Positions 1 through 64,000 of a stretch of 64,000 bases of DNA are shown here, one piece after another. This DNA comes from Patescibacteria group bacterium (GTDB taxonomy: Bacteria; Patescibacteriota; Minisyncoccia; UBA6257; HR35). Position 1 is the stretch's first letter. The number at the start of each line of letters is the position of its first letter. The notes beneath the pieces are model-generated. The model was not told the DNA's origin and ran no database searches. It saw nothing but the letters and a program-made list of their open reading frames with translations. The DNA lies in contig JAUQQN010000001.1 of the NCBI GenBank assembly GCA_030549845.1, positions 133,668-197,667 of the forward strand, in the 5' to 3' direction. A program made the translations under genes and the position numbers.

Positions 1-448
1 ATTTTTTTAGGTTGATTTTTGCACTGTTCACTTTTTCGACCTTTTTAGGGCTATTTGTTAAAAATATTTCTACTTTAAATTTTAACTTATCTTTTATCTT
101 TTCATAATTTTTCTGATTAATATTTTTTAAGATTGCTATGTCAAATTCTCCAAATTCTCTGTATATTTCATTAAGTATTTCTTCGCTAATTTCACCATTG
201 ACAAAAATTATTTTTGTTTCTCTTGTGTATAAAACATAAATTACTTTATCATTATCCCTAAAGCCCCTGATAAAAATTCCATTTATTTCATATTCGCCTG
301 GCAAATTGAATACTTTGTCATAATTGATTTTTCTTGTAAGCTCTGATAAAATATTAATAGAATCTTTTTGAATTTTTATAGGATCTAAATATATTTTATT
401 TTCATTTAATTTTATCTCACAGCCGTTTTCAATTTTTTTTATTTCCAT
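1..448 (-). CDS. hypothetical protein, 3' end truncated by window start (ATG at 446..448 on minus strand; translation MEIKKIENGCEIKLNENKIYLDP...)
   Basis: Open reading frame on the minus strand runs off the window edge and was not in the ORF track because it is unclosed; no recognisable catalytic motif. Confidence 0.35.
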   Translation of the reverse strand, partial: MEIKKIENGCEIKLNENKIYLDPIKIQKDSINILSELTRKINYDKVFNLPGEYEINGIFIRGFRDNDKVIYVLYTRETKIIFVNGEISEEILNEIYREFGEFDIAILKNINQKNYEKIKDKLKFKVEIFLTNSPKKVEKVNSAKINLKK

Positions 449-470
449 TTTTTCTAATTATAATTATAAC

Positions 471-1535
471 ATGCAGAAGGCTGGTTTGGATAAGTTAACA
501 TCGCAAAATAAAATCATAAGAAATATAAATGTAGGTGATATTCATAAGGGATTTGTGATCAAAAAAAGAGCAAGGGAGGTTTTTATAGAAATACCTTTTA
601 TTGGAGTTGGAAGAGTTTATGGTATTGAGTATATGAAAGCTAAAAGTATAATTCAAAAAATTGATGAAGGAAGTGAAGTTGTTGTAAAAATAATAGGACT
701 AGATGATGGTTATGGAAATTTGGAATTAGAACTCCAAGATATAGAATCCATTAGTGTTTGGATGAAAGCAAAAGAAATTATGCAAAATAAAGGAATTGTG
801 GAATTAGAAGTTAAAGAAGCAAATAAAGGAGGATTGATTGTTGATTTTTATGGTATTAAAGGTTTTGTACCTGTATCTCAATTAGCACCAGAAAATTATC
901 CAAGAGTTGGAGAAAATAACAAACAAGAAATCTTAAAACATCTTAATAATTTTGTTGGCAAAAAAATGAAACTTGCTATTATAAGTGTTGATCCTTCTTC
1001 TCAAAAATTAATCCTTTCAGAAAGAAGTGCAAGAATTGAAGAATTTCAAAAAGTTCTTTCTCAATATAAAGTTGGGCAATTAGTCGAAGTTGAAATTTTA
1101 GGAACAAGTAAATTTGGAGTTTTTGTAAGAGTTCATTATAACCCTCACATCGATGGTTTAATCCATATAACAGAGATACCAGAAAGATTAAGGAATTTAG
1201 AAGAAAATTTTAAAAAGGGAGATAAAATAAAAGCTAAGATAATAAAAATAGAGGAGGACAGGGTTGCTTTAACTTTAAAGGGATTAGAAGAAGATCCATG
1301 GATCTCTTTTGCCGAAAAGTACAAAGTTGGTGATGTAGTTAAAGGAGTAGTTATTTCTAAAGAAGAATTTTTTGCTTCAGTTGATGTAGAGGGAGTGACC
1401 GGAATAATCTTGGAAAATTTTGAAAACTTAGAAATCAAAAAAGAGTATGAACTTATAATAGATCAATTAGATCCTTCGACCAAAAAACTCATCCTTAAAT
1501 TAAAAGAAAATGAATTTCAAAAATCCAATAGTTAA
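471..1535 (+). CDS. rpsA: S1 RNA-binding domain protein, 30S ribosomal protein S1-like (four S1 repeats)
   Basis: Repeated S1-fold segments (GDIHKGFVIKK...; GGLIVDFYGIKGFVPVSQL...; GQLVEVEILGTSKFGVFVRV...; GDVVKGVVISK...); 354 aa. Confidence 0.6.
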   Translation: MQKAGLDKLTSQNKIIRNINVGDIHKGFVIKKRAREVFIEIPFIGVGRVYGIEYMKAKSIIQKIDEGSEVVVKIIGLDDGYGNLELELQDIESISVWMKAKEIMQNKGIVELEVKEANKGGLIVDFYGIKGFVPVSQLAPENYPRVGENNKQEILKHLNNFVGKKMKLAIISVDPSSQKLILSERSARIEEFQKVLSQYKVGQLVEVEILGTSKFGVFVRVHYNPHIDGLIHITEIPERLRNLEENFKKGDKIKAKIIKIEEDRVALTLKGLEEDPWISFAEKYKVGDVVKGVVISKEEFFASVDVEGVTGIILENFENLEIKKEYELIIDQLDPSTKKLILKLKENEFQKSNS

Positions 1536-3342
1536 AAGTTTACTACTTACTTTTTTAATATTTTTGAGTTTTGTCATCTTTTCTTCTTATTTGTCTTACA
1601 AAAATATAAAAACTATTACTTTATCAAAATTTAAAGAACTTATTGAAAAAGGGGAGATTATTTCTCTTCATATTTATGACAATGCTATTTTAATTGAAAC
1701 TAAAAATAAAGAATACTTAAGGATCAATAAAGAAAGCAACTTAACTTTTTGGCAGTTACTTAAAGACCTAAATATACCCTATGAAAAAACTGAGAATATT
1801 AATGTTTCTGTACAAAATAAATCTGCTCAAGAACTTTTTGCAATGTTAGCTATTAATTTGCTACCTGCTTTGCTTATTGTAGGGATTTTTATCTATATGT
1901 TCTCTCAAGCTCAAAAAGGAGCTGGGCAGATATTCACTTTTTCCAAATCTTCTGTTAAAATGCATGACCCAAGAAAAGAAAGAATTACATTTAATGATGT
2001 TGCCGGCCTTAAGGAAGCTAAAGAAGAATTAAAAGAAGTAATTGACTTTTTAAAAAGCCCTCAAAAATTCTTAAACCTTGGAGCAAGGGTACCAAAAGGA
2101 GTTTTACTTGTAGGGCCACCAGGTACAGGAAAAACACTATTAGCAAAAGCAACAGCTTGTGAGGCTGGAGTTCCTTTTTTCTATATCTCAGGCTCTGAAT
2201 TTATAGAGCTTTTTGTAGGAGTAGGAGCAAGTAGAATTAGGGATGCTTTCTCTGTTGCAAAAAGATTCGCACCCTCAATTTTATTTATAGATGAAATAGA
2301 TTCAATTGGAAGAATGAGAGGCATAGGTCTTACTGGAGCACATGAAGAACGGGAGCAAACTTTAAATCAATTATTAGCAGAAATGGATGGTTTTGAAAAA
2401 GACATTCCGTTGGTTGTTATTGCAGCAACAAATAGGCCAGATGTTTTAGATCCTGCTCTTTTAAGACCTGGAAGGTTTGATAGGAAAATATATTTAGATT
2501 TACCAACATTGTCGGAAAGAGAAGAAATCTTGAAAATTCACTTAAAGAATAAAAAAGTAGGAAATATAAATCTTAAAGAAATAGCTGAAAGAACTCCTGG
2601 ATTTTCAGGCGCAGATCTTGCAAATTTGTGTAATGAAGCAGCTATTTTAGCAGCAAGGAAAAATAAAACTCAAATAGAACAACAAGAATTATTAGAAGCA
2701 ATAGAAAAAGTTTTACTAGGGCCAGAAAGAAAATCTAAAGTTTATTCCAAAAAAGAAAAATTAATTGCTGCATATCATGAAAGTGGACACGCAATAGTAG
2801 CTCATTATCTACCGCACTCATCACCAGTTCAAAAAATTTCAATTATAGCAAGAGCAAAAGCAGGTGGTTATACGCTTAAAACTCCTCTTGAGGAAAGATC
2901 TTTTTTATTTAAAAAAGAATTTTTAGATGAAATATCTGCATTACTTGGTGGTTACGCAGCAGAACTTCTAGTATTTAATGATATATCAACCGGCGCAAGC
3001 TCTGACTTGAGAGTGGCTACAGATTTAGCAAGAGAACTAGTTACCACATACGGAATGTCTGAAGAATTTGGGCCTATAAGTTTAGGTAGAAAACAAGAAA
3101 TTATTTATGGAATTAAAGAAACTATAATTGAAAAAGATTATTCTGAAAAAACTGCAGAAAAAATTGATGAAGAAGTACAAAAGATTTTAAAAACAGCCTT
3201 AGAAAGAGCTAAAAAGGTTTTAGAAATGAAAAAAGAAAAATTAGATAAGCTTGCTAAAGCCTTAGTTAGAAAAGAAGTTATAGAAAGAAAACAATTTGAA
3301 AGAATATTAGGAGAACCCAAGGGCTCTTTAAAAGAAATTTAA
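1510..3342 (+). CDS. ftsH: ATP-dependent zinc metalloprotease FtsH
   Basis: N-terminal TM helices, AAA+ Walker [14 protein letters not shown], second region of homology, zinc motif HESGHAIV; 610 aa. Confidence 0.92.
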
Positions 3343-4676
3343 ACTGAAGGAATCTCTGGCGACGGAGGTATATATCTTGTTGGGGTGATCTCTAATCCAT
3401 ATGGAGGAACAACTTCTATTGGAATATGGAAAATAGAAGCTAATTCCTCTGTATTTAATATTATCCTATTCTCATCATAATCTGTATTCCATCTTCCTTT
3501 AAGATATGCCCAAATTATCCTCTTTCTAAAAAATATTTTCTCATCGTATAAAGATTTATAAAAAGTAACTGGCCTATCAATTGTCGTAACTGTTTTTACA
3601 TCCCTTAATATTCCATTCAAATCTTGTCTTTCAAAAATTTTAAAGGCACCCATAACTAAACCAATATTTCTATCCCTTTTTTGACTAAATATATCTTTAG
3701 TTGCTACATAACAGAATCTAATTACACACCAATATCCAGGTTTTGATATTTTCTTTTCTATAGCCTCTATAATCTCTCTTTCTCCTGGAGTTAGCTTCAT
3801 TAAATCTAAAGATTGAGCCTCTGTTTTTTCTTCTTTACCTACTTTCCATTCAATAGGTTGAAACCAGACTAAAAATAAATTTTTGATAAACTCTAAAATG
3901 TAATCTAAAGGCCTTGGTTCTACTTTTTCTTTTCTGCCCATTAATTTATTAACCTCTTTTTTGCCCCTAGCTCCCCATTCTCTTCCGAATTCTTTATCAT
4001 TAGGGGGTACAGGCATAGCCATAATTTGAATAACAATCCATTCTTTGTCTGAAAGATAGGTTGCTCCTTCAGATAAAAGCCCTATTGGATCAATTCTTTG
4101 TTCTTCTGGTAATTTTTCCCAAACTTCATATGTTTTTATTGGATAGTAGTCTTTTGGGGTTTGTTTATCATCTTCTGTTTTGGTAAACACAAATTCACAA
4201 CCAAAAACATCAAACGTAGGATTAGGAATTTTCCATGGCAAATCTTTTAGCGGATCTTCTACTTCCTCTACAGATGCCTCTGGATATTGAGAATAAATTC
4301 TGCTTGCTACAAAGTCTTTTAAGCTATCTAAACATCTTATAATAAATCTCAGCTTTCCATTATGCATATGCATTTCAAAAACATAAAAAGGAGGAGTAAA
4401 ACCTTGCATGTACCTTGCCCAAGGATCTCCTTTCCTAAAAACAGCATGTAAAGAGTAAAAAATTTCTTCCATGGCTTTAGGTGATTTTTTTACATAAGGC
4501 GGCACCTTAAGTTCTAAAAAAACCCACTTTAGCCCACCTCTATATCGATATCTGACTGTAGTTAAATGTTTTTCTTTTACAACAAACCAAACAAGAAAAG
4601 GGAGTAGTATCCACCATATACTTAGTATAAAGCCTATTATAAACTTAAAGAAATTAATCATTTTTAAGGCTAACAA
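3339..4676 (-). CDS. hypothetical membrane-anchored protein
   Basis: 445-aa ORF with an N-terminal TM helix and no recognisable motif; overlaps neighbours by 4 nt and 23 nt. Confidence 0.45.
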   Translation of the reverse strand: MLALKMINFFKFIIGFILSIWWILLPFLVWFVVKEKHLTTVRYRYRGGLKWVFLELKVPPYVKKSPKAMEEIFYSLHAVFRKGDPWARYMQGFTPPFYVFEMHMHNGKLRFIIRCLDSLKDFVASRIYSQYPEASVEEVEDPLKDLPWKIPNPTFDVFGCEFVFTKTEDDKQTPKDYYPIKTYEVWEKLPEEQRIDPIGLLSEGATYLSDKEWIVIQIMAMPVPPNDKEFGREWGARGKKEVNKLMGRKEKVEPRPLDYILEFIKNLFLVWFQPIEWKVGKEEKTEAQSLDLMKLTPGEREIIEAIEKKISKPGYWCVIRFCYVATKDIFSQKRDRNIGLVMGAFKIFERQDLNGILRDVKTVTTIDRPVTFYKSLYDEKIFFRKRIIWAYLKGRWNTDYDENRIILNTEELASIFHIPIEVVPPYGLEITPTRYIPPSPEIPSV

Positions 4677-5736
4677 TATTTTTATTTACTTTGAAGTTTT
4701 TATATAAATAAATTTTGAAAGTATTTGGAGAAATTTCTTTATGTCTTCTAACTATTTCATAAAGCTTTTCAATTTCTATCTCTTTTTCTTCTTCTACAAT
4801 TTTTTTAATCAAATCTATTATATGACCTTCAGCATATCCCCATTCTTTTAATGCATATTTCCCTCTACCATACTTTACAAACTCTGGATTATAAATTAAA
4901 GCATTATGTATAGATCTATAATCATATGTCTTTTTCCATGCAGAATGCAAAAGCTCATCTTCTATTTGGGATAATTCTTTTAGTTTTTCGTATATCTCTA
5001 TAAAATGAAGAGGTCTTTTTTCTAATTCAAAAATTATTTTAATTTTATCACTTAAAGAGCTTGGTGCTATTCTTTCATGATTAATATACCCTATTTCATT
5101 CAATGGATTTTTCTTTATTATTTTTGAAATTTTTATAAACTCTATAATGTCTTCTATATCGGGCGTTATTTTTAAGTGCGTTTTTATTTCATCTCTTATA
5201 ATGTCAAAAAGGTTTTCTTCTTTTAATGGTTTACTTAATTTAATTAATCTTGAATTTATGTGTTCTAAAATTAATTTGCTTTTTATTAAAACTTCTTTTA
5301 TAGTACTTAAATATGAGAAAAATATCTTTGTTTCTACTTCATAATGGAAATTTTCGTAAATTACAAAAAACAATCTTAGTATATTTTCGATGTTCTCATC
5401 AATATCATAAAGATCTTTAAGTTTTTTGAAAATATAAAATTCTCTTTTGACTTTTAGGTTACCTAAAATATCATGAATCTCTGGATATATCCTTTTTTCA
5501 AAATATTGAAGGGTTGAAGATTTTTTACTCATTTTATTTAATGCCTTATTTTCTATTTGTCTAACCCTTTCTCTAGTAATACCATATTCTTTTCCTATTT
5601 TTTCTAATGACATTCTGGGATTTTCTATCCCAAACCTTTTTTTAATAATATCAATTTCTCTTTTATCTAGTTCACTTAATAGTTCATCTAATGTATTATA
5701 TATTTCTGTTTTCATCTTCTGCTTTAAATTATACAA
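4654..5736 (-). CDS. sigma-70 region-4 HTH domain protein (N-terminal region-4-like HTH plus ~270-aa uncharacterised C-terminal domain)
   Basis: N-terminal segment LDKREIDIIKKRFGIENPRMSLEKIGKEYGITRERVRQIENKALNKM matches sigma-70 region 4 (TRERVRQIE...AL.K); the rest has no similarity I recognise. Confidence 0.5.
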   Translation of the reverse strand: MYNLKQKMKTEIYNTLDELLSELDKREIDIIKKRFGIENPRMSLEKIGKEYGITRERVRQIENKALNKMSKKSSTLQYFEKRIYPEIHDILGNLKVKREFYIFKKLKDLYDIDENIENILRLFFVIYENFHYEVETKIFFSYLSTIKEVLIKSKLILEHINSRLIKLSKPLKEENLFDIIRDEIKTHLKITPDIEDIIEFIKISKIIKKNPLNEIGYINHERIAPSSLSDKIKIIFELEKRPLHFIEIYEKLKELSQIEDELLHSAWKKTYDYRSIHNALIYNPEFVKYGRGKYALKEWGYAEGHIIDLIKKIVEEEKEIEIEKLYEIVRRHKEISPNTFKIYLYKNFKVNKNIVSLKND

Positions 5737-5830
5737 TAAAAATAAAAAAGCGAAAATAAAATTTACAAATAAAAGCCTATAAAATTATTCATAAATAATC
5801 GCAAGGTATTATATAATATTTTTATATAAA

Positions 5831-5903
5831 GCGGCGGTAGTTCAGTGGTAGAACGTCTGCCTTCCAAGCAGAAGGTCGCGGGTTCGAATCCCGTCCGCCG
5901 CTC
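5831..5903 (+). tRNA. tRNA-Gly (anticodon TCC)
   Basis: GCGGCGG...CCGCCGC acceptor stem, D-loop AGTTCAGTGGTAGAAC, anticodon loop CTTCCAA, T-loop GGTTCGAATCC; GC-rich against an AT-rich background. Confidence 0.85.
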
Positions 5904-5905
5904 AC

Positions 5906-7282
5906 ATGTTAAACTTTAAAAATCTTAATATAAAACAAATAAAAGATATAATAAAAGAAATTGGCCTTGAATCCTTCTATAATGAATATTTTGAATGGAT
6001 AAAGAAAGAGGACAAGAGGATAAGAGGATTTTTGTTTTTTACTGAAAATCTTGCAAAAAATCTTGTAGAAGAGCTAAAAAATAAAAAGGGAGATTTACCA
6101 CTTTACGGAATACCCATAGCTATTAAAGATAATATTTTAGTAAAAGGAGAAAAGTGCACTGCTGGTTCAAAAATTTTAGAAAATTATATTGCTACATATG
6201 ATGCTACAGTAATAAAAAAATTAAAAGCTGCTGGAGCTGTGATTGTTGGTAAAACTAATATGGATGAGTTTGCAATGGGTTCTTCTACTGAATACTCTGC
6301 TTATTTTCCTACATTTAATCCTTTTGATTCTTCTAAAGTACCTGGTGGATCTTCAGGAGGATCTGCAGCTGTTGTAGGAGCTGGTCTTTTGCCAATTGCA
6401 TTAGGCTCAGATACAGGAGGTTCTATAAGGCAACCTGCTGCATTTTGTGGAATTTATGGTTTAAAACCAACATATGGAGCGGTATCGAGATATGGATTAA
6501 TTGCTATGGCATCTTCTTTAGATCAAATAGGACCTTTGGCTAAAGATTTAGAAGATTTGATAACTTTATTTGAAGTCATAAGAGGCAAAGATCCTAAGGA
6601 TTCTACAAGTGTTGAGTTTCCTCAAGATAAAATAAAAGAAACTCAAATAAAAACAATTGGTTTGCCAAAAGAATTTTTTGAGGATGCTGATTCTAAAATT
6701 TCTTCACTTATCTTAGAAAAAATTAAAAAAACAAATTTAAAAATCAAGGAAATTTCTTTAAAGTACGTAAAATACGGTATTCATTGTTATTATTTAATAA
6801 TGCCAGCAGAGGTTAGTTCAAACCTAGCAAGATATGAAGGAATTAGGTACAGCAAAAGAGAAAAGGGTAAATTATGGGAAGTTTATGAAAAAACCAGGGG
6901 TAAATATCTTGGAAAAGAAGTAAAAAGAAGAATTATTATAGGCACATTTGTTTTATCCCATGGTTATTATGAGGCTTATTATTTAAAAGCTCAAAAATTA
7001 AGAAGGGCTATTTTTGAAGATTTCCAGAATGCATTTAAAGAAGTTGATTTAATAATTTCTCCAACATCTCCTAGTCTACCTTTCAATTTAGGAGAAAAGA
7101 TTGAAGATCCTTTAAAAATGTATTTGTCAGATATTTATACAGTTCCGGTAAATCTTGCAGGGCTTCCTGCTTTAAATATTCCTGCTGGTTTTATAAATGG
7201 TTTACCTGTTGGCCTTCAAGTCATAGGAAATTTATTTGATGAATATAAATTATTTGAATTCGCAAAAATATTAGAAAAATAA
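5906..7282 (+). CDS. gatA: Glu-tRNA(Gln)/Asp-tRNA(Asn) amidotransferase subunit A
   Basis: Amidase signature region (GGSSGGSAAVVGAG...GSDTGGSIRQPAAFCGIYGLKPTYG); 458 aa. Confidence 0.88.
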   Translation: MLNFKNLNIKQIKDIIKEIGLESFYNEYFEWIKKEDKRIRGFLFFTENLAKNLVEELKNKKGDLPLYGIPIAIKDNILVKGEKCTAGSKILENYIATYDATVIKKLKAAGAVIVGKTNMDEFAMGSSTEYSAYFPTFNPFDSSKVPGGSSGGSAAVVGAGLLPIALGSDTGGSIRQPAAFCGIYGLKPTYGAVSRYGLIAMASSLDQIGPLAKDLEDLITLFEVIRGKDPKDSTSVEFPQDKIKETQIKTIGLPKEFFEDADSKISSLILEKIKKTNLKIKEISLKYVKYGIHCYYLIMPAEVSSNLARYEGIRYSKREKGKLWEVYEKTRGKYLGKEVKRRIIIGTFVLSHGYYEAYYLKAQKLRRAIFEDFQNAFKEVDLIISPTSPSLPFNLGEKIEDPLKMYLSDIYTVPVNLAGLPALNIPAGFINGLPVGLQVIGNLFDEYKLFEFAKILEK

Positions 7283-7867
7283 ATGGAGGTTTTGCAAAGA
7301 ATATTAGAAATTTTTAGTAAAATTGCAGGGCTTTTGTTTAACATTCCTGAATTTCAAAAATTAAGAATTTTAATATCTTTGTTCTCAATTATTTTTTCCT
7401 TGCTTTTAATTTTCTATTGGATTCATCTTGAAAGAAAATATAAATATGGCTCTGAGTGGTGGAGTTTTCTTATTAAATACTTTTTAGAAGCTTTTATAAA
7501 GCCCGAATATTTTAAAAATGAGTGGAGGAAAATCAAAAATTTGTTTGTAACTGATCATATATCTTCTTTATTAAAAACTTATCAATTTTTACAAGAAGTT
7601 ATAGATTTATATGGATATGAAAAAGGTAATTTGAAAGAAAAGTTTTTACAAATTCCAAATCAAGTTTATAACAAAAAAGAAAGATATGAGATGGCGCTAG
7701 AGGCCCTAGAGGTGATTTATAATAAAATTCAGAAAAAAGAGGAAATAGAAATTACTAAATTAGATGCTCTATCAATTTTGAAAGAAATTGAAAGTATGTT
7801 AGGAGATCTTTTTGTAATCAGTCCTGAAGATTACTGGGCAAACTTTCAAGTTGTGCCTGAAGAGTAA
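7283..7867 (+). CDS. hypothetical membrane protein
   Basis: 194-aa ORF with one predicted TM segment, immediately downstream of gatA. Confidence 0.4.
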   Translation: MEVLQRILEIFSKIAGLLFNIPEFQKLRILISLFSIIFSLLLIFYWIHLERKYKYGSEWWSFLIKYFLEAFIKPEYFKNEWRKIKNLFVTDHISSLLKTYQFLQEVIDLYGYEKGNLKEKFLQIPNQVYNKKERYEMALEALEVIYNKIQKKEEIEITKLDALSILKEIESMLGDLFVISPEDYWANFQVVPEE

Positions 7868-9098
7868 TTATCTTGCCATTTCTCCAAATTTTTAAATTTA
7901 TAATATCTCCAACTTTTCTTGAAGTTATTTGTTGAGCTAAGGTATTTTGAGGAGTAATTTTTACACCATTAACTTCTAAGATAATATCTCCCTTTTTAAT
8001 GCCTGCTTTTTCTGCTGGAGAATTTGGTAAAACTGCAGGTTTTTTATCATCTTCAGAATAAACATATGCGCCATAGTCAAATGGAAGATTAAATTTCTTT
8101 TGGATTTCTTCTGTAACCAACAAATACCTTACACCTAAAAATGGTACCTCTACTTTTCCTTTTGTACTAAGATCATAAAGCATATTCTTTAATCTGTTAA
8201 CTGGAATAGCAAAACCAATATTTTCTGCTCCACTTACTATTGCAGTATTTATACCTATTACTTCACCCCTAAGGTTTATTAATGGACCACCAGAATTACC
8301 TGGATTTATTGCTGCATCTGTTTGAATTAACCCTTCTAACCTTTGAATGTTACCTAAATTGTCACTCGCTACAATATTTCTTCTAAGACCAGAAACCACT
8401 CCTACACTAACAGTATTTTGAAACTCTCCTAATGCATTTCCTATTGCTATTACTGTCTGTCCTAATTTTAATTTATTAGAATCTCCTAATTTCAAATAAG
8501 GTAAATTTGTGGCATTTATTTTAATTATTGCTAAATCATCAATAGGATGTAATGCTATTACTTTTCCTTTATATTTTCTCCCGTCATTCAAATAAACGGT
8601 GTATTCTGCATCTTTTTCATTTACAACATGTTTATTAGTAGCAATTAAACCATCAGAAGAAATTATAAATCCTGTACCTGCACCTATTTGTTTCTTTTCA
8701 GTACCTTTTTGTCTATATTGGGGAATTTGGAATTCAAAGAAAAATTGTCTAAATTCTGGAGGTAAATCAAATTCATCAAATGGGTTGATATAATATTTTT
8801 CAAATATTGGAACATCTTTACTAATTACAATACTAACTACAGCTGGAGATGATTTTTCAACTATTTCAGTTATCAATTTTTCATAATCAGCAACTGGTTT
8901 ATATTCTGGTATTTGCTCAAATATAGTTTCTGGCGTTTCTACTTTGATGTTTTGGATTTTCGGATTATAAATTAATTTTTTTAATGCATCGATTAGATTT
9001 TGCAAATTAGCTTGGGCAATTGCGAGATTGAATGAAATTATTAAAGCTACTATGGCTATTAAAGTAATGTAAAATATGTAATTTCTTATTCCTTTCAT
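7818..9098 (-). CDS. htrA: HtrA/DegP-family periplasmic serine endoprotease with C-terminal PDZ domain
   Basis: Signal anchor, trypsin-fold catalytic residues (NKHVV..., DAAINPGNSGGPL), PDZ-like C-terminus; 426 aa. Confidence 0.85.
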   Translation of the reverse strand: MKGIRNYIFYITLIAIVALIISFNLAIAQANLQNLIDALKKLIYNPKIQNIKVETPETIFEQIPEYKPVADYEKLITEIVEKSSPAVVSIVISKDVPIFEKYYINPFDEFDLPPEFRQFFFEFQIPQYRQKGTEKKQIGAGTGFIISSDGLIATNKHVVNEKDAEYTVYLNDGRKYKGKVIALHPIDDLAIIKINATNLPYLKLGDSNKLKLGQTVIAIGNALGEFQNTVSVGVVSGLRRNIVASDNLGNIQRLEGLIQTDAAINPGNSGGPLINLRGEVIGINTAIVSGAENIGFAIPVNRLKNMLYDLSTKGKVEVPFLGVRYLLVTEEIQKKFNLPFDYGAYVYSEDDKKPAVLPNSPAEKAGIKKGDIILEVNGVKITPQNTLAQQITSRKVGDIINLKIWRNGKIITLQAQLESLPSNLQD

Positions 9099-9140
9099 TT
9101 TTTAAGTAAGTTAATTGATGCTTTTGTTATTCCTAATATA

Positions 9141-10988
9141 TTATAACTCATTTTCAAAATCAAAGAAGCTTTCATGAAATAAGTTTTTATACTTTGGATG
9201 ATTTGAGAAATATATCTTCATTATTTCTTTAAACAAAGGCAAGGTAGCAACAGATCCTTCTGGTACTTCCTCTACAAAAACCACTAATACTATCTCTGGG
9301 CTAGGATATGGTGCATAACCTGCAAAAAAGGCGTTTAATTTTCTCTTTCCTAAAACATGTGGTGAACCACTTTTCCCTGCTATAGGGATAGGAAAATCAT
9401 TTAAAATTTTAGCTGTACCTTGAGTTACAGTCATTCTCATCCCCTCTTGAACAATTCTTAAATTTTCTATATTTACTAAATTTTCCTTCAAAATTTCTGG
9501 TTTTTTTTCATAAACAACATTTCCTTTGTAATCTAATATTTTTTGTACTAAAAATGGACGAATTAGCTTATTTGTTGCCAAAGCAGAAGTAAAAATTGCT
9601 ATTTGAAGGGGAGTTACTAATAAATCTCCTTGTCCGATACTTACATTATAAGTATCACCTATCCTCCAGATTGGATCTAATTTATTATTCTTTTTAGTTT
9701 CAGGAGTTGGGATAAAACCTTCTTTTTCTCCTGATAAATCTATTCCTGTTTTTCTACCTAAGCCAAACAGTTCAAAGTATTTTTTAATGTTATAAATTCC
9801 TAAACCTTTTTGATCTTTATACCCACCTCCTATTGTGTAAAAATATACATTTACAGAATTTGCTATAGCTTCTTTCATATTTACATAACCATGAATTTTC
9901 CAATCTTTGAAAATCCAATCTTTTCCTGGGAAATAAGGATTAGGAATCCTTAATTCACCACTTGAGTAGATTTTCTTTTCTGGATCAATTATTTTTTCCT
10001 CAAGCGCCCCCACTGCTAAGATCGGCTTTACAATAGAACCAGGAGCATACAATCCTGAGATCACTCTGTTAAAAAGAGGATTCATTGGGTCATTTAAAAT
10101 TTCTTTTATTTTATATCTTTTTTTATCAAATATATCTATATCAAAACTTGGATAAGATATCATGGCTAAAATTTCTCCTGTATTTGGGTTGATAGCTAGC
10201 ATGCCTCCTTTTTTATACCCTCTTTCTTCCATATATCTTTTAAAGGCTTCATATGCTTTTTTCTGAAAATCACTATCTATTGTTAAAACAAGGGAGTAAC
10301 CTATTAATGGTTCTTTTTTGTTTTTAATACTTATCACATTCGCTCTTGCATCTTTTATAAAATTTATTTCTCCATTAATTCCCCGCAAAAATTTGTCATA
10401 ATCTTTTTCTACACCAAGCTTTCCAATATATTCATTTGGTTTTAAATTAAAGGTCTTAATTTCTTCTTCATTAGGAAAACCTAAGTATCCTATAATATTA
10501 GAAAATTCTTCAACAAAATTATATTTTCTTTTAAATGTATTTATAACTCTCACCTCAAGTAAATCAGGATATTTAATAATAAAATTAAATGCAACATTTT
10601 TTGGTAAATTTTTTACTACTAAGATATTGTTAGAAACTTCCGAATCTAAGTTATAATTTTTAACAACTTCCTCAACTTCCCTTAGGATACTTTCTGAGAT
10701 TTTTGAAATATCTACAAGTAAATCAAAAGAGTCTTCATTTTCAACTAAAATTTTTTTATTTCTATCAAAAATAACCCCTCTTGGTGCTGGTAAAATAAAT
10801 TGGATGCTTTGATTTTTTTGGGCCAATGCTAACCATTTTTTATGCTCAAAAACAGAAAACTTTAAAAACGCACCAACATACAAAAAAATAAATAAAAATA
10901 ATGCAAAAATAAAAGTTTTCGGAAGGTCAAAGGATTTAAAATAAAAATCGCCTTTTTCTTTTATTATCTCTTCATCTATCCATTCCAT
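9141..10988 (-). CDS. mrdA: peptidoglycan D,D-transpeptidase, penicillin-binding protein 2
   Basis: N-terminal TM, transpeptidase motifs SIVK (SxxK), SVN (SxN), KSG; located directly downstream of mreBCD. Confidence 0.8.
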   Translation of the reverse strand: MEWIDEEIIKEKGDFYFKSFDLPKTFIFALFLFIFLYVGAFLKFSVFEHKKWLALAQKNQSIQFILPAPRGVIFDRNKKILVENEDSFDLLVDISKISESILREVEEVVKNYNLDSEVSNNILVVKNLPKNVAFNFIIKYPDLLEVRVINTFKRKYNFVEEFSNIIGYLGFPNEEEIKTFNLKPNEYIGKLGVEKDYDKFLRGINGEINFIKDARANVISIKNKKEPLIGYSLVLTIDSDFQKKAYEAFKRYMEERGYKKGGMLAINPNTGEILAMISYPSFDIDIFDKKRYKIKEILNDPMNPLFNRVISGLYAPGSIVKPILAVGALEEKIIDPEKKIYSSGELRIPNPYFPGKDWIFKDWKIHGYVNMKEAIANSVNVYFYTIGGGYKDQKGLGIYNIKKYFELFGLGRKTGIDLSGEKEGFIPTPETKKNNKLDPIWRIGDTYNVSIGQGDLLVTPLQIAIFTSALATNKLIRPFLVQKILDYKGNVVYEKKPEILKENLVNIENLRIVQEGMRMTVTQGTAKILNDFPIPIAGKSGSPHVLGKRKLNAFFAGYAPYPSPEIVLVVFVEEVPEGSVATLPLFKEIMKIYFSNHPKYKNLFHESFFDFENEL

Positions 10989-10989
10989 T

Positions 10990-11400
10990 TTAGAAAAACA
11001 CCTTATAAATAAAAATTATGAAAGAGGAAAATAAAAAATTTATTAGAAAAATGTAAAAAAACAAATTAAAACTTTGTAACTTTAAGAAATAAAATATTGA
11101 AAAAATATAAATTGCTTGCATTAAAAAATTTAAAAGAAAAACCAAGTTCTTGCTTTCAAAACTTACGAATTTTTTAAGAAATAGTAACAAAAGAAAGAAG
11201 CCTCCTATAATTAATCCAGTAAATCCCAGTGGAATATACAACATTAAATCATTAATCAAAGACGAAGCTAAAAATAAAATCCAGAAGCTCTTGTAGCTTT
11301 TTAAAAAATAGATTAATAAAAATGGTAAGAAAAAAAACAAAATATTATTTGTCAAAACTTTAAAGACAATATCTAAAAAAAGTAAGATTAAAAGCATCAT
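10990..11400 (-). CDS. mreD: rod shape-determining protein MreD (polytopic membrane)
   Basis: 136-aa very hydrophobic protein between mreC and pbp2; assignment rests on synteny. Confidence 0.5.
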   Translation of the reverse strand: MMLLILLFLDIVFKVLTNNILFFFLPFLLIYFLKSYKSFWILFLASSLINDLMLYIPLGFTGLIIGGFFLLLLFLKKFVSFESKNLVFLLNFLMQAIYIFSIFYFLKLQSFNLFFYIFLINFLFSSFIIFIYKVFF

Positions 11401-12149
11401 TGAACTATAATAAGTTTACTTGAATTAAAATCAGCCAAAGGGGTTACATATAGTTTTTGCGTATTTCCTAAGTTCTCTATTTTAAAAATTTCTCCTATCA
11501 AAAACCCTTTAGGGAAAATTTCATCACCACCTGTCATTAAAAGATCACCAACTTTTATTTTTAGCTTTGGATCAACAAAATTAACTTCTATATAACCTAC
11601 GCCTGTGGTTTTTGCAAGTCCTACATTTATTCCATCTAAATTATTAACATTAAATTGAATATTAGGATAGTTTAACGAGATTATTTCTAAATACCCTGAT
11701 TTTAATATTTTTCTTACAAATCCAACAAGCATCCAATTTTCATCTATTACTATTGAATTTATTTTTACTTCTTTTTGAGAATGAGCATAAATTATCCCAA
11801 ATTGGCTAGATATTTGCTTTGCTTCAGCTACGTTAGGATACCTTTCTTTTATTAATTCAAGTGATTTTAGAAAAAGTTTCTCTTGTTCTGCTATTTTAAT
11901 TTGTGCTAGTTGTTTTAATAAGTTGTAATATTTTTCCCTATAAGAATCTTCTTGCGTAAAGAAAAGAGAATTTTTTAATTTTTGGAGAACGTTCTTAGAA
12001 ATATTTTGAAAGTTTAAAAAGAAAATATAACCTTTTTCATATTCAGAAGCTAGAGCTTTATTGAAATTGGTTAAAAAGATTAAAATAACAAAGAGATAAA
12101 TAAGTATAAATTTTTTTTCAAAATCCCTCATTTTTGTAAATTTTACCAA
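11397..12149 (-). CDS. mreC: rod shape-determining protein MreC
   Basis: N-terminal TM, coiled-coil region, C-terminal beta domain; follows mreB. Confidence 0.65.
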   Translation of the reverse strand: MVKFTKMRDFEKKFILIYLFVILIFLTNFNKALASEYEKGYIFFLNFQNISKNVLQKLKNSLFFTQEDSYREKYYNLLKQLAQIKIAEQEKLFLKSLELIKERYPNVAEAKQISSQFGIIYAHSQKEVKINSIVIDENWMLVGFVRKILKSGYLEIISLNYPNIQFNVNNLDGINVGLAKTTGVGYIEVNFVDPKLKIKVGDLLMTGGDEIFPKGFLIGEIFKIENLGNTQKLYVTPLADFNSSKLIIVQ

Positions 12150-12152
12150 AAT

Positions 12153-13160
12153 TTAAATTAAACAAAATTTTTTATAATAATCAAAATTTTCAATAATCCT
12201 TCCTAGCCCCAAAACAACTGAGTGTAAAGGATTTTCTAATAAATTTATATTTGTATTTAAGTTTTTTGCTAAATAATCATCTAACCCTTCTATTAAACTT
12301 CCTCCTCCAGTTAGATATATTCCATTATTTACTATATCTCCTATTAAATCTGCCGGTGTTGAGTTTAAAATATCTTTTATTTCGTCGACCAGATCTTCTA
12401 AATTTTGCTGAATTGCCTCTCTTAAATCTTGACTTGATACAACAACTTCTTTAGGTAAAGTTGTGATAGCATCTCTTCCTCTTAAAGTATAAAAATTATT
12501 TTTACCCACTATGGAACCTATTGCTTTTTTAGCTTCTTCAATTTGACTTTCACCTACAATTAAGTTATATTTAACCCTTACATAATTTAAAAAGCTTTGA
12601 TTAAACCTATCGCCTGCTATTTTTATACTCTTTCCAATAACTATTCCTCCTAATGAAATTACCGCTATTTCTGTTGTACCTCCACCGATATCTATTATCA
12701 TCAAGCCTTTAGCTTCATCAACCTTTAAATTCCCTCCTAATGCTGCTGCTATTGGTTGTTCAATTAAATGGACTTTTTTAAAACCAACAGAAAGCCCAGC
12801 TTCTACTACGCTCCTTATTTGAACCTCTGTTAAATTTAGTGGTATTCCTATCAAAACAATAGGCCTGAATAGTTGAAAATATTCCTTTTGTAATATTTCA
12901 AAAATTTTTCCTAAATATGCTTGAGTGGCTTCAAAATCCGTAATAACTCCAAAATTTATTGGTTTCACTACCGAAATGTTTTGTGGAGCTCTCCCCATCA
13001 TTTTTTTTGCTATCTCACCAATTGCAATAATACTCTGACTTCTTTTATCAAATGCAATAATTGAAGGTTCTTCAAAAATTATTCCCTTATTTTTCAAATA
13101 AACTAATGTATTGGATGTTCCAAGGTCTATACCTAAATGAAGTTGAAATGTTATTTTCAT
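12153..13160 (-). CDS. mreB: rod shape-determining actin homologue MreB
   Basis: DLGTSNTLVY phosphate-1 motif, DIGGGTTEIAV, actin/Hsp70 fold; 335 aa. Confidence 0.9.
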   Translation of the reverse strand: MKITFQLHLGIDLGTSNTLVYLKNKGIIFEEPSIIAFDKRSQSIIAIGEIAKKMMGRAPQNISVVKPINFGVITDFEATQAYLGKIFEILQKEYFQLFRPIVLIGIPLNLTEVQIRSVVEAGLSVGFKKVHLIEQPIAAALGGNLKVDEAKGLMIIDIGGGTTEIAVISLGGIVIGKSIKIAGDRFNQSFLNYVRVKYNLIVGESQIEEAKKAIGSIVGKNNFYTLRGRDAITTLPKEVVVSSQDLREAIQQNLEDLVDEIKDILNSTPADLIGDIVNNGIYLTGGGSLIEGLDDYLAKNLNTNINLLENPLHSVVLGLGRIIENFDYYKKFCLI

Positions 13161-14401
13161 TTCTTTATTAATTTTAATAATTGTTCAATTGTAATTTGTT
13201 TATAATTTTTCTCTTTTCTATGCTTAAACTCAAATTTTTTGTTTTTCAGATAATTTTCGCCAATTACAATTCTATATGGAATCCCTATTAAATCACTTTC
13301 AGCAAATTTTTCTCCGGCACTTATGTTTCTATCATCAAAAAGTACTTCTATATTTTCATTTAATAATTTAAAATAAATTTCTTTTGCATATTTCTCTAAT
13401 TTTTCATTTTTCTTTTTATCTTTCCCTAAAATTAAAATTATATGTATTTTAAATGGAGCTACTTCTTCTGGCCATATTATACCTTTTTCATCATTATATA
13501 CTTCTACTATAGCTCCCATAAGTCTTGTAACTCCTATACCATAGCAACCTGCATGAACTAATTTTGCTTTATTATCTCTATCGATATAGTAAACATCGAA
13601 GGCCTCAGAAAATTTTGTACCTAAATTGAAAGTATTGCCTACTTCTATCGCTTTTAGTTCTTCTAATTCTTTTTTACAGTTTTTACAATTTTTTGAAGTT
13701 AGGATTTCTTTATTCCAAGCTATTTTACATCTTTTGCAATAATAAATTATATCTTCGCCAGCAGGAGTTGGAACTTGAAATTCTGTAGAATAGGTTGAAA
13801 ATGTTCCACCTGATGCATAAGTTTCAATAGCTCTTAACCCACATCTTTTGAAAATCTTTAGATAAGTTTTATCCACCAATTTTTTAAATTTCTCTACTTC
13901 CTCATTATTTCTATGAAAAGAATAGAGATCTTTCATGATAAACTCTCTATTTCTTAAAAGACCTGACTTTGCTCTTAATTCATCTCTGTACTTTGTATGT
14001 ATTTGGTATAAAGCTATAGGCAAATCTTTATAAGAATTTATAAGTTTTTTTGCTAAAGGGAAAATTATTTCTTCATGTGTCGGAGCTAAAGAATATTCTG
14101 AGCCTGTTTGACTTTTAGTTTTAAATAAAACATCAAATTTCTCCCATCTTCCTGTTTTTTCCCAATATTCTTTGGGATGCAAATTTGTAAGCAAAAGCTC
14201 TTGACAGCCAATTTTATTAAGCTCTTCTCTTATTATATTTTCAATTTTATCAATAACTCTTAAACCTAAAGGTAAAAAATTATATATTCCTGAAGAAACC
14301 TTTTCTATAAATCCTGCCCTTATCAAAAGTTTAGCATTCCTTGATTCTTCATCAGATGGCTCTTCTTTATAAGTTTTATAAATAAATTTTGATTGCAACA
14401 T
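13157..14401 (-). CDS. proS: proline--tRNA ligase (short form, no INS editing domain)
   Basis: Near-collinear with E. coli ProRS catalytic core (NFLPLGLRV, APTHEE, YQIHTKYRDE, REFIMKDLYSFH); 414 aa. Confidence 0.85.
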   Translation of the reverse strand: MLQSKFIYKTYKEEPSDEESRNAKLLIRAGFIEKVSSGIYNFLPLGLRVIDKIENIIREELNKIGCQELLLTNLHPKEYWEKTGRWEKFDVLFKTKSQTGSEYSLAPTHEEIIFPLAKKLINSYKDLPIALYQIHTKYRDELRAKSGLLRNREFIMKDLYSFHRNNEEVEKFKKLVDKTYLKIFKRCGLRAIETYASGGTFSTYSTEFQVPTPAGEDIIYYCKRCKIAWNKEILTSKNCKNCKKELEELKAIEVGNTFNLGTKFSEAFDVYYIDRDNKAKLVHAGCYGIGVTRLMGAIVEVYNDEKGIIWPEEVAPFKIHIILILGKDKKKNEKLEKYAKEIYFKLLNENIEVLFDDRNISAGEKFAESDLIGIPYRIVIGENYLKNKKFEFKHRKEKNYKQITIEQLLKLIKK

Positions 14402-14503
14402 TAAAAAATTATAAAAATTAGGAAAAGAAAAAGCAATATTGAGTTAAAAGATTAATAGCGAAAAAGAGTAGCAAATCTTCTTCTTATTAAAGTTATAAAA
14501 AGA

Positions 14504-15793
14504 TTAATCTCTAAAAACAAATTCCAAAATTTCGTTCTGGCCTGGATCTGGACACCAATTAAGGGAATAAATACCTACTTCATTATCACCAACTGCTCTT
14601 CCATCAGAATAAACTCCATCAGTAATATAGTTACAATTAAATGGCCATGCTAAATGCTCTATAGTGCCATTATTATCTGTACCTCTGCTTGCTGTGCCGC
14701 CCTCCTTCCCACTAATCCAATTACCTGTTGCCGGGTTATATTTAATGTGAGGTATGATAGCTGCTTTATTAAACGAGCCTTTCCATATTTCATAATGACT
14801 TACTGTACAACCATCTTCATCGCCACAAAGTTCATGAAAGGCTGACATATCAAGTGGAATCGTAGTTTTAGTAAGTAATTTATGTCTTCTTACATAACTT
14901 ACTAATTTATTATTAACATATTTGTAGATATCTTCAGCTCCTTCAATTTTTTTAGTGTTTTTTGTAAGATTACTTGGAAGACTAGGAACAGTAAATACTT
15001 GGTCAGGGTTAGTATTTGGATCAGCTAAAGGAACATCTACTTGCATCCACCAATTTCTGTTACAGCCATAGTTATTCCCTAAAAATTGTCTTCCGGTTAA
15101 CCTCACGTCATTAGGTGTATTCCTATAAATTGCCCAAGGAAGGCCTAACCTACCTCCACCTCCATATCCTTTGCCTCCTGTTGCTCCAGTTATTACTACT
15201 GGTTCATCTTGAGCTACTTTGTCCCAATCCCACTCTATTATTAAGAAACTTTTAGTATCATCAAAGTAATAAGGTCCGCAGCTCCATTCTCCACCACACC
15301 TAAAATTAATATACCAATTTCCTCCCTCGCTATTGTCTAAATCAATATGAAAGCCAGACCCTCCTCCATTTAAATTAGTAAATCTTATCTGCCCTTTATT
15401 TCCTACTTTTTTATAAATATATAACCCAAACTCCTCGGCACATATAGGGCCATTAACATTGAATATAGCTCTATTTAAACCTCTCACAACAGTGTAATTT
15501 CCTCCACCTGATTTTTGACTATCTACATACTCTTTTGTTGCAACTTGTTCTGGCGGTGAGTTTTCAGAAGGAGTTTGAGTAAAAAGAGGAGCTAGTTCAA
15601 ATTGATTAGTTCTACCAGCAATTTTTTTCAAAAACTTAAATCCTTCGTTTGCTGTTTTAAATACTGTGTATTTTTGTTGGGTTTGTTGTGCTTTGATTTG
15701 AGGAAGTGGGATTGTTAATATAAGTAGGGTTAAGAAAGAAAGTAAGATTCCTGTAAAGATTCCTATAAGTATTTGCTTTTTATTGTTTTGCAT
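14504..15793 (-). CDS. secreted/surface hypothetical protein (N-terminal signal anchor, Gly/Trp/Cys-rich)
   Basis: Hydrophobic N-terminus MQNNKKQILIGIFTGILLSFLTLLILTIPLPQIKAQ; no known domain; AGTTATCCACAA motif lies 62 nt upstream. Confidence 0.45.
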   Translation of the reverse strand: MQNNKKQILIGIFTGILLSFLTLLILTIPLPQIKAQQTQQKYTVFKTANEGFKFLKKIAGRTNQFELAPLFTQTPSENSPPEQVATKEYVDSQKSGGGNYTVVRGLNRAIFNVNGPICAEEFGLYIYKKVGNKGQIRFTNLNGGGSGFHIDLDNSEGGNWYINFRCGGEWSCGPYYFDDTKSFLIIEWDWDKVAQDEPVVITGATGGKGYGGGGRLGLPWAIYRNTPNDVRLTGRQFLGNNYGCNRNWWMQVDVPLADPNTNPDQVFTVPSLPSNLTKNTKKIEGAEDIYKYVNNKLVSYVRRHKLLTKTTIPLDMSAFHELCGDEDGCTVSHYEIWKGSFNKAAIIPHIKYNPATGNWISGKEGGTASRGTDNNGTIEHLAWPFNCNYITDGVYSDGRAVGDNEVGIYSLNWCPDPGQNEILEFVFRD

Positions 15794-15854
15794 GTTTTTG
15801 TTATTGGATTAATTTATTAAATTTTAAAATTGAAATTTTTTATGTCAAATAAAA

Positions 15855-15866
15855 TTGTGGATAACT
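15855..15866 (-). promoter_or_regulatory. AGTTATCCACAA element (contains a perfect DnaA-box consensus TTATCCACA); copy 1 of 4
   Basis: Exact 12-mer shared with 29959..29970 and 35906..35917; lies upstream of a secreted-protein gene in the same relative orientation. Confidence 0.45.
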
Positions 15867-16473
15867 ATTTTTTAGTATATTCTACGATTTTATCAATTAA
15901 TCCATATTCTTTTGCTTCTTCTGCTGATAAATAAAAATCTCTATCAGTATCTTTTTCTATTTTCTCTAATGGTTGTCCTGTATGTTTTGCTAAAATTTGA
16001 TTTATTTTTGATTTTATTTTTAATATTTGCCTTGCTGTAATTTCAATCTCAACTGCTTGACCTGCTGCTTCTCCCATTACTTGATGAAGTAAGATTTCTG
16101 TATTAGGAAGAGCCATTCTTTTTCCTTTTGTCCCTGCTGCAAGTAAAATTGCAGCCGCAGATGCTACCATTCCAAGCCCAATAGTTACAACATCAGGTTT
16201 TACAAATTGCATAGTATCATAAATAGCTAATGCTGAAGTTACAACTCCTCCTGGAGAATTTATATAAAAATAAATATCTTTTTCTGGATCTTCATGTTCT
16301 AAAAATAAAAATTGAGCAATAATCAAATTTGCAACCTGATCTGTAATTGGAGTCCCTAGAATTACTATTCTATCTTTTAACAATCTTGAATAAATATCAT
16401 AAGCCCTTTCTCCATGTTGAGTTTTTTCTATTACATAAGGAATAAGTTGCATGTGTTTTTCAATCTCTTTCAT
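15865..16473 (-). CDS. clpP: ATP-dependent Clp protease proteolytic subunit
   Basis: [21 protein letters not shown], catalytic Ser in [11 protein letters not shown], His in LLHQVMG; 202 aa. Confidence 0.9.
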
Positions 16474-16483
16474 TTTAAATTTA

Positions 16484-17056
16484 TTATAATATTTTTCTAT
16501 TTAATATCCAAATCATAAAAACAAAAAGAATTATTGTCCTATAATGGATACCTAAAGGAGAGAGATATAAAACCCAAAAAATTTCTAAAGAAAAAATTGT
16601 TTTTAATAATGAATTAAGTAGGTTTTCTTTAAACCCAAGAAACATTATCAAAAATACAATCAAAGGGAACAAAATTGAGATAAGAAATAGTGTAAAAAAC
16701 TGAAAAAGATTGTTAGAAATAAAAACAAAAAGGAGTAGATTTAAAACCCAACCTAATTTGCTATTTTTTATAAAAAGAAAATAATAAAAAGGCCAAATTA
16801 AAGTAAGATAAATTTGATTTAAATCTAAAATATAACTAAGTAAAATAAGGAAAGATGGGGTCAAAATTGAAGATAAGAAAATTTCTGGTCCCCTAAGATA
16901 ATAAAAATTGAAAAAAATTAAAAAAATAAAAAGTACAAAAGAAAAATATGGGTTTTTTAAACTTAAATAAAAAAATAATGTAGTAGACGCTAAGGCTAAA
17001 ATTAAAAGTAGATTATTAAATATCGAGCTCTTTAGCCTGCTTAGCATAAGTTTCAA
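16484..17056 (-). CDS. hypothetical polytopic membrane protein
   Basis: 190 aa, ~6 hydrophobic helices, no motif. Confidence 0.4.
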
Positions 17057-18917
17057 TAAATTTTCTTCGTGGTTCGACCTCTGTGCCCATTAAAATTGTA
17101 AATAATTCATCAGCTTTTTCTGCATCTTTTATAGTTACTTTTCTTAGAATCCTTGTTTCTGGGTTCATGGTAGTAGCCCACAATTCTTCGGGATTCATTT
17201 CACCTAATCCTTTATATCTCTGCACATCAATATTGATATTTCTCCTTTTTGTTTGAATTTCCTTTATTAATTTATCTTTTTCTTCATCTGAATAAGCATA
17301 ATAAATTTCTTTGCCTGCTTGAATCTTGTAAAGAGGAGGATGAGCTATGTAAATATATCCTTTTTCTACTAAAGGCTTAAAGTACCTATAAAACAATGTT
17401 AAAAGTAAAGTTCTTATGTGATGGCCATCAGAATCAGCATCAGTAGCTATTATTATTTTTGAATACCTTAAATTATCAATATTAAAATCTTTTCCTATCC
17501 CTGTTCCTAAAGTTATTATTAAATCTTTGATTTCTTTCGATTTTAAAATTTTATTTAAGCTTGCCTTTTCAACATTTAAAATTTTACCCCTAAGAGGAAA
17601 TACTGCTTGAAAAATTCTATCTCTTCCCTGTTTTGCACTTCCCCCAGCACTATCTCCTTCTACAATAAAGAGCTCTCTTTTGGAAAAATCTTTTGTAGAA
17701 CAATCAGCTAATTTGCTTGCTAAAATTAATGAACTTGAAATTCTTTTTTTCAAAACTGCTTCTTTTGCACTCTTTTCTGCTTCTCTTACTTCTAAATTAA
17801 CGGAAAGTCTATTTAAAATATTTTTTGCTTCATCTGGATTTTTGCCAAAATACTCTTTCAAAAAATTATATGTTTTAGATTCTACAAAACTTTTAACCTC
17901 AGGATTTCCTAATTTACTTTTTGTTTGACCCTCAAATTGCGGTTCAGGAATTTTCAAAGAAATTATTGAATATAATCCTCCTTTTATATCTTCAGTGATT
18001 AGATTTTTATTGTTTTTAAGAATATTTAATTCTTTACCAACTTCATTAAAAACCCTAACTAAAGCATTTCTAAAACCTACAAGATGAGTACCGCCTTCTG
18101 GATTTAATATATTGTTTGTAAATGCTAATTCTTTTGTTTCTTGGTTTTCTATGTAATTAAAGCAAAATTCAAATTCTTTATCTTCTTCGTTAATCTTTCC
18201 ATATATATGATGAAAATTAATTAAGTTTTTATTTTTGGTTAAGTGATTTAAAAAACTTATAATTCCTCCTTCGAAATAAAAGCTATAACAAAAATCATCT
18301 CTTTCATCATAAAAATTTATCCTTAATTTTGGAGAAAGGTATCCTTGATGCCTTAAATAATCTAAAATTAGATCTCTATCAAAATTAATATCTTCAAAAA
18401 TTTTATTATCTGGCTCAAATATTATAGTAGTTCCTGTTTTGTTTGATGGTTTAACTTTCTTAACTGGATATTTTGGTACTCCTCTTTCATATTCCTGTAC
18501 CCATTCGTATCCATCTCTATAAACTATAGCTTTTAGATATTTTGATAAAGCGTTCACAACAGAAAGACCTACCCCATGTAAGCCTCCAGAGACTTTATAT
18601 ATTTTTTGAGAAAATTTACCACCTGCATGAAGATATGTAAGAACGGTCTCTAATGCAGATTTTTTTGTTTTTGGATGAATATCAACAGGAATACCTCTAC
18701 CATCGTCAGAAATTTGAACTCTATTATTTTTCAAAATTTTAACCTCGATATTTTTAGCATAACCTGCTAAGAATTCATCTATGCTATTATTTATTATTTC
18801 CCAGACTAAATGATGTAATCCTTCTTTCCCAGTTCCACCAATATACATTCCTGGTCTTTTTCTTACTGCTTCTATCCCCTCTAAAACTTGTATATCTTCT
18901 GCTTTATAAGTTGACAT
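17016..18917 (-). CDS. gyrB: DNA gyrase subunit B (type IIA topoisomerase ATPase subunit; ParE not excluded)
   Basis: GHKL ATPase N-terminus (VRKRPGMYIGGTG, LHHLVWEIINNSIDE), Toprim EGDSAGGSAKQGRDR, C-terminal GyrB tail; 633 aa. Confidence 0.85.
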   Translation of the reverse strand: MSTYKAEDIQVLEGIEAVRKRPGMYIGGTGKEGLHHLVWEIINNSIDEFLAGYAKNIEVKILKNNRVQISDDGRGIPVDIHPKTKKSALETVLTYLHAGGKFSQKIYKVSGGLHGVGLSVVNALSKYLKAIVYRDGYEWVQEYERGVPKYPVKKVKPSNKTGTTIIFEPDNKIFEDINFDRDLILDYLRHQGYLSPKLRINFYDERDDFCYSFYFEGGIISFLNHLTKNKNLINFHHIYGKINEEDKEFEFCFNYIENQETKELAFTNNILNPEGGTHLVGFRNALVRVFNEVGKELNILKNNKNLITEDIKGGLYSIISLKIPEPQFEGQTKSKLGNPEVKSFVESKTYNFLKEYFGKNPDEAKNILNRLSVNLEVREAEKSAKEAVLKKRISSSLILASKLADCSTKDFSKRELFIVEGDSAGGSAKQGRDRIFQAVFPLRGKILNVEKASLNKILKSKEIKDLIITLGTGIGKDFNIDNLRYSKIIIATDADSDGHHIRTLLLTLFYRYFKPLVEKGYIYIAHPPLYKIQAGKEIYYAYSDEEKDKLIKEIQTKRRNINIDVQRYKGLGEMNPEELWATTMNPETRILRKVTIKDAEKADELFTILMGTEVEPRRKFIETYAKQAKELDI

Positions 18918-18919
18918 TT

Positions 18920-19258
18920 TTAAATTTTCGTTGTTAATCTTATATCAAAAATTCTATCTATACTTATTAAACTCGGCCCAACAGAAATTAAAATTATAAA
19001 ATAAGCTATTAAAAGAAGTTTGACCAAATCTATTCTTTTTTCTTTAATTATTAGTACTAAATTTGCTAAAATCCAAAATAGAGAAATCAAAGAAGTCAAA
19101 AAGCCTGTTGCTATCATAAAACTTGATATAAAATAAATTAAGCTTTTCAATTTATTTTCTTTAAATTTATTTAAACCAAAATTAAAATATACATATCCCA
19201 CAATTAAACGAGATAAAAAAATTCCTAGAAAATCAAAAGCCCACAAAAATTGTATCAT
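18920..19258 (-). CDS. small membrane protein, DoxX-like
   Basis: 112 aa, LSRLIVGYVYFNFGLNKF resembles the DoxX LRIxLGxxFxxxGxxK motif. Confidence 0.4.
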   Translation of the reverse strand: MIQFLWAFDFLGIFLSRLIVGYVYFNFGLNKFKENKLKSLIYFISSFMIATGFLTSLISLFWILANLVLIIKEKRIDLVKLLLIAYFIILISVGPSLISIDRIFDIRLTTKI

Positions 19259-20291
19259 GGAGAAAGCTTACTTTAACGTAATAAATCAAATTTTCAAGCC
19301 TTACCAAGCTTCTATACTTAAATTATATCAAAAATTTAGAAGTTTTGAAAAAGTTTACGACTATTTAAAGAGAAATAACAAATTAAAAGAAATAGATATA
19401 GAAAAAGAATATGAAAAAGTAAAAAAATTAGACATAGAAGTGGTTACATTAAGCGAAAATGGGTATCCGGAGGTTTTAAAAAATATTGATAGTCCTCCGC
19501 TTGGTTTTTATGCATTAGGAAATTTAAAAATTTTAAAAGAGGAAACCTTATTTGTAGCAATTGTTGGAACAAGAAAGGCAAGCAATTATGGAAAGGAAAC
19601 ATCTTTTAGATTTTCTAAGGGTTTATCAAATTTAGGAGTCATTATTGTAAGTGGATTAGCTTATGGAATAGATGAGTATGCTCATAAAGGCGCAGTTGAT
19701 GTAGGGTCTAAAACAATTGCAGTATTAGGAGAAGGAATTGATTTGGTATTAAATTCTCCAAAAAGAAAATTAGTTGAGAAAATTTTGGAAAATGACGGTT
19801 TAATAATATCTGAATATTCTTTATCCACACCTGCTATGCCTTATCATTTTCCTTTAAGAAATAGAATAATTGCTGGATTGAGTAATGCAGTATTGGTAAT
19901 TGAAGCACCAATAGATTCTGGAGCACTTATTACAGCAAATTATGCTTTAAAGTATGGGAGGGAGATTTTTGTTGTCCCTGGTGAAATAACTAATAAAAAT
20001 TTTGAAGGAAGCCATAATTTAATTAAGCAAGGAGCAAAACTTGTAACCTCTATTGAAGATATCTTAGTTGAGTTTGGAATTGATTATAAAGAAAAAAACA
20101 AAGTTAAAAAATTGAAGTTATCACCAAGAGAAGAAATTATTATTGAATCTTTACAAGTTAAAGAAAAGACAATAGAAGAATTAAGTAAAGAAACAAATTT
20201 CCCTATTCAAGATTTATTGGTCTTATTAACTCATATGGAAATAAAAGGCTTAATAAAAAACAAAGAGGGTAAGTTTTATTTGAATTTGTAA
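19257..20291 (+). CDS. dprA: DNA-processing protein A (natural transformation, ssDNA protection)
   Basis: Rossmann-like DprA core (VGTRKAS..., GLAYGIDEYAHKGA, VVPGEI), C-terminal winged-helix-like tail; 344 aa. Confidence 0.85.
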   Translation: MEKAYFNVINQIFKPYQASILKLYQKFRSFEKVYDYLKRNNKLKEIDIEKEYEKVKKLDIEVVTLSENGYPEVLKNIDSPPLGFYALGNLKILKEETLFVAIVGTRKASNYGKETSFRFSKGLSNLGVIIVSGLAYGIDEYAHKGAVDVGSKTIAVLGEGIDLVLNSPKRKLVEKILENDGLIISEYSLSTPAMPYHFPLRNRIIAGLSNAVLVIEAPIDSGALITANYALKYGREIFVVPGEITNKNFEGSHNLIKQGAKLVTSIEDILVEFGIDYKEKNKVKKLKLSPREEIIIESLQVKEKTIEELSKETNFPIQDLLVLLTHMEIKGLIKNKEGKFYLNL

Positions 20292-20313
20292 TTGCAAAAA
20301 TTTGGAGTATAAT
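20286..20313 (+). promoter_or_regulatory. sigma-70-type promoter TTGTAA-16-TATAAT driving the downstream small RNA
   Basis: TTGTAA at 20286..20291, 16-nt spacer, TATAAT at 20308..20313, immediately after the dprA stop codon. Confidence 0.45.
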
Positions 20314-20320
20314 TTATTTA

Positions 20321-20471
20321 AGAACACTAGGAAGGGCTGCCGAGTTCGGAGACCTCCGGGGAGGTGACGGGCCCCCGGAGAAAGGCAGCCCTTCCTATGT
20401 TATATATAGAGGGAGGCATGGGATTTTATATCTTATTTTAATTCTTCCCCTGCCTCCCTTTTTATTTTTTC
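20321..20471 (+). ncRNA. candidate small structured RNA, identity unresolved (SRP/4.5S-like is one possibility)
   Basis: Sharply GC-rich region: a 12-bp perfect outer stem (20330..20341 / 20384..20395) encloses an 8-bp inner stem (CTCCGGGG/CCCCGGAG). A second hairpin AGGGAGGCATGGG...CCCCTGCCTCCCT (20410..20459) followed by a T-tract (20460..20471) acts as terminator. Weak similarity of CCGGAGAAAGGCAGCC to the SRP domain IV consensus CCGGAAGGAAGCAGCC. Confidence 0.35.
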
Positions 20472-20667
20472 TTAATTCTATTTCTTATTATGGTAGCCAA
20501 AATTCAAAACCTCACAAGCTCGCCTTGAATCATTAAATAACAAATCAAGAAGACCTAAAAGATTAGGACAATCCAAAATCAATCCTCTAAAACAACCTCA
20601 ATCTGAATTTTCGTAATCTGATTACGAAAACTACGAAAACTAATAATTTTTCTTTTAGGTCCATCTA

Positions 20668-20695
20668 TTGACAAAAAAATAAAATTTGTTAAAAT
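20668..20695 (+). promoter_or_regulatory. near-consensus sigma-70 promoter TTGACA-16-TAAAAT for the lipoprotein gene
   Basis: TTGACA 20668..20673, 16-nt spacer, TAAAAT 20690..20695; strong SD AGGAGGTG at 20713..20720 lies 7 nt before the ATG. Confidence 0.55.
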
Positions 20696-20727
20696 TAGAG
20701 CGGAAATCTAGAAGGAGGTGTTGGGTA

Positions 20728-21054
20728 ATGAGACGTTTATTTTTATTTTTAATTTTCGCAACGGCGTTTGTCGGTGGCTGCGGAGGGGGACATAAGCCCC
20801 CCTCCGTTGAGACGTTGCCTCCGGCTCCAACCACAAAGGTGGAGTCGGGGCCTATTGTGGGCTGGTGGTGGGTAACCATCACCAGCCATACGACCCCTTC
20901 CCGGATAGAAGTTATCCGGGAAGGGGTAACATTGTTTAATTTTTTAGAGACCCGGGAGGTCAAAATCGACCTCCCGGAGGGTAATTACCTCATCCGGGTG
21001 ATATACCCGGATGGGGGCTCCTGGGAGGGAGAGCTGACTCTCCCTCCCAAATAG
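20728..21054 (+). CDS. small GC-rich lipoprotein (108 aa; lipobox FVGGC)
   Basis: ATG at 20728 after AGGAGGTG; signal peptide MRRLFLFLIFATAFVGG|C; mature part is beta-strand-like. The annotated ORF start at 20686 is upstream of the RBS-supported ATG. Mature-region GC is far above the genome background. Confidence 0.6.
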   Translation: MRRLFLFLIFATAFVGGCGGGHKPPSVETLPPAPTTKVESGPIVGWWWVTITSHTTPSRIEVIREGVTLFNFLETREVKIDLPEGNYLIRVIYPDGGSWEGELTLPPK

Positions 21055-21066
21055 TTTTTTCCACAG

Positions 21067-21092
21067 CCCCACCCTTTCGGGTGGGGTTTTTT
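21067..21092 (+). terminator. rho-independent terminator (CCCCACCC-TTTC-GGGTGGGG + T6)
   Basis: Perfect 8-bp GC stem, 4-nt loop, TTTTTT tract, 12 nt after the lipoprotein stop codon. Confidence 0.75.
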
Positions 21093-21113
21093 ATTCCACT
21101 TTTATTTGACTTA

Positions 21114-21143
21114 AAACAAATAAATCCGTACGGAACTATTTGT
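21114..21143. repeat. palindromic element with TTCCGTACGGAA core, copy 1
   Basis: AAACAAATAAATCCGTACGGAACTATTTGT; near-identical to 27942..27975; imperfect hairpin; 39 nt downstream of the ileS stop codon. Confidence 0.5.
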
Positions 21144-21181
21144 ATAAGTAATTTTTATTTTGTTAGATTTTGAGAAAGGAA

Positions 21182-24100
21182 TTATTCTATCCAAATATTA
21201 ACTTTTCCAAAATTTTCATATTCGAATTCCCTTTCCAATTTAAATTTTTTAGAAACTCCAAATTTAAGGTTGCTTATATTTGTTTCTTTTTTAATTCTTA
21301 ATAGATTTTTTGAAATAATGTTTTTTAGGTTTTTAGGCAATAACATGGAAACATTTATAGGAGTTATAGGGATTAATCCTAAATCTTGTCTTAAATCTTG
21401 AATATATCTTATAAAATCATTTACTATTCCTTCTTCTTTAAGCTCTGGTGTTATTTCTTTATTAAGCCAAACATAAATAGGAGAGTCTGCAAATAAATAG
21501 TTTTCTTTATTTTTAGGCTCTCCAATTATTACTTTTTTAACATTTACTTCTTCTTTGATAAGTTCCAAATATTCTTCTTCTATTTTTTCTCCTAAATAAA
21601 CTTCTTTTAAGGGTTGCCTTACTTTTATTCCATTATTTTTTCTTAGCATCAAAATTTCTGATGTTATTTCTCTTACTTTTTTCATTTCTTTAAGTATTTC
21701 TTTTTCTTTTGTTGACAAATCTTTAGGGGGTAAAACTTTTTCTAAATGAACACTTATTTCTACCTTTTTTCTATCTTTCATTTCATTTTTTATCTCATGA
21801 TAAAGAAACTCACTAAAGAAAGGAGTTATTGGAGCAGAAATTTTTGCTATTTCAAAAAGATATTCTTCTAACTTCATCATAGCGATTTGTATTTCATTTT
21901 CATTTTTAGGTCTTTGGAACCTTCTTCTGCTCCTTCTTAGCCACCAATGAGATAAATCTTGAACTAAATTTACCAGTTCTCTACTTGCTTTTGTTGGATT
22001 GAAGTTATACAAAGATTCATAAACTATTTTATAAGCTTCTTTTAATCTCACATCAAACCATTTATCAATTATTTCTTTACTTTGATAATTTCTAATTTTT
22101 AATTTCTTTGGTTTTCTGTACATTCTATAAAAGTTAAAAATATTCAAAAGCAGATCAAAGTAATTTCTCTTTAGGTTTATAAGCTCTTCTTCTATGAATC
22201 TTTTATTATCAGCAGATTCACTTACATAAACAAAGTAAAACCTTAAAAGATCAGCTCCGTATTTTTCGATGGCCTCCATAGGATCTACAACGTTTCCCAA
22301 TGACTTGGACATTTTTCTTCCCTCCTTATCTAAAACTAAGCCCAAAGAGACTACATTTTTGTAAGTTTCCATTTTCTTTATCAAATACCCTATAACTAAC
22401 AAAGTATAAAACCAACCCCTTGTTTGATCTATTCCTTCCACAATAAAATCTATAGGGAATAAAATTCCTTCATCTATTTCTTTTTTATTTTCAAATGGAT
22501 AATGAAAAGATGCAAAAGGAACACACCCTGAGTCAAACCAAATATCTGCTAAGTCTTCTATTCGTTCTTTTAATCCTCCACATTTACATTTCCATTTAAA
22601 TTTATCCACATAAGGCCTATGAATATTTATTTCATTATTTTCATCTCTTGGCAAAATTAAAAGTTCAATTTCTTTATATTCCCCAGGTTCGAAGTTAAAT
22701 TCTTCATTTTCTGCTGTTTGTTTTTTAGAAAGCCCTTGCATTTCTCCACAAAGAGCCCATAAAGGATCCTGATGTGATACTATTAAGATTGTTTTTCCTT
22801 CATACTTTTCTTCCAAATCTAAAATTACTGATATCATTCTTTTTCTTACATCATCCAAACTTTCACCATTTTCTGGGGCTTTGAAATACTGATCATATTG
22901 ATCTTCATAAAGCTTATCATATTCTTTTATTGATTTACCGTTTAATACACCAAAATCTATTTCTCTTAACCTTAGATCTACAATAATCGGAACTCGTAAA
23001 ATATTAGAAAGTATTTCTGCAGTTTGCTTCGTTCTTAAAAGTGGTGAAGTTACAATAAAGTCGATATTCTTCTTCGCTAACTCTTTAGCCACCTTCATTA
23101 TTTGTTTTTCTCCATTCGAGGTCAATGGGTTAAAGAAAACTTCAGGGTAGGAAGATAGTAATTCTTTTACATTACTTATGGCTTCTCCATGCCTTAAAAG
23201 AATGTATTTATTTTTTGATTTGAAATGTTGAGCAAGCTCCTTTAAACTCCCTATAACTTCTATTGAACCACAGCTATTACATTTCCATATAGGAAGAGGT
23301 ATACCCCAAACCCTTGTTCTTGATAGATTCCAATCTTTTCCTTCCTTAAGCCATTCATAAAATCTACCACTTCCAATTTCTTTTGGATACCAATTTATTT
23401 TTTCGTTAATTTTTAATAGCTTATCTTTAAATTTAGATACTTTAATCACCCAATTTTTTGTTGAATAATAAATAAGCGGTGTTTTACATCTCCAACAATG
23501 GGGATAATCGTGTTCATATCCAGTTAAATTTGCATAGAGGATTAAATTTCTTTCTTTTAAGTCTTCAACAATATATGGATCTGCATCTTTAAAAAATAAA
23601 TTATTTATTTTACTACTAATAAAAGCTGGTTCATCAAAATTAAAAATTCCTGACTCGTTTATTGGATTTATTAGAGGAAGATTATATTTTTTACTTAATT
23701 CAAAATCCTCTTCACCAAATGCAGGAGCTATATGAACTATTCCTGTACCTTCGTCTTCTTTTACGAATTCTGCTAAATAAACTTTAAATGCATTTTCATA
23801 ATTTTCTATATTTTCTGGAGGATAAAGAGGTTCATATTCTAAACCTTCTAGTTCTTTGCCTTTTATTTTTTTAATCTCTATTCCTTTAAATCCCTGAGGA
23901 AGCCTTAAAGATATTAGAATTTCTTCATTTAAGTCAAATACTTTATATTCATACTCTGGATGTATTGCTAAAGCTATATTTGAAATTAACGTCCATGGGG
24001 TTGTTGTCCAAACTAAGAAATAAATTTGTTTTTCAGAAAATTCTTCTAAAAAGTGTGGAATGTTTTTCAACTTAAACTTAACATAAATATCAGGATCTAA

Positions 24101-24688
24101 AACTTTTTTATAAGCATCAACTTGTCCTACTTCGGCTTGAGAAAGGACGGTTTCGCATCTTGGGCAATAAGGAAAAACTTTATATTCTTCTTTTAAGTAC
24201 CCTTGATCATAAATCTTTTTAATAATCCACCAACAGGATTCCATGTAAAATGGATCATAAGTGATATAAGCATTTTTATGATCAATCCAAAATCCCATCA
24301 TTTCATCCATTTTCTCCCATTCATTTTTATATTTCATAACAAGCTCTTTACATTTTGCATTAAATTTATCAATTCCATATGAAAATATATCTTTTTTTGT
24401 TTTAAATCCTAAAAATTTTTCAGTGGCAACTTCTATAGGAAGTCCGTGCGTATCCCATCCTGCCCTTCTTTCAGCATATTCACCAATCATTGTTCTAAAT
24501 CTTAAAATAATATCTTTATAAACTCGGGTAAGAAAATGCCCGATGTGAGGTTTATCATTAGCATACGGAGGACCTTCAACAAAAACAAATCTTTTATTTT
24601 TTATATTTCTTTTTAAGCTTTCTTTAAAAATATTATTTGATTTCCAAAAATTTATTATTTTCTTTTCCAATTCACTTAGATTTAGCAT
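21182..24688 (-). CDS. ileS: isoleucine--tRNA ligase with an inserted histidine-phosphatase (PGAM-like) domain
   Basis: HIGH-region PPYANDKPHIGH, GWDTHGLPIE, WGIPLPIW, WFDSG, KMSKS (RKMSKSLGNVVDP). A ~195-aa insertion (aa ~495-690) carries LLRHGEAISN and VSHQD motifs of the histidine phosphatase superfamily; it sits between CNSCGS and CKCGG. 1168 aa. Confidence 0.85.
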   Translation of the reverse strand: MLNLSELEKKIINFWKSNNIFKESLKRNIKNKRFVFVEGPPYANDKPHIGHFLTRVYKDIILRFRTMIGEYAERRAGWDTHGLPIEVATEKFLGFKTKKDIFSYGIDKFNAKCKELVMKYKNEWEKMDEMMGFWIDHKNAYITYDPFYMESCWWIIKKIYDQGYLKEEYKVFPYCPRCETVLSQAEVGQVDAYKKVLDPDIYVKFKLKNIPHFLEEFSEKQIYFLVWTTTPWTLISNIALAIHPEYEYKVFDLNEEILISLRLPQGFKGIEIKKIKGKELEGLEYEPLYPPENIENYENAFKVYLAEFVKEDEGTGIVHIAPAFGEEDFELSKKYNLPLINPINESGIFNFDEPAFISSKINNLFFKDADPYIVEDLKERNLILYANLTGYEHDYPHCWRCKTPLIYYSTKNWVIKVSKFKDKLLKINEKINWYPKEIGSGRFYEWLKEGKDWNLSRTRVWGIPLPIWKCNSCGSIEVIGSLKELAQHFKSKNKYILLRHGEAISNVKELLSSYPEVFFNPLTSNGEKQIMKVAKELAKKNIDFIVTSPLLRTKQTAEILSNILRVPIIVDLRLREIDFGVLNGKSIKEYDKLYEDQYDQYFKAPENGESLDDVRKRMISVILDLEEKYEGKTILIVSHQDPLWALCGEMQGLSKKQTAENEEFNFEPGEYKEIELLILPRDENNEINIHRPYVDKFKWKCKCGGLKERIEDLADIWFDSGCVPFASFHYPFENKKEIDEGILFPIDFIVEGIDQTRGWFYTLLVIGYLIKKMETYKNVVSLGLVLDKEGRKMSKSLGNVVDPMEAIEKYGADLLRFYFVYVSESADNKRFIEEELINLKRNYFDLLLNIFNFYRMYRKPKKLKIRNYQSKEIIDKWFDVRLKEAYKIVYESLYNFNPTKASRELVNLVQDLSHWWLRRSRRRFQRPKNENEIQIAMMKLEEYLFEIAKISAPITPFFSEFLYHEIKNEMKDRKKVEISVHLEKVLPPKDLSTKEKEILKEMKKVREITSEILMLRKNNGIKVRQPLKEVYLGEKIEEEYLELIKEEVNVKKVIIGEPKNKENYLFADSPIYVWLNKEITPELKEEGIVNDFIRYIQDLRQDLGLIPITPINVSMLLPKNLKNIISKNLLRIKKETNISNLKFGVSKKFKLEREFEYENFGKVNIWIE

Positions 24689-25169
24689 TTTTATAATTCT
24701 TTATAGCTTTCTCTATTAATTTTTCTGCTTCTTCTTTGTTTAACCAATCTTTTATCTTTACCCACTTACCTGGTTCTAATGTTTTGTAATTTTCAAAAAA
24801 GTGTTTAATTTGATTTTTATAATTTTCTGGAATTTCACTTATATCATTATACATCCCCCAAAAAGGATCTATTTTTTCTTTTGGAACTGCTATTACTTTT
24901 TCATCTTTTCCAGCCTCGTCTTCCATTTCTAAAACTCCTATTGGTTTTACTCTAATCAAACTACCTGGCAATATACTTTCATAAGATAATATTAAAACAT
25001 CTACTGGGTCTCCATCATCTGCTAAAGTTTCTTCTATAAATCCATAATTGAAAGGATAATACATTGCTGTATATAGAAATCTATCAACTCTTATTCTATT
25101 TTTTTCTTTATCTAACTCATATTTAACATTGCTCCCCTTTGAAATTTCAATTAAAACATCTATTTCCAT
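24672..25169 (-). CDS. ppa: inorganic pyrophosphatase (family I)
   Basis: Family I PPase fold and Asp-rich metal motifs (DDGDPVDVLIL); 165 aa. Confidence 0.85.
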   Translation of the reverse strand: MEIDVLIEISKGSNVKYELDKEKNRIRVDRFLYTAMYYPFNYGFIEETLADDGDPVDVLILSYESILPGSLIRVKPIGVLEMEDEAGKDEKVIAVPKEKIDPFWGMYNDISEIPENYKNQIKHFFENYKTLEPGKWVKIKDWLNKEEAEKLIEKAIKNYKNAKSK

Positions 25170-25171
25170 TT

Positions 25172-26332
25172 TTAGTTTTCACCTGAAGATTCACTAATTA
25201 CGGAATCTTCAGGGTTACTTTTTATATCTATTTCTTCTATATCTGCTATTCCTCCTTCTATTTCTTTTTCTGGTTCTTCTATTAATCTTACATCTATTCT
25301 CCATCCAGTTAATTTTGAGGCTAATTTTATGTTTTGTCCATTTTTTCCTAAAGCCACAGGTAATTGATCTTCGGTTACATAAAGCTTAATTGTTCTTTTT
25401 GGCAAAATTTCTCCACTTACAACCTTTGCTGGAGAAAGAGCATTCATCACATACTGAAGTGGATCATCAGAATATTCTATTATGTCTATTTTTTCTCCAT
25501 TCAACTCATTAGAAATACTTAAAACTCTTGCGCCCTTAGGGCCTATACAGGCACCAACAGGATCAATTCCTTGAACATTTGATTTTACAGCTAACTTACT
25601 TCTTACACCAGGAATTCTTGCGACTCCTTTAATTTCTATTATTCCTTCTATTATCTCTGGAATTTCAAAAGAAAAAAGTGCTGAAACAAAAAGAGGATTT
25701 GCTCTTGAAAGATATACTTCAACTAACCCTGGTTTTTTCTCAACGCCATAAACATAAAACCTCATTCTATTTCCAATCTTATAGAATTCGTTAGGAATTG
25801 CTTCTGTTTTAAACATTATTCCTAAGGCCTTAACTAAATCAACATATACAGCTCTACTATCTATTTTTTGTATAGTACCAGAAACTATTTTCCCTTCTTT
25901 TTCCTTAAATTCATTGTATATATTTTCTTTTGTAATCTCTCTAACTTTTTGAATAATTATTTGCTTTGCTGTTTGGGCAGCAATTCTACTAAACGCATCT
26001 TTATATTCGAGCGGCATTCTTATTTCATCTCCTGGCTTAGAATTTGGGTTAATTTTTTGAGCTTCTGAAAGCAAGATATGTTTATATGGGTTAAATTTGA
26101 CTACTTGATTTTCTACATCTTTATCATCAACTACTGTTTTAACTAAATAAAATTCTATCCTTTTACCAGTAGGATCAATTTTTCCTTCAACTTTTTCTTC
26201 TTTGTGCCTATAATCTTTTTTATAAGCAGCAGCTAAGGCACTTGCTAAAATTTCTTTGACCTGATTTTCATCTAAATCTCTTTCTTCAACTATTTGATCT
26301 ATTAAGCTTTCTAATTGTTTAATATTTATCAT
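25172..26332 (-). CDS. nusA: transcription termination/antitermination factor NusA
   Basis: N-terminal NusA domain, S1 and two KH domains (IPGVRSKLAVKS..., PVALGKNGQNIKLASKLTGWRIDV); 386 aa. Confidence 0.85.
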   Translation of the reverse strand: MINIKQLESLIDQIVEERDLDENQVKEILASALAAAYKKDYRHKEEKVEGKIDPTGKRIEFYLVKTVVDDKDVENQVVKFNPYKHILLSEAQKINPNSKPGDEIRMPLEYKDAFSRIAAQTAKQIIIQKVREITKENIYNEFKEKEGKIVSGTIQKIDSRAVYVDLVKALGIMFKTEAIPNEFYKIGNRMRFYVYGVEKKPGLVEVYLSRANPLFVSALFSFEIPEIIEGIIEIKGVARIPGVRSKLAVKSNVQGIDPVGACIGPKGARVLSISNELNGEKIDIIEYSDDPLQYVMNALSPAKVVSGEILPKRTIKLYVTEDQLPVALGKNGQNIKLASKLTGWRIDVRLIEEPEKEIEGGIADIEEIDIKSNPEDSVISESSGEN

Positions 26333-26372
26333 TTTTTAAACAACAGGTTATATAATTTTAATATTATAAATC

Positions 26373-27581
26373 ATGAATAAAAAAGCGCAAATAGAAGACA
26401 TCCTCTTATTTTTTGCTTTGGTAATAATAATATTTTCTGCTTTTATATATTATTTTTATTTTAAAACAGGAAAGGTACCAGTCTTAAAACCAAGAAAAGA
26501 AATAAAGCCCGCTGAAAAAAGCGTAATTCCTCCTGGTATTTTTTTCCCTAAAAAAGAGAAGGTTCCCTTTTTAAATATTAAGAAAGTTTCCGAAGCAAGT
26601 GTTTTTAAAATCAATTTAGGAACCACTACAAAACCAAATAAAAATCTAGAAACTTCAATAAAACATAAATATAAAAACTTAAATAATTTAGAAACTAATG
26701 AAGTTGAGTTTGAATTAGAGGGTAAAAATTTAAAAAATCCTAATGAAAAAATCCATTTTGCTTATTTATTAATACCTATTGAAAATAACTGGAAGGTTCT
26801 AAAATCCAATAAATTAAAAATAATCCTTCCTAAAAAACCACAAATTTACATTCTTTTAGTGAGTTCTTTAAATGAAAAAAATGAATATGACCCCAGTCCT
26901 TATGCTCTTATTTTTTCTGTGAATGTTTCTAAATATTTTAATGATATTAAAATTACGTCTCTTCAAAATAGAAACATTATAAGAATCAAAAATTTTTCGC
27001 AAAATACTATTAACATAACAAATTGGAAAATAGTGTCTTCATTAGGAAATTTTGTGATACCACAAGGAGTTGAATTTGTTGAACCTTCTGGTAATTATAT
27101 AAAAAAAGATATCATATTAAATCCTGGCGAGGAAGCAAAAATTATAGCATCATCTTCTCCATTAGGTTTTAGTTTTAAAATTAACAAGTGCTTTGCTTAT
27201 TTTTTAAAATCAAAGCCGTCAATTAAAAAATTTCTAGATAACATCCCAAATATTTGCGACAAATTCTCAAAAGAAGAGCTTTTAGAATTAAGAAAAGGAA
27301 AGTATAGCTTAAATTGCATTTTAGTTCTGGAAAAAGCTGGATGCACTGGTATACAAGAAAAAGATTATACTCTAATAAAAAATGATATATCCTGTTTGAA
27401 TTTAATAAATGCCAGATTTAATTACCAAAGTTGCTATGAAAAAAATAAAAATAATATTGATTTCATTCAAAAAAATTGGCATATATTTATCCCCACAAAT
27501 TTCTTTTACTATCCAAGGTATGAAGAAATTAGGTTATTGGATGAGAATGGTCTTTTAGTTAATAAATATATTATTTATTGA
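26373..27581 (+). CDS. hypothetical membrane-anchored extracytoplasmic protein
   Basis: N-terminal TM (ILLFFALVIIIFSAFIYYFYF), 402 aa, several Cys in the C-terminal half, no motif. Confidence 0.4.
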   Translation: MNKKAQIEDILLFFALVIIIFSAFIYYFYFKTGKVPVLKPRKEIKPAEKSVIPPGIFFPKKEKVPFLNIKKVSEASVFKINLGTTTKPNKNLETSIKHKYKNLNNLETNEVEFELEGKNLKNPNEKIHFAYLLIPIENNWKVLKSNKLKIILPKKPQIYILLVSSLNEKNEYDPSPYALIFSVNVSKYFNDIKITSLQNRNIIRIKNFSQNTINITNWKIVSSLGNFVIPQGVEFVEPSGNYIKKDIILNPGEEAKIIASSSPLGFSFKINKCFAYFLKSKPSIKKFLDNIPNICDKFSKEELLELRKGKYSLNCILVLEKAGCTGIQEKDYTLIKNDISCLNLINARFNYQSCYEKNKNNIDFIQKNWHIFIPTNFFYYPRYEEIRLLDENGLLVNKYIIY

Positions 27582-27840
27582 GAAAAACTTTATTGAATTT
27601 TTCAGTGAGCTTAGATTTTAATCTGTTTGCTTTATTTTTATGCATAAAAGTTTTAGCTGCTTTATCAATATATTTATAAGCTAAGCTTAAATATTTTTTT
27701 GCTTTTTCTTTGTCTTTTTCGGCTAGGGCTTTTAAAAACTCCTTAATTACGCTTTTTATTTGTCTCTTTCTTTTTAAATTCCTCAATCTTCTCTTTAAAT
27801 TCTTTCTTAATTCCTTTTTTGCTGATTTTGTTTTTGGCAT
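27571..27840 (-). CDS. rpsT: 30S ribosomal protein S20
   Basis: Lys/Arg-rich 89-aa helical protein MPKTKSAKKELRKNLKRRLRN...; typical S20. Confidence 0.8.
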   Translation of the reverse strand: MPKTKSAKKELRKNLKRRLRNLKRKRQIKSVIKEFLKALAEKDKEKAKKYLSLAYKYIDKAAKTFMHKNKANRLKSKLTEKFNKVFLNK

Positions 27841-27941
27841 CGTTAATAAATTATATTTAATTTTTCAAAATTTTCAAATACCTTATTGCAATAGGATTTT
27901 TTAGTAATTCATAAAAACCCAAATATTCTTTTTAACTTCAT

Positions 27942-27975
27942 AAAACAAATAGTTCCGTACGGAATTATTTGTTTT
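27942..27975. repeat. palindromic element with TTCCGTACGGAA core, copy 2 (near-perfect 17-bp stem)
   Basis: AAAACAAATAGTTCCGTACGGAATTATTTGTTTT; overlaps the last 2 nt of tsaD; probable bidirectional terminator. Confidence 0.5.
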
Positions 27976-29011
27976 ATATTGTAGTTATTGGATTTATGTC
28001 GAGTTTTTCAGGTTCAAGGGCTTTTTCTATGAAAAAATAGCTAGCAAAGGCTATGTTAATTCCATTATCTGTAGAAAGTTCTTTTAATGGGAAGTAAATT
28101 TTCTTATTTTTGAAGAATTTTAAAAACATTTTTCTTAAAGTTAAATTAGATATTACTCCTCCTGTAACTATTATGCTTTTAACGCTATATCTATCTAATG
28201 CTTTTTTTACTTTAATTATTAAAGTCTCAAAGGCTGCTTTTTGATAAGAATTAGCTAAATCAGCTTTTGCTTCTTCTAATTTGTTTAATCTTCTAACTTC
28301 TTCTACTAATTCCCAAAATGCTGTTTTTAATCCGGCAAAACTAAAATTAAAATTTGCTTGATTAACCATAGGTCTTGGTAAGTTAAAAAGTGGTTTCCCT
28401 TTTTTTGCTAATTTTTCTAATTTAGGCCCGCCAGGATATTCTAAACCTAAAATTCTTGCAGCTTTATCCAAACTTTCTCCAATTGCATCATCTAATGTTT
28501 CACCTAATTTTTTAAATTTTTCAAAGCTTTCAAAATGCACTAAAATTGTATGCCCTCCAGAAATTAATAAACCAATTGCAGGAAATTCTATTTTTCTAAC
28601 TTTTTGCCATATGTTTAACTTATTTTTAGAGATTAAAATAGAATAAAAATGAGCTAATAAATGATTTACAGGAATTATTTTTTTATCATATCTCTTTGCT
28701 AATCTTACAACAAATTCTTTACCTTCAACTAAGGCAGGAGGTAAGCCTGGCCCATATGAAAAAGCAAAATAATCAACATCTTTCAGGTTAATTTTTGTTT
28801 CTTTTATCAAATTATCTAAAAGAATTGGTAAATTTTTCTTATGTTCTCTTGCAGCTAAAATAGGAACAATTCCACCATACTTTGAATGAACTTCTACTTG
28901 GGTTCTTAACTTATGAGCTAAAATTTTAAATTCAAGTTTTTTATTTTCTTTAAATTCTATTAAGGAAATACCTGTTTCATCACAAGTTGTTTCAAATCCT
29001 AAAATTTTCAT
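27974..29011 (-). CDS. tsaD: tRNA N6-adenosine threonylcarbamoyltransferase, Kae1/TsaD family
   Basis: MKILGFETTCDETGISLIEF N-terminus, metal-binding HxxxH (NHLLAH), ASKmK fold; 345 aa. Confidence 0.7.
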   Translation of the reverse strand: MKILGFETTCDETGISLIEFKENKKLEFKILAHKLRTQVEVHSKYGGIVPILAAREHKKNLPILLDNLIKETKINLKDVDYFAFSYGPGLPPALVEGKEFVVRLAKRYDKKIIPVNHLLAHFYSILISKNKLNIWQKVRKIEFPAIGLLISGGHTILVHFESFEKFKKLGETLDDAIGESLDKAARILGLEYPGGPKLEKLAKKGKPLFNLPRPMVNQANFNFSFAGLKTAFWELVEEVRRLNKLEEAKADLANSYQKAAFETLIIKVKKALDRYSVKSIIVTGGVISNLTLRKMFLKFFKNKKIYFPLKELSTDNGINIAFASYFFIEKALEPEKLDINPITTI

Positions 29012-29026
29012 ACAATCTATTATACA

Positions 29027-29917
29027 CTATTCACGAATCTGTCCAGGTTCACATCGAAGACCTTGGCCAGAGCATACAGAAGTACTAGTATTCACCCATC
29101 TGTTTCGAGTTTCATCATAATATTGGCAAAAACCGAGAAAGCATCTAAGTCTAAGAGGAGGACTTACCGTGATAGTAGAAGTATTTGAAACTTGTTGAGT
29201 ATTTGATTTTAAATATAATGAATAAGTGCCTGTAGGAACTCCATTTAAACTTAAAGTTCTTGTTACAAAAATATTATTAATATTATTGATAAAGTCATCA
29301 GATCGAATTGAAGGAAAGAGTGTAAAACCAGTTGAGTATGGAGAAATGCTAGGATCCGCCGGAACTGGTAAATTTGAAGGACAATAAGCCTTATTGCTAT
29401 AAATTGTATAAGTTATAGTAGAAGTAGATTGTGTAGTAGTTGATTCAGGTTCAAGTTTATAATACCAGCCTCTATTACTTGCTGGTACTACAAAAAAGCT
29501 TGCTGAAGCAGATTGACTGTCTTTTTTATAAGTAATAGTTACTGTTGAATATTGTGATCCTGGATTTGTAAATACTCCTTCTATTATGCAATCCGTACTA
29601 GAGACATATCCTCCTATTTGATCACATTTTCCAGAAGTTGAATATTGATTTATAGTTAAACTTAGATTTCCACCGCTCCCACCCACTAATTTTATCCTAA
29701 AAAGAGTTCCGCTTGCTACAGTAGATTTAATATTTGTTTTATAAATATCATCTGAGATTGCATTTTCTATTTCAATCCCTTGATCATTAGGAGAAGAAAG
29801 TGCATAAATTTCTATACCAATGCCATTTGCAGCTTTAGCAAAATAAAAATTTCTATAAATTAAGAAAGTAGTTATCAAAAGTAAAATTCCTAAAATGATA
29901 TAAATTTTACTTTTCAT
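29027..29917 (-). CDS. secreted Ser/Thr-rich hypothetical protein with C-terminal Cys cluster
   Basis: Signal peptide MKSKIYIILGILLLITTFLIYRNFYFAKA; AGTTATCCACAA motif 42 nt upstream. Confidence 0.45.
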   Translation of the reverse strand: MKSKIYIILGILLLITTFLIYRNFYFAKAANGIGIEIYALSSPNDQGIEIENAISDDIYKTNIKSTVASGTLFRIKLVGGSGGNLSLTINQYSTSGKCDQIGGYVSSTDCIIEGVFTNPGSQYSTVTITYKKDSQSASASFFVVPASNRGWYYKLEPESTTTQSTSTITYTIYSNKAYCPSNLPVPADPSISPYSTGFTLFPSIRSDDFINNINNIFVTRTLSLNGVPTGTYSLYLKSNTQQVSNTSTITVSPPLRLRCFLGFCQYYDETRNRWVNTSTSVCSGQGLRCEPGQIRE

Positions 29918-29958
29918 CTTTTCAATTATAATTTAAAATTTTTAATGGTCAAATAAGG

Positions 29959-29970
29959 TTGTGGATAACT
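29959..29970 (-). promoter_or_regulatory. AGTTATCCACAA element, copy 2 of 4
   Basis: Exact 12-mer; in the divergent intergenic region between the 29027..29917 secreted-protein gene and the Mur-ligase-like gene. Confidence 0.45.
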
Positions 29971-29993
29971 TTTGTTAAAATTTTAAATAATAA

Positions 29994-31190
29994 ATGTTTA
30001 ATTTTTTAGCAAAATTAATTTACCTAAAATATAGACCAAAAATATTAGTAGTTTCAGGGACAGCAGGAAAAAGTTTAACAATTCATATTATTAAGCACTT
30101 TTTAGAAAAGAAAACAAAAGTTTATTCTACAAATTATCATAAGGATCATAAGAAATCTATTTTTTTAACCTTTATTCTAGAATCACAGTATAAACCTTTT
30201 TCTAATTTTTTAAAAGCTTTGAAGATTTTACTTACAAAAATAAGTTATCCTGAAATTTTAATAATAGAATTTGGTTTTGAAGAACCAAAAGTTATTGATT
30301 ATTGGTTAAAATTCCTTAAGCTAGATTATTTAATTATTACTTCTATAGGCAGAATGCCAGCTTTTTCGGAAGTTTTTGCTGGGCCTGAAAATATCAAAAA
30401 AAGAAAAAAAAGATTAATAGAAAACTTAAGTGTTAATGGCTATGCTTTTATTAATAACGACGACATAAGTTGCCTTGAGTTATTAGAGAAATCCAAATAT
30501 AATGTGATATATTTTGGATTGAGCGAAGATTCTGATTTTAGAGCAGAAAATATAGAGTTAATATGTAACTTAGAATCTACTCCTTCAATTTGTGGCACTT
30601 CATTTGAAATAAACAGTAAATATGGGAAAAGGAAAATATTTTTAAGGAATCTTTTTGGGAAAGGGATCATTTATGCATCGCTTGCTTCTTGCGCAATTTT
30701 GGTTCATTTAGGATTTAATTTTGAAGAAATTTGTAATTATTTAGAAAAATTTAGTGGTTTAAAGCATAGATTAAATTTAATAAAATCTAGTAAAGGGTAT
30801 TATATTTTAGATGATTCTTTACATCTTTCTGAGGCTTCCTTTTGGCAAGTGATTGATATTTTTAAAAAAATTCCTGCAAAAAGAAAAATAATTTTGTTGG
30901 GGGATTGCCTTGATTCTGGAAAATATGCTTTAGATTTTCACTTTGAGGCTGGAGAAATTTTATCGAATATATGCGACTTTATAATAACTTTTGGCATTCG
31001 ATCTAAGTTTACAATAGATTCAGCAGTTGCTTATGGATTTGAAAAAGAAAATACTAAGCATTTTTATAATAACCAATATCATGAACTTTTGCATTTTTTA
31101 GATGAGTTATTAAGGCCCGATGATTTAATTTTAATAACTGGAGATAAAAGATTAAATTTGCACAAAATTGTAGATTTTATTTCTTCATAA
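29994..31190 (+). CDS. Mur ligase family protein (MurF-like)
   Basis: P-loop-like VVSGTAGKS near the N-terminus, central-domain architecture of Mur ligases; 398 aa; substrate unknown. Confidence 0.45.
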   Translation: MFNFLAKLIYLKYRPKILVVSGTAGKSLTIHIIKHFLEKKTKVYSTNYHKDHKKSIFLTFILESQYKPFSNFLKALKILLTKISYPEILIIEFGFEEPKVIDYWLKFLKLDYLIITSIGRMPAFSEVFAGPENIKKRKKRLIENLSVNGYAFINNDDISCLELLEKSKYNVIYFGLSEDSDFRAENIELICNLESTPSICGTSFEINSKYGKRKIFLRNLFGKGIIYASLASCAILVHLGFNFEEICNYLEKFSGLKHRLNLIKSSKGYYILDDSLHLSEASFWQVIDIFKKIPAKRKIILLGDCLDSGKYALDFHFEAGEILSNICDFIITFGIRSKFTIDSAVAYGFEKENTKHFYNNQYHELLHFLDELLRPDDLILITGDKRLNLHKIVDFISS

Positions 31191-32337
31191 AAAATTCTTT
31201 AAGAACTTTTACCACATAATCTAAGTCTTCTTTTTTTGTCTCTCTCCCAAAAGAAAATCTAATACTCTTTTTGGATCTCTCTGAATTTGAGTAAATTTCT
31301 TCAATAATATAGCTTGGTTGGTTTGCTCTCGCTTTACAAGCCATTCCAGCAGATACCATTATATTTTTCTCATCTAAGTAAATTAACAATTCTTGAGCAG
31401 TTTTTTGTGGGAAATACAGATTTAATATTTTAGGTGAAGAAAATTTAAGATCCCCATTTATTTCAAAATTAATTTTTTCTTCTTTTAATCTTTTAATAAA
31501 ATAGTCTCTTAATTCTTCAAAGTACTTTTTTGTTTTTACTCTTTCATTTAATGCAATTTCTAAAGCTTTTGCAAAGCCAACTATTAAAGGAACATTTTCT
31601 GTAGAAGGCCTTAAACCAAATTCTTGTTCTGAACCAGAAATTAATCTTTCTAAGATTGTATTTTCTTTTTTGTATAAACAAGCAATTCCTTTAGGTCCAT
31701 ATATTTTATGAGAAGACAATGTCATCATATCTACTCCAAGTTTTTTGACACTAATATCTTCTGTTAGGGGGGCTTGCGCTGCATCTGTATGGAAAATTAT
31801 CTTTATATCTCTGTCTTTATTTATTTCATGAATGATATCACTTATTTCTTTAATTTTTTGAATTGTACCGATTTCACTATTTACATAATGAATAGTCACT
31901 AAAATAGTATTTTCTTTTATGAATTTTTTAATTAAATTAGGATCTACTAATCCAGTTTTTTCAGGTTTCACTAAATCATAATCTATTAAATTTAATTTTT
32001 TTAAATCACGTAAAACTTCCAAAATAGAGGGGTGTTCAATTGTTGAAGAAATTATATGTGGTTTTATTTTTAACCTAAAATAAAAGTAAAATACTAACCC
32101 TTTAATTGCTAAATTATTGCTTTCTGTTGCTGAAGAAGTAAAAATTATTTCTCTAAAATAATCAGCACTAATTAGTTCTTTAATTTTCATCCTTGATTCA
32201 TCAATAGCTTTTAAAGCATTTTGTCCTAATTTATGCAAACTTGAAGGATTACCAAATTCTTTATCAAAATATTTTTTCATCACTTCTAAAACTCTCTTAT
32301 CTACAGGGGTGGTAGCAGAATAATCTAAGTAAATCAT
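31177..32337 (-). CDS. iscS: cysteine desulfurase (class V aminotransferase, NifS/IscS-like)
   Basis: MIYLDYSATTPVDKRVLEVM, PLP-Lys SSHKIYGPKG, active-site Cys loop GMACKARAN; 386 aa. Confidence 0.85.
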   Translation of the reverse strand: MIYLDYSATTPVDKRVLEVMKKYFDKEFGNPSSLHKLGQNALKAIDESRMKIKELISADYFREIIFTSSATESNNLAIKGLVFYFYFRLKIKPHIISSTIEHPSILEVLRDLKKLNLIDYDLVKPEKTGLVDPNLIKKFIKENTILVTIHYVNSEIGTIQKIKEISDIIHEINKDRDIKIIFHTDAAQAPLTEDISVKKLGVDMMTLSSHKIYGPKGIACLYKKENTILERLISGSEQEFGLRPSTENVPLIVGFAKALEIALNERVKTKKYFEELRDYFIKRLKEEKINFEINGDLKFSSPKILNLYFPQKTAQELLIYLDEKNIMVSAGMACKARANQPSYIIEEIYSNSERSKKSIRFSFGRETKKEDLDYVVKVLKEFFMKK

Positions 32338-32601
32338 TTATGGAAACTTAGGAACTTCTTTTACCTCTAAAAATGAAAGTATGATAACAGGAATAGTATA
32401 AGAAGTTATGAGGATAATTAGGCCTAATAAAATCCAAGGTAAAAATTTCTTTGCCTCATCTAGCTTTTTGTGATATATTGCTAAAACCCCTAAATAAATA
32501 AAAGAAGCAGATGAACCTAAAATTATCAAAACTTGCATTATTTTTATGATCCTTAAAAGAATTATTCTTATCTCATCCATATTATTTAAAAGAAGGTACA
32601 A
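32338..32601 (-). CDS. small two-helix membrane protein, pilin-like hairpin module family (VirB2/TrbC-like), paralog 6
   Basis: 87 aa, two hydrophobic helices separated by a short charged loop (HKKLDEAKK); pattern shared with five neighbouring genes. Confidence 0.45.
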   Translation of the reverse strand: MYLLLNNMDEIRIILLRIIKIMQVLIILGSSASFIYLGVLAIYHKKLDEAKKFLPWILLGLIILITSYTIPVIILSFLEVKEVPKFP

Positions 32602-32839
32602 ATGTTTGTATTGTTTTTAAAATTATTTCTTTATTTAGAAATACTAAACTTATTAAAATTAATCCCAATATTATATAAATTAATGCTTTTTTAACTTCAC
32701 CAAAGTTTTTCGATGAAAAATATGTCTTTATACCTAAATAAATTATAAAAAAACTAGAAATAAGTAGAGCGAACTTTAATAAAAAATTGGTTAAATTTTC
32801 CAAAATAGAGAGAATTTTATCCAAAAATGGAAAATACAT
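32582..32839 (-). CDS. small two-helix membrane protein, pilin-like hairpin module family, paralog 5
   Basis: 85 aa; FALLISSFFIIYLGIKTYFSSKNFGEVKKALIYIILGLILISLVF; same module. Confidence 0.45.
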   Translation of the reverse strand: MYFPFLDKILSILENLTNFLLKFALLISSFFIIYLGIKTYFSSKNFGEVKKALIYIILGLILISLVFLNKEIILKTIQTFVPSFK

Positions 32840-33123
32840 TACTTAAAGAAAGAAATTAGGATAGCTTGAATAGAAAAGGATGCGATTATTAACACTAATC
32901 CTACAATAATTAGTGGAACTTCTTCTTTAAATCCTTTCCCTGGATTTACCATATATTTAAAGCCAGAATACATTAAAATACCTATACCACTTACCATTCC
33001 TATCCAATAAAAAATATTAATTACTCCAATGAGTTTACAAATAAAATAATTTATGCCTTCTTGCTGAGCACAACCTATTTCCCCTCTAAACCTAATTGCT
33101 TGGGCAAAAACTAAGCTTATCAT
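32839..33123 (-). CDS. small two-helix membrane protein, pilin-like hairpin module family, paralog 4
   Basis: 94 aa; ...GCAQQEG...IFYWIGMVSGIGILMYSGFKYMVNPGKGFKEEVPLIIVGLVLIIASFSIQAIL. Confidence 0.45.
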   Translation of the reverse strand: MISLVFAQAIRFRGEIGCAQQEGINYFICKLIGVINIFYWIGMVSGIGILMYSGFKYMVNPGKGFKEEVPLIIVGLVLIIASFSIQAILISFFK

Positions 33124-34772
33124 AAACCTAATATTTGCTTAATGATATTCCAACCACTACCTCCAGGTGTATAAATTTTCCCTGTTTCTATATCGAAGAC
33201 TTGACTAAACGGCTTATCTGGAAATTCTGAATTTGTAATTTCAACTTCACATTGGCCTTTATAATCATAAAATTGAATATATAAAAATCCTAATGTATTA
33301 CCTGGAGGAGAAATATATTTAGGAACTCTATATAGAGATTTTCCCTTTTCATAACTCAAGGTTATTTGGAAATCTCTGTTAAACAGGTATAAAGAAGTTG
33401 CCTTTGTTTTATCAAAATTAAAACTTGAAACACTTGTTCCCCTCATAACCCCATATAATGTACAATTCCCATTTTTTTTAGGAGTAGGTTGAACTTCATA
33501 TTCTATATACATTGAAAAAGGAGGTTGATATATATTCCTTTGCAAAACTGTGATTCCTAATAACTGCTCTAAAGCATCTTTCAAGTTATCGGGCATTTCT
33601 ACCCTTATATATTGAGAAGCATAAATTATAAGTTTGTCTCCTTTTATTGTTAATTTTGGTAGCTCCTCAACAACAACTTCAACTTTTGGTCGATATTGAA
33701 TATCAAGATAGGTAATATTCAAATTACAGTTATTTGATTGGAATGCAACTCTTACAAAATCACCTGGCTCAATATGGTTCCCTAGCTCAGCTTCTATATA
33801 TTGGGAACCAAAAATATTAGGTTCTATTTTTGAAAACAAATTTTTACCTTTTGTTTTATTGTAAAAAGTAAGCGTTAATTCACATGTATCCTTAGAAGAA
33901 ACAAAAACAAAAAATCTTCCATTTTCATCTATTTTTGCAGTATTTGTATCTATTATTAGAGTACCAGAAGCAGTGCCACTAGGTAAAATAGATTGAGTAG
34001 TATCTGGAATGGGTTGAGTAATATCTGGAATAGGTTGAGCAGTGTCTGTAGTAATTGGACCTAGTTCAGAAGGTGGTTGTAATGCTAAACCACCTGTTAA
34101 CCATCTTTCTACTCCAATAACAATCGTAAATGAAACAATTCCTACTACAATACCTATTATCCCCCATTGGACTCTTTTATGAACATCACTAACTTGGCTA
34201 GGTTTTGTAATATATAAAATGCCAGCCCACATTAAAAACAAAACCCCTAAAGCTAGAGATAAGGTATATAATATCCTTAAGCCTTTATCAAAAAGAAACA
34301 ACAAACATTGACCAATTCCTCTTTCGCATTCACGAATAGTAGGAAATCCTCTTAGATATTCTGATGGAGCTATATATAATTTTTCCAGCTGACCATTTTC
34401 TATTTGTACATTCAATACTTTAAATCCTCGGTATTGTTGTAAACTAGGAGGTGGATCTATTAAAATTAATTCTGCTGCCTCTATTATTAAGTTACTCCAA
34501 TTTCCGTAAGTCTCTCTAACTGCATCATTGACATTTATGTTAGGATCTGTACTTTCAATGCTATTACCTCTAACCTCGAATGTTCCTTCACCATATCTAT
34601 TATTCAAAAGCTCAGCCATTTTTTCTCTTATCAAACGCCTTAAACCTTCATCTACATTTATTCCCTGCACTGTCTTTATGCCCCATTGAAAAGGATTAAA
34701 ATATTGAGTAACTTGAGCAAAAGTGATATTACTGAATATTAGCAAAATAACTAAAAGTAAAATTTTTTTCAT
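33120..34772 (-). CDS. secreted 550-aa protein with embedded pilin-like hairpin module (aa ~165-225) and QPIPD(I/T)TQ tandem repeat
   Basis: Signal peptide MKKILLLVILLIFSNITFA; internal segment GIGQCLLFLFDKGLRILYTLSLALGVLFLMWAGILYITKPSQVSDVHKRVQWGIIGIVVGIVSFTIVIG matches the paralog module; 21-nt tandem DNA repeat at 33999..34040. Confidence 0.45.
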   Translation of the reverse strand: MKKILLLVILLIFSNITFAQVTQYFNPFQWGIKTVQGINVDEGLRRLIREKMAELLNNRYGEGTFEVRGNSIESTDPNINVNDAVRETYGNWSNLIIEAAELILIDPPPSLQQYRGFKVLNVQIENGQLEKLYIAPSEYLRGFPTIRECERGIGQCLLFLFDKGLRILYTLSLALGVLFLMWAGILYITKPSQVSDVHKRVQWGIIGIVVGIVSFTIVIGVERWLTGGLALQPPSELGPITTDTAQPIPDITQPIPDTTQSILPSGTASGTLIIDTNTAKIDENGRFFVFVSSKDTCELTLTFYNKTKGKNLFSKIEPNIFGSQYIEAELGNHIEPGDFVRVAFQSNNCNLNITYLDIQYRPKVEVVVEELPKLTIKGDKLIIYASQYIRVEMPDNLKDALEQLLGITVLQRNIYQPPFSMYIEYEVQPTPKKNGNCTLYGVMRGTSVSSFNFDKTKATSLYLFNRDFQITLSYEKGKSLYRVPKYISPPGNTLGFLYIQFYDYKGQCEVEITNSEFPDKPFSQVFDIETGKIYTPGGSGWNIIKQILGL

Positions 34773-34773
34773 T

Positions 34774-35427
34774 TTAATGAGTTAAACTAAATTCAATTGC
34801 TTTAACAATTGAAAAAGCAGCAACTGTAAAAATTGCTCCGATTATTGCCCAAGTAATATAATTCCAACCTTCTCTATCGCCTGGTTTTAAATATAACTTC
34901 ATTCCTCCATAAATTATAAAACCTATTGCTGAAAGCATAGATACAGTATACAGAACTGTTAAAATTTTAGTAATAAACCAAAGAAAGCATCTTCCTAATA
35001 AGCCAGGTGGGGTAGGTTTTCCTCCTAAGATATCAAAAATATTTATTCCTGTGCAATTAATTCTCGGAGGTTGAAAACTTAATTGTTGAGCATAAGCTAT
35101 ATTAAATATAAAATCTATTCTCCAATTAGAGACCGTATATTCAATAAGTTTAACTAATCCCCAAGAAATTAAAGCTAAAGCTAAACCTAAAGAAGCCCAA
35201 ATTAATCTATTCTTTACATCTTGTTGTGCTTTTTGGGCTTGAACTATAAGAATTATTCCTGCCCACATAATCATAATTACAGCCAATGCACCAGAAAGCC
35301 ATGTCAAAATTTTTAATGCAACATAAAAAACTAATAAAGCACAAGAAGTTAAATCTTGGCAAATAACTGGAACAGGAAAAATTCTATTGCTAAATATCCC
35401 AAAATCTGGATTAAATGGATAAGGCAT
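34774..35427 (-). CDS. membrane protein with two tandem copies of the pilin-like hairpin module
   Basis: 217 aa; module a: ...TSCALLVFYVALKILTWLSGALAVIMIMWAGIILIVQAQKAQQDVKNRLIWASLGLALALISWGLVKLIEY; module b: ...GRCFLWFITKILTVLYTVSMLSAIGFIIYGGMKLYL...WNYITWAIIGAIFTVAAFSIVKAIEF. Confidence 0.45.
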   Translation of the reverse strand: MPYPFNPDFGIFSNRIFPVPVICQDLTSCALLVFYVALKILTWLSGALAVIMIMWAGIILIVQAQKAQQDVKNRLIWASLGLALALISWGLVKLIEYTVSNWRIDFIFNIAYAQQLSFQPPRINCTGINIFDILGGKPTPPGLLGRCFLWFITKILTVLYTVSMLSAIGFIIYGGMKLYLKPGDREGWNYITWAIIGAIFTVAAFSIVKAIEFSLTH

Positions 35428-35447
35428 TCAATTTATTTTTATTATTT

Positions 35448-35828
35448 TTAAAATCCAGGCTGTCCTGTAACTACAAGATTTTCTACAAACTTAACTACAG
35501 CCCAAGCAAGTAATGCTATAGCCAAACCAGCTGCTCCGTATATCAACCTATTTTTACCTTCATCAATTTTTGCTTGGATTATAACTTGTATTCCTCCCCA
35601 AATTATGTATATAACTGCAAAAGCACCTGCTGCCCACATTAGAATTCTTAAAACCCATGTAAAGACTTGTAAAAGAACTTCACCTAGAGTTCTTCCTTGT
35701 AAAAAACCAGATTCTGGTGGTAGTTCGCGTATAGGCCATTCTCCTCCTTGCCCATAAACTAAGCCAAGGTTTCCTAAAAATAAGATTAATAGTAAAATTG
35801 CACTTAATCTAAGGGTTTTTTTACTCAT
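35448..35828 (-). CDS. signal-peptide-bearing pilin-like protein (VirB2/TrbC-like), first gene of the cluster
   Basis: 126 aa; signal MSKKTLRLSAILLLILFLGNLGLVYG|QGG, then LQVFTWVLRILMWAAGAFAVIYIIWGGIQVIIQAKIDEGKNRLIYGAAGLAIALLAWAVVKFVENL; AGTTATCCACAA motif 78 nt upstream. Confidence 0.5.
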   Translation of the reverse strand: MSKKTLRLSAILLLILFLGNLGLVYGQGGEWPIRELPPESGFLQGRTLGEVLLQVFTWVLRILMWAAGAFAVIYIIWGGIQVIIQAKIDEGKNRLIYGAAGLAIALLAWAVVKFVENLVVTGQPGF

Positions 35829-35905
35829 TTTATTAATTTAAAATTAATGCGACCTAGTTTTAATTAAAAAAATTTTAAACCATTCAATATCTTCTTTTTC
35901 AAAAA

Positions 35906-35917
35906 TTGTGGATAACT
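35906..35917 (-). promoter_or_regulatory. AGTTATCCACAA element, copy 3 of 4
   Basis: Exact 12-mer in the divergent region between the pilin-like cluster and comM. Confidence 0.45.
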
Positions 35918-35935
35918 TCATAGTAAAATTATTTA

Positions 35936-37438
35936 ATGTTTTCAAGGGTGTTTTCAGCAATTTTAGAAGGTTTGGAAGGAAAAATAGTAGAAGTTGAAAC
36001 AGGTTTATTGCCTGGGTTAACTTCATTTTCTATTGTTGGACTTCCAGATAAAGCTATACAAGAAGCAAAAGAGCGAATAACATTAGCTTTAAAAAGCATA
36101 AATGCAAAACCTCCTTTAAAATTCAATAGAAAAATCATAGTAAATTTAGCTCCTGCAGATATTAAAAAAGAGGGGTCTATTTTAGATTTAGCAATAGCTA
36201 TAAGTTTTCTTATATCAACAAAACAAATTTCTCAAATTAAAAAGAAAATATTATTTTTAGGAGAACTTTCACTAGATGGGAAATTAAGAAAGGTTAAAGG
36301 TGCTTTGCCTATTATTTTATCTTTACATAAGTATTTTGAAGAAGTATATCTACCAAAGGAAAATCTTAATGAAGTTAAATTTTTAAAAATAGAAAATCTT
36401 TATCTATTTGATTCATTAAAAGAAGTTATAGACCATTTAGAAGGGACGAATAAAAAAGAACCTTTTAAAAACGAAGAATTTGAAGAGATGGAAGAGAATT
36501 TTGATGAATTAGAGTTTATAAAAATTACAAATTTTCTATTAAGAGCAATAATCATCTCAGCATCGGGAAGACATAATTTAATCCTTTATGGGCCTCCTGG
36601 AACAGGTAAAACTTTAATAGCAAGAAATATTGTAAGTTTATTGCCAAGGTTAAACTATGAAGAAAGTTTAGAGGTGACAAGCATATATAGTGCTGCAAAT
36701 AAACTAAAAGAAGGATTTATACTTAATCCACCATTTAGAAACCCACATCATACAGCTTCTGCAGTAGCAATTTTAGGTGGTGGCCAAAACCCTAAACCAG
36801 GAGAAGTTACTTTAGCACATAAAGGGGTCTTATTTTTAGACGAGCTACCAGAATTCAGAAGAGATGTATTAGAGGGCTTAAGAGAACCTTTAGAAAATGG
36901 GGAAATTACTATTGCAAGAAGCAATAAAATCATAAAATTTCCTGCTAAGTTTATGTTTGTAGCTGCTTATAATCCTTGCCCGTGTGGATTTTATGGAGAT
37001 AACGAAAAAGAATGTATTTGCACAATATCTGAAATTAAAAAATATCATAAAAAATTATCTGGGCCTTTAATGGATAGAATTGATATGAAATTAAACGTAC
37101 CACGATTAAAAAGTGAAGAAGTATTCAAAGATAATTCGATAAATTTTCATAAAATTAAAGAGGTAATTTTAGAATTGAAAGAAAAACAAATTAAAAGACA
37201 AGGCAAATTCAACAGCGAATTAAATTTAAAAGAAATCAAGGAGTTTTGTAAATTGGAATTTGAAGCAGAAAGATTAATTCAAAAATCAATAGATTCCTTA
37301 AAGCTTTCTCTAAGAAGCATACATAAAATAATAAAGGTTGCAAGGACTATTGCTGATTTAGAAAATAAAGATAAAATAGAAAAAGACCATATCGGCGAAG
37401 CTATTCAGTATAGATCAACAGAGAATATTGATTTATAA
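35936..37438 (+). CDS. comM: Mg-chelatase-like AAA+ ATPase YifB/ComM (competence-associated)
   Basis: N-terminal Lon-like domain, Walker [14 protein letters not shown], ChlI-type AAA+ and C-terminal domain; 500 aa. Confidence 0.8.
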   Translation: MFSRVFSAILEGLEGKIVEVETGLLPGLTSFSIVGLPDKAIQEAKERITLALKSINAKPPLKFNRKIIVNLAPADIKKEGSILDLAIAISFLISTKQISQIKKKILFLGELSLDGKLRKVKGALPIILSLHKYFEEVYLPKENLNEVKFLKIENLYLFDSLKEVIDHLEGTNKKEPFKNEEFEEMEENFDELEFIKITNFLLRAIIISASGRHNLILYGPPGTGKTLIARNIVSLLPRLNYEESLEVTSIYSAANKLKEGFILNPPFRNPHHTASAVAILGGGQNPKPGEVTLAHKGVLFLDELPEFRRDVLEGLREPLENGEITIARSNKIIKFPAKFMFVAAYNPCPCGFYGDNEKECICTISEIKKYHKKLSGPLMDRIDMKLNVPRLKSEEVFKDNSINFHKIKEVILELKEKQIKRQGKFNSELNLKEIKEFCKLEFEAERLIQKSIDSLKLSLRSIHKIIKVARTIADLENKDKIEKDHIGEAIQYRSTENIDL

Positions 37439-38575
37439 TTGTATTTGATGATAATTTTGAAAGAAAGAAATTTAATTAGAAAAAATAAAAACTTGATAAA
37501 AGATAAAAAAATTTTGTTAAGAGTTGATTATAATGTCGAAATAAAAAAGGGAAAGATACTAGATGACTATAGAATAAAAGAAAGCCTGGAAACTATAAGA
37601 TTTCTCCAAAAAAATAAAGCAAAGCAAATAATATTAATTACTCATTTTGGAAGACCTAAAAAGCAAGAAAGGGAATTTTCAATAAGAAAATTATTACCTT
37701 TTTTAAAAAGAATATTTAAAAATATCAAATATTTTTATTGGCGTCCTGGTTTGAATGTGCCAGAATATCCTTTGATTATTTTAGAAAATATAAGGTTTTT
37801 TAAAGAAGAAGAAAGAAATGATGAAAAATTTGCAAAAGAGCTAAGCAAATTAGGAGATTTGTACATAAATGATGCCTTTTCTACAAGCCATCGAAAACAT
37901 GCATCTTTAGATAAAATTAAAAAATTCATTCCTTATTATTTTGGTTTAAATTTTGAAAAAGAAATCAATAATCTAAATTTAGTTTTTGAATTTTTTAAAA
38001 AAAATAAAAGTGTAGGTGTTGTTATTGGAGGAATAAAATTTGAAACAAAAATAAAATTAATAGAAAAATTTTTAGAAAAGGCTGAATTAATTATTTTGGT
38101 AGGTGGCCTTGCTAATACATTTTTAAAAGCTAAAGGCTTTGAAGTAGGTTCTTCGATATTTGATGAAGAATATTTAAATTACATAAAAAAATTTTATTCT
38201 TCTAAGTTATTATTACCTTTTGATTTTATAACTCAAAGAGGGCATTTGTATTTAGGAGAAATTAAAGGAACTGATATTATTTATGACACAGGTTATATAA
38301 GCATAAACATATTTCTAGAAGAGTTGAAGAAAGTAAAACTTGTAATATGGAATGGCCCATTGGGGAAAATAGAAAAAAAAGAATATAAAAAAGGCAGCCT
38401 AACCTTTGCCAAAGGTTTAAAGGAGATTAATAACAAAAAAATAATTGGAGGAGGAGAAACTTTATCAATAGCAAATAAAATTTTTAAAAATGATAAAAAT
38501 ACATTTTTATCAACCGGAGGAGGTGCTATGCTTTATTATTTGGCAAATGGTAATTTACCGATATTTGAAAAATAA
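37439..38575 (+). CDS. pgk: phosphoglycerate kinase
   Basis: LLRVDYNVEIKKGKILDDYRIKESLETIRFL...ITHFGRP pattern of the PGK N-domain; 378 aa. Confidence 0.8.
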   Translation: MYLMIILKERNLIRKNKNLIKDKKILLRVDYNVEIKKGKILDDYRIKESLETIRFLQKNKAKQIILITHFGRPKKQEREFSIRKLLPFLKRIFKNIKYFYWRPGLNVPEYPLIILENIRFFKEEERNDEKFAKELSKLGDLYINDAFSTSHRKHASLDKIKKFIPYYFGLNFEKEINNLNLVFEFFKKNKSVGVVIGGIKFETKIKLIEKFLEKAELIILVGGLANTFLKAKGFEVGSSIFDEEYLNYIKKFYSSKLLLPFDFITQRGHLYLGEIKGTDIIYDTGYISINIFLEELKKVKLVIWNGPLGKIEKKEYKKGSLTFAKGLKEINNKKIIGGGETLSIANKIFKNDKNTFLSTGGGAMLYYLANGNLPIFEK

Positions 38576-39387
38576 TGCTTGAAATTTTAAGTTATCCATT
38601 TTTCCACAATGCATTAATTTCAATGATACTTTTAAGTTCTATTCTTTCTATATTAGGAATTTTTTTGATTTTAAAAAGGGGAGTCTTTATAGCTGATGCA
38701 TTAGCTCATTCCTCTTTATTGGGAGTTGGACTAAGTTTTTTAGTGGGCTTAAATTATTTTTTTACAACTATTTTTTACTTAATACTATGTGCTATCTTAA
38801 TTTTCTTAATAGAGAAAAAATCTTTATTGAATTATGATCTTTTGATAATGATAATGGCAATATTAGGAATAGCAGGCGGTGTTTTAATACTAAGCACCTC
38901 TTTTGCAAAATCTTCTTTAATTAGTTTTTTATTTGGAAACATTCTCTTAATAGATAAATTAGATGTCATAGTTTTATTTTTGATTTTTTCTGCTGTTTTA
39001 ACTTTATTTAAACTATATGGGAAAGATACTCTTTTAACTTTCATTAATAAAGACTTAGCCTATACAGAAAATATAAAAGTAGATGCTATAAATTTATTTT
39101 TCATTATTATTCTCTCTATAGTAATCGGAGTAAGCATAAAAATGATAGGAGTGCTTCTTGTAAGTTCACTTCTAGTTCTTCCTGTATCTATCTCAAAATT
39201 AATTTCTCAATCTTTTAAAGGGCTAGTCTTAAATTCAATTTTATGGGCGGAGCTTATTGGAATTAATGGCTTATTTATTTCTTATTTTTTGAACCTTCCT
39301 CCTGGTCCAGTAATAGCATTTCTAGGAATTTTGATATTAGCTATTTTTTTGACAATTAAAAATTTAAATGTTAAAATTTTAAAATAA
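38575..39387 (+). CDS. ABC-3 family metal (Zn/Mn) transporter permease, ZnuB-like; orphan
   Basis: ADALAHSSLLGVGLSF matches ZnuB GDTLAHASLLGVAFG; 270 aa, 8 TM; no adjacent ATPase or substrate-binding gene. Confidence 0.65.
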   Translation: MLEILSYPFFHNALISMILLSSILSILGIFLILKRGVFIADALAHSSLLGVGLSFLVGLNYFFTTIFYLILCAILIFLIEKKSLLNYDLLIMIMAILGIAGGVLILSTSFAKSSLISFLFGNILLIDKLDVIVLFLIFSAVLTLFKLYGKDTLLTFINKDLAYTENIKVDAINLFFIIILSIVIGVSIKMIGVLLVSSLLVLPVSISKLISQSFKGLVLNSILWAELIGINGLFISYFLNLPPGPVIAFLGILILAIFLTIKNLNVKILK

Positions 39388-39388
39388 A

Positions 39389-39646
39389 ATGGAAGATTAC
39401 AAAAATGTAACAAAAATTTTAGTTTGGATAGTTGTAGTAAGTACTGTTGCTTACTTTGTTTTGCTTCCTGTAAGTTTTACAAGACCTAATCCTACACGAA
39501 TTTCTCCAGAAAAACCGAAAGAAGCATTAAAAGCAAATCCCTTAAATATACTAAATTTAAACATCACTCCAAATGAAAGTACTTCTACGCCAACTTCTTC
39601 AGAAGATCTAAAACTTCCTAAACCATTAATGGAGCTTGGGGAATAA
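39389..39646 (+). CDS. small hypothetical membrane protein
   Basis: 85 aa, one TM; weak support. Confidence 0.3.
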   Translation: MEDYKNVTKILVWIVVVSTVAYFVLLPVSFTRPNPTRISPEKPKEALKANPLNILNLNITPNESTSTPTSSEDLKLPKPLMELGE

Positions 39647-40597
39647 AGTTTTTGAAAATTCTAAGGGGTCAAAACCTACTACAGAAAAAGCATAAATTTC
39701 TAAAGCCCCTATATCAGAATTGATTTTTGAACTTTCTCCCCTATCTACTAAAAATCCAATTTTAATAGATGCAGATTCACATAAAAGCAAATTAAAGTTT
39801 TCTACTTCTTCTTTGTAAGCACTTAACAAATTTGAAACTTCATCTAAAGAATTTTTTAAATCTTCAAAAATAAAAATTAATTCATTATCTTTAAACGGAG
39901 TAAGATTTATAAAAATTTTTAAATTATTCAACTTGTAAGAAAGGCCTAATAAGTCATAAAGCTTATAAAGGTCTTCAAAATACACAGTTTTAAAGTTTTC
40001 TTCATACTCTAAAATTTTTTTGTAAAAATATTCAATTTTTGCTGGTAGATAGTCAAAAGAAAAAATCTGAAAATGTGGATGTTCTATACTTGCTCCTGAT
40101 CTAAATCCTAAATTCCAAATCAAAATATTAACTCTTCCATTTTTCCTTCCGAACCATTCTATAGAAATTTCTAACGCCTTTCTTATATCTTCTTTTGAAA
40201 TATTTTCTTTATTATGCTCTTTAAAAATAATGAGAGAATGGTCTCTAGATATTTTCGCCAAATTTGATGCAGTTATAGCTTTTTCATTCTCTAACCTTCC
40301 TAAATCATCGTAGGGAGTTTCTTCTAAAGGATTACAAAATGGATCATATTTATAACCTTCTTTTTCTTCCTTTTTAGGTTCTTTCCTTTTTGCTCTCCAA
40401 ATATTAAAATGAGTTTCTTGATTTAAAATTTTATTCTTGAAAATGATTATTCTTTGATTTTCAGCTTCCTTAAATTTTTCTTTCAGATTATTTGGAAAAT
40501 ACTGTTGAGCTTCTTCTATGCGAACCTCATAAATTCTATCAAAAATTTTTTTAGCGCCTTCATCAAGTTTTTCTATTTTTCTTAAAAGTTCTTCCAT
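39626..40597 (-). CDS. GalT-like HIT-superfamily nucleotidyltransferase (galactose-1-phosphate uridylyltransferase family)
   Basis: GASIEHPHFQIFSF matches the GalT active-site HPHGQ motif; 323 aa. Confidence 0.45.
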   Translation of the reverse strand: MEELLRKIEKLDEGAKKIFDRIYEVRIEEAQQYFPNNLKEKFKEAENQRIIIFKNKILNQETHFNIWRAKRKEPKKEEKEGYKYDPFCNPLEETPYDDLGRLENEKAITASNLAKISRDHSLIIFKEHNKENISKEDIRKALEISIEWFGRKNGRVNILIWNLGFRSGASIEHPHFQIFSFDYLPAKIEYFYKKILEYEENFKTVYFEDLYKLYDLLGLSYKLNNLKIFINLTPFKDNELIFIFEDLKNSLDEVSNLLSAYKEEVENFNLLLCESASIKIGFLVDRGESSKINSDIGALEIYAFSVVGFDPLEFSKTLFPKLH

Positions 40598-40627
40598 AAA
40601 AAAATTATATAATTTAAAATATAGGAT

Positions 40628-40713
40628 GGAGGGGTGCCGGAGTGGTCTAACGGGACGGCCTGGAGAGCCGTGGCCCTTTTAGGGTCTCGTGGGTTCGAAT
40701 CCCACCCCCTCCG
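40628..40713 (+). tRNA. tRNA-Ser (anticodon GGA), long variable arm
   Basis: GGAGGGG...CCCCTCC acceptor stem, anticodon loop CTGGAGA, long variable arm GGCCCTTTTAGGGTCTC, T-loop GGTTCGAATCC. Confidence 0.85.
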
Positions 40714-40871
40714 AAATTTACAAGTTTTCCCTTGACAGACAAAAATTATTTATTTAAAATTTTTAAAATAATGCATAAAAGTTTAATAAATAATTGGATA
40801 TTGATTTTGTTTATTATTAAAGGCCGGAGGGGTGCCGGTTAGTTAATTTTAAATATAAAAAGTGTTCTAAA

Positions 40872-40898
40872 GCCGGCACCCCGCCGGCTTTATTTATT
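40872..40898 (+). terminator. rho-independent terminator GCCGGC-ACCCC-GCCGGC + T-rich tract
   Basis: 6-bp GC stem plus TTTATTTATT; its upstream partner arm at 40823..40838 (GCCGGAGGGGTGCCGG) repeats the first 13 nt of tRNA-Ser. Confidence 0.4.
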
Positions 40899-40932
40899 CT
40901 AAAAGGTCATGATTAATTTCAAAAGTTAATCT

Positions 40933-41979
40933 ATGGTAAGGCGAATTTTCAATAATTTAAGAAATAAAACTAAACAGACAACTAGAAGCGGAAATATTTA
41001 TGGTCTAGCAGATTTTAATATTTTAAAAATCAAAAATATTAATGATTTTAAAAATATAAATGAAAAATCTTTTGTAGATATCCCTGCTTCTATTCCTAAG
41101 AACCCTTTTTATTTAGAAAAAGTCGGTGTTACTAATAGAAAACACAAAATAAAAATTAGAGATATTTTTGAAGACAACAAAATAATTGAGGTAGAAGCAG
41201 ATATTAAGATATTTTTTGACTTACCCGAAAATCAAAGAGGGCTTCATATGTCAAGGATCGAAAAAGCAATGCAAGAATTTCAAAACGCTGGAACAGATTT
41301 AAAAACATATGCTCAGAGTTTAATAAAATATGCTGCTGAACTTCAAAATAGGAAAGGCGGAGAGATAGAAGTTGAGTTTAACTATGAAAAAACAATTAAC
41401 AAAAATTCTTCTGGACGATTGGCTCATGAGATTTTAAAAATTCTTTTTTATGGAAAATTGAAAGAGGATAATAAATTTATCTATAAATTAGGAATAAAAG
41501 CTCCATTTATGAACGCATGTCCTTGCCCACAAAGATGGGCTATTAGGGAATTTTATAATAAACTTAAAGAGTTAGGGTTTAAAAATGAAGAAATTTATGA
41601 ATTAGCATCTCATATAAGCTTTGGAACACATACCAATTTAGGAGAGGCTACTTTATGTATTGAGGACCTGAATAATAATATCAATTATCAAGACTTATAT
41701 GAAATACTGGATGAAACATTATCTATAACAAGAGAGCTTTTAAGCGGACAAGATGAATTTGAGTTTATAAAAGAAGCCCTTATTAAAGAACAATTTTGTG
41801 AAGATGCTGCAAGAGATTTGGTTTATACTGTTGTTAAAAATTTAAAAAATAAAATACATCCTGAAAGCTTAATAGAAATTTATGTAGAAGTCAACGAAAG
41901 TATACATTTTCACAACTTAAGAGTAGAAATTGTAGATAATTTTAAGCATATTTTGGATAAAATAGAAAAATTAAATTAG
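40933..41979 (+). CDS. GTP cyclohydrolase FolE2/MptA-like (DUF198) protein
   Basis: GLHMSRIEKAM resembles the conserved FolE2 GTHMSRF motif; 348 aa; function not certain. Confidence 0.4.
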   Translation: MVRRIFNNLRNKTKQTTRSGNIYGLADFNILKIKNINDFKNINEKSFVDIPASIPKNPFYLEKVGVTNRKHKIKIRDIFEDNKIIEVEADIKIFFDLPENQRGLHMSRIEKAMQEFQNAGTDLKTYAQSLIKYAAELQNRKGGEIEVEFNYEKTINKNSSGRLAHEILKILFYGKLKEDNKFIYKLGIKAPFMNACPCPQRWAIREFYNKLKELGFKNEEIYELASHISFGTHTNLGEATLCIEDLNNNINYQDLYEILDETLSITRELLSGQDEFEFIKEALIKEQFCEDAARDLVYTVVKNLKNKIHPESLIEIYVEVNESIHFHNLRVEIVDNFKHILDKIEKLN

Positions 41980-41982
41980 AAA

Positions 41983-42924
41983 ATGAAAATTTTTGATTTA
42001 CATTTAGATCTTGAGATTTATTATCGATATCCTGAATTTCTTAATATGACTTTTAAAAGTTTGGAAATTTTGGATACTAAAAGACACGGAGATATCCCTC
42101 AATTTTTAAAATCTAATCTTAAAATAGCTGTCGTAAATATTTTTCCATTTGAATTTAAGAAAAATAAGTGGGAACCAATTAATATAAATAAATTTTTCGA
42201 AAGATTGGAAAGTTTTGTTAAGTGGATTAAGAAATTTGATGTTTTTGAAATAATATTAAATAGGGATGACTTAAAAAATAATTTGAAAAACAAAAGAATA
42301 GGTATTATCTTAGGTGTCGAGGGCTTAAATTTCATAAATAAGATCGAGGATATTTATAAAATATACGAAAGCGGAATAAGGGTCTTCGGTCTAAATTGGA
42401 ATATTGATTCTAAATTCTCTACCTCTTTAAAAACTATAACCAAATCTGGTTTAACAGAAGAAGGTAAAGCGTTGATAAAAATCTTGGAAAAACTACCAAT
42501 TGTAATTGATTTAGCCCATTCATCAATCTATACTTCTAAAGATGTTTTTAAGTATTACAAAAAACCAATCATATTTTCTCATAATGGTATACAAAAGATT
42601 GTAAACTTTGAGCAAAATTTATCAGATGATTTGCTAGATAATTTAAACAAAAATAAAGGATTGATAGGTCTAACATGTTTACCATATTCTATAAATTTAA
42701 ATGGAGAAATAAGTTTTAAAATCTGGCATCAGGCATTAAAATATGCAAAAGATAAATATAAAAATAATTTAGCTATAGGCACAGATTTTTTCGGTTTTAA
42801 GTTTAATAAAGACTACAAAGGGTTATCTAATTATTTAGATTTTTCTAAAAACCTAAAAAAATTTAAAGTGCCTAAATATATACTTTTTAATAATTCTTTT
42901 AATTTGTTTTTAAAAAGTTTATAA
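41983..42924 (+). CDS. peptidase M19 (membrane dipeptidase)-like protein
   Basis: FDLHLDL near the N-terminus (cf. DGHNDL), VIDLAHSS (cf. DLSHVS), IIFSHNG; 313 aa. Confidence 0.4.
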   Translation: MKIFDLHLDLEIYYRYPEFLNMTFKSLEILDTKRHGDIPQFLKSNLKIAVVNIFPFEFKKNKWEPININKFFERLESFVKWIKKFDVFEIILNRDDLKNNLKNKRIGIILGVEGLNFINKIEDIYKIYESGIRVFGLNWNIDSKFSTSLKTITKSGLTEEGKALIKILEKLPIVIDLAHSSIYTSKDVFKYYKKPIIFSHNGIQKIVNFEQNLSDDLLDNLNKNKGLIGLTCLPYSINLNGEISFKIWHQALKYAKDKYKNNLAIGTDFFGFKFNKDYKGLSNYLDFSKNLKKFKVPKYILFNNSFNLFLKSL

Positions 42925-42939
42925 TATCTTATTCAAACC

Positions 42940-44574
42940 ATGATTGAAGACATCTATAAGGAGTATGAATATCCAAGAAGTTTAGATCTCTTTAGAAAAT
43001 TTATAGCAGAAAAGCAAGAAAGAATAAGAAGGGATATTGAGGTTTTAATTGAACAAAAGAAAATTACAAAGGAGAGATTTGAAAAAATTAAAGAAGAAAT
43101 AAGAAAGGTCTTTGGAGAGAACATAGAATATATTTCTACCACTTTACATCTTAGACCAAGGGCCATAGATTATTTAGAATTAGCTCAAAAAAGAATATCT
43201 CAAGCAATAGAACCTAATAAAGTTTTTTATTATCCTGTATATTATCAAGATTTTGAAAGTGAAAGACCAGATAGAATATACTTTGGAAGTTTTTCTTTAT
43301 CTTTATGTGATATCATTCCTAATTTAAAAAAGAAATTTGAAACTTCTCTTGAATTTCATATAGAACTAATGGAATATTTAAAAAAGGAAAATTGGGAAGA
43401 CGAAGTTAAAAATAACTTGGAGAATTTTCTTAGTAAAGAGTTTTCTGGTTTTAAGAAAAATTTAAGGGGTATACTTATTGAGGAAGCAAAATGTGTGGTA
43501 ATTTCCATTTTAAGGGACTATAAAAAATTTTTTGAAGAAATAGGCTTAGTAGATATAGAAGAGAAAATTAACAACATCAACACAAATTTAGCAAATATTT
43601 TTTTAAACAATTTTGAAGCTCTTGCACCACTTTTAGAAACACTTGGAATAAGCAAAGAAGATTTAGAAAACATAAAAGAAAGAAAAAAGAAAGCTATAGG
43701 CGAATTTCTTTTTCTAGTATGCATTTTAGGAGAATTAACTCATATAGGAGCTGAGTATGGTAAATTTGATGATATAAGAATAAAATTGGGTTTGATGGAT
43801 GAAAAAGAAAGGAAAGAGGAAGCTTCTCAAGAAAGATTTAGATTTTTTGAAGTTGAAGGAGAAGGATCTGAAAGTGATACATTAAGATTTCTTTTTGATG
43901 AGGAGGGAAGTAAACTTTTGATTCAAACAGCAAAATATATGGGACACGAAGAATCAAGATGGTCTCCTATTTCTGAAAAATTGATAAAAAGGATAAGAAT
44001 TATTGATTTTTACCTAAAAGTAAAAAGTAGAGAAAAAGAGATTAGAGAAATAATAGAAAATTATCTTGAAAATTCGATTTTAAACTGGGAAGGTTTTGTT
44101 GAATTATTAGAATTAGTTAATTATTTCGCTCACTTAAAAAACGAAGAAAGGGCACAATTGGATGTAACTTTAAAAGAAATCCAAGAAAATAACGTGAACA
44201 AAAAGTTAAGAGAGTGGATTAATTATTATAATAAGAAAATTAAAGAAAAAGATACAAGTCTAAGATTTTTAATCCATGAGGATATTTTTAAAAGAAAAAT
44301 TTTATGGTTTGTTTTTAAAAATTATATAGAAGGAGAGTTTATGAAAATTAAAGTAATCTCTGAAGATCTTTTTACAATATTTCTAAGTCCTTCAAATTTA
44401 GAAAAATTTGAAACTGAAAAATTATTGGAAGAAATAACAAAACCTCGTTTTTATGGTTTACAACTTCCTCTTCGATTACCAAAATTAAACAAAGAGGATC
44501 TCATCAATTTGGTTAGCTTATTTACAGGGGATGAAAAAATCCAACCTTTTCTTGATAGCGTTCTTAAAAAATAA
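42940..44574 (+). CDS. hypothetical cytoplasmic protein (544 aa)
   Basis: Long helical, Lys/Glu-rich ORF with no motif I recognise. Confidence 0.4.
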   Translation: MIEDIYKEYEYPRSLDLFRKFIAEKQERIRRDIEVLIEQKKITKERFEKIKEEIRKVFGENIEYISTTLHLRPRAIDYLELAQKRISQAIEPNKVFYYPVYYQDFESERPDRIYFGSFSLSLCDIIPNLKKKFETSLEFHIELMEYLKKENWEDEVKNNLENFLSKEFSGFKKNLRGILIEEAKCVVISILRDYKKFFEEIGLVDIEEKINNINTNLANIFLNNFEALAPLLETLGISKEDLENIKERKKKAIGEFLFLVCILGELTHIGAEYGKFDDIRIKLGLMDEKERKEEASQERFRFFEVEGEGSESDTLRFLFDEEGSKLLIQTAKYMGHEESRWSPISEKLIKRIRIIDFYLKVKSREKEIREIIENYLENSILNWEGFVELLELVNYFAHLKNEERAQLDVTLKEIQENNVNKKLREWINYYNKKIKEKDTSLRFLIHEDIFKRKILWFVFKNYIEGEFMKIKVISEDLFTIFLSPSNLEKFETEKLLEEITKPRFYGLQLPLRLPKLNKEDLINLVSLFTGDEKIQPFLDSVLKK

Positions 44575-44613
44575 CTTTCTTACTACAACTTTTTGCTATA
44601 TTAAATTAATAAA

Positions 44614-44868
44614 TTAAATAACCTTATAAACAAGATCTCCTTCTTTTGTTTTCCCAATGACTTTTACTGCAACTTCTTGGCCTACATTAGCTTCTTGAAT
44701 TTTTTTGTGTTCTATCTCCATTGATTCAATAACTTGGCGAAATCTCTCTTCTCCATTCTTTTTTCTTACAATTATTTCATCCCCTATTTTAAGATCATCT
44801 TCAAGTTCAAGTATCATTGCTGGAATATGAGGATAAAAATGTTTTACTTTCCCAACTAATTTTTCCAT
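44614..44868 (-). CDS. small beta-barrel hypothetical protein (EF-Tu domain-2-like)
   Basis: 84 aa; IGDEIIVRKKNGEERFRQVIESMEIEHKKIQEANVGQEVAVKV resembles translation-protein beta-barrels. Confidence 0.35.
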   Translation of the reverse strand: MEKLVGKVKHFYPHIPAMILELEDDLKIGDEIIVRKKNGEERFRQVIESMEIEHKKIQEANVGQEVAVKVIGKTKEGDLVYKVI

Positions 44869-44893
44869 TTGATTAATTGTTTTTAATTCGACC

Positions 44894-45583
44894 CTATTTT
44901 TTACTTACCCATTTATTATCTTTTATATAAAACCTCCATAATTTATCTTTATATTCTTCGGCATAATCTATACCAATCCTTTTTGCTTTAATAATTTTAA
45001 ACTTTGATTTATTATAAGCAAAATTACCTAGCTTTGTCTCATTTTCTAGCCATATTCTTTTACTTTTAGTCAAATCTTCACCCCAAAAAGAACTGTCAAG
45101 ATAAAGTTCTTTGCACAAGTTGCCAGGCCCCTTAGGATTTTTTAGATTCAAAATAGGCTCTAGGCTTCTTATTAAAACACATTCTGGATAACCTTCTTTA
45201 TAAGTTGTTATATTTAATTGATAATAATTTCCATAAACTAAATAAATGTAAATATGCCCTCCTCTTAAATATTCAGCTAAATTTCTTGACGTTACTTTGC
45301 ATTTTCTACAATTTAAAATTCTCTTTTTAAAAATTTCGGGGTTATTAATATAGTGTTTTATTCTTTCCCAATTTTCTTTTAAGATTTTTGATTTTATTTT
45401 TAAAGGCTGTTCTTTTTTTGAATATGCATGTGAAGCTTTGTCATACGGACCAATATAAGCTTCTGTTTCAACAATTTTACCAATCAATAATTTATTTTTA
45501 TATTTTCTGACAAGAAATTTCCCTAATAAATCTGTAGCAACTTTTAAAGTACTCCTTTCAAAAAAATTTCTTTTTAACCTCAT
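44894..45583 (-). CDS. mpg: DNA-3-methyladenine glycosylase (Mpg/AAG family)
   Basis: VETEAYIGPYDKASHA, GHIYIYLVYGNYYQLNI, VLIRSLEP, RFYIKDNKWVS align with human AAG motifs. Confidence 0.8.
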   Translation of the reverse strand: MRLKRNFFERSTLKVATDLLGKFLVRKYKNKLLIGKIVETEAYIGPYDKASHAYSKKEQPLKIKSKILKENWERIKHYINNPEIFKKRILNCRKCKVTSRNLAEYLRGGHIYIYLVYGNYYQLNITTYKEGYPECVLIRSLEPILNLKNPKGPGNLCKELYLDSSFWGEDLTKSKRIWLENETKLGNFAYNKSKFKIIKAKRIGIDYAEEYKDKLWRFYIKDNKWVSKK

Positions 45584-45607
45584 TATAATATAATAAATTA
45601 AAATAAA

Positions 45608-46540
45608 ATGTTTTTTGAATACTTAATAATTATTTTAGGATTATCTCTTTTTGAAATAATTTCTTCAATTGACAATGCGGTAATAAATGCTCATGTTCTA
45701 AAAACATTACCTGAAAGATTTAGGAAATTTTTTCTTTTATGGGGTTTACTTTTTGCTGTCTTTTTAATGAGGGGTATTTTACCTTTTTTAATTGTTTGGC
45801 TAACCAATCCAAAATTAAGTTTTGCCCAAATAATTACATTCGTCTTTTCAAATGACCCTACAATTCAAAATTATATCGAAAAATCTCAAAGCCTTTTGCT
45901 TTCAGCAGGAGGTATTTATCTTTTATTTGTTTTCTTAGGATGGCTTTTTTTAGAAGAAAAAAAATATGCTTTTTTAGTCGAAAGGTTCATCCATCGACAA
46001 TCAATATGGTTTTATGCAATTGCTTCAATAGTATTTACTATTTTAATTGCTGTTTCTCTCAAAATTAATCCGAAGTTGGCTCTTACTTTTTCAATAGGTT
46101 CTACGGTATTTTTTATTACTGATGGATTTAAGAAAAATGCAGAAGAAAAAGAAAAAGAATTACTTAATCCGAACCTAAGTGCTTGGAGTAAAATTCTCTA
46201 TCTCGAAGTTCTTGATGCAAGTTTTTCTATTGATGGAGTAATAGGAGCTTTTGCGTTTACTCTATCTGTCCCTCTTATTCTTATTGGTAACGGCTTAGGA
46301 GCTTTGGTAGTACGAGAATTTACAATCAAAGGAATCGATTTAGTAACAAAATTTGCTTATTTAAAAAATGGAGCAATGTATTCGATTGGTATGCTGGGTA
46401 GTTTAATGATTCTTGAAAGTTTCGGTAAGCATTATCCTTTTTGGTTAGCACCATTAAACACTTTTGCATTATTAGGACTTTTTCTTTATTTATCTTATAA
46501 GGAATTAAAAGAGGCAGAAAAATTAAAAGAGCTTCAATGA
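45608..46540 (+). CDS. TerC/DUF475 family integral membrane protein
   Basis: SIDNAV motif near the N-terminus, repeated in the second half (SIDGVIG); 310 aa. Confidence 0.55.
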   Translation: MFFEYLIIILGLSLFEIISSIDNAVINAHVLKTLPERFRKFFLLWGLLFAVFLMRGILPFLIVWLTNPKLSFAQIITFVFSNDPTIQNYIEKSQSLLLSAGGIYLLFVFLGWLFLEEKKYAFLVERFIHRQSIWFYAIASIVFTILIAVSLKINPKLALTFSIGSTVFFITDGFKKNAEEKEKELLNPNLSAWSKILYLEVLDASFSIDGVIGAFAFTLSVPLILIGNGLGALVVREFTIKGIDLVTKFAYLKNGAMYSIGMLGSLMILESFGKHYPFWLAPLNTFALLGLFLYLSYKELKEAEKLKELQ

Positions 46541-47556
46541 ATTATTTCTTGTAATTTTTGTATATGTTTTAAAAGCATTGCACAATAACCCCATTCATTA
46601 TCATACCAAGAAAAAACTTTTGCTAAATCACCATCAACAACTTTTGTCAAAGTAAGATCTATCACTGCTCCATATGGTTCACCAATAATATCACTGGAAA
46701 CCACTGGATCTTCAATTACTTTTATGATATCTTTCCATCTTGGTGAATTTGCCTCTTCTTTAAATATATCGTTAATTTCTTTAACAGACGTTTCTCTTTT
46801 CATAACCATTGTAATATCAGATAAAGAAACAATAGGAACTGGTACTCTAATTGAAATTCCATCAAATTTTCCTTTCATTTCTGGAATAACTTTTATCGTA
46901 GCCTCTGCAGCTCCAGTAGTGGATGGAACTATATTTTGAGCTCCGGCTCTCCCTCTTCTAAAGTCATGTCCTTTAACTATGCTATCTAGAATTGATTGTG
47001 TATTGGTGTAAGCATGAATTGTCGTAAGAATCGCCTTTTTTATACCTATCCTTTCATTCAAAATTGCTATAACTGGATTTACTGAATTTGTTGTACAAGA
47101 AGCATTTGATGTTATTAAAGCTTGATCACCTAATGAAGAGATTTTCTCTAAATCTTCTAGTCCAGGTGTGAAATGTATTGTTATATCATCTTTTGCTGGA
47201 GCTGTTATTATAACTCTTTTTGCACCAGCCTCTAAATGCGCTTTTGCTTTTTCATATTCTGTAAAAAACCCTGTAGCTTCTATCACTAGATCTATATCTA
47301 AATCTTTCCATGGCAAATTTCTAGGATCTGTTTCTTTAAAAACTAAAATTTCTTTATTATCTACAATTAATTTCCCATTCTCTACTTTTACCTCTTTTTC
47401 ATATTTCCCGTAAATAGTATCATATTTTAGTAAGTAAGCCAAATTTTCTATATCAGATAAATCATTAATAGCAACTATATCGAAATTTTCTTTGTCAAAT
47501 GCTACTCTGAAAAAAATTCTTCCTATTCTTCCAAATCCATTTATTGCAATTCTCAT
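46534..47556 (-). CDS. gap: glyceraldehyde-3-phosphate dehydrogenase
   Basis: INGFGRIGR NAD-binding, catalytic SNASCTTNS, ...WYDNEWGY; 340 aa. Confidence 0.92.
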   Translation of the reverse strand: MRIAINGFGRIGRIFFRVAFDKENFDIVAINDLSDIENLAYLLKYDTIYGKYEKEVKVENGKLIVDNKEILVFKETDPRNLPWKDLDIDLVIEATGFFTEYEKAKAHLEAGAKRVIITAPAKDDITIHFTPGLEDLEKISSLGDQALITSNASCTTNSVNPVIAILNERIGIKKAILTTIHAYTNTQSILDSIVKGHDFRRGRAGAQNIVPSTTGAAEATIKVIPEMKGKFDGISIRVPVPIVSLSDITMVMKRETSVKEINDIFKEEANSPRWKDIIKVIEDPVVSSDIIGEPYGAVIDLTLTKVVDGDLAKVFSWYDNEWGYCAMLLKHIQKLQEIIH

Positions 47557-47581
47557 ATTTTTTTAAAAGTTAAATTTCGAC

Positions 47582-48619
47582 CTAAAGTAAAGTTTTTATC
47601 TTTTCCTTTTCTTCGGTAACTACTGTTTTTAATTTTTCTTCTTTTTTAATTAAATCCTTGAAATTAAACAAAAATCTATTAAAAGCCCTGTAAGCCTGTT
47701 CTAAGTTAGTAGTACTATTTGAAAGCTGAGAACGTGCTTTTTCTAAATAACTAGTTATCTCATTTATGTCTTTTTCTAATTGGGCTAAGCTTTTAAGGAT
47801 ATCTTGAACATTTCTTGCAAATTCTTGTTTTTTTAATATCAAACTTAATTGTGAACACAATATTTCAAATGTTTTGGGAGAAGAAATTATAACAGATTTT
47901 TCTTTTGCATAATCCCAAATTTCATCATATTCTTTATTACTCAATATTTCATAAAACAATCCTTCTGCAGGTAGAAACATAATGGCATATTCTATTGTTT
48001 CTCTTATAGGAATAATATATTTACTTGAAATATTATCAATGTGGGTTTTAATCGCTTTTATTAATTCTTTTCTCAATTTTTCTTTTTCAGCTTCAGAATC
48101 TGTTTCTAACAACTTTACAAAACTACTATAAGGGAATTTAGAATCAATAGGAATAATAGTATCATTAATTTTTAAAATAAAATCTACTACAAAGCTTCCT
48201 AATCTATATTGTTTCTCATAAACATTTTTAGGAAAGTCTTTTAAAATTTCTTCTAAAGCTTTCTCTCCAAAAATCCCTCTTGATTTTGTCCCTGCTAAGA
48301 CTTCTTTTAAATTCCTAAGATCTAAAGAATGATTTTCTAACACTCTTGCAACTTCTTCTATTTTTGCTGTTTTTTCCGTTGTTTTTTCTAGCTTTTCGTG
48401 AATTTCTTTTTGAATATTTTCCAATTTAGATTCTATCTCCTTTCTTAATTCTTGGGAGATAGTAACTAATTTTTCTAAGGCTAGTTGTTCTTCTTCTTTC
48501 TCTTTATACTCTTTTTCTCTAAACCTTATTTCTAACTCTTTTTTTATAAAAAAATACAAAATACCCAAAGCAGAGCTTATTATTATTAGATTTATAAAAA
48601 CAACCAATAAAATTTCCAT
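47582..48619 (-). CDS. rmuC: DNA recombination protein RmuC-like
   Basis: N-terminal TM plus long coiled coil plus C-terminal RmuC-like domain; 345 aa. Confidence 0.5.
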   Translation of the reverse strand: MEILLVVFINLIIISSALGILYFFIKKELEIRFREKEYKEKEEEQLALEKLVTISQELRKEIESKLENIQKEIHEKLEKTTEKTAKIEEVARVLENHSLDLRNLKEVLAGTKSRGIFGEKALEEILKDFPKNVYEKQYRLGSFVVDFILKINDTIIPIDSKFPYSSFVKLLETDSEAEKEKLRKELIKAIKTHIDNISSKYIIPIRETIEYAIMFLPAEGLFYEILSNKEYDEIWDYAKEKSVIISSPKTFEILCSQLSLILKKQEFARNVQDILKSLAQLEKDINEITSYLEKARSQLSNSTTNLEQAYRAFNRFLFNFKDLIKKEEKLKTVVTEEKEKIKTLL

Positions 48620-49236
48620 TATTTAAAATTATACTTCAGTTTTTTTAGGATTTCTTTTAAATAATTTTCTTGTTCTTTTTCATCAAGAAATTCTACTTGA
48701 TTTTTGATTTTTCTTTTTAAAATAATATCATAAATAAAAATTCCAGCAGAAACAGAAACATTTAAACTTTCTACCATTCCTAGCATAGGAATATAAACTT
48801 TGTAATCTGCATTTTTTATTGCATAATCAGAAAGTCCATTTACTTCATTTCCCAAAAATAAAGCAGTTTTTTCTGGCCAATTAAATTCAAAAATGTTTTC
48901 AGCTTTTTCATTAACCACTGTTGCCACTATTTTAAAATTTTCCTTTTTTAAACTTTCTATGCATTCAATTGTAGGATTTTCATAATTATCTTTTGAAAAA
49001 ATTTTATACAAAATCCATTTACTAGAACCTACAGAGGTTGAAGTTAGCTCATAAGGATCATAAAATTCTATTTTATTAAAAATGAAATACACAAAAGGAA
49101 CCCCTAATGCATCGCATGTTCTTAATATTGCCCCAGCGTTAAATTTGTCTTTAACATCTTCTAAAACAACAATTAAATTTTTAATTCTCTTTTTGGCAAG
49201 ATTTTTAATTTTTTCTAATTTATTTTCTGTGACCAT
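48619..49236 (-). CDS. SpoU/TrmH-family RNA 2'-O-methyltransferase
   Basis: SPOUT motifs (FNAGAILRTCDALGV, LGNEVNGLS, VESLNVSVSAGIFIY); 205 aa. Confidence 0.7.
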   Translation of the reverse strand: MVTENKLEKIKNLAKKRIKNLIVVLEDVKDKFNAGAILRTCDALGVPFVYFIFNKIEFYDPYELTSTSVGSSKWILYKIFSKDNYENPTIECIESLKKENFKIVATVVNEKAENIFEFNWPEKTALFLGNEVNGLSDYAIKNADYKVYIPMLGMVESLNVSVSAGIFIYDIILKRKIKNQVEFLDEKEQENYLKEILKKLKYNFK

Positions 49237-49275
49237 GTTTTTCTAATTAATAATATAATAAAATAATAAAGAAAA

Positions 49276-51006
49276 ATGAAAAATTTAGAAATTGCAAGAC
49301 TTTTGAGAATGATGGCATTATATTTAGAAATGAAAGGAATTCCTTTTAAGCCTCAGGCCTATGAGAGAGCGGCTTATTCTATTGAATCTCTAGACGAAAA
49401 TATTGAAGAATTTGTAAAAAAAGTCGGGAAAGAAGGATTAAAAAATCTTCCTGGTGTAGGCGAGTCTATTGCAGAGAAAATAATAGAGTTTTTAAAGACA
49501 GGACAGATTAAAGAATTAGAAGAATTAAAAAAAGAAGTGCCGGTTGATATAGAAACCCTTTCTTCTATTGAAGGAGTTGGTCCTAAAACTATATATAAGC
49601 TATATAAAGCCCTTGGGATTAGAACATTAGAAGATTTAGAAAAAGCTTGTAGAGAACATAAAATAAGAAGATTGCCTGGGTTTGGAGCTCAAAGTGAAGA
49701 AAAAATTCTAAAAGGTATAGAATTTTTTAAGCAAGGAAGCAAAAGATTTGTATTAGGATTTATAATACCGATTGTCGAAAGCTTGGTAAATTATTTAAAA
49801 GAGCATCCTGATATAAAAGAAGTAGTACCTGCTGGATCTTATAGAAGAAGAAAAGAAACGGTTGGAGATATTGATATTTTAGCTATCTCTAAAAACCCAG
49901 AAAAGGTTATGGATTATTTTGTAAGCTTTCCAGAAGTTGAGCACATTTATGCAAAAGGACCAACAAAAACAATGGTGAGATTAAAAATCGGTTTAGACGT
50001 TGATTTAAGGGTTGTGGAAAAAGAAAGTTTTGGCGCTGCTTTAGCTTATTTTACTGGTTCAAAAGATCACAATATACAAATGAGAGAGCTTGCTATTAAA
50101 AAAGGATGGAAATTAAATGAATACGGGTTATTTGATAAAAATGGCAAAAGAATAGCAGGTGAGACTGAAGAAGAAATATATGAAAAGTTAGGACTCCAGT
50201 GGATACCTCCTGAATTACGTGAAAACCAAGGAGAAATTCAGTTTGCCCTAGAAAAAAAATTACCAGAGTTAATAGAATATGGAAGCATAAAAGGAGATCT
50301 ACAGATCCAAACAAACTGGACAGATGGCAGCAATTCTATTGAGGAAATGGTTGAAGAAGCTATAAAACTAGGCTTAGAATACATTTGTATCACAGATCAT
50401 ACAAAATCTTTAGCTGTAACTGGTGGGCTAGACGAAGAAAAACTATTAAAACAAATGAATTTTATTGATGAATTGAACAAAAAATATAAAGGAAAAATAA
50501 CAATTTTGAAAGGAGCTGAAGTAAACATTCAAAAAGATGGCAGTTTAGACATTTCTGATGAAATATTAGCAAAATTAGATTTTGTAGGAGCAGCAATTCA
50601 TACCCATTTTAACCTACCTAAAAATGTACAAACAGAAAGGATAATAAAAGCCATGAAAAATCCGCATGTAGACTGTATTTTTCATCCAACAGGAAGAGTT
50701 ATTAATAAAAGGCCACCTTATGAAGTTGACATTGATAAAATAATTGACGAAGCTAAAAAAACTAATACCATCTTAGAAATAGATGCTTACCCAGATAGGC
50801 TTGATTTGAAAGATGAACACATAAAAAAATGTGTAGAAAAAGGCGTTAAAATGGTAATAGACTCTGATGCTCATTCTTATTTGCATTATCAATATTTAAA
50901 TTTAGGAGTTGCTCAAGCAAGAAGAGGTTGGGCTACACAAAGCGACATTCTAAATACACTTCCATTAAAAGACTTCATGAAAAATTTACCTAAACGAAGG
51001 ATGTGA
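49276..51006 (+). CDS. polX: DNA polymerase X family protein with C-terminal PHP (3'-5' exonuclease/phosphatase) domain
   Basis: Pol-beta-like N-terminus (HhH, GDIDIL nucleotidyltransferase motif), PHP His/Asp motifs in the C-terminal half; 576 aa. Confidence 0.85.
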   Translation: MKNLEIARLLRMMALYLEMKGIPFKPQAYERAAYSIESLDENIEEFVKKVGKEGLKNLPGVGESIAEKIIEFLKTGQIKELEELKKEVPVDIETLSSIEGVGPKTIYKLYKALGIRTLEDLEKACREHKIRRLPGFGAQSEEKILKGIEFFKQGSKRFVLGFIIPIVESLVNYLKEHPDIKEVVPAGSYRRRKETVGDIDILAISKNPEKVMDYFVSFPEVEHIYAKGPTKTMVRLKIGLDVDLRVVEKESFGAALAYFTGSKDHNIQMRELAIKKGWKLNEYGLFDKNGKRIAGETEEEIYEKLGLQWIPPELRENQGEIQFALEKKLPELIEYGSIKGDLQIQTNWTDGSNSIEEMVEEAIKLGLEYICITDHTKSLAVTGGLDEEKLLKQMNFIDELNKKYKGKITILKGAEVNIQKDGSLDISDEILAKLDFVGAAIHTHFNLPKNVQTERIIKAMKNPHVDCIFHPTGRVINKRPPYEVDIDKIIDEAKKTNTILEIDAYPDRLDLKDEHIKKCVEKGVKMVIDSDAHSYLHYQYLNLGVAQARRGWATQSDILNTLPLKDFMKNLPKRRM

Positions 51007-51051
51007 ATAAATCTATATTGATTTTATTTTTTAATTTATTAAAATAATTAG

Positions 51052-52206
51052 ATGAACGTATTAATGATTGGGTGGGAATTGCCACCATTCAACAGTGGTG
51101 GTTTGGGTGTTGCTTGTTTTTTTATGGCTTCTCATTTAAAAAACAAAATAAACATAATCTTTACTCTTCCTAAAAAATTACCAATTAAAAATGTCCCCTT
51201 TAAAGTGCTTTTTGCTGATGAAAAAATTGAAATATTAGAAGGTTATTTAAAATATAAAGGAATAGTTGTACAAGGATTTTTAGAAGAAGTTTTAACATAT
51301 GGAAAAAGGCTTTTACAAACTTTAGTCAAAAATAACATAAAGATCGATATAATCCATGCTCATGATTGGTTGGGTGGAGTAGCAGGAGTTTATTTAAAAG
51401 AAGCCCTTAAAAAACCATTAATAATTCACGTTCATGCAACCGAAATAGAAAGAACAGGAAATAGCCCCAATCCTTTAATCTACAATTTAGAAAAAGATTG
51501 TTTTGAAAAGGCAGATTTAATAATTACTGTAAGCTCTTTAACAAAAAAGATTGTAAGTGAATTTTATAACATAAACCCGGAAAAAATAATTCCTGTACCA
51601 AATGGAATTGATTTCGAAATATACCCCAATAAAGAACCCAAGTTTATTATAGAACTGAAAAAGCAAGGTTATAAAATAGTTACATTTGTAGGAAGATTAG
51701 TTTTACAAAAAGGCCCTGATTATTTTCTTAAAACTTTAAAATATGTACAAAAATTTGTTCCAAAAATCAAATATGTATTTGTAGGAAGTGGCGATATGTT
51801 AAGTTCATTAATAAAAATTGCTTATGAAGATAATGTATTAGATAAAGTTATATTTGCTGGTTTTTTAAGAGACGCAGAGCTTTGGGGAGTTTATAAATAT
51901 TCTGATCTATTAGTTTCTCCTTCTGTGTTTGATCCATTTGGACTTGTTCCATTAGAGGCCGTAAAGTTTAAATTACCAGTAATAATCTCAAAAACAACTG
52001 GATGCGGAGAATACCTTTATCATTGTTTAAAGGTTGATTTTTGGGATATAAAATTGATGGCAAATTACATTGTAGGGGTTTTAAAATATCAACCATTGCG
52101 AAATGAATTGGTAAAAAACTCTTTTGGTGAATTGCCAAAGTTTGATTGGGAAGATAGAGCTAACCAGATTGTAAATATATATTCTAATCTCCTAAACAAA
52201 GTATAA
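51052..52206 (+). CDS. glycosyltransferase family 4/5 (glycogen-synthase-like, GT-B fold)
   Basis: N-terminal GGLGV motif, HAHDW, C-terminal GT-B E-x7-E region; 384 aa. Confidence 0.6.
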   Translation: MNVLMIGWELPPFNSGGLGVACFFMASHLKNKINIIFTLPKKLPIKNVPFKVLFADEKIEILEGYLKYKGIVVQGFLEEVLTYGKRLLQTLVKNNIKIDIIHAHDWLGGVAGVYLKEALKKPLIIHVHATEIERTGNSPNPLIYNLEKDCFEKADLIITVSSLTKKIVSEFYNINPEKIIPVPNGIDFEIYPNKEPKFIIELKKQGYKIVTFVGRLVLQKGPDYFLKTLKYVQKFVPKIKYVFVGSGDMLSSLIKIAYEDNVLDKVIFAGFLRDAELWGVYKYSDLLVSPSVFDPFGLVPLEAVKFKLPVIISKTTGCGEYLYHCLKVDFWDIKLMANYIVGVLKYQPLRNELVKNSFGELPKFDWEDRANQIVNIYSNLLNKV

Positions 52207-52208
52207 AA

Positions 52209-53381
52209 ATGCCTTCTATTTGTTTTTATTTTAAAATTCATCAACCATTTAGGTTAAAAAATTACAGTGTATTTGATATTGGTGAGGACTTTAATTATTT
52301 TGATGATGAAAGAAATAAGATGTATTTAGACAGAATTGCCCAAAAATGTTATATTCCTACATTAAACTTAATATATGAACTAATAAAAGAAACAAACTTT
52401 AGATTTAAAGCTTCTTTTGGTCTAACTGGTACATTAATAGAACAATTTAAGCTTTGGCATCCAGAAGTTTTGGATTTATTTAAGAAAGTAGCAAGTACAG
52501 GGTGTATAGAGTTTACTGGCGAAACTTATTATCATTCCCTTTCTTCATTATTTTCCATAAAGGAATTTATAGAACAAATTGAATTACATAAAAAAATAAT
52601 AGAAAAAGAGTTCATGCAAATTCCTAAGGTTTTTTCTAACACAGAGCTAATATACTTTGACGAGTTAGAAAATATACTACCTGACTTGGGCTTTAATGCA
52701 ATCATAACTGAGGGAGTTGATTGGATTTTGGGTTGGCGTTCTCCAAATTTTATATATGAATCACCACAAGGCAAATTGAAAATATTTTTAAGGAATTATA
52801 AGCTTTCTGATGACATAAGTTTTAGGTTTTCTTCTAGAGATTGGGATGGTTGGCCATTAACAGCTGATAAATTTGCAAGCTGGGTTGCGCAATTTAGAGG
52901 TAATGGTGAAGTTATTAATTTATTTATGGATTTTGAGACATTTGGAGAGCACCAATGGGCTGAGACTGGTATCTTTGAATTTCTTGCTAATTTACCATTT
53001 GAAATTTTGAAATATAAAGATTTAGAATTTTCCACCCTATCAGAAGCACTAAAAAAATATCCTGTAAGGGGCACTTATTCGTCCTATTATCCAATTACAT
53101 GGGCTGATACTGAAAGAGATTTAACAGCTTGGTTAGGAAATGAAATGCAAAAGGATTCCGCTTATAGATTATATCAACTTGAAAATAGAATAAAATCAAA
53201 GGATGAAAATTTTTTAGATACATGGAGAAAACTTCAAACTGCGGATCATTTTTATTATATGTGCACGAAATGGTTTGCTGATGGAGATGTTCATAAATAT
53301 TTCAATCCTTATGAAAATCCTTATGTTGCTTATTTGAATTTCAGAAATGTTTTAGAAGATTTAAATTTAAGATTAAAATAA
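52209..53381 (+). CDS. glycoside hydrolase family 57-like alpha-glucan-active enzyme
   Basis: N-terminal FYFKIHQPFRL (the GH57 HQP..R signature); 390 aa. Confidence 0.5.
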   Translation: MPSICFYFKIHQPFRLKNYSVFDIGEDFNYFDDERNKMYLDRIAQKCYIPTLNLIYELIKETNFRFKASFGLTGTLIEQFKLWHPEVLDLFKKVASTGCIEFTGETYYHSLSSLFSIKEFIEQIELHKKIIEKEFMQIPKVFSNTELIYFDELENILPDLGFNAIITEGVDWILGWRSPNFIYESPQGKLKIFLRNYKLSDDISFRFSSRDWDGWPLTADKFASWVAQFRGNGEVINLFMDFETFGEHQWAETGIFEFLANLPFEILKYKDLEFSTLSEALKKYPVRGTYSSYYPITWADTERDLTAWLGNEMQKDSAYRLYQLENRIKSKDENFLDTWRKLQTADHFYYMCTKWFADGDVHKYFNPYENPYVAYLNFRNVLEDLNLRLK

Positions 53382-53384
53382 TTT

Positions 53385-54635
53385 ATGAAAATAGAAGAGT
53401 TAAAAAACAGAATAGAATTTGAAATACAAAAACCTATTTCTGAAATTTCTATTATAAATTTAGTTCAAGATTTGATAAGTTATTGTTACAAAGCAAGAGC
53501 TTCAGATATACACATAGAACCCCAGGAAAATCAATTATTAATAAAAGCAAGAATTGATGGTATTATCCATGAACTTTTTACCTTTCCTAAAGAAATTCAA
53601 GATGAAATAATCTCACGAATAAAAATATTATCAGGCCTTAGAACAGATGAACACTACACACCACAAGATGGACGTTTTAAGTTTTTTGACTCCTATTCAA
53701 ACTCAGAATTTGATATACGGGTTTCTATTATGCCTACATATTTTGGAGAGAATGCTGTTTTAAGATTATTAGTATCAAAAGAGACATCTTTTACCTTAGA
53801 AACTCTTGGCTTTTCTGAAAGGGATTTAAAAGAAGTTAAAAAAGCTATTAAAAAACCTTATGGTATGATACTTGTAACGGGACCTACTGGCTCTGGTAAA
53901 ACTACTACTTTATATACGATATTAAAAACTTTAAATACAGGAGCTGTTTCTATAATTACATTAGAAGATCCAATTGAATATTCCATACCAGGTATCACAC
54001 AAATACAAGTTAATCCTCAAGTAGGTTTAGTTTTTAGTACTGGTTTAAGAGCTATTTTAAGACAAGATCCTGATATTATCATGGTTGGTGAAATAAGAGA
54101 TGAAGAAACAGCAGATATTGCTGTCAATGCTGCCTTAACTGGACATTTACTTTTGTCAACTTTACATACAAATGACGCAGCAACTGCTTTACCAAGACTC
54201 TTAGAAATGGGAGTGGAACCTTTTTTAATTGCTTCTACGGTAAATATAGTTATAGGACAAAGATTAGTACGAAAAATTTGTGAAAACTGTAAACAAGAAA
54301 GAAAATTCACAACAACAGAAATATTATCATTTTTAGAAACTATTGGATTAGATCTTACGTTAGAAAATATTAAAGAAATTAAAAAACAAAAGTTTTATAT
54401 AGGAAAAGGATGTGAATTATGTAATAATACTGGATATTATGGAAGATTAGGGATATTCGAGGTATTGCCTATCACTGATAAAATAAGAACAGCTATCATG
54501 AAAAGGTCAGATAGCAATGAAATAAAGTCTATTGCTGTTTCTGAGGGTATGAAAACAATGATTCAAGACGGTTTTGATAAAGTAGTAAAAGGTCTTACAA
54601 CTATAGAAGAAATTCTAAGAGTTATTCATGAATAA
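53385..54635 (+). CDS. pilB: type IV pilus assembly ATPase PilB/GspE family (with tetracysteine Zn finger)
   Basis: Walker A GPTGSGKTTTLYT, Asp box, His box, CENC...CELC zinc finger typical of PilB/GspE rather than PilT; 416 aa. Confidence 0.8.
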   Translation: MKIEELKNRIEFEIQKPISEISIINLVQDLISYCYKARASDIHIEPQENQLLIKARIDGIIHELFTFPKEIQDEIISRIKILSGLRTDEHYTPQDGRFKFFDSYSNSEFDIRVSIMPTYFGENAVLRLLVSKETSFTLETLGFSERDLKEVKKAIKKPYGMILVTGPTGSGKTTTLYTILKTLNTGAVSIITLEDPIEYSIPGITQIQVNPQVGLVFSTGLRAILRQDPDIIMVGEIRDEETADIAVNAALTGHLLLSTLHTNDAATALPRLLEMGVEPFLIASTVNIVIGQRLVRKICENCKQERKFTTTEILSFLETIGLDLTLENIKEIKKQKFYIGKGCELCNNTGYYGRLGIFEVLPITDKIRTAIMKRSDSNEIKSIAVSEGMKTMIQDGFDKVVKGLTTIEEILRVIHE

Positions 54636-55692
54636 AAAACCTTTTTTTCTAAGAATTTCTTTAAATGAGAAAATACTATTTGTTAGAAATTTATCGATGC
54701 TGTTAAAAAGCGGTATTAGCATTGTTGAAGCCTTAGAGATTTTAAAAAATAACACAAAATCTAAAACTTTAATTTATATTCTAAACGAAACTATTTCAGA
54801 TGTTCAAAGAGGGCAATTTTTATCAAATAGTTTAAATAAATTTAAAAATGTATTTGGTGAGTTTTTTGTAAATATAATTAGGGTAGGAGAGCTTACGGGG
54901 AAGCTCCCCGAAAATCTAGACAAATTAGCTGATGAGTTAGCACAAATAGGAGCTTTGAAAAGAAAAATTATTACTACCATGATTTACCCAACTTTCATAA
55001 TAACAACAATGGTAGTTTTAGTAATTTTCGTTTTGTATTTTGTTTTTCCTAAAATATTACCTATCTTCGAAAATCTAGGAGTAGAATTGCCTCTTACTAC
55101 TAAAATTTTTATAAAGGTTTCTTATTTTTTAATAAACAATACAACTGAGCTGATAATTTTTTTAATTATATTTATTTTATCATTTTTTATTGCCTTAAGA
55201 TTTCCTAAGTCAAAATTTTATATTGATTTATTTTTATTAAATCTACCATTGCTTTCGGATGTAATTAAAAAATATATTCTTGCTGAATTTTCTAGGATAT
55301 TAAGCTTATTATTAGGAAGTGGGCTTAAAATAGTAGAAAGCATAGAAATTGCTGGAAATGCTTTAACTAATAATGTATATAAAAAAATTTTAATAGATGT
55401 TTCATCAAATGTTTTATCGGGCTATCCTTTAAATGAGTCTTTAGAAAAATTTCCAAAATTATTTCCTTATAATTTTGTAAAGATGATTGAAATTGGCGAA
55501 AGAACAGGAAATCTAGAAAAAAATTTAAGATACTTATCCCAAAACTTTGAGGAGGATGTAGACACATTTTTAGAAAGATTTATAAATATATTAGAGCCTT
55601 TAATATTAGTAATTATCGCAGCAACAATTGGTTTTATGGCAATTTCTATTATACTACCAATATATGAATTATCAGAAAAAATCCAACCTTAG
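54628..55692 (+). CDS. pilC: type IV pilus platform protein PilC/GspF family
   Basis: T2SSF-domain polytopic membrane protein; translationally coupled to pilB (8-nt overlap); 354 aa. Confidence 0.75.
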   Translation: MNKKPFFLRISLNEKILFVRNLSMLLKSGISIVEALEILKNNTKSKTLIYILNETISDVQRGQFLSNSLNKFKNVFGEFFVNIIRVGELTGKLPENLDKLADELAQIGALKRKIITTMIYPTFIITTMVVLVIFVLYFVFPKILPIFENLGVELPLTTKIFIKVSYFLINNTTELIIFLIIFILSFFIALRFPKSKFYIDLFLLNLPLLSDVIKKYILAEFSRILSLLLGSGLKIVESIEIAGNALTNNVYKKILIDVSSNVLSGYPLNESLEKFPKLFPYNFVKMIEIGERTGNLEKNLRYLSQNFEEDVDTFLERFINILEPLILVIIAATIGFMAISIILPIYELSEKIQP

Positions 55693-57424
55693 TTTTACGT
55701 TTTTAGAAATTTTAATAACCATTGTTTTTATAGTGCTTTTAGGGTATTTTATATACGGAGCTTTTATAAATTTTTTAAAAATGACAACATCTTTAAGGCT
55801 TACACTTCAGGCTTTAAATATTTTAGAAAGTGAATTAGAAATAATAAGAAATATGAAGTATGAAGACATTGGTATAAAAGATGGCTATCCAAGAGGTAAA
55901 CTTGAAAGAAAAAAATATATAAGTTTAGGCAACTTAAACTTTGTGGTTTCTTATTATATAAGAAATATAGATGATCCTTTTGATGGCACGGTTACTTCAA
56001 CTCCTCAAGATTTAGCTCCTGCTGATTATAAGCTGGTTGAACTAGAAATAGAATGCCTCAATTGTGGGGTCAAATTTAAACCTCAAAAATTAACAACCTT
56101 AGTAGCGCCTAAAAATTTGGAAGTGACTACAAACAATGGATCTTTATTTATTAAAGCGATAAACTCAAAAGGTGAACCTATACCACAGGCTAAGGTTATT
56201 GTATTAAATAAGCAAATAAATCCACCTATTTTAATTGAAGATTATACAAATAATGATGGCATTTTACCATTAATAGATATACCTACAGGAACTAATGCTT
56301 ATGAAATTACAATTAATAAAGATGGATATTCAACAGAAAAAACTTATACTCCAGGTGATCCAGAAAACCCCAACCCTCTCAACCCTCATGCAACCGTAAA
56401 AGAGCAAACTTTAACCGTAGTTACATTAGCTATAGATAAGTTAAGTAATTTGAGAATAAATACAAAAGATAAATTCTGCAGACCCATAGGAAATATTAAT
56501 TTAAGAGTCAGTGGAACAAAATTAATTGGTAAAAATCCTGATGTTATAAAATTTTCAACCACTACTTCTACAAATATTGATGGCACAAAATTTTTACAAA
56601 ATATAGAATGGGATGAATATAATTTTTCTATCTTAAGCAATGGATACATATTAAGAGGCAGCAACCCTATTTGGCCCCTAGTTGTTCTTCCAAGTACTAC
56701 TAAAGATGTTGATTTAATTTTAATACCAAAAGAAACCACCTCTTCTAATTTATTAATAGAAGTGATTGATTCAAATAGATTACCTATTAAATTTGCATCA
56801 GTTACCTTATCTAGTGGTAACTATAGTTCAACATTAATTACAAATACAGAAGAGTATTATGAAAATAACTGGTTAGAAAATTATTCTCAAAAATCAGAAA
56901 ATATAGAAATTGATAGTAATGGTTATATAAAATTAAAATATTTGACAGATGGTTATCCAACTAATACACAAGAGTGGTTAATATCTAATACTATTGATTT
57001 TGGATCAAGAACTGATTTATTAAAAATAAACTGGGATGGAGATGAAGCTTCACAAACAGACATAAAATTACAAATTGCAGTAAATAATGATAACTCTACT
57101 TGGAATTTTATAGGACCAGATGGCACCTCAAATTCATATTTTGAAGAAAAAGAAATTTCCAGTCTTTCTTTATTTACAAATTTTAGGTATTTAAGATATA
57201 AAGTTTATTTACAAACTTTTGATCCTCAACAAACGCCTATTTTTAAATACATCAATTTCCAGTTTTCTTCGGATTGTTTACCGCCTGGTCAGGTTTTATT
57301 TAAAAATTTAAATATAGCTACATATCAATTAAAAGTAGAAAAGGAAGGCTATCAAACATTTTTATCAAATATAGATTTATTAGAAAGTTTTAAACAAATT
57401 ATTGTAAACCTCAGCCCGCAATGA
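55664..57424 (+). CDS. large prepilin-like protein (class III signal-like N-terminus SNLS|FTFLEIL; ~587 aa)
   Basis: ATG at 55664 (the ORF track starts at TTG 55628); FTFLEILITIVFIV matches the prepilin N-terminal methylation/helix motif; overlaps the pilC 3' end by 29 nt. Confidence 0.5.
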   Translation: MNYQKKSNLSFTFLEILITIVFIVLLGYFIYGAFINFLKMTTSLRLTLQALNILESELEIIRNMKYEDIGIKDGYPRGKLERKKYISLGNLNFVVSYYIRNIDDPFDGTVTSTPQDLAPADYKLVELEIECLNCGVKFKPQKLTTLVAPKNLEVTTNNGSLFIKAINSKGEPIPQAKVIVLNKQINPPILIEDYTNNDGILPLIDIPTGTNAYEITINKDGYSTEKTYTPGDPENPNPLNPHATVKEQTLTVVTLAIDKLSNLRINTKDKFCRPIGNINLRVSGTKLIGKNPDVIKFSTTTSTNIDGTKFLQNIEWDEYNFSILSNGYILRGSNPIWPLVVLPSTTKDVDLILIPKETTSSNLLIEVIDSNRLPIKFASVTLSSGNYSSTLITNTEEYYENNWLENYSQKSENIEIDSNGYIKLKYLTDGYPTNTQEWLISNTIDFGSRTDLLKINWDGDEASQTDIKLQIAVNNDNSTWNFIGPDGTSNSYFEEKEISSLSLFTNFRYLRYKVYLQTFDPQQTPIFKYINFQFSSDCLPPGQVLFKNLNIATYQLKVEKEGYQTFLSNIDLLESFKQIIVNLSPQ

Positions 57425-59127
57425 AGTTAAAAAAGTTTTTTTTAATTTTTTTTATTTTAATACTTCCGATTTTTTGCAAAGCTGAAAAAGTTTTTGAGTA
57501 TTTTTCTCATTCTCCGCGAACTACTAATAAGCTAGATTTAAATTTAGTAGAAGAAATTAAGCAAGAAATAAAAATATTTGATGATAATCTAAGTAAAATT
57601 TATCTTTGGATAGATAACCCGGGTACAGCTAATGAAGTGAATATTCAACTTTTTGAAGAAGACCATTTATTATTCAGTAAGACCATCAATATTCCCCAGG
57701 TAAAAGGAGGTTATTTTGGTTATAAGTTTGGAATAGATTTAGGAAAGAATTTAAAAATAGAAAGCGGAAAAAATTATCATTTATCAATAAAAAATTTAAC
57801 CAAAGATGAAATGTATATCTACTATACAAGCAAGATAGAGATTTTACAAGGAGAAGAAAAAGAAGGCATTTTACCAATCTCCTTAGGTAAATTTTTGATA
57901 AATGGAAAAGAGTATGCTTATTCTTTGAAAATAGCGCTTGCTGAATCTTTGGAACAAGATGTGCCTAAATTATTTAATCCACAAATAGAAATTGAAAGTC
58001 CTTATAAAGTTTATCTTTTATTCAATTCAAACGAACCGATAAAATATAAAGTTATCTATTGGGATGTGAATAGAAATGAAACTTATTTAATCCCTTCAAA
58101 TCCTTATTTAGAAAATTGTTTTATAGAAACGAAAAAATGTAAAATAAGTATTTATACGAATCATAACACTTATTATAAATTCCAAATTTCTATAATAGAT
58201 TATTGGGGCAATTTCAAAACTTATGAAGGGGAATTTGTAACCCCCTTAGATCCTACTATTTCTACTTCAACAATTTCTACTTCAACAATAAAAATTAATG
58301 ATACATTACCCCCTCAAATTTCTAATTTTCAAATAAAAGAAATAACTTCCAATAATATAATAGTCTCTTTTGAAACAAATGAATTTGCACTTAGTTCTCT
58401 TAAAATTTTTTATAAAGATACAGGTGTTATAGTGATGGAAATAAGAAATAGTATGTTTAATTTATATCATGAAATAAGCGCATTGAATTTACTTTTCCCT
58501 AACTTAGAATACGAAGGAGTAGTTTATGTAGAAGACATATTTAAAAATAAAAATGAATATAAATTTAGCTTCAAAACTAAAGAAGGTAAAACTTCTCAAT
58601 CTTTAGATAAATTTTTATCTCAACCTAAAATTTTAGAAATTAATGTAATAAATGAAGGAATTGAATCTAGCTTAAAAACCCCAGATATTGAAATTAATTA
58701 CGACCAAAATTTAAATAAAATGAATATCAAAACAGATTCCAATAATTTAAAAATTAATTTCATTAAAAGACCAGAGGTTTCTATTTTTAGTTATTCTATC
58801 AAAGAAGGAAGTTATGATTTGGATTTAAATATTTTCTCTCCTGGGGTTTATAATTACCTAGCTTATCAAGAGCTCCGGCCTAACATAAAACAAATTCTAA
58901 AATCTGGTGAAATTGAAATAAAAAGCAAAGAAATTAAGGAAATTTCTTCGGAAAAAATAGAAACAAAAAATAATACAGAAATTAAAATAAAAGAGGGTTC
59001 TCCAAAAATAATTCAACCTTTGCCTGCTTCAGAATCTGTTTCATCTCATAAAAAAATTATTTCAATTATCGGAATAATTGTGATTTTAAGTTTGTTATTA
59101 ATCTTATTTTTGATAAAAAGAAAATGA
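57421..59127 (+). CDS. cell-surface protein with signal peptide and C-terminal TM anchor, ISTST tandem repeat
   Basis: MKLKKFFLIFFILILPIFCKA signal; C-terminal IISIIGIIVILSLLLILFLIKRK; 15-nt tandem DNA repeat near 58258..58290. Confidence 0.4.
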   Translation: MKLKKFFLIFFILILPIFCKAEKVFEYFSHSPRTTNKLDLNLVEEIKQEIKIFDDNLSKIYLWIDNPGTANEVNIQLFEEDHLLFSKTINIPQVKGGYFGYKFGIDLGKNLKIESGKNYHLSIKNLTKDEMYIYYTSKIEILQGEEKEGILPISLGKFLINGKEYAYSLKIALAESLEQDVPKLFNPQIEIESPYKVYLLFNSNEPIKYKVIYWDVNRNETYLIPSNPYLENCFIETKKCKISIYTNHNTYYKFQISIIDYWGNFKTYEGEFVTPLDPTISTSTISTSTIKINDTLPPQISNFQIKEITSNNIIVSFETNEFALSSLKIFYKDTGVIVMEIRNSMFNLYHEISALNLLFPNLEYEGVVYVEDIFKNKNEYKFSFKTKEGKTSQSLDKFLSQPKILEINVINEGIESSLKTPDIEINYDQNLNKMNIKTDSNNLKINFIKRPEVSIFSYSIKEGSYDLDLNIFSPGVYNYLAYQELRPNIKQILKSGEIEIKSKEIKEISSEKIETKNNTEIKIKEGSPKIIQPLPASESVSSHKKIISIIGIIVILSLLLILFLIKRK

Positions 59128-59690
59128 GGGCTTTTACTTTGATGGAAACATTAATAGCCATTTTTATTATTTCTGCTTTAATTGGATTAATAATTCTTTT
59201 TGTATTAAACTTGGTAAATTTTAATGTATTTTTTGTTTTAAACATAGGTGGCACAAGAGAAATTGATATTACCCTAAATAATATGATCAAGGAGCTGCGT
59301 AGTATGAATCAATCTAATACAGGAGGGTATCCTATTGAAAGCGCAGATGAAACTAGTATAATATTCTACACCGATATAGATGGAGATGGGGTTATGGAAA
59401 GACTGAGGTATTTTTTAGAAAATAATCAAGTAAAAAGAGGTATAACGAGATTTGAAAATGGAACATATGATTCAAATAAAGAAAAGATTTGGCTTATGAT
59501 TAATAATGTAAATAAATTTAAGATAACCTATTATGACGCTAATTATACGGGAACAGAAGTTCCCTTAACTTTTCCTGTAGATATTTCAAAAATTAGGACA
59601 ATTCGGATTGATGTTTCTTTAAAGTTTTTAAACAAACCAGAAATTAATTATTATATAATAGCAACACCAAGAAATTTAAGAGGAAAATGA
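59124..59690 (+). CDS. pseudopilin / minor type IV pilin
   Basis: MRA|FTLMETLIAIFIISALIGL prepilin-type N-terminus; 188 aa. Confidence 0.6.
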   Translation: MRAFTLMETLIAIFIISALIGLIILFVLNLVNFNVFFVLNIGGTREIDITLNNMIKELRSMNQSNTGGYPIESADETSIIFYTDIDGDGVMERLRYFLENNQVKRGITRFENGTYDSNKEKIWLMINNVNKFKITYYDANYTGTEVPLTFPVDISKIRTIRIDVSLKFLNKPEINYYIIATPRNLRGK

Positions 59691-61078
59691 AAATAAAATC
59701 ACAAATTTCTTTATATGTTATTATATATAGCGGAATAGCAATTTTTCTTTTATCTGGTTTTTTAATTTGGATACAAGCTTTTATTTTAAATACGCAAAGG
59801 GAAATTATAAAAAAGAAATTATTTGCTGTTGCTGAAAGTGGAATAGAATATTATAGATGGCATTTGGCCCATGCCCCTCAAGATTTTACGGATGGCACAA
59901 ATAGACCAGGTCCTTATGAACATATTTTTTATGACAGATTCGGAAATTCAATAGGTAAATTCATACTAGATATTACACCACCTCCGGTTGGTTCAACAAT
60001 AGTTAAAATAAAATCATCTGGTATTTTAAATGAATTTCCTAATGTTGAAAAATCTATTTTAGTTACACTCGGTATACCTTCTTTTGCAAAATATTCAGTG
60101 GTAGTAAATGATAATATTAGGTTCGGTGAGGGAACAGAGGTATATGGAGAAATTCATTCAAATCAAGGAATAAGATTTGATGGGGTTGCTTATAATTTGG
60201 TCTCTAGTGCTCTGACAACATATGATGATCCCGATCACACCGGTCCCCAAGAATGGGCTGTTCATACCCATAAAAATCCAGTAGATCCTCTACCACCAAC
60301 TCCATATCCACAAAGACCTGATGTTTTTAAAGCAGGAAGATTAGTAGGAGTTCCAAGGGTTGACTTTAATGGAATTACTTATGATTTGGCTAAAATAAAA
60401 TTAGAAGCCCAAACAAATGGAGTTTATATAGGACCTTCTAATAGTTATGGGTATGAAATTATCTTAAAGCCAGATGGTACTTTTGATTTATACAAGGTTA
60501 CAAGAGTATATTCTGATTGCGATAATCCTTCTTGGAGCATAAGAAATAAAACTTTTATTAGAAATTATCAAATCCCTCAAAATGGAACAATTTTCATTGA
60601 AGATCATGTATGGGTGAGTGGTCAAATAAAAAATAAAAGAGTTTTAATAGGAGCAGGAAAGTTTCCAGATATAGAATCGGAACGAAAAAATATAATAATA
60701 AATCAAAACTTAACTTATTCAAACTATAATGGAGATGATGTGATAGGTCTTATTGCTCAAAATAATGTTTTAGTAGGCTTAAAGAGCTTGGATAATTTAA
60801 AAATAGATGCAGCTTTAATTGCTCAAAATGGGTTTGTAGGTCGTTTATATTATTCTTCTTTATGTGGTTCAGAATACCTTAGAAACTCCATAACTATATA
60901 TGGTATGATAGGAACGAATAAAAGATATGGCTTTGCTTGGGTTTGTGGTAACATCCATTGTTCTGGATACAAATACAGAACATTAATATATGATGCAAAT
61001 TTATTGTATGGACCACCTCCTTATTTTCCATTATCTACTTCCTTTTATGAAGTTTTAAAGTGGTTAGAGTTAAAATAG
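59687..61078 (+). CDS. membrane-anchored pilus-associated hypothetical protein
   Basis: N-terminal TM, 463 aa, embedded between pseudopilin and pilin genes; no FTxxE motif. Confidence 0.35.
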   Translation: MKIKSQISLYVIIYSGIAIFLLSGFLIWIQAFILNTQREIIKKKLFAVAESGIEYYRWHLAHAPQDFTDGTNRPGPYEHIFYDRFGNSIGKFILDITPPPVGSTIVKIKSSGILNEFPNVEKSILVTLGIPSFAKYSVVVNDNIRFGEGTEVYGEIHSNQGIRFDGVAYNLVSSALTTYDDPDHTGPQEWAVHTHKNPVDPLPPTPYPQRPDVFKAGRLVGVPRVDFNGITYDLAKIKLEAQTNGVYIGPSNSYGYEIILKPDGTFDLYKVTRVYSDCDNPSWSIRNKTFIRNYQIPQNGTIFIEDHVWVSGQIKNKRVLIGAGKFPDIESERKNIIINQNLTYSNYNGDDVIGLIAQNNVLVGLKSLDNLKIDAALIAQNGFVGRLYYSSLCGSEYLRNSITIYGMIGTNKRYGFAWVCGNIHCSGYKYRTLIYDANLLYGPPPYFPLSTSFYEVLKWLELK

Positions 61079-61088
61079 TTATCCACTA
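61077..61088 (+). promoter_or_regulatory. AGTTATCCACTA element, copy 4 of 4 (one mismatch to the other three)
   Basis: Lies 89 nt upstream of the pilA ATG, in the same relative orientation as copies 1-3. Confidence 0.4.
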
Positions 61089-61176
61089 TTTTTGGTTTTT
61101 CTAAAAAAATACTATATTATAATTAAATATTAAATTAACTTGGTCGAAATTAAGTTTTAAAAATTAAAAATACATA

Positions 61177-61626
61177 ATGAAAACCAAAAAGGCTTTTACC
61201 TTAATTGAGGTTTTGCTTGTTATAGGTATAATAATTTTGCTTGCAGGAGCAATAATAGTAGCTGTAAACCCTGGTCGACAATTTGCTAAAGCAAGAAACA
61301 CACAAAGAAAAACAGATACAACTGCTATTTTGAATGCAATTGTTCAGAATATGGTTGATAATCAAGGAGCTTGGAAATGTGACGCTGTACCGGAATTACC
61401 ATCTTCTACAACTTTAATTGCTACTCCAGGAGGAGTTGACCTAGCTTCTTGTTTGGTTCCTACTTATCTTCCAAGAATGCCTTTAGACCCACAAAGAGGA
61501 ACGATTAATACAACTACAGGCGAATATAATACTCAATATAACATAAGATATGATCCAGCTTCTGGTAGATTAGAGGTTTGTGCTCCTTATGCAGAACTTG
61601 GTGAAACTATTTGTACATCTAAATAA
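61177..61626 (+). CDS. pilA: type IV major pilin (PilA-like)
   Basis: MKTKKA|FTLIEVLLVIGIIILLAGAIIVAV class III signal with Glu+5; C-terminal Cys residues; 149 aa. Confidence 0.7.
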   Translation: MKTKKAFTLIEVLLVIGIIILLAGAIIVAVNPGRQFAKARNTQRKTDTTAILNAIVQNMVDNQGAWKCDAVPELPSSTTLIATPGGVDLASCLVPTYLPRMPLDPQRGTINTTTGEYNTQYNIRYDPASGRLEVCAPYAELGETICTSK

Positions 61627-62266
61627 TTGAAAGGAAATATTTGTAAGCTTGAATAGGATTTTCCTTACCAAAAATTGCATTTCCTATTATTATGTAATCA
61701 ATTGAATTTTTATAGTTCAAAAAAATTTTTAAGTTTTCTTCATTTATTCCCCCATCTACTAATATTTTTTTGAGGTTTTTGTATTGCTCTTTAAACTTTA
61801 TTGCGTTCTCTAACCTGCTGAAGGTATTTTCTAGAAGGCTTTGACCAGATTTGCCGGGGTGAACACCTAAAATTAAAATTCCATTTACATAGCTTAAAAA
61901 TTCTTTAATGAATTCTGTTTCTATATGTGGTGACCATGCTATTATTATTTCTTTTTTTAATTTTTTAGCAAATTTTAATAAAGCAAAAGGAAGATTACAT
62001 CCTTCAAAATGAAGTATTAAAATTTTAATTCTTTTATTATTCCATTTTAGTATTTCTTGGGGTTTTAATTGAACCATCAAATGAACATGTAGTTTTAAGT
62101 TTTCATCTAATCTTTCCAATTCTTTTGGGTTTTGCCAAGTTTGATAGTCTGTAAAGTCTAAAGACGAGATATCTATATGAAACTCAGCTGTTAAAGCTCT
62201 TAGGGATTCTATTCTTCTCTTTGCTTCTTCAAAGTTTTCTGTATTTATTGAAGGCACTATTTTCAT
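61619..62266 (-). CDS. rpe: ribulose-phosphate 3-epimerase
   Basis: IVPSI start, LHVHLMV, VDGGIN motifs of the RPE TIM barrel; 215 aa. Confidence 0.55.
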   Translation of the reverse strand: MKIVPSINTENFEEAKRRIESLRALTAEFHIDISSLDFTDYQTWQNPKELERLDENLKLHVHLMVQLKPQEILKWNNKRIKILILHFEGCNLPFALLKFAKKLKKEIIIAWSPHIETEFIKEFLSYVNGILILGVHPGKSGQSLLENTFSRLENAIKFKEQYKNLKKILVDGGINEENLKIFLNYKNSIDYIIIGNAIFGKENPIQAYKYFLSII

Positions 62267-63102
62267 TTCTTTGTCAAATCATATATTAGGGGAGTTGCGA
62301 TACAAATTGATGAATAAGTTCCTATTATAATCCCTAAAATTAATATCAAAATAAAAGCTTGAAGTTTTGGGATCAAAAATAACAAAGGAAACACTGCTAA
62401 TATTGTAGTTAGAGATGTATTAATTGATCTTCTAAGTGTTTGTCTAATACTTTTCTCAAATAACTCTTCATTTATTTTTCCTTCTTTTTTCAAATTTTCT
62501 CTAACTCTATCGAAAACAACTATAGTATCATGAACAGAAAATCCTGCTATTACTAAAAAAGCTATAATAATTGTAGTATCAAGAACATAACCAAAAAATT
62601 TAGAGATCGTTATAAAAATGCCTAAACTACTTAAGACATCATGAGCCAATGTTAGAATTACTATTATCCCAAATAAGTAACCTGGAATTAAAGATTTCTT
62701 TTCCCAAAAAACTATTGAAATATAACTTCCTATACCAATCAAAACCAAGATTATCGCAATATAAGATTTTTTAACTAATTCTCTGCTAAGAGTTGGACTA
62801 ATTATTTCTTCAGATAAAATTTCTGCATCTGGATCAATTTTTTTAATTTCTTCTAATAAAAATTTTTTATCGAAATTTTCTCCTTTTATAATAACTGTAT
62901 CTTTTGTCTGTATTACGCTATCAATCTTAATATTAAGTTTACTTAAAAAATTCTCAAAATTAGGAATTCTTGTTTTTAATTCTATCATTTGACCGCCCTT
63001 TAAATCAACTCCTAAGTTTAATCCAAAAATATTTAAAGCAACTCCCATCCAAATTATTAAAATGGTTGAAATTATGTAAAAAAATATTCTTCTTTTAATC
63101 AT
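62263..63102 (-). CDS. secF: protein-export membrane protein SecF
   Basis: N-terminal TM, periplasmic domain, six TM helices in the C-terminal half, SecD/F family pattern; 279 aa. Confidence 0.75.
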   Translation of the reverse strand: MIKRRIFFYIISTILIIWMGVALNIFGLNLGVDLKGGQMIELKTRIPNFENFLSKLNIKIDSVIQTKDTVIIKGENFDKKFLLEEIKKIDPDAEILSEEIISPTLSRELVKKSYIAIILVLIGIGSYISIVFWEKKSLIPGYLFGIIVILTLAHDVLSSLGIFITISKFFGYVLDTTIIIAFLVIAGFSVHDTIVVFDRVRENLKKEGKINEELFEKSIRQTLRRSINTSLTTILAVFPLLFLIPKLQAFILILILGIIIGTYSSICIATPLIYDLTKK

Positions 63103-64000
63103 TCTTACTTAACTGGCTTAATAATAATTCTTTTGCTAACTCTATATGAATTTGACCTTTTGTTTTTCGCATTAAAGCTCCAATAAGAAATTGCAAGGCA
63201 CTTTCTTTTCCTTTTTTATAATCTTCTACAGCTTTTTTGTTTTCTTCTAAAATTTCTTCTATTATTTTTTTAATTTCTTCTTCATCAATAATTTTTATTT
63301 TCTCCAAAATTGAATCAGGATTTTCATTTTGTTCTACAACTTTGTTTAGAATATCTTTTACTATCCTTATATTTATTTCTCCTTTTTTAAGTTTAATTAA
63401 AATTTTCGCAAATTGAGAAGGCTTGAAATCTAAATCGTTTAAATTTTTTTGATATTTTTGCAAAAGCCCTAAAAGGTCATTAACCAAAATATTATATATC
63501 GTTCTTAAATCATAATCTTTTTCTTCTGCTTTAACTTCTGAACAGCTTTCTTCAAAAAAATCAGCTAGTTCTTTATTAGCAACTAAAATGTCTGCCTCTT
63601 TTAATGTTAGACCATATTCTGCTTTTAATCTTTCTCTTTTTTGCAATGGCAGTTCTGGTAAGGTTATTGAATCTATAAAACTTTGATTCAATATAAGAGG
63701 AGGTAAATCTGGTTCAGGAAAATACCTATAATCTTCTGCGGTTTCCTTTGTTCTTTGTGAAAAAGTTATTCTTTTATCTTCATCAAACCCCCTCGTTTCT
63801 TGGATTATATTTCCACCTTTTTCTATTATTTCTGTTTGTCTTTTTATCTCATATTCAATTGCATCCCTTAATGATCTTATAGAACCTAAATTTTTAACTT
63901 CAACTTTAACACCTAAGCTTTCTCCGAACCCTAAACTTATATTCGCTTCAAATCTTATTTCTCCTTTTTCTGGATTAGCATCAGAAATTTTTAAATACCT
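63095..64000 (-). CDS. gatB: Asp-tRNA(Asn)/Glu-tRNA(Gln) amidotransferase subunit B, 5' end outside the window
   Basis: The ORF-track entry 63095..63691 begins at an internal TTG; the frame stays open upstream and encodes the conserved ...DYRYFPEPDLPPL... GatB motif and the C-terminal GatB/YqeY domain. Confidence 0.75.
   Translation of the reverse strand, partial: RYLKISDANPEKGEIRFEANISLGFGESLGVKVEVKNLGSIRSLRDAIEYEIKRQTEIIEKGGNIIQETRGFDEDKRITFSQRTKETAEDYRYFPEPDLPPLILNQSFIDSITLPELPLQKRERLKAEYGLTLKEADILVANKELADFFEESCSEVKAEEKDYDLRTIYNILVNDLLGLLQKYQKNLNDLDFKPSQFAKILIKLKKGEINIRIVKDILNKVVEQNENPDSILEKIKIIDEEEIKKIIEEILEENKKAVEDYKKGKESALQFLIGALMRKTKGQIHIELAKELLLSQLSKND

Follow-up and report, generated by a model that had tools for sequence, protein, structure and literature searches.

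A DnaA-box-like element at a fixed distance from the -10 hexamer upstream of pilin and exported-protein genes in a Patescibacteria group bacterium

Four intergenic motif copies and their downstream genes

The window, the whole 64-kb stretch of DNA that was analyzed, carries four copies of AGTTATCCAC(A/T)A, each directed toward a downstream gene for an exported protein (Table 1). A scan of the window returned three copies of AGTTATCCACAA and one of AGTTATCCACTA, in agreement with the coordinates and orientations given in a preliminary description of this DNA; the box-to-start distances listed there (62, 42, 78 and 89 nt) are correct as coordinate differences, and the assignment of exported products holds for four of four downstream genes. 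No other match to AGTTATCCAC(A/T)A is present in the window. The preliminary description had regarded a similar density inside coding regions or before unrelated genes as evidence against its proposal, and 0 such motifs were found in the window.

Table 1. Motif sites, predicted promoter elements and target genes in the window.
Feature	Position	Strand	Description
Site m1	15855..15866	-	AGTTATCCACAA; core DnaA-box 9-mer 15856-15864; AG overlaps clpP stop codon TAG 15865-15867
Predicted sigma-70-type promoter of 429-aa gene	15821..15848	-	TTGACA 15843-15848, 16 nt, TAAAAT 15821-15826
Target gene 1	14504..15793	-	429 aa; N-terminal transmembrane or signal helix; beta-rich
Site m2	29959..29970	-	AGTTATCCACAA; in 76-nt divergent spacer between 296-aa gene and Mur-ligase gene
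Predicted promoter of 296-aa gene	29925..29952	-	TTGACC 29947-29952, 16 nt, TATAAT 29925-29930
Target gene 2	29027..29917	-	296-aa Ser/Thr-rich exported protein; hydrophobic N-terminus
Site m3	35906..35917	-	AGTTATCCACAA; in 107-nt divergent spacer between T4SS-type pilin gene and comM
Predicted pilin-cluster promoter, -10-like hexamer	35872..35877	-	TAAAAT
Target 3	32338..35828	-	Cluster of small membrane proteins
Site m4	61077..61088	+	AGTTATCCACTA; AG overlaps stop codon TAG 61076-61078 of last minor-pilin-operon gene
Predicted pilA promoter, -10 hexamer	61118..61123	+	TATAAT
Target gene 4	61177..61626	+	Major prepilin (pilA-like); N-terminal methylation motif

The products of target genes 1 and 2 matched no Pfam or NCBIfam family; the former is confined to this lineage, and its predicted structure has a mean pLDDT of 56.8, too low to support a fold search. 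Within target 3, the genes at 35448-35828 and 34774-35427 encode T4SS_pilin proteins (PF18895), and 33120-34772 shows a weak match to the same family. By this family assignment, the 35448-35828 product belongs with the conjugative-type (VirB2/TrbC-like) pilins and not with the type IV pilins; the earlier naming of this gene as pilin-like stands. The 61177-61626 product is borderline on Pfam (21.1 bits versus a cut-off of 21.2), its homologues are named prepilins in their sources, and its earlier naming as a pilin gene is retained. The window contains two tRNAs and nothing else on Rfam.

All four sites are in non-coding DNA, which comprises 2,984 nt or ~4-5% (4.7%) of the window on the ORF map of this analysis. 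The sites are spaced 6-25 kb apart, each within a spacer of 71-107 nt, and their flanks are mutually unrelated. The preliminary description had considered a chance occurrence of the identical 12-mers very unlikely, and since none of 100 dinucleotide-preserving shuffles gave a match, a chance origin of the four sites is excluded. Variants with two mismatches are at chance level in the window (12 observed versus 7.75 expected). Likewise, TTWTNCACA overall is not over-represented (12 observed versus 8.3 expected), and the bare 9-mer TTATCCACA is additionally found twice within genes (19821 and 22602), so that restriction to intergenic DNA applies to the 12-mer but not to the 9-mer. Given this unremarkable count and the copies within genes, the non-random feature of the boxes is their placement in promoters.

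The conserved unit is TTATCCAC(A/T)A-NN-TT. At m1 and m4, the leading AG of the 12-mer falls within the TAG that terminates the upstream gene, and it is not kept in relatives, which have AA or CA at the same place; the 9-mer core and the trailing part of the 12-mer originally proposed as the unit are thus upheld, but the AG is not. The motif continues past the 9-mer, with A at position 12 in 12/14 promoters and TT at positions 15 and 16 in 14/14 and 13/14 promoters, respectively.

Promoter geometry and conservation in relatives

A TATAAT or TAAAAT hexamer begins 41, 41, 41 and 42 nt from motif base 1 at the four window sites, and the offset between box and -10 hexamer is 40-44 in all 14 box-bearing promoters (four in the window and ten orthologous). 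The distance from the box to the ATG is variable, from 42 to 89 nt in the window and from 42 to 132 nt with the orthologous promoters included. Given the fixed offset to the -10 hexamer, the box lies at about -51 to -43, abutting the -35 position on its upstream side. The predicted promoters at m1 and m2 each match 11 of 12 consensus positions, with a -35 hexamer 6 nt past the 12-mer, and no -35 hexamer was recognized in the pilin-cluster promoter (m3) or the pilA promoter (m4). For the 296-aa gene, the ATG is only 7 nt past the -10 hexamer, and the predicted transcript therefore looks leaderless.

In the window and in most relatives (L093-L095, L171, L174, L176, L179, L182 and L183), 0-3 nt separate the box from a neighboring stop codon or from the start codon of comM. 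This location at the upstream edge of intergenic DNA in compact genomes suggests that the box is the outermost functional promoter element. Exported proteins are encoded by ~7 of the ~19 promoter-proximal genes in the window, yet all four boxes precede genes of this type (~0.009 by a hand hypergeometric estimate). The box is absent from the rpsT, tRNA-Gly, nusA, proS, htrA and other promoters in the window and, among the fetched loci, from minor-pilin genes and from the pilins of unrelated bacteria.

Conservation upstream of orthologous genes, which the preliminary description had put forward as a check, was observed: the box is retained at 10/11 orthologous promoters in related hot-spring Parcubacteria-like genomes, with an offset to the -10 hexamer of 40-44. 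The clade consists of ultra-small, probably host-dependent bacteria of this hot-spring Parcubacteria-like kind, and the organism itself occurs in the data sets SRR277300xx, SRR216194xx, JGI 3300022544 and 3300009585. In shuffled sequences, the chance of a box per orthologous upstream region was 1-9%. Identity among the orthologous proteins is 43-82%, and synteny of the downstream genes is kept. The DNA around the boxes has diverged, including the DNA between box and -10 hexamer. The m1 orthologue L179 retains TTATCCACAATTTTATTTGACA, and the m2 orthologue L184 (43% identity) retains TTATCCACAA with a -10 hexamer at an offset of 40. For m3, TTATCCACA is present in L093 and TTATTCACA in L094 and L095; the m4 orthologues have TAATCCACT, TTATCCACA, TTTTCCACA, TTTTTCACA and TTATCCACA, and L176 alone has two abutting boxes. 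The exception is the L092 pilin promoter, which has no box and instead an ordinary TTGATT-17-TATAAT promoter. ClpP proved too conserved to anchor a separate comparison with species-representative genomes: the nearest match had 77% identity but showed neither synteny nor the motif.

As proposed previously, the four sites as a set are not a replication origin, given the lack of a box cluster and the lack of dnaA in the window (by tblastn with a candidate-phyla-radiation DnaA query). Each spacer has one box, and no further box with ≤1 mismatch is present within ~2.7 kb of 35906. For this site, however, the non-origin status is less firm than for the whole set, as 35906 coincides with the cumulative GC-skew minimum of the window (~35.9 kb) and the main switch in gene orientation. 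Origin-like box clusters in distant relatives are also found upstream of comM.

Candidate binders of the motif

Three of the sites contain TTATCCACA, a 9/9 match to the high-affinity DnaA-box consensus TTWTNCACA (PMC12371093); the fourth, TTATCCACT, differs at position 9, so that the earlier identification as canonical DnaA boxes applies to three of the four. Across the 14 promoters, T1, T4, C6, A7 and C8 are invariant, with substitutions at positions 3 (A/T), 5 (C/T) and 9 (A/T) and once at position 2; most of these substitutions are at positions that are degenerate or tolerated in DnaA boxes. The purH site of E. coli, given as 'gagTTATCCACAa' in Table 1 of a published survey, is identical to AGTTATCCACAA of the window (PMC11317965). 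The same 9-mer is present in box clusters upstream of dnaA at L101 and L102, two distant candidate-phyla-radiation loci. Origin-like regions of L101, L102 and L105 contain double boxes that resemble those of E. coli, TTTTGCACA-gag-TTATCCACA-g, and L143 has an origin-like cluster of boxes. No RNA family was detected with Rfam at the motif-bearing regions of the distant loci.

From the placement in promoters and the conservation, the earlier suggestion that DnaA or a dedicated regulator may act on a surface or pilus regulon appears well founded. With modest confidence, we favor the view that the motif is a promoter-proximal operator with DnaA as its most probable binder, and that it marks a small surface regulon made up of the major type IV pilin, the T4SS-type pilin cluster and the two lineage-specific exported proteins. 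The operator core, TTATCCAC(A/T)A-NN-TT, would then be a consensus high-affinity DnaA box in a single orientation just upstream of the -35 position in sigma-70-type promoters, and the likeliest binder would be the replication initiator DnaA serving as a transcription factor. We infer DnaA binding, transcriptional regulation and the direction of regulation from sequence. The likeliest effect would be to aid RNA polymerase recruitment, as both pilin promoters lack a -35 hexamer despite a good -10 hexamer; the near-consensus -35 hexamers at m1 and m2 argue against the need for an activator at those promoters. The output of pili and surface proteins could thereby be tied to the DnaA level or replication state.

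A more specific form of this proposal, namely that DnaA directly activates the genes for the major pilin, the T4SS-type pilin and abundant surface proteins through one box at ~-47 in promoters without a -35 hexamer, is put forward only tentatively. If true, the cell would express its machinery for attachment and DNA uptake in step with its readiness to replicate, and the promoters would represent single-box, class-II-like DnaA activation of a regulon whose composition is so far undescribed in bacteria.

Counting against a DnaA operator are the single boxes, the atypical regulon content and the absence of the box in L092. To our knowledge, DnaA regulons center on the cell cycle, on replication and on the supply of nucleotides, and pilins are not their focus. 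No partner box is present 2-3 bp upstream of the window sites. Downstream, conservation is confined to the TT at positions 15-16, the expected start of a second box spaced by 3 bp, and the rest of that second 9-mer matches at 3-5/9 positions, the chance level in AT-rich DNA. Chromatin immunoprecipitation (ChIP-seq) in E. coli detected DnaA almost solely on box pairs 2-3 bp apart, with 13/32 consensus single boxes bound (PMC11317965). A precedent in favor is the E. coli nrdAB promoter region, where DnaA on high-affinity boxes stabilizes the RNA polymerase-DNA complex and activates transcription, with repression at high DnaA-ATP (PMC8203912). Our literature searches on DnaA boxes and promoters in candidate-phyla-radiation bacteria returned no paper on transcription control in this group, and none that connects DnaA boxes with Patescibacteria, with promoters of the candidate phyla radiation or with pilin genes.

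The main rival is a dedicated regulator other than DnaA that reads TTATCCACAA-NN-TT, with the likeness to a DnaA box being coincidental or the regulator competing with DnaA. We regard this as rather unlikely but worth serious consideration. Single asymmetric boxes strictly phased to the -10 hexamer are typical of class I/II activator sites, the motif extends past the 9-mer (A at 12, TT at 15-16), and single boxes are seldom occupied by E. coli DnaA in vivo. It would nevertheless be improbable for three paralogous sites of an unrelated protein to fit the DnaA optimum at 9/9 positions, and the substitutions in the orthologues are mostly at the DnaA-tolerated positions 3, 5 and 9. Moreover, since the radiation uses DnaA boxes with this same sequence, DnaA would be expected on these sites anyway. 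One candidate for such a regulator is encoded at 4654-5736, an orphan 360-aa protein beside a DUF8128 gene whose only recognizable domain is an RpoD-like sigma region 4 helix-turn-helix, but nothing ties this protein to the motif.

The motif could also be an UP-like or extended upstream element of strong promoters that RNA polymerase itself reads, with no extra factor. It occupies the place of the proximal UP subsite, about -50 to -42, and precedes a T-tract, which is compatible with such a role, as is the high expression normal for major pilins. UP elements are A/T tracts, however, and the motif has an invariant C-A-C core in place of the A/T-rich sequence without a G/C core expected from -59 to -38; in addition, the rpsT and tRNA-Gly promoters, presumably strong, lack the motif. 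We consider a direct reading by RNA polymerase very improbable.

Dispersed single consensus boxes might be titration or reservoir sites (cf. the dispersed high-affinity boxes and datA of E. coli) that buffer free DnaA and so help to control replication initiation, with no transcriptional role and an intergenic location by tolerance only. The titration model rests on dispersed high-affinity boxes enriched near the origin (PMC12371093), and the GC-skew minimum and gene-orientation switch at ~35.9 kb are in the midst of the four sites. Buffering leaves unexplained the 40-44 nt spacing, the single orientation, the restriction to exported genes and the same offset in orthologues, and the two perfect boxes inside genes indicate that coding DNA is able to hold boxes; we judge it very improbable.

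A recombination or phase-variation site, or a mobile-element relic, at variable surface genes is barely credible: the targets are surface proteins and many short-read contigs of near-identical strains stop ~30 nt past clpP, but the four copies in 64 kb are unpaired, with no inverted or direct partner near any site, the flanks are unrelated and relatives keep the downstream genes in synteny. The idea of a variable or recombining locus after clpP was rejected, as the contig ends fall on a single-nucleotide T/C strain polymorphism and not on a rearrangement. Also rejected were an alternative sigma factor, since TCCACA precedes the -10 hexamer by 29 nt, an impossible spacing for the sigma-70 family, and IHF, CtsR and MraZ-like motifs, none of which fits the invariant core.

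Comparison with known systems

Candidate-phyla-radiation bacteria have tiny genomes and few regulators and are mostly uncultured, and their pilin and surface-protein genes are thought to serve host attachment and DNA uptake. A sharply defined, conserved operator at such genes provides a concrete, testable candidate regulon. If DnaA is the binder, a reduced genome would be re-using its replication initiator to regulate surface structures, and the promoters would offer a natural case in which DnaA acts through one box at a set position; with any other binder, the motif would still help to identify the regulator.

CRP sites and lambda cI at PRM, which adjoin or narrowly precede the -35 hexamer, make up for its weakness, and class I/II activator sites are usually dyad-symmetric and dimer-bound. 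The window motif has a similar position but is asymmetric and in single copy. In Caulobacter crescentus, DnaA targets include developmental and envelope-related genes, the boxes are more degenerate, and pilA is controlled by CtrA and is not known as a DnaA target. The initiator there is also a regulator acting through promoter DnaA boxes (PMC3193534, PMC8203912). Clusters at oriC, in which several boxes accompany an unwinding element and which are usually close to dnaA or dnaN, have the same box, whereas the window has single dispersed boxes and no cluster. Titration boxes and datA likewise are dispersed high-affinity TTWTNCACA sequences outside the origin (PMC12371093), but they have no defined relation to promoters, in contrast to the fixed offset and orientation in the window.

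The closest parallels are the nrdAB, polA, purH, mioC and dnaA promoters of E. coli, which carry the same 9-mer in promoter-region boxes, with the flanks at purH also the same (PMC11317965, PMC8203912). The E. coli sites are double boxes 2-3 bp apart, whereas those in the window are single and strictly phased to the -10 hexamer, and the E. coli regulon covers replication, nucleotide and RNA metabolism, compared to pilin and exported-protein genes in this reduced-genome lineage. As at nrdAB, each window site places a box in fixed proximity to the core promoter.

Placement of the 12-mer in the window

The preliminary description placed a 12-mer at four sites (m1 to m4; table) and judged the three identical copies in 64 kb very unlikely to be chance. 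All four copies were present as reported, with no further match in the window and none in 100 dinucleotide-preserving shuffles. Since copies with two mismatches occurred only at chance frequency (12 vs 7.75 expected), the motif is sharp. In a simple gene map the window is ~95% coding, leaving 2,984 nt of non-coding DNA; this fraction holds all four sites, each oriented towards the beginning of its downstream gene. The 9-mer within the motif, TTATCCACA (the box), is the optimal DnaA box. It also occurs twice within genes (19821 and 22602), and matches to the relaxed consensus TTWTNCACA are not over-represented overall (12 vs 8.3 expected). What is non-random is the position and arrangement of the four copies, not the number of boxes.

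The window (G+C 28%) includes genes for ClpP, GyrB, DprA, NusA, IleS, TsaD, ComM, Pgk and SecF, a type IV pilus operon (PilB, PilC, minor pilins and major pilin), and a cluster of T4SS_pilin (PF18895) membrane proteins. Given that sources of pilin homologues are named 'bacterium HR35' and 'Candidatus Parcubacteria bacterium KatS3mg094/095', and that one protein encoded in related loci has the domain make-up of reverse gyrase, we take the organism to belong to the candidate phyla radiation and to live in hot springs. Several public runs hold near-identical strains, in which the motif is identical. The 429-aa and 296-aa proteins downstream of m1 and m2 matched no Pfam or NCBIfam family, and the structure model of the former was too poor for use (mean pLDDT 56.8).

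Coordinates of motif sites, downstream genes, orthologous promoters (L-numbers, loci from other genomes or metagenome contigs; percentages, protein identity), candidate origins and leader elements
Feature	Locus	Position (strand)	Box or element	-10 hexamer start	Remarks
m1	window	15855-15866 (-)	AGTTATCCACAA
m2	window	29959-29970 (-)	AGTTATCCACAA
m3	window	35906-35917 (-)	AGTTATCCACAA
m4	window	61077-61088 (+)	AGTTATCCACTA
m1 target	window	14504-15793			429 aa; hydrophobic N-terminus; homologues only in this lineage
m2 target	window	29027-29917			296 aa; hydrophobic N-terminus; homologues only in this lineage
m3 target	window	35448-35828			T4SS-type pilin; first of small-membrane-protein cluster reaching down to 32338
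m4 target	window	61177-61626			major prepilin
429-aa gene promoter	L179		TTATCCACAATTTTATTTGACA	42	protein 71%
296-aa gene promoter	L184		TTATCCACAA	40	protein 43%
T4SS-type pilin promoter	L093		TTATCCACA	43	ComM 65%
T4SS-type pilin promoter	L094		TTATTCACA	40	ComM 67%
T4SS-type pilin promoter	L095		TTATTCACA	41	ComM 65%
T4SS-type pilin promoter	L092		no box; TTGATT-17-TATAAT in its place		ComM 70%
pilA promoter	L171		TAATCCACT	41	protein 82%
pilA promoter	L174		TTATCCACA	41	protein 78%
pilA promoter	L176		TTTTCCACA	43	protein 59%
pilA promoter	L182		TTTTTCACA	44	HR35; protein 56%
pilA promoter	L183		TTATCCACA	41	KatS3mg094; protein 56%
Candidate origin	L102	8120-8650	TTTTGCACA-gag-TTATCCACA-g		double DnaA boxes
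Candidate origin	L101	7890-7940	TTTTGCACA-gag-TTATCCACA-g		double DnaA boxes
Candidate origin	L105	2740-2785	TTTTGCACA-gag-TTATCCACA-g		double DnaA boxes
Candidate origin	L143	1-250			three-box cluster
Leader element	window	35850-35854 (-)
Leader element	window	61142-61146 (+)
Leader element	window	44889-44893 (-)
Leader element	window	47578-47582 (-)
Leader element	window	40905-40916 (+)

Promoter architecture and its conservation

With motif positions numbered from the first A in the 12-mer, a TAAAAT/TATAAT hexamer begins at 41 in m1 to m3 and at 42 in m4 (pilA). We obtained the same box-to-ATG distances as the preliminary description (62, 42, 78 and 89 nt for m1 to m4). The predicted m1 (TTGACA, 16 nt, TAAAAT) and m2 (TTGACC, 16 nt, TATAAT) promoters each agree with 11/12 consensus positions, their -35 hexamers occupying motif positions 19-24; at both pilin promoters (m3 and m4) the -10 hexamer is present and a recognisable -35 was not found. 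As its ATG lies 7 nt past the -10 hexamer, the 296-aa gene probably gives a leaderless transcript, which would fix the box at about -51 to -43.

At two sites in the window the AG of the 12-mer overlaps the upstream gene's stop codon. Most relatives have a stop codon, or the start codon of comM, within 0-3 nt of the box. The box thus lies at the outer edge of the intergenic DNA, which in such compact genomes identifies it as the outermost functional promoter element. The divergent spacers (m2, m3) read box reverse complement, 7-8 nt, TAAAAT, then the Mur-ligase or comM start, such that a protein on the box could additionally hinder those promoters; we give this little weight, since L093-L095, in which the box directly adjoins the comM ATG, do not keep the arrangement.

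Conservation upstream of orthologous genes had been proposed as a check. Such loci were reached with ComM as anchor in metagenome contigs and with homologues of the pilin, 429-aa and 296-aa proteins. The box was kept at the same offset in 10/11 orthologous promoters, and the DNA from box to -10 hexamer varies freely; in shuffles, the chance of a box anywhere in a given upstream region was 1-9%. Across the 14 promoters with a box (window and relatives), box positions T1, T4, C6, A7 and C8 are invariant, whilst 3, 5 and 9 vary and position 2 differs in a single case. An A directly follows the box in 12 of the 14, motif positions 15 and 16 are T in 14/14 and 13/14, respectively, and the AG prefix is not conserved. 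Among the fetched loci, pilin genes from unrelated bacteria had no box, nor did the operon-internal minor pilins; the box-pilin association is confined to this clade.

We also noted a reversed TTATCCACA abutting the tRNA-Glu 5´ end at L171 15483-15640 (L172 and L173 alike), 59 nt upstream of a gene whose 1922-aa product combines fn3 repeats with a prepilin-type N-terminus. Here too a box neighbours a pilin-like surface gene, but it has the opposite orientation and overlaps the -35 position. A separate leader element, (A/T)(A/G)GGTC(G/A)-N-AWTWA, is conserved 17-30 nt 5´ of the ATG, in the window at both pilin genes, an 84-aa ORF, gap and folE2, and in all pilin orthologues (L092-L095, L171, L174, L176, L182, L183), often followed by AT-only palindromes; it may act as a signal for translation or stability that is specific to this lineage. 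Most other window genes look leaderless, since they have no Shine-Dalgarno sequence and TATAAT lies 6-9 nt before the ATG.

In a gene-poor stretch of ~0.9 kb (20292-21181), a TG-extended -10 hexamer precedes a GC-rich hairpin RNA (20330-20397) that had no Rfam match and is possibly a divergent SRP RNA. Downstream lie, in order, a small GC-rich ORF resembling a lipoprotein gene (end 21054), TTTTCCACA (21057-21065) and a terminator hairpin. The next element, TATTCCACT-TTTATTTGACT (21092-21113), resembles the box-plus-(-35) of m1 and m2, with no gene downstream. In the equivalent region of L184 (9111), TAATCCACT comes right after a terminator. The palindromic hairpin AACAAATAAnTCCGTACGGAAnTATTTGT occurs at 21113-21141 and 27942-27975, at ends of convergent or tandem genes, and is probably a shared bidirectional terminator.

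DnaA boxes and candidate replication origins

High-affinity DnaA boxes follow the consensus TTWTNCACA (PMC12371093), with which the orthologue substitution pattern agrees. Strongly bound E. coli sites read 'gagTTATCCACAg/a', and the purH site, 'gAGTTATCCACAa' (PMC11317965), includes the window's 12-mer exactly. Box clusters lie immediately upstream of dnaA (gene confirmed by tblastn) in L101 and L102; E. coli-style double boxes occur in long origin-like spacers of L101, L102 and L105, and L143 has an origin-like three-box cluster. In both L143 (5-nt gap) and L102 (8-nt gap), a box precedes TTGACA or TTGACT, 17 nt and a -10 hexamer, an architecture matching that of the window. These comparisons point clearly to the 9-mer as the DnaA box in use among distant candidate-phyla-radiation bacteria. 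In L143 (146-560) and L027 (11904-12130), AAAGTTATCCACAGG precedes a promoter (strong in L143, TTGACA-17-TATACT) and several hundred bases with no ORF or Rfam family, ending in L143 in a terminator-like hairpin; a DnaA-box promoter may here drive an RNA gene not described before.

The four sites do not form an origin, as the preliminary description held, since each spacer has at most one box and the window lacks dnaA. The cumulative GC-skew minimum (~35.9 kb) coincides with m3, in the pilin cluster/comM spacer, as does the main minus-to-plus gene-strand switch, and in distant relatives origin-like clusters likewise lie upstream of a comM-containing operon; ~35.9 kb may be a replication origin region. 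The candidate origins of L101, L102, L105 and L143, all from distant candidate-phyla-radiation bacteria, carry repeated palindromes of the type TGTATAC-AnTAGTC-TATACA and are found not beside dnaA but 1.5-2.5 kb upstream of comM.

Candidate binders and comparison with known DnaA regulation

The best-supported reading of the motif is a promoter-proximal operator for a sequence-specific protein. The proposed surface or pilus regulon draws support from the placement, fixed offset and 10/11 conservation, and of the two binders suggested for it, DnaA or a dedicated regulator, DnaA is most probably the one. We favour activation as the putative effect, because the box adjoins the -35 hexamer and the pilin promoters have no -35. 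DnaA both activates and represses via promoter boxes; at nrdAB, RNA polymerase is stabilised by DnaA bound to the high-affinity boxes, and high DnaA-ATP represses (PMC8203912).

Single boxes and pilin targets count against DnaA. A dedicated regulator is a rather unlikely but serious alternative, for which the window offers a candidate: a 360-aa protein (4654-5736, minus strand) adjoining a DUF8128 gene (3339-4676). Only residues 19-70, near its N-terminus, could be assigned, to an RpoD-like sigma-70 region 4 helix-turn-helix; sigma regions 2 and 3 are lacking. This orphan DNA-binding domain might recognise -35-like DNA. That RNA polymerase itself reads the motif is improbable, given a C-A-C core dissimilar to an UP element and other strong promoters without the motif. 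Titration boxes with no role in transcription would leave the phasing unexplained and are slightly less probable still. A recombination or phase-variation site is scarcely credible, as paired copies are absent and polymorphism accounts for the contig breaks.

Our literature searches turned up no paper linking DnaA boxes to Patescibacteria, candidate-phyla-radiation promoters or pilin genes. Elements of this kind are known, the motif being a transcription-factor site and probably a DnaA box in a promoter; what is new is the regulon, the lineage in which it occurs and the use of a single box at a fixed offset. To our knowledge, DnaA regulons so far comprise replication and nucleotide supply, unlike the pilin and exported-protein genes of the window. 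In E. coli, DnaA in vivo occupies almost exclusively paired boxes 2-3 bp apart (PMC11317965), whereas m1 to m4, at which no convincing partner box was found, are single boxes.

Follow-up and report, generated by a model that had tools for sequence, protein, structure and literature searches.

To our knowledge, almost nothing is known about the non-coding RNAs of the Patescibacteria (Candidate Phyla Radiation). In the AT-rich MAG of a Paceibacteria-like member of this group, a compact GC-rich segment lies between dprA and a small lipoprotein gene, and a sequence-only reading had described it as a promoter-to-terminator unit for a structured small RNA, either the SRP RNA (ffs) or a regulatory sRNA. 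Here we ask whether this segment forms a genuine RNA structure, whether it belongs to a known RNA class, and what it may do beside the lipoprotein gene.

Results

A GC-rich, hairpin-dense insertion at the dprA/ileS junction

The window, that is, the whole stretch of 64 kb that was analysed, has a GC content of 28.2%, and only four strong GC islands rise from it: two tRNAs (62-67% GC), the hairpin unit described below, and the adjacent lipoprotein open reading frame (ORF). The expectation that a stable RNA would stand out here in the same way as the tRNAs was borne out. ARAGORN, used as a tRNA/tmRNA check, returned the two tRNAs and nothing else. The host is apparently thermophilic.

In the majority of relatives, dprA directly adjoins or overlaps the convergent ileS gene. 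In the window, an insertion of ~0.8 kb lies between them (Table 1); it is GC-rich and hairpin-dense, and a GC-rich insertion at this junction is confined to a narrow sub-clade. The hairpin unit is its first module, and the second is a strongly promoted, hyper-structured and hypervariable orphan lipoprotein gene. The stop codon of dprA (TAA, 20289-20291) overlaps the -35-like hexamer of the hairpin unit. A replication origin or terminus signal was considered and rejected, as the GC-skew shows no switch at the locus. Elsewhere in the window, a 354-aa ORF occupies 54.6-55.6 kb.

Table 1. Features of the dprA/ileS junction, in window coordinates.
Feature	Position	Strand	Basis or details
dprA (left flank)	19257..20291	+	Pfam DNA_processg_A on product; homologues are Patescibacteria DprA proteins
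Promoter-like site, TTGTAA (20286-20291), 16-nt spacer, TATAAT (20308-20313)	20286..20313	+	10/12 match
Bipartite hairpin (hairpin 1), 66 nt	20330..20395	+	Fold; strain variants; L005 homologue
AU-rich linker between hairpins, UAUGUUAUAUAU	20396..20407	+	Sequence
Intrinsic terminator	20408..20470	+	16-bp stem with one mismatch, plus U-tracts
AT-rich variable spacer, C>G skew	20471..20667	+	Composition; strain comparison
Second-unit promoter, TTGACA, 16-nt spacer, TGnTAAAAT	20668..20695	+	11/12 match, extended -10
Orphan lipoprotein gene, 108 aa, GGC lipobox	20728..21054	+	SD AGGAGG 20713-20718
Lipoprotein-unit terminator, CCCCACCC/GGGUGGGG plus U-tract	21065..21094	+	Same stem ends the L005 remnant second unit
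ileS weak terminator	~21120-21145	-	UCCGUACGGA plus U-rich sequence
ileS (right flank, convergent)	21182..24688	-	Pfam tRNA-synt_1/Anticodon_1 on product

The unit folds into a bipartite hairpin followed by a terminator

The sequence-only reading had proposed a 66-nt double hairpin with a 12-bp outer and an 8-bp inner stem. Both stems are present at the coordinates it gave: in the outer stem, GGAAGGGCTGCC (20330-20341) pairs with GGCAGCCCTTCC (20384-20395), and in the inner stem, CTCCGGGG (20354-20361) pairs with CCCCGGAG (20373-20380). The internal loop between them is asymmetric, with 12 nt on the 5' side (20342-20353) and 3 nt on the 3' side (AAA, 20381-20383); therefore, the structure is one bipartite hairpin (hairpin 1) and not two. 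Its apical loop of 11 nt, AGGTGACGGGC (20362-20372), contains the motif GACGGGC. The second stem-loop and T-tract, which had been read as a terminator, proved to be just that: 20408-20423 pairs with 20446-20461 around an AT-rich loop of 22 nt, and T-tracts follow at 20459-20463 and 20465-20470, so that a GC-rich stem-loop (20408-20461) precedes U-runs (20459-20470) on the transcribed strand, as in intrinsic terminators. Only two sites in the 64 kb combine a strong GC hairpin with a T-run, and both are inside the GC-rich island. In the window, no U-tract follows hairpin 1 and a separate terminator lies downstream of it, so hairpin 1 is surplus to plain termination. A 14-codon AUG ORF at 20398 was rejected as a small gene; it has no SD and is not conserved, because its AUG is lost in L013 (AUUG). 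The small ORFs of the L017 and L070 units lie in differing frames.

The predicted fold is far more stable than its composition would give. The 156-nt unit has a minimum free energy (MFE) of -74.5 kcal/mol, compared with -47.5 +/- 4.1 kcal/mol for dinucleotide shuffles (z = -6.6), and none of 200 shuffles was as good. Across the whole 64 kb, 80-nt sliding windows average -8.3 kcal/mol (sd 4.6), while the unit reaches -46 kcal/mol, a level otherwise seen only in the neighbouring lipoprotein region. Folded as the plus strand, the unit gains 4-7 kcal/mol in stability over its minus strand, and nearly every nucleotide is tied up in perfect GC stems. As judged from its sequence, the unit is a genuine plus-strand, non-coding and thermostable RNA structure of ~150 nt, predicted to consist of the bipartite hairpin and then the intrinsic terminator.

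The spacer that follows is variable, ranging from ~20 nt to ~200 nt. It is mostly missing in L013, where ~50 nt stand in its place, and it contains in the window a 9-nt tandem repeat, TACGAAAAC (20623-20642), of which L001 is short of one copy.

A candidate promoter and possible partners of the RNA

The TTGTAA-16-TATAAT promoter that the sequence-only reading placed immediately after dprA is found there, but its match is at chance frequency: a 1-kb region contains three promoter-like sites where 3.0 are expected. A -10 box is also present in the strains and persists in the orthologous units of L005, L017/L070, and L019, where it lies 8-25 nt upstream of GC-rich bodies that have themselves diverged. 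Both tRNA genes share this geometry, with TATAAT 13-16 nt ahead of the GC-rich RNA and weak -35 boxes. The candidate promoter of the unit may be active, or the RNA may be no more than the 3' tail and terminator of the dprA transcript.

Such a promoter-to-terminator architecture raises the possibility of an independent gene for a trans-acting sRNA that starts ~7 nt after TATAAT and ends at the terminator, with the apical loop GACGGGC or the unpaired 12-nt internal loop acting on an mRNA or protein partner; this partner could be tied to the neighbouring lipoprotein allele. The retained -10 box and the tRNA-like geometry favour this possibility, and so does the loop motif, which is common to the window cluster and L005 (72% DprA identity); the chance-level hexamers speak against it. 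Between L017 and L070, the flanks are near-identical and divergence is confined to the lipoprotein coding sequence (CDS) and the small unit's body, which hints at co-diversification; however, the L017/L070 unit has no homology to the window hairpin detectable with the covariance model. The search for targets also told against a trans-acting sRNA. In a seed test, the loop complement (GCCCGUC) occurred nowhere else in the 64 kb, and the neighbouring lipoprotein transcript showed neither complementarity nor similarity to the unit at a significant level in any of four genomes. The nucleotides are, moreover, nearly all locked in perfect GC stems. We consider an independent sRNA gene possible, if doubtful.

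Two specific relationships to the lipoprotein gene, that of an antisense partner and that of a DGR-like template repeat, were rejected by the same comparisons: in four genomes, no local alignment between the unit and the gene exceeded the shuffle level, whichever the orientation. RNAduplex over the whole transcripts was uninformative.

The unit is restricted to a few lineages and keeps its pairing

Conservation in relatives had been named as a check on the unit, and it was found within a narrow sub-clade that includes L005 and not in most relatives. In all lineages with the lipoprotein gene or a remnant of it (L005, L013-15, L017, L070, and L076), dprA is separated from the cassette promoter by a GC-rich hairpin followed by a U-tract. 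The unit is absent at the locus in L003, L004, L006, L016, L020, and L071-75; except for L016, these lineages have no co-oriented cassette and no such hairpins, and dprA runs straight into ileS. In L005, the same genomic position keeps CTGCCG, GGGG-A..GACGGGC-CCCC, and GGCAG, with a marginal covariance model match (17.3 bits, E = 0.12). The L005 homologue of hairpin 1 runs directly into U6 and is thus a terminator there. Among strains, the inner hairpin and its loop do not vary, and they are partly kept in L005, which fits specific binding better than a generic roadblock. The unit body as a whole is not conserved among the lineages that have the lipoprotein gene. In L017, the loop motif seems to recur in inverted form (GGCCCGUCGUCCUCC); this was treated as chance, because the covariance model detects L017 on neither strand.

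The covariation check that had been suggested gave a divided answer. The outer stem is maintained by three two-sided compensatory changes across the strain variants L013 and L014, and in a simulation, the probability of all 12 outer-stem pairs surviving four random substitutions was ~0.005. For hairpin 1 alone, the shuffle control was not significant (two two-sided pairs, a number reached by 61 of 500 shuffles), and RNAalifold on a MAFFT alignment recovered one two-sided pair, in a sample that comprises three distinct close variants plus L005. Template-directed mutation in a DNA palindrome could mimic compensatory change. In the L076 terminator, the 5' arm has changed and pairing is held by G·U on the plus strand only (-24.5 vs. 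-17.9 kcal/mol); these G·U-preserving changes point to a plus-strand RNA.

The same observations bear on whether the unit is a functionless relic or selfish palindromic DNA, either a decayed cassette fragment or a GC-rich palindromic insertion, whose stems are perfect through intrastrand templated repair and not through selection. The locus is indeed a hotspot, and the small GC-rich units or remnants that it carries differ from lineage to lineage (L005 unit 2, L018, and L019); the palindromes are perfectly Watson-Crick paired, the indels at the locus are 4-nt tandem duplications of the slippage type, and the distribution is patchy to the point that L016, at 83% identity, lacks the unit. However, the G·U-only upkeep of the terminator, together with the plus-over-minus asymmetry, argues for constraint at the RNA level. 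The loop motif, kept in a lineage as distant as L005, also counts against a relic. There is no second copy of the unit in the window, and a covariance-model search covering 184 kb of DNA from relatives recovered the locus itself, the orthologous site in L005, and nothing else. The dispersed copies typical of REP/MITE-like elements were not seen either, the arms being unique in the window and the GC-rich parts of the island unmatched elsewhere in it. The element had no match in phage, plasmid, or viral collections, blastn being used for the phage and plasmid searches. Nor does the unit resemble the lipoprotein gene significantly at the protein or DNA level: a gene remnant was rejected after six-frame translations of seven units were compared with the family, the best p being ~0.01 in one of the seven, in Pro/Gly-rich low complexity. 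A relic or selfish element is, on balance, unlikely.

Wider searches extended the distribution little. A protein-anchored metagenome scan found no wider relatives, and all 28 matches of a 15-base motif in viral contigs were chance, on contigs of 55-73% GC. A 21-base gapped motif gave 20 matches in 241 million metagenome records, of which only L056 (29% GC, same species) was real.

The unit does not belong to a known RNA class

The sequence-only reading had noted a weak resemblance to SRP RNA and proposed Rfam as a check (Bacteria_small_SRP, 6S, and others); no family was matched. No SRP or 6S match reached the gathering threshold in the 64-kb window, and between 20200 and 20720, neither RF00169 nor 6S (RF00013) matched even at E <= 10. 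When Rfam was applied to the window together with the loci of seven relatives, only sub-threshold generic hairpin matches appeared, to eukaryotic miRNA/snoRNA models and terminator-like sRNA models.

A divergent housekeeping RNA missed by these models, be it SRP RNA, 6S or another universal RNA, would account for a stable, GC-rich hairpin about as long as SRP RNA, and the sequence GGAAG..GC.GCC is superficially like GGAAGCAGCC. The structure is nevertheless wrong for SRP domain IV: the apex is the 11-nt AGGUGACGGGC on eight uninterrupted Watson-Crick pairs in place of a GNRA tetraloop with symmetric and asymmetric loops, and the 12-nt by 3-nt loop is the sole internal loop of hairpin 1. Absence from many relatives, variation between strains, and a metagenome motif found in the same species only are also at odds with a universal gene. 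The ffs identity was rejected on the missing Rfam match, the missing domain IV features, and the absence from most relatives; 6S RNA was rejected as well, since the unit forms two separate hairpins and has no central bubble, whereas 6S RNA (~180 nt) mimics an open promoter with a large one. A housekeeping RNA in any form is scarcely credible.

The unit could also be a cis-regulatory leader, a riboswitch or attenuator controlling read-through into the lipoprotein gene, and the order of promoter, structured domain, terminator, and gene is like that of a transcriptional riboswitch. Membership in this class was rejected: no known aptamer family was matched, and in all alleles the lipoprotein gene is preceded by a near-consensus promoter of its own, placed downstream of the terminator. 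The wide range of spacer lengths and the poor conservation of the body among lineages with the gene also count against it, and no convincing alternative antiterminator pairing was seen. The leader reading is disfavoured and very unlikely. A type III toxin-antitoxin system was rejected too, as the unit has no tandem repeat and the gene downstream encodes an Ig-like lipoprotein that matches nothing in PADLOC or Pfam. The element is a novel, lineage-restricted structured RNA outside Rfam.

The neighbouring lipoprotein mRNA is a chain of hairpins

The second module is the bigger surprise of the locus than the small RNA. Its promoter is conserved in L013, L017, L070, L076, and L005, and its mRNA is a chain of seven near-perfect hairpins. 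The fold is more stable than that of synonymous-codon shuffles (z = -9.8), covariation in the hairpins exceeds that of all 500 of 500 shuffles, and the hairpins are conserved more strongly than the linkers between them. Because the adjacent mRNA is under the same kind of hairpin selection, RNA-level structure is what the island appears to be built for.

The gene itself is hypervariable between co-occurring strains. Five alleles are known, four of them family members in the protein collections searched and the fifth, L076, from a strain contig. AF2 models the product as an Ig/FN3-like beta-sandwich (pLDDT 81), and no known family or defence system was found with Pfam and PADLOC.

Discussion

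The most likely role of the hairpin unit is that of a terminator/insulator associated with the cassette, or else of a stable small RNA. The specific reading that we prefer, tentatively and with somewhat less than even confidence, is a predicted cis-acting, RNA-level terminator/insulator module of the lipoprotein insertion. Transcription coming in from dprA and/or from the weak, -10-driven promoter of the unit would be halted by the GC-rich hairpin and U-tract, and the lipoprotein cassette would thereby be insulated from dprA. A nuclease- and heat-resistant hairpin RNA would be left behind as a 3' cap or a stable small RNA, and the GACGGGC of its apical loop, which distant members share, may also serve to bind a partner. 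We infer the promoter activity, this insulating role, and any trans function of the unit.

A broader and quite unlikely reading is that the 0.8-kb island represents a type of locus not described before, a hypervariable surface-lipoprotein cassette of thermophilic Patescibacteria under RNA-structure constraint, in which selection keeps both the small RNA and the whole of the coding mRNA as chains of thermostable hairpins. In such a cassette, the body of the small RNA and the lipoprotein allele would diversify together, the RNA serving, for instance, as a regulator or immunity partner specific to that allele; or else it could be the hairpins that drive allelic diversification of the episymbiont's host-contact protein. 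If RNA structure and hypervariability are linked, the locus would offer a new model of how the expression of host-contact proteins is varied or stabilised in tiny symbionts at high temperature; if they are not, the unit is simply of local interest, as an unusually robust terminator or as a stable RNA. In either case, it is a concrete structural ncRNA candidate in Patescibacteria with some comparative support, it shows that GC-island screening works in AT-rich, apparently thermophilic genomes of this group, and it places an orphan Ig-like surface lipoprotein of an episymbiont at a compact, experimentally tractable junction.

Several known systems share part of this design. In 2002, Klein, Misulovin and Eddy reportedly obtained high-GC ('Hgc') non-coding RNAs from GC-content screens of AT-rich hyperthermophiles. 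Like these, the unit is a discrete GC-rich structured island in an AT-rich genome with GC-rich tRNAs, and the function of the Hgc RNAs was unclear at discovery; unlike them, it is bacterial and not archaeal (Methanocaldococcus and Pyrococcus), occurs in few close lineages within a hypervariable insertion, and shows no sequence or covariance-model similarity to them (no Rfam match). The Hgc RNA work is cited in PMC2955705.

The 4.5S SRP RNA (RF00169) likewise forms one elongated GC-rich hairpin, of ~70-110 nt, and its promoter and terminator correspond to the candidate promoter and the terminator of the unit, but the element has no domain IV tetraloop or conserved loops and is not universally conserved. 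Type III toxin-antitoxin loci (ToxIN-like) have the order promoter, RNA, terminator, and protein gene, with tandem antitoxin repeats and an endoribonuclease toxin. The present locus resembles them in placing a structured RNA unit and terminator upstream of a co-oriented small protein gene at a variable site; it differs in having no tandem repeats and no PADLOC match, and in encoding a secreted Ig-like lipoprotein with its own promoter.

Closer to the terminator/insulator reading that we prefer are sRNAs derived from 3'UTRs or sharing terminators, such as MicL, which is processed from the 3' region of cutC and represses lpp (bioRxiv 10.1101/341578). As in these, a GC hairpin and U-tract end the upstream gene and may release a stable RNA, and a gene for a small, abundant lipoprotein would make a plausible partner in function; in contrast to MicL-type sRNAs, the unit showed no complementarity to the lipoprotein mRNA in the comparisons above. 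It also departs from Rho-independent terminators and terminator-sharing sRNAs in its extra 66-nt hairpin with no U-tract and its 22-nt terminator loop, and from the ordinary terminators of the host genome in stems that are far longer and more GC-rich.

For the second module, the nearest parallels lie elsewhere. In the classical description, the E. coli lpp mRNA folds into a series of stable stem-loops that are linked to its long half-life, and there, as here, the whole mRNA of a small lipoprotein is a chain of hairpins. GC-rich palindromic insertions are known from AT-rich genomes, as Rickettsia palindromic elements and yeast mitochondrial GC clusters, and the island has comparable palindromes, here inside a coding region. 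What sets it apart from both is that each of its hairpins is unique, belonging to no mobile family, that the hairpins covary, and that the gene carrying them is hypervariable among strains.

Layout and folding of the small unit

The small unit between dprA and the orphan lipoprotein gene matches, base for base, the layout of promoter-like site, stems and terminator that the sequence-only reading had described (see the table below). The double hairpin of that reading does have stems of 12 bp and 8 bp, but these belong to one bipartite hairpin, hairpin 1. The small unit (156 nt) has a minimum free energy (MFE) of -74.5 kcal/mol, compared with -47.5 ± 4.1 in dinucleotide shuffles (z = -6.6). That reading also saw it stand out from the AT-rich background as the two tRNAs do, and this was borne out: in the window (28.2% GC), the four strong GC islands are two tRNAs, the small unit and the adjoining ORF. 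When the 64 kb was folded in sliding 80-nt windows (mean -8.3, sd 4.6), 16 of the 16 most stable windows fell in 20321-21100, and a scan of the same 64 kb for GC hairpins followed by a T-run returned two strong terminators, both inside the island. The genome as a whole has almost no strong intrinsic terminators. A second unit in the same style lies 3′ of a tRNA-Ser and, in the 64 kb, is the one other place where an 80-nt window reaches an MFE of about -41 kcal/mol.

Features of the dprA–ileS interval and of the second unit
Feature	Position	Strand	Description
dprA stop codon	20289-20291	+	dprA product is Pfam DNA_processg_A
Small unit, promoter-like site	20286-20291 and 20308-20313	+	TTGTAA, 16-nt spacer, TATAAT
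Hairpin 1, outer stem	20330-20341 with 20384-20395	+	12 bp
Hairpin 1, internal loop			12 nt on 5′ side, 3 nt on 3′ side, between outer and inner stems
Hairpin 1, inner stem	20354-20361 with 20373-20380	+	8 bp
Hairpin 1, apical loop			11 nt, AGGUGACGGGC
AU linker			12 nt, joins hairpin 1 to terminator stem
Small unit, terminator	20408-20470	+	16-bp stem, 22-nt AT-rich loop, then U5-A-U6
Spacer	20471-20667	+	AT-rich, C>G skew about -0.5
Spacer tandem repeat	20623-20642		9-nt TACGAAAAC x2.2
Lipoprotein promoter	20668-20695	+	TTGACA-16-TGnTAAAAT, near-consensus, in all alleles
Orphan lipoprotein gene	20728-21054	+	108 aa, lipobox
Terminator-like element in lipoprotein CDS	20893-20945	+	15-16-bp hairpin, then T-rich tract
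Lipoprotein-unit terminator	21065-21094	+	
ileS	21182-24688	-	1168 aa, PF00300 His_Phos_1 between two tRNA-synt_1 hits
Second unit	40733-40900	+	3′ of tRNA-Ser
Second unit, promoter-like site	40733-40761	+	TTGACA-17-TAAAAT
Second unit, hairpin	40822-40900	+	16-bp GC stem GCCGGAGGGGUGCCGG/CCGGCACCCCGCCGGC, 31-nt AT-rich loop, U-rich tail; about 60 nt past promoter-like site

The cassette at the dprA–ileS locus

The relatives of DprA all come from Patescibacteria/Parcubacteria MAGs, among them Ca. Paceibacter and a hot-spring MAG; the GC content of the tRNAs (62-67%, against 28% for the genome) suggests thermophily. At 60-72% DprA identity, the commonest arrangement has gyrB, then a small ORF, then dprA, which meets convergent ileS directly. 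In most relatives dprA and ileS touch at their 3′ ends or share a few bases, with no terminator between them, and intergenic DNA is absent in L003, L004, L006, L020/21, L071/72 and L073-75. Insertions rich in GC are confined to certain lineages. The small unit and lipoprotein gene are present in the window's species (window, L001, L002, L013-15, L056, L076 and L077). L017 and L070 (74% DprA identity) carry a shorter small unit and diverged lipoprotein alleles, and L005 (72%) a related small unit and, in the same insertion, a remnant second unit whose promoter and CCCCACC/GGUGGGG terminator are the same as those of the window's lipoprotein unit. Two further relatives, L018 and L019, have other small GC-rich units at the locus, and L016 (83%) has unrelated AT-rich DNA at the same place. 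The island had no match in phage and plasmid collections. The histidine-phosphatase domain of ileS recurs in the same architecture in relatives. L077 is a 2.9-kb contig of the window's species (GCA_038998185.1, JAVZIH010000069.1) with an identical small unit; it is filed in a MAG labelled Candidatus Aenigmatarchaeota, in which it is probably a binning contaminant.

Conservation, covariation and strand

Within the window's species, the inner hairpin and apical loop are invariant, and the outer stem varies by three two-sided changes with no disruption (L014, G-C to A-U and A-U to G-C; L013, A-U to G-C, plus one bulge). In simulation, all 12 of 12 pairs survived four random substitutions with P of about 0.005. 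The comparative covariation check proposed earlier gave a divided answer: pairing is kept, but the 2 covarying pairs among three distinct sequences were reached by 61/500 shuffles, which is not significant. RNAalifold on the raw MAFFT alignment gave one covarying pair. Covariation support for the small unit is thin.

At the same genomic position, L005 shares CTGCCG, GGGG-A..GACGGGC-CCCC and GGCAG in order, and its 17-bp outer stem contains a G·U pair and has one G-C pair flipped to C-G. Trained on the variants of the window's species, with the two 4-nt duplications trimmed, a covariance model found L005 as its sole other match in 184 kb, a marginal one (17.3 bits, E = 0.12), and missed the L017/L070 small units. 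A gapped 21-base motif, searched against 241 million metagenome records, gave one real match only, a contig of the window's species, and a shorter motif gave only chance matches in viral contigs, in GC-rich phages; the RNA family is thus real but very narrow.

In L076, the 5′ arm of the terminator changes from AGAGGGAGGCAUGGGA to AGGGGGGUGGGGG and the 3′ arm is unchanged, so that only on the plus strand is pairing kept, through G·U pairs (-24.5 vs -17.9 kcal/mol); in L013, the window's U-C mismatch is repaired and one G·U pair added. Across variants, the small unit is more stable on the plus strand than on the minus, by 4-7 kcal/mol. The G·U-kept pairing and the plus-strand stability therefore speak for RNA structure on the plus strand rather than a DNA cruciform, and do so most clearly in the terminator.

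Known RNA families, coding potential and promoter

In the window, Rfam at the gathering threshold returned two tRNAs only, and ARAGORN found no tmRNA. The sequence-only reading had floated ffs, the SRP RNA gene, and suggested Rfam searches for SRP, 6S and others; even at E <= 10, the small-unit region matched no SRP, 6S or riboswitch model, only sub-threshold eukaryotic miRNA/snoRNA hairpin models. SRP domain IV has a GNRA tetraloop and conserved internal loops, whereas the apex of hairpin 1, 11 nt on eight perfect pairs, lacks these. We therefore rejected ffs, and an SRP or another housekeeping RNA is highly improbable. A 14-codon ORF at 20398 was rejected as a coding sequence (no SD; AUG lost in L013), translations of the small unit gave no convincing match to the lipoprotein family, and no tandem repeats were found in it.

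The TTGTAA-16-TATAAT sequence of the proposed promoter is there, but statistically the match counts for nothing: the 1-kb region has 3 promoter-like sites against 3.0 expected. In L005, L017/L070 and L019, a -10 box is kept 8-25 nt 5′ of the GC-rich body, and the two tRNA genes are spaced alike, their -35 boxes being just as weak. The motif occurs no more often than by chance. That the small unit is a leader of the downstream gene is very unlikely; every allele of the lipoprotein gene comes with a near-consensus promoter of its own, which argues against a riboswitch leader.

The lipoprotein mRNA and allelic hypervariability

The lipoprotein ORF encodes a real protein: its motifs GCGGGH..P.VET and VIYPDG, with the lipobox, are conserved in five alleles (four family members in protein collections of 5.8 and 1.8 billion sequences, the fifth from a strain contig). 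It matched nothing in Pfam or PADLOC. AlphaFold2 confidently predicts an Ig/FN3-like beta-sandwich of seven strands (mean pLDDT 81, >90 over the domain). The lipoprotein mRNA folds as seven near-perfect GC hairpins in a row and the terminator, with an MFE of -188.6 kcal/mol against -126.9 ± 6.3 in synonymous-codon shuffles (z = -9.8; other alleles, -9.1, -5.0 and -3.6; dprA control, 0.0). Pairing holds in 90% of 300 pair-cells over three alleles, and eight two-sided pair changes were counted against 4.3 ± 1.3 in shuffles (reached by 0/500; slid controls, 0-2 pairs). Paired columns differ less often than unpaired ones (24% vs 45%), and the plus strand exceeds the minus in stability by 23-25 kcal/mol (G·U pairs, 15-19 vs 0-6). 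GC by codon position is 0.52/0.49/0.60, against 0.37/0.22/0.20 for dprA. The T-rich tract (F-x-F codons) after the mid-CDS hairpin recurs in other alleles; translation-dependent premature termination there is a possibility.

L017 (1790-2593) and L070 (50-830), from two co-occurring strains in JGI metagenome 3300020567, agree almost completely at the end of dprA, in the two promoters and two terminators, and at the end of ileS; their lipoprotein CDS and small-unit body (roughly 40 nt) are heavily diverged, with sharp bounds. The trend is the same in the window's species, where DprA is 97% and the lipoprotein 67% identical. The whole insertion is therefore made up of RNA hairpins under selection and is hypervariable between alleles. 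One copy of the spacer repeat is missing in L001, and most of the spacer is absent from L013.

Interpretation

Taken together, these results make the small unit a genuine and novel structured RNA of the plus strand, which is restricted to certain lineages and forms part of the cassette. We tentatively favour a cis role at the RNA level, on three grounds: hairpins of this kind are confined to loci in which dprA is followed by a co-oriented cassette or a remnant of one; in L005, the homologue of hairpin 1 is the terminator; and strong terminators are otherwise lacking in the genome. Transcription arriving from dprA, or started at the small unit's weak promoter, would be stopped by the GC hairpins and U-tract before it reached the lipoprotein unit with its strong promoter, and a hairpin RNA resistant to heat and nuclease would be left. 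A true trans-acting sRNA is plausible, if somewhat less likely, since termination does not need hairpin 1, whose loop is conserved; no complement of this loop was found elsewhere in the window, and in four genomes the small unit was neither significantly similar nor significantly complementary to the lipoprotein transcript. That it is a relic or selfish palindrome is unlikely. The hypervariable, hairpin-chain lipoprotein mRNA is more surprising than the small unit, which resembles the classic finds of GC-content screens, namely a structured RNA or terminator that is rich in GC in the genome of an AT-rich thermophile.

What the first reader, a model, noticed from the sequence alone, without database searches (positions are those of the whole stretch)
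20668..21092. Strongly GC-rich, textbook-expression small lipoprotein cassette whose mRNA carries three perfect palindromic hairpins
The cassette has a consensus promoter, an AGGAGGTG Shine-Dalgarno (few other genes here have an obvious SD), a lipobox signal peptide, and a perfect GC terminator. The mature coding region is far more GC-rich than any neighbouring gene. It contains three perfect inverted repeats inside the reading frame: CCCCTTCCCGGATA-GAAGT-TATCCGGGAAGGGG (encodes TPSRIEVIREGV), CCGGGAGGTC-AAAATC-GACCTCCCGG (TREVKIDLPE), and ATCCGGGT-GATAT-ACCCGGAT (IRVIYPD). Possible explanations are a horizontally acquired gene, a highly expressed, structured, stable mRNA, or a GC-rich repeat family that has been exapted into coding sequence.
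Basis: seen in the sequence. Interest (0 to 1): 0.65.

Follow-up and report, generated by a model that had tools for sequence, protein, structure and literature searches.

The report
Hairpin-packed, hypervariable small lipoprotein gene
A tiny surface-lipoprotein gene in a very AT-rich ultrasmall (CPR) bacterium is written almost entirely in GC-rich, hairpin-forming codons and differs greatly between otherwise near-identical strains, so one short gene appears to be shaped at once by its protein fold, by nucleic-acid structure and by rapid allele turnover.

Summary
Window 20668-21094 is a complete expression cassette: an 11/12 promoter, an AGGAGGTG Shine-Dalgarno unique in the window, a 108-aa lipoprotein ORF and a terminator. 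Its mature coding region folds into seven hairpins, not three (up to 15 perfect pairs; z = -13).

It is a true gene. AlphaFold2 gives a confident seven-strand Ig-like sandwich, the lipobox is conserved, all indels are in frame and dN/dS is 0.31.

GC3 is 0.65 against 0.17 ± 0.02 for the window's ORFs. The GC-richness sits in the stems; the linkers are host-like. In all five known alleles the mRNA is 4-10 SD more stable than synonymous-codon permutations, yet individual hairpins turn over.

The cassette is a lineage-specific insert between dprA and ileS, which abut in 11 relatives. It is hypervariable: flanks are 93-99% identical while the ORF is 50-72% identical, and divergence is bounded by the -10 box and the terminator.

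My best reading is a strongly expressed, polymorphic surface lipoprotein whose sense mRNA is selected for dense hairpins, with old alleles shuffled by recombination. A DNA-level palindrome mechanism is not excluded. Foreign origin, a repeat family, a spurious ORF and a DGR are rejected. There are no expression data, and only four independent alleles exist.

The parts
20292..21181 (.). Lineage-specific interval between the convergent genes dprA (19257-20291, +) and ileS (21182-24688, -). In 11 relatives these two genes abut.
   Evidence: tblastn of the flanking proteins on loci L003-L006 and L017-L024 gives a dprA-to-ileS gap of about 6-20 bp and no GC island. L005 has a 270-bp remnant.
20668..20695 (+). 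Sigma-70-type promoter: TTGACA, 16 nt, TAAAAT, with an extended -10 TG. The spacer contains an A7 tract (A8 in L001).
   Evidence: Promoter scan scores 11/12, the best in 19800-21800. It is conserved in L001. Similar promoters occur in L014, L015 and L005.
20713..20720 (+). Shine-Dalgarno AGGAGGTG, 7 nt upstream of the ATG.
   Evidence: Sequence. None of the 57 ORFs >=120 aa scanned has AGGAGG upstream. L014 and L015 have GGAGGTGATC.
20728..21054 (+). ORF of 108 codons plus stop. It encodes a small secreted lipoprotein with a seven-strand Ig-like beta-sandwich domain.
   Evidence: Translation. AF2 pLDDT 92-97 over residues 35-105. Generic Ig-like Foldseek hits. Four homologous alleles. dN/dS 0.31 and only in-frame indels.
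20728..20781 (+). Lipoprotein signal peptide (MRR, hydrophobic core, lipobox V-G-G-C). The Cys18 codon is at 20779-20781. This part is AT-rich and weakly structured.
   Evidence: Sequence. G-C-G-G-G is invariant in all five sequences. GC 0.37 against 0.57 for the mature part. P(unpaired) 0.44.
20700..21066 (+). Hypervariable segment, running from just after the -10 box to the foot of the terminator.
   Evidence: Window vs L001: 12-22 differences per 50 nt inside, 0-2 per 50 nt downstream, and 1-5 per 50 nt in dprA. ORF dS 0.74 and dN 0.23, against dS 0.03-0.15 and dN 0.004-0.016 in the flanking genes.
20780..20807 (+). Hairpin 1: CGGAGGGGG / CCCCCTCCG, 9 perfect pairs plus one G.U. It encodes the CGGGHKPPS tether.
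   Evidence: The same hairpin is 11 perfect pairs in L001.
20817..20851 (+). Hairpin 2 (imperfect: one bulge, G.U pairs). It encodes LPPAPTTKVESG.
   Evidence: In L001 the sequence is largely replaced but again forms a 12-pair helix.
20856..20892 (+). Hairpin 3: GGCTGGTGGTGG-gtaa-CCATCACCAGCC, 12 pairs with one G.U. It encloses beta-strand 2 (WWWVTITS).
20893..20927 (+). Hairpin 4: 15 perfect pairs, loop GAAGT. It encloses beta-strand 3 (SRIEVI).
   Evidence: The core is conserved in L001 and L013, with a T-A to C-G double change that is synonymous on both arms.
20952..20977 (+). Hairpin 5: 10 perfect pairs, loop AAAATC. It encloses beta-strand 5 (EVKIDL).
20988..21016 (+). Hairpin 6: 9 perfect pairs, or 13 with G.U pairs, loop GATAT. 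It covers the end of beta-strand 6 and the YPDG turn.
   Evidence: In L001 it is a 14-pair perfect palindrome whose outer pairs are made from different bases.
21022..21049 (+). Hairpin 7: 12 perfect pairs, loop CTGA. It encloses beta-strand 7 and ends 2 nt before the stop codon.
   Evidence: L001 keeps a 12-pair stem despite a 6-nt insertion.
21065..21094 (+). Intrinsic terminator: CCCCACCC-tttc-GGGTGGGG followed by TTTTTTATT.
   Evidence: Terminator scan. Conserved in L001 and L013. It marks the 3' boundary of the variable segment.
20327..20465 (+). Upstream GC-rich element: a long hairpin (20327-20397) followed by a terminator-like hairpin and T-run (20410-20465). Whether it belongs to the cassette is uncertain. 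It may be the dprA 3'UTR and terminator, or a small RNA.
   Evidence: Fold z = -6.5. Conserved in L001. A related element sharing GACGGGCCCCC occurs in L005. No Rfam family.

Best explanation
This is a real, lineage-restricted gene for a small secreted lipoprotein. It has a proline-rich tether and a seven-strand Ig-like beta-sandwich, and it lies in a CPR/Patescibacteria genome. It is driven by the strongest promoter-like site and the only full Shine-Dalgarno in the window.

The mature coding region is written in codons that are rare for this genome, so that about 73% of it pairs into a chain of short GC-rich hairpins ending in the terminator. I infer that these hairpins act in the sense mRNA. 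They would make it a compact, nuclease-resistant, long-lived message, because RNases of AT-rich bacteria cut single-stranded AU-rich RNA. They may also slow elongation during export. The effect would be that a few transcripts yield much protein, as with E. coli lpp mRNA and with designed mRNAs that have structured coding sequences.

The protein is under diversifying pressure, as expected for an exposed surface protein of an episymbiont facing hosts or phages. Very different old alleles are kept in the population and swapped by homologous recombination, using the constant promoter/dprA side and terminator/ileS side as anchors. As the protein sequence changes, hairpins are lost and rebuilt elsewhere, so hairpin density is conserved but the structure is not.

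Shown here: the gene is real, the structure exceeds coding constraints, GC is tied to the stems, the cassette is hypervariable with sharp boundaries, and it was gained once.

Inferred: high expression, mRNA stabilisation, the selective agent, and recombination as the swapping mechanism.
For: Real gene:
- AF2 gives pLDDT 92-97 and seven strands from a 5-sequence alignment, with Ig-like fold matches.
- The lipobox G-C-G-G-G is invariant.
- dN/dS is 0.31 and every length difference is a multiple of 3 (L001 vs L013).

Expression signals: promoter 11/12 with an extended -10 TG, and a terminator. The SD is unique among the 57 ORFs scanned.

Structure beyond coding needs:
- The native mature CDS is more stable than synonymous-codon permutations: z = -9.8, -9.6, -8.2, -4.0 and -4.5, with 0 of 160-200 permutations as stable.
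- z = -13.4 against dinucleotide shuffles.

GC serves the stems:
- Paired GC is 0.62-0.68 against 0.27-0.42 unpaired. Paired GC3 is 0.64-0.76 against 0.33-0.39.
- Host codon usage would give 0.40 GC; 0.57 is observed.

Sense-RNA level:
- Inside long stems, G.T (a G.U pair in the mRNA) outnumbers A.C 9 to 1.
- Sense z is slightly more negative than antisense z in 4 of 5 alleles.
- Third-position divergence is lower in stems than in linkers (0.29 vs 0.57).
- In the window and L001 the initiation region is more open than the body (P(unpaired) 0.41-0.44 vs 0.24-0.25).

Hypervariable slot:
- ORF nucleotide identity is 72% (window vs L001) and 50% (L014 vs L015), with flanks 93-99% identical.
- The boundaries lie at the -10 box and the terminator.
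- L014's protein is closer to the window-lineage alleles (48-52%) than to L015 (37%), although it shares L015's background.
- Each allele pair co-occurs in one study or metagenome.

Precedents:
- lpp mRNA half-life is 11.5 min against 1.3 min on average, and lpp has an AT-rich strong promoter (PMC10260701).
- A structured CDS extends functional mRNA half-life (PMC6883848).
- ospC-type lipoprotein polymorphism is maintained by recombination, not by elevated mutation (PMC11389397).
Against: - There is no expression, half-life or proteomic evidence of any kind.
- The stems use the rarest codons of this genome (CGG is 1% of Arg codons). That runs against simple codon-optimality logic for abundant proteins.
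- The SD is predicted to be partly paired (P(unpaired) 0.16-0.45). The open-start, structured-body contrast is absent in L014 and L015.
- Column-wise covariation between the window and L001 is no better than slid-partner controls: 3-5 double changes against 1-6, and 24-27 pairs broken.
- The codon register of helices is random (7 of 26 in the 3<->3 register). The excess structure is nearly strand-symmetric. Both fit a DNA-level origin equally well.
- Uninterrupted 10-15-bp Watson-Crick stems are unusual for selected RNA structures.
- Only four independent alleles exist, so every statistic rests on a very small sample.
- The G.T:A.C test has n = 10, and the sense strand is somewhat G+T-rich.
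Confidence: 0.45

Rival explanations
1. DNA-level palindromes. The inverted repeats matter, or simply arise, in DNA. Hairpin or cruciform-prone palindromes stall replication or repair synthesis and provoke template switching and recombination. That rewrites blocks of the gene and at the same time regenerates perfect arms. The palindromes would then be the engine, or the scar, of the locus's hypervariability, and the mRNA structure would be a side effect.
For: - Stems are perfect Watson-Crick runs of 10-15 bp.
- Hairpins are rebuilt from different bases. Hairpin 6 of L001 has 14 perfect pairs with new outer pairs, and hairpin 2 is replaced.
- The codon register is random, and the excess structure is nearly equal on both strands.
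- Divergence is confined to the cassette, with dS raised 5-25-fold.
- Template switching is documented to create and repair perfect stems in one event (PMC8794818) and to homogenise inverted-repeat arms inside coding genes (PMC8604942).
- The Borrelia vls loci are a precedent: GC-rich lipoprotein loci (49% against 28.6%) whose inverted repeats aid gene conversion (PMC11499132).
Against: - G.T:A.C is 9:1 inside stems, an asymmetry a purely DNA-level process does not predict.
- No loop (spacer) inversions are seen between alleles, and the loops are conserved.
- The near-identical alleles L001 and L013 differ only by two slippage indels and one point change.
- Very different alleles sit on near-identical backgrounds, and one is closer to the other lineage's alleles. 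This fits import of old alleles better than in-place mutagenesis.
- There is no donor or silent copy in 64 kb.
- GC skew is low (0.04-0.15), unlike vls (0.52).
Confidence: 0.2
2. Regulatory RNA structure. The hairpins and the many CCUCC segments in the body sequester the very strong SD or start region. Translation is then switched on only under some condition (temperature, a helicase, an sRNA, or the upstream GC-rich element). Alternatively, the transcript doubles as a regulatory RNA.
For: - The SD-to-ATG region is predicted to be mostly paired in 3 of 4 alleles (P(unpaired) 0.16-0.32).
- The transcript contains several CCUCC/GGAGG blocks.
- A conserved structured element lies just upstream.
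Against: - No specific SD-sequestering helix is conserved between alleles.
- In the window's MFE fold the SD pairs only weakly with a U-rich stretch.
- The hairpins are local and self-contained, and they do not need the 5' end.
- No Rfam family matches.
- This was not tested further.
Confidence: 0.1
3. Foreign gene. The GC-rich mature domain was acquired horizontally from a GC-rich donor and fused to a native promoter and signal peptide.
For: - The composition and codon usage are extreme outliers (GC3 z = 20).
- The interval is an insertion relative to 11 relatives.
Against: - GC is high only at paired positions, and the linkers are host-like.
- No homologue exists outside this clade among 1.84 billion representatives or 5.8 billion clusters.
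- The cassette is inherited vertically across lineages with 74% DprA identity without losing its GC-richness.
- No mobile-element genes lie nearby.
- Foreign origin would not explain structure beyond synonymous permutations.
Confidence: 0.04
4. Exapted repeat family. GC-rich palindromic mobile repeats (REP, MITE or Rickettsia-palindromic-element-like) inserted in frame and became coding sequence.
For: - The palindromes share CCGG and GGGAGG motifs.
- The pattern CCCGGRW has 9 matches in 64 kb, 6 of them in this gene.
Against: - No second copy of any hairpin exists in the 64-kb window, in 30 related loci or in viral contigs.
- Each hairpin is unique.
- The hairpins coincide with the beta-strands of a compact fold rather than forming insert-like extra segments.
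- The rest of the genome could not be searched.
Confidence: 0.04
5. Non-coding structured RNA. The ORF is an accident of GC-rich sequence, which contains few stop codons.
For: - A 102-aa ORF also runs on the opposite strand.
- GC islands in AT-rich genomes are usually RNA genes.
- The fold z-score is -13.
Against: - The AF2 model is confident.
- The signal peptide and lipobox are conserved in alleles only 31-43% identical to the window protein over the full length.
- All indels are in frame and dN/dS is 0.31.
- The SD is perfectly placed.
- No Rfam hit or tmRNA.
- The hairpins are not positionally conserved in distant alleles, as they would be in a functional ncRNA.
Confidence: 0.03

Closest known systems
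E. coli Braun lipoprotein (lpp) gene and its unusually stable, highly structured mRNA
   Same: - Both are very small lipoprotein genes forming their own transcription unit, with an AT-rich strong promoter, a strong RBS and an intrinsic terminator.
- The lpp mRNA is exceptionally long-lived (11.5 min against 1.3 min on average; PMC10260701, citing Hirashima 1973). From my own knowledge, Nakamura et al. 1980 drew it as a chain of stem-loops.
   Different: - There is no sequence or fold relationship. Lpp is an alpha-helical coiled coil, Pfam gives no hit here, and this protein is a beta-sandwich.
- The lpp hairpins are ordinary imperfect stems in a genome of normal GC content.
- lpp uses optimal codons and is highly conserved, not hypervariable.
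Structured-CDS rule for mRNA output (Mauger et al. 2019, PMC6883848)
   Same: An unstructured 5'UTR and first ~30 nt followed by a highly structured coding body increases protein yield through a longer functional half-life. The window and L001 alleles show this layout.
   Different: - The rule was established with synthetic mRNAs in human cells.
- It is not shown for bacteria with coupled transcription and translation.
- The layout is not evident in L014 and L015.
Borrelia ospC/dbpA-type polymorphic surface-lipoprotein loci
   Same: - Both are single-gene surface-lipoprotein loci where very different alleles sit in near-identical genomes.
- Both show gene-tree versus genome-tree conflicts.
- In Borrelia the variability is attributed to recombination plus diversifying selection rather than to a raised mutation rate (PMC11389397).
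   Different: - OspC groups are 60-80% identical. Here alleles go down to 36-38% protein identity and 50% nucleotide identity on one background.
- ospC has no special GC content or hairpin load.
- The fold is different.
Borrelia vls antigenic-variation locus
   Same: - It encodes a lipoprotein in a ~28% GC genome whose variable cassettes are ~49% GC.
- It has inverted repeats thought to help gene conversion (PMC11499132).
   Different: - vls needs an adjacent array of silent cassettes and has a strong GC skew (0.52).
- Here there is no silent copy in 64 kb, the skew is 0.04-0.15, and the palindromes lie inside the coding sequence rather than at a junction.
Template-switch (quasipalindrome) mutation creating and maintaining perfect hairpins
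   Same: It explains perfect stems, multinucleotide 'compensatory' changes and homogenisation of inverted-repeat arms, including inside coding genes (PMC8794818, PMC8604942).
   Different: - It is a general mutational process, not a gene system.
- No direct footprint (loop inversion, or one-arm copying with the other arm unchanged) could be shown here.
- It does not predict the G.T over A.C bias.
Rickettsia palindromic elements and other palindromic repeats inserted in ORFs (own knowledge: Ogata et al. 2000)
   Same: Palindromic, hairpin-forming DNA lying in frame inside protein-coding genes of an AT-rich reduced genome.
   Different: - RPEs are multicopy, 100-150 bp, and add extra surface segments to unrelated proteins.
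- Here every hairpin is single-copy and encodes the core strands of the fold.
Diversity-generating retroelement (DGR) targets, common in CPR (own knowledge: Paul et al. 2017)
   Same: Localised hypervariability in a surface or ligand-binding protein of a CPR bacterium.
   Different: - There is no reverse transcriptase nearby and no template repeat.
- The substitution spectrum is not adenine-specific.
- The whole ORF varies, not just a C-terminal variable repeat.

Membership tests
Bacterial lipoprotein (Lgt/LspA substrate) | N-terminal signal peptide with a positively charged n-region and a hydrophobic h-region | tested here: met
   MRR + LFLFLIFATAFV. All five sequences have the same architecture.
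Bacterial lipoprotein (Lgt/LspA substrate) | Lipobox [LVI][ASTVI][GAS]-C with an invariant Cys at +1 of the mature protein | tested here: met
   V-G-G-C in the window; L-T-G-C, L-A-G-C and V-M-G-C in the others. G17 and C18 are invariant.
Bacterial lipoprotein (Lgt/LspA substrate) | The genome encodes Lgt and LspA, and the protein is lipidated | not tested
   Only 64 kb was available and the ten neighbours scanned are housekeeping genes. Lipidation needs experiment.
Ig-like beta-sandwich domain | Seven-strand two-sheet sandwich | tested here: met
   AF2 gives pLDDT 92-97 with strands 36-43, 46-53, 59-64, 67-73, 77-82, 85-92 and 98-105. Foldseek matches basigin, MG, FnIII and BIg domains at TM ~0.5 and E ~5e-3. 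The match is generic only; no Pfam family hits.
Braun lipoprotein Lpp family | Sequence homology to Lpp and an alpha-helical coiled-coil trimer | tested here: not met
   No Pfam hit at E <= 1, and the predicted fold is all-beta. It may work like lpp at the mRNA level but is not a member.
Known structured RNA families (Rfam 15), tmRNA, tRNA | Covariance-model score at or above the gathering threshold | tested here: not met
   Only two tRNAs elsewhere in the window reach threshold. The best sub-threshold hit at this locus is His_leader on the wrong strand, 39 bits against a threshold of 49, which is a generic hairpin match.
Conserved RNA secondary structure (classical covariation criterion) | Homologous base pairs maintained by compensatory double substitutions, above controls | tested here: not met
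   3-5 double changes against 1-6 in slid controls, with 24-27 pairs broken. Hairpin positions differ in the distant alleles.
Selected excess mRNA structure in a coding sequence | Native folding energy below synonymous-codon permutations that keep the protein and codon usage | tested here: met
   z = -9.8, -9.6, -8.2, -4.0 and -4.5, and 0 of 160-200 permutations reach the native energy.
Diversity-generating retroelement target | Nearby reverse transcriptase and a template repeat homologous to the variable region | tested here: not met
   No TR-like copy in 64 kb. Neighbours within ~9 kb are housekeeping genes. The rest of the genome was not searched.
Diversity-generating retroelement target | Adenine-specific substitutions | tested here: not met
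   The spectrum is broad: 27 of 98 changes are from A, 27 from T, 26 from G and 18 from C.
Cassette-based antigenic variation (vls/pilE type) | Silent donor cassettes homologous to the expressed gene | tested here: inconclusive
   None in the 64-kb window by blastn or tblastn. The remaining ~240 kb of the contig and the rest of the genome were not available.
Balanced allelic polymorphism with recombination (ospC type) | Highly divergent alleles on near-identical genomic backgrounds with sharp boundaries | tested here: met
   There are two independent strain pairs. Window vs L001: flanks 93-96%, ORF 72%. L014 vs L015: flanks 96-99%, ORF 50%.
Balanced allelic polymorphism with recombination (ospC type) | The allele tree conflicts with the genome tree, and alleles coexist in one population | tested here: inconclusive
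   L014's protein is closer to the window-lineage alleles (48-52%) than to L015 (37%), but nucleotide identities are all ~48-50% and therefore saturated. Each pair comes from one study or metagenome. There are only four alleles.
Multicopy palindromic repeats (REP/RPE/MITE) | Many dispersed copies of the same palindrome in the genome | tested here: not met
   No further copy in the window, in 30 loci or in viral contigs. The whole genome could not be tested.
Phase-variable promoter (homopolymer tract in the spacer) | Length-variable repeat tract altering the -35/-10 spacing | tested here: inconclusive
   A7 in the window against A8 in L001. That is one difference in a short tract of an AT-rich genome.

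The most novel reading that the evidence does not exclude
The palindromes are a built-in diversification device that needs no reverse transcriptase. Each beta-strand of a surface Ig-like protein is encoded by its own hairpin-prone palindrome. Hairpin-induced stalling during replication, or during transformation-associated repair next to dprA, triggers template switching and short-patch recombination. That rewrites strand-sized blocks and automatically regenerates perfect arms. The protein sequence then turns over very fast, while both the fold and the hairpin-rich, stable mRNA are preserved. A related possibility is that the protein was born from a hairpin-array RNA like the ORF-less promoter-hairpin-terminator unit seen in L005.
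Probability: 0.12. Interest if true: 0.85.

Novelty: new variant of a known kind. Interest (0 to 1): 0.6.

Why it matters
Protein-coding genes are usually thought to tolerate only weak, fuzzy mRNA structure. Here a natural gene has about three quarters of its mature coding sequence locked into 9-15-bp GC-rich stems. They are written against a genome-wide codon bias of 83% A/T at third positions, and the protein still folds into a confident Ig-like domain.

The family offers a compact natural experiment of about 400 nt with four very different alleles. It can be used to ask how protein fold, nucleic-acid structure and rapid diversification constrain one another. It can also be used to ask whether a structured coding sequence prolongs mRNA life in bacteria as it does for synthetic mRNAs.

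It also flags a candidate abundant, strain-specific surface protein in Paceibacter-like CPR bacteria, whose host-recognition and phage-receptor molecules are essentially unknown. If the palindromes themselves drive the variability, that would be a new kind of diversity generator.

Tried and rejected
1. Known RNA gene (RNase P, tmRNA, SRP, riboswitch). Rfam at gathering and at E <= 10, plus ARAGORN, gave nothing credible.

2. Spurious ORF. Rejected by AF2, conserved lipobox, in-frame indels and dN/dS.

3. Classical covariation. My first reading of the pairwise alignment by eye suggested many compensatory changes. The formal count with slid-partner controls did not support this, and I withdrew the claim.

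4. The idea that the hairpins are built through wobble positions. The codon register is random, 7 of 26.

5. Foreign GC-rich origin or region-wide biased gene conversion. GC is confined to the stems.

6. DGR. There is no template repeat, no A-bias and no RT nearby.

7. Silent cassettes or a repeat family. No copies were found.

8. Phage link. There are no protein or DNA matches in viral contigs.

9. Finding more alleles. A metagenome scan with the protein profile found none. A profile search of 5.8 billion clusters returned only the four known clusters. The DprA-anchored metagenome scan found 15 loci, and none of those that show the slot carries the cassette.

10. Open-initiation-region design. 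It is only partly supported.

11. The afdb50 fold library was unavailable.

12. A literature search for CPR hypervariable lipoproteins returned only irrelevant microbiome papers.
Full report
**1. The observation**

The window is 28% GC. One island at about 20700-21100 reaches 52-55% GC.
- A TTGACA-16-TAAAAT promoter with an extended -10 TG, scoring 11/12.
- AGGAGGTG, 7 nt before the ATG at 20728.
- A 108-codon ORF starting MRRLFLFLIFATAFVGG|C.
- A CCCCACCC-tttc-GGGTGGGG terminator with a T-run.

The three quoted palindromes are exact, but there are more. The transcript folds into seven consecutive hairpins inside the ORF plus the terminator. The MFE is -220.6 kcal/mol against -142.9 +/- 5.8 for dinucleotide shuffles (z = -13.4).

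A census of perfect hairpins (stem >=8 bp) across the 64 kb found eight whose stems are at least 50% GC. Six of them lie within these 300 bp. None of the 57 ORFs >=120 aa scanned has AGGAGG upstream.

**2. Is it an RNA gene or a protein gene?**

A GC island in an AT-rich genome usually marks a structured RNA, so I tested that first. Rfam found only two tRNAs elsewhere in the window. At permissive thresholds it found only generic hairpin look-alikes, the best being His_leader on the wrong strand at 39 bits against a threshold of 49. ARAGORN found no tmRNA.

The ORF behaves as a real gene:
- An exhaustive HMMER search of 1.84 billion representative proteins and two searches of 5.8 billion clusters found only four allele clusters, five sequences in all.
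- All five share a signal peptide, an invariant G-C-G-G-G lipobox, a proline-rich tether and the same pattern of beta-strands.
- AlphaFold2 with this five-sequence alignment gives pLDDT 92-97 over residues 35-105 and seven strands.
- Foldseek matches only generic Ig-like sandwiches at TM ~0.5.
- Between the window and its closest relative, every length difference is a multiple of three and dN/dS is 0.31.

**3. Context**

The host is a Paceibacter-like member of the CPR/Patescibacteria. The cassette lies between the convergent genes dprA and ileS, in a stretch of housekeeping genes (MreB, an aaRS, ClpP, GyrB, PPase, NusA, TsaD). No mobile-element or reverse-transcriptase genes are present.

In eleven relatives with 60-73% DprA identity, dprA and ileS abut and there is no GC island. 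The cassette-bearing lineages are the window, L001/L016, and L015 (74% DprA identity to the window). They form one clade in a DprA tree. This suggests a single gain followed by long vertical inheritance.

L005 keeps a similar promoter, a similar terminator and the upstream hairpin element, but has no ORF.

The same alleles were assembled independently in NCBI, Logan, ENA and JGI data, always in this slot. Contamination or chimerism is therefore excluded.

**4. Composition and structure exceed what the protein requires**

- GC3 of the mature region is 0.65, against 0.17 +/- 0.024 for 49 ORFs (z = 20).
- All four Arg codons are CGG, which makes up 1% of Arg codons elsewhere.
- Host codon usage would give 40% GC rather than the observed 57%.
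- After permuting synonymous codons, which keeps the protein and the gene's own codon usage, the native mature CDS is still far more stable: z = -9.8, -9.6, -8.2, -4.0 and -4.5 for the five alleles. No permutation reaches the native value.
- The GC-richness is tied to the stems. Paired positions are 62-68% GC and unpaired ones 27-42%. For third positions the figures are 0.64-0.76 against 0.33-0.39. One caveat is that folding algorithms prefer to pair GC-rich segments. Even so, the alternation of roughly 68% and 27% GC blocks is a property of the sequence itself.
- Five of the seven predicted beta-strands each lie inside one hairpin.

**5. What is conserved is hairpin density, not a structure**

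In the close group (window, L001, L013) the hairpins sit at homologous places. In L014 and L015 they are mostly elsewhere, and they are again long and perfect, for example GACGTGGAGGG-actaa-CCCTCCACGTC and ACGATGGGGATGA-aaaga-TCATCCCCATCGT.

By eye, the window/L001 alignment seemed full of compensatory changes. A formal count did not bear this out. There were 3-5 double changes against 1-6 in slid-partner controls, and 24-27 pairs were 'broken' because the stems are rebuilt in new registers. Stem cores are conserved as sequence: third-position divergence is 0.29 in stems against 0.57 in linkers.

The codon register of the helices is random, with 7 of 26 in the wobble-to-wobble register. The palindromes therefore involve amino-acid-determining positions, and the protein and the palindromes shape each other.

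**6. RNA level or DNA level?**

The excess structure is nearly the same on both strands, and G.U pairs make up 7-13% of pairs. That alone cannot decide the question.

Inside long stems, however, interruptions that remain G.U pairs in the sense RNA outnumber A.C interruptions 9 to 1. This becomes about 8 to 1 after removing one shared by descent. The sample is small and the sense strand is somewhat G+T-rich. This is modest evidence that pairing in the sense transcript is what is maintained.

The initiation region is more open than the body in the window and L001 (P(unpaired) 0.41-0.44 against 0.24-0.25) but not in L014 and L015. The SD is predicted to be partly paired.

**7. Hypervariability**

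| Comparison | Flanks | ORF |
|---|---|---|
| Window vs L001, nucleotide identity | 96-99% (flanking genes) | 73.5% |
| Window vs L001, dS | 0.03-0.15 | 0.74 |
| Window vs L001, dN | 0.004-0.016 | 0.23 |
| L014 vs L015, nucleotide identity | 96-99% | 50% |

- Divergence rises from about 2% to 25-45% exactly after the -10 box and falls back at the terminator stem.
- L014 and L015 come from a single metagenome. Their mature proteins are only 37% identical.
- L014's protein is closer to the window-lineage alleles (48-52%) than to L015.
- The substitution spectrum is not adenine-biased, and there is no template or silent copy in 64 kb. A DGR or a local cassette system is therefore excluded.
- The near-identical alleles L001 and L013 differ only by two slippage indels and one point change.

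Together this favours old alleles maintained by diversifying selection and exchanged by recombination through the constant flanks, as described for Borrelia ospC (PMC11389397). Mutagenesis limited to the transcription unit is not excluded.

**8. Interpretation**

The best-supported model has two parts:
- The gene encodes a strongly expressed, polymorphic surface lipoprotein.
- Its sense mRNA is selected for dense GC-rich hairpins, which act as a stabilising armour against single-strand-specific RNases and possibly as a brake on elongation.

The nearest functional analogies are the long-lived lpp mRNA (PMC10260701) and the structured-CDS rule for mRNA output (PMC6883848).

The main rival is a DNA-level palindrome process. 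Template switching is known to create and repair perfect stems (PMC8794818, PMC8604942). GC-rich lipoprotein loci with inverted repeats that promote gene conversion are known from the Borrelia vls system (PMC11499132). Such a process would explain the perfection of the stems, the random register and the strand symmetry. It would not explain the G.U bias or the allele pattern.

Foreign origin, an exapted repeat family and a non-coding RNA are each contradicted by direct tests.

**9. Limits**

There are no expression, stability or proteomic data. Only four independent alleles exist. Only 64 kb of the genome could be searched for donor copies, tRNAs or lipoprotein-processing genes. All the RNA structures are predictions.

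Noticed in passing
window 20327-20465 (+); L001 1499-1640; L005 ~3020-3100: A GC-rich structured element lies between the dprA stop codon and the cassette promoter. It is a long hairpin with an inner CCGGGG-aggtGACGGGC-CCCCGG stem-loop, followed by a terminator-like hairpin and a T-run. A TATAAT box sits at 20308-20313. The fold z-score is -6.5. It is conserved in L001, and a related element sharing GACGGGCCCCC is present in L005, which lacks the ORF. No Rfam family matches. It could be the dprA terminator and 3'UTR, or an undescribed small RNA.
   Followed up: partly
L005 2987-3255: This relative has a 270-bp dprA-ileS gap. It contains the upstream hairpin element, a TTGACA-17-TATAAT promoter and a ~85-nt GC-rich hairpin transcript ending in CCCCACC...GGTGGGGTTTTTT, which resembles the window's terminator. 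There is no ORF. It is either a remnant of the cassette after loss of the gene or a pre-gene state.
   Followed up: partly
window 20673-20680 vs L001 ~1697-1705: The homopolymer A tract in the promoter spacer differs between strains (A7 in the window, A8 in L001), which changes the -35/-10 spacing by one base. This is reminiscent of phase-variable lipoprotein promoters, but it is a single observation in an AT-rich genome.
   Followed up: no
window 20470-20650: An AT-rich ~150-bp segment between the upstream element and the promoter is absent from L001. It contains a perfect 10-bp AT-rich hairpin (TTTTCGTAAT-ctg-ATTACGAAAA, 20608-20630) and short direct repeats (CGAAAACTA).
   Followed up: no
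window 20893-20950 and 21022-21065: Hairpin 4 is followed within 5-20 nt by a T-rich run (TTGTTTAATTTTTT, which encodes the invariant F-x-F motif). Hairpin 7 is followed by AAATAGTTTTTT. Both were flagged as terminator-like by the pattern scan. Internal attenuation, or a tandem terminator at the 3' end, is possible.
   Followed up: no
window 21182-24688 (-): The isoleucyl-tRNA synthetase is 1168 aa long and carries a histidine-phosphatase (His_Phos_1) domain inserted between its catalytic segments, according to precomputed Pfam hits. The same length is seen in relatives L003-L006.
   Followed up: no
whole window: Shine-Dalgarno motifs are scarce in this genome. Of 57 ORFs >=120 aa, 0 have AGGAGG, 3 have a 5-mer and 15 have a 4-mer upstream of any candidate start. 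Translation initiation here is probably mostly SD-independent, which makes the cassette's 8-10-nt SD exceptional.
   Followed up: partly
P0005 (1149-aa protein from the representative library): A large repeat protein matches only the beta-hairpin motif GxYxIxVxYPDG of the lipoprotein, in six of its ~10 repeats (E = 9e-6). This hints that the small lipoprotein's fold is related to adhesin-type Ig-like repeats.
   Followed up: no
window 14507-15793 (-), 29030-29917 (-), 26373-27578 (+): Two sizeable ORFs (429 aa and 296 aa) have no Pfam match at E <= 1e-5. A 402-aa ORF has only a weak Lamin-tail-domain hit. All are uncharacterised CPR proteins in an otherwise housekeeping region.
   Followed up: no
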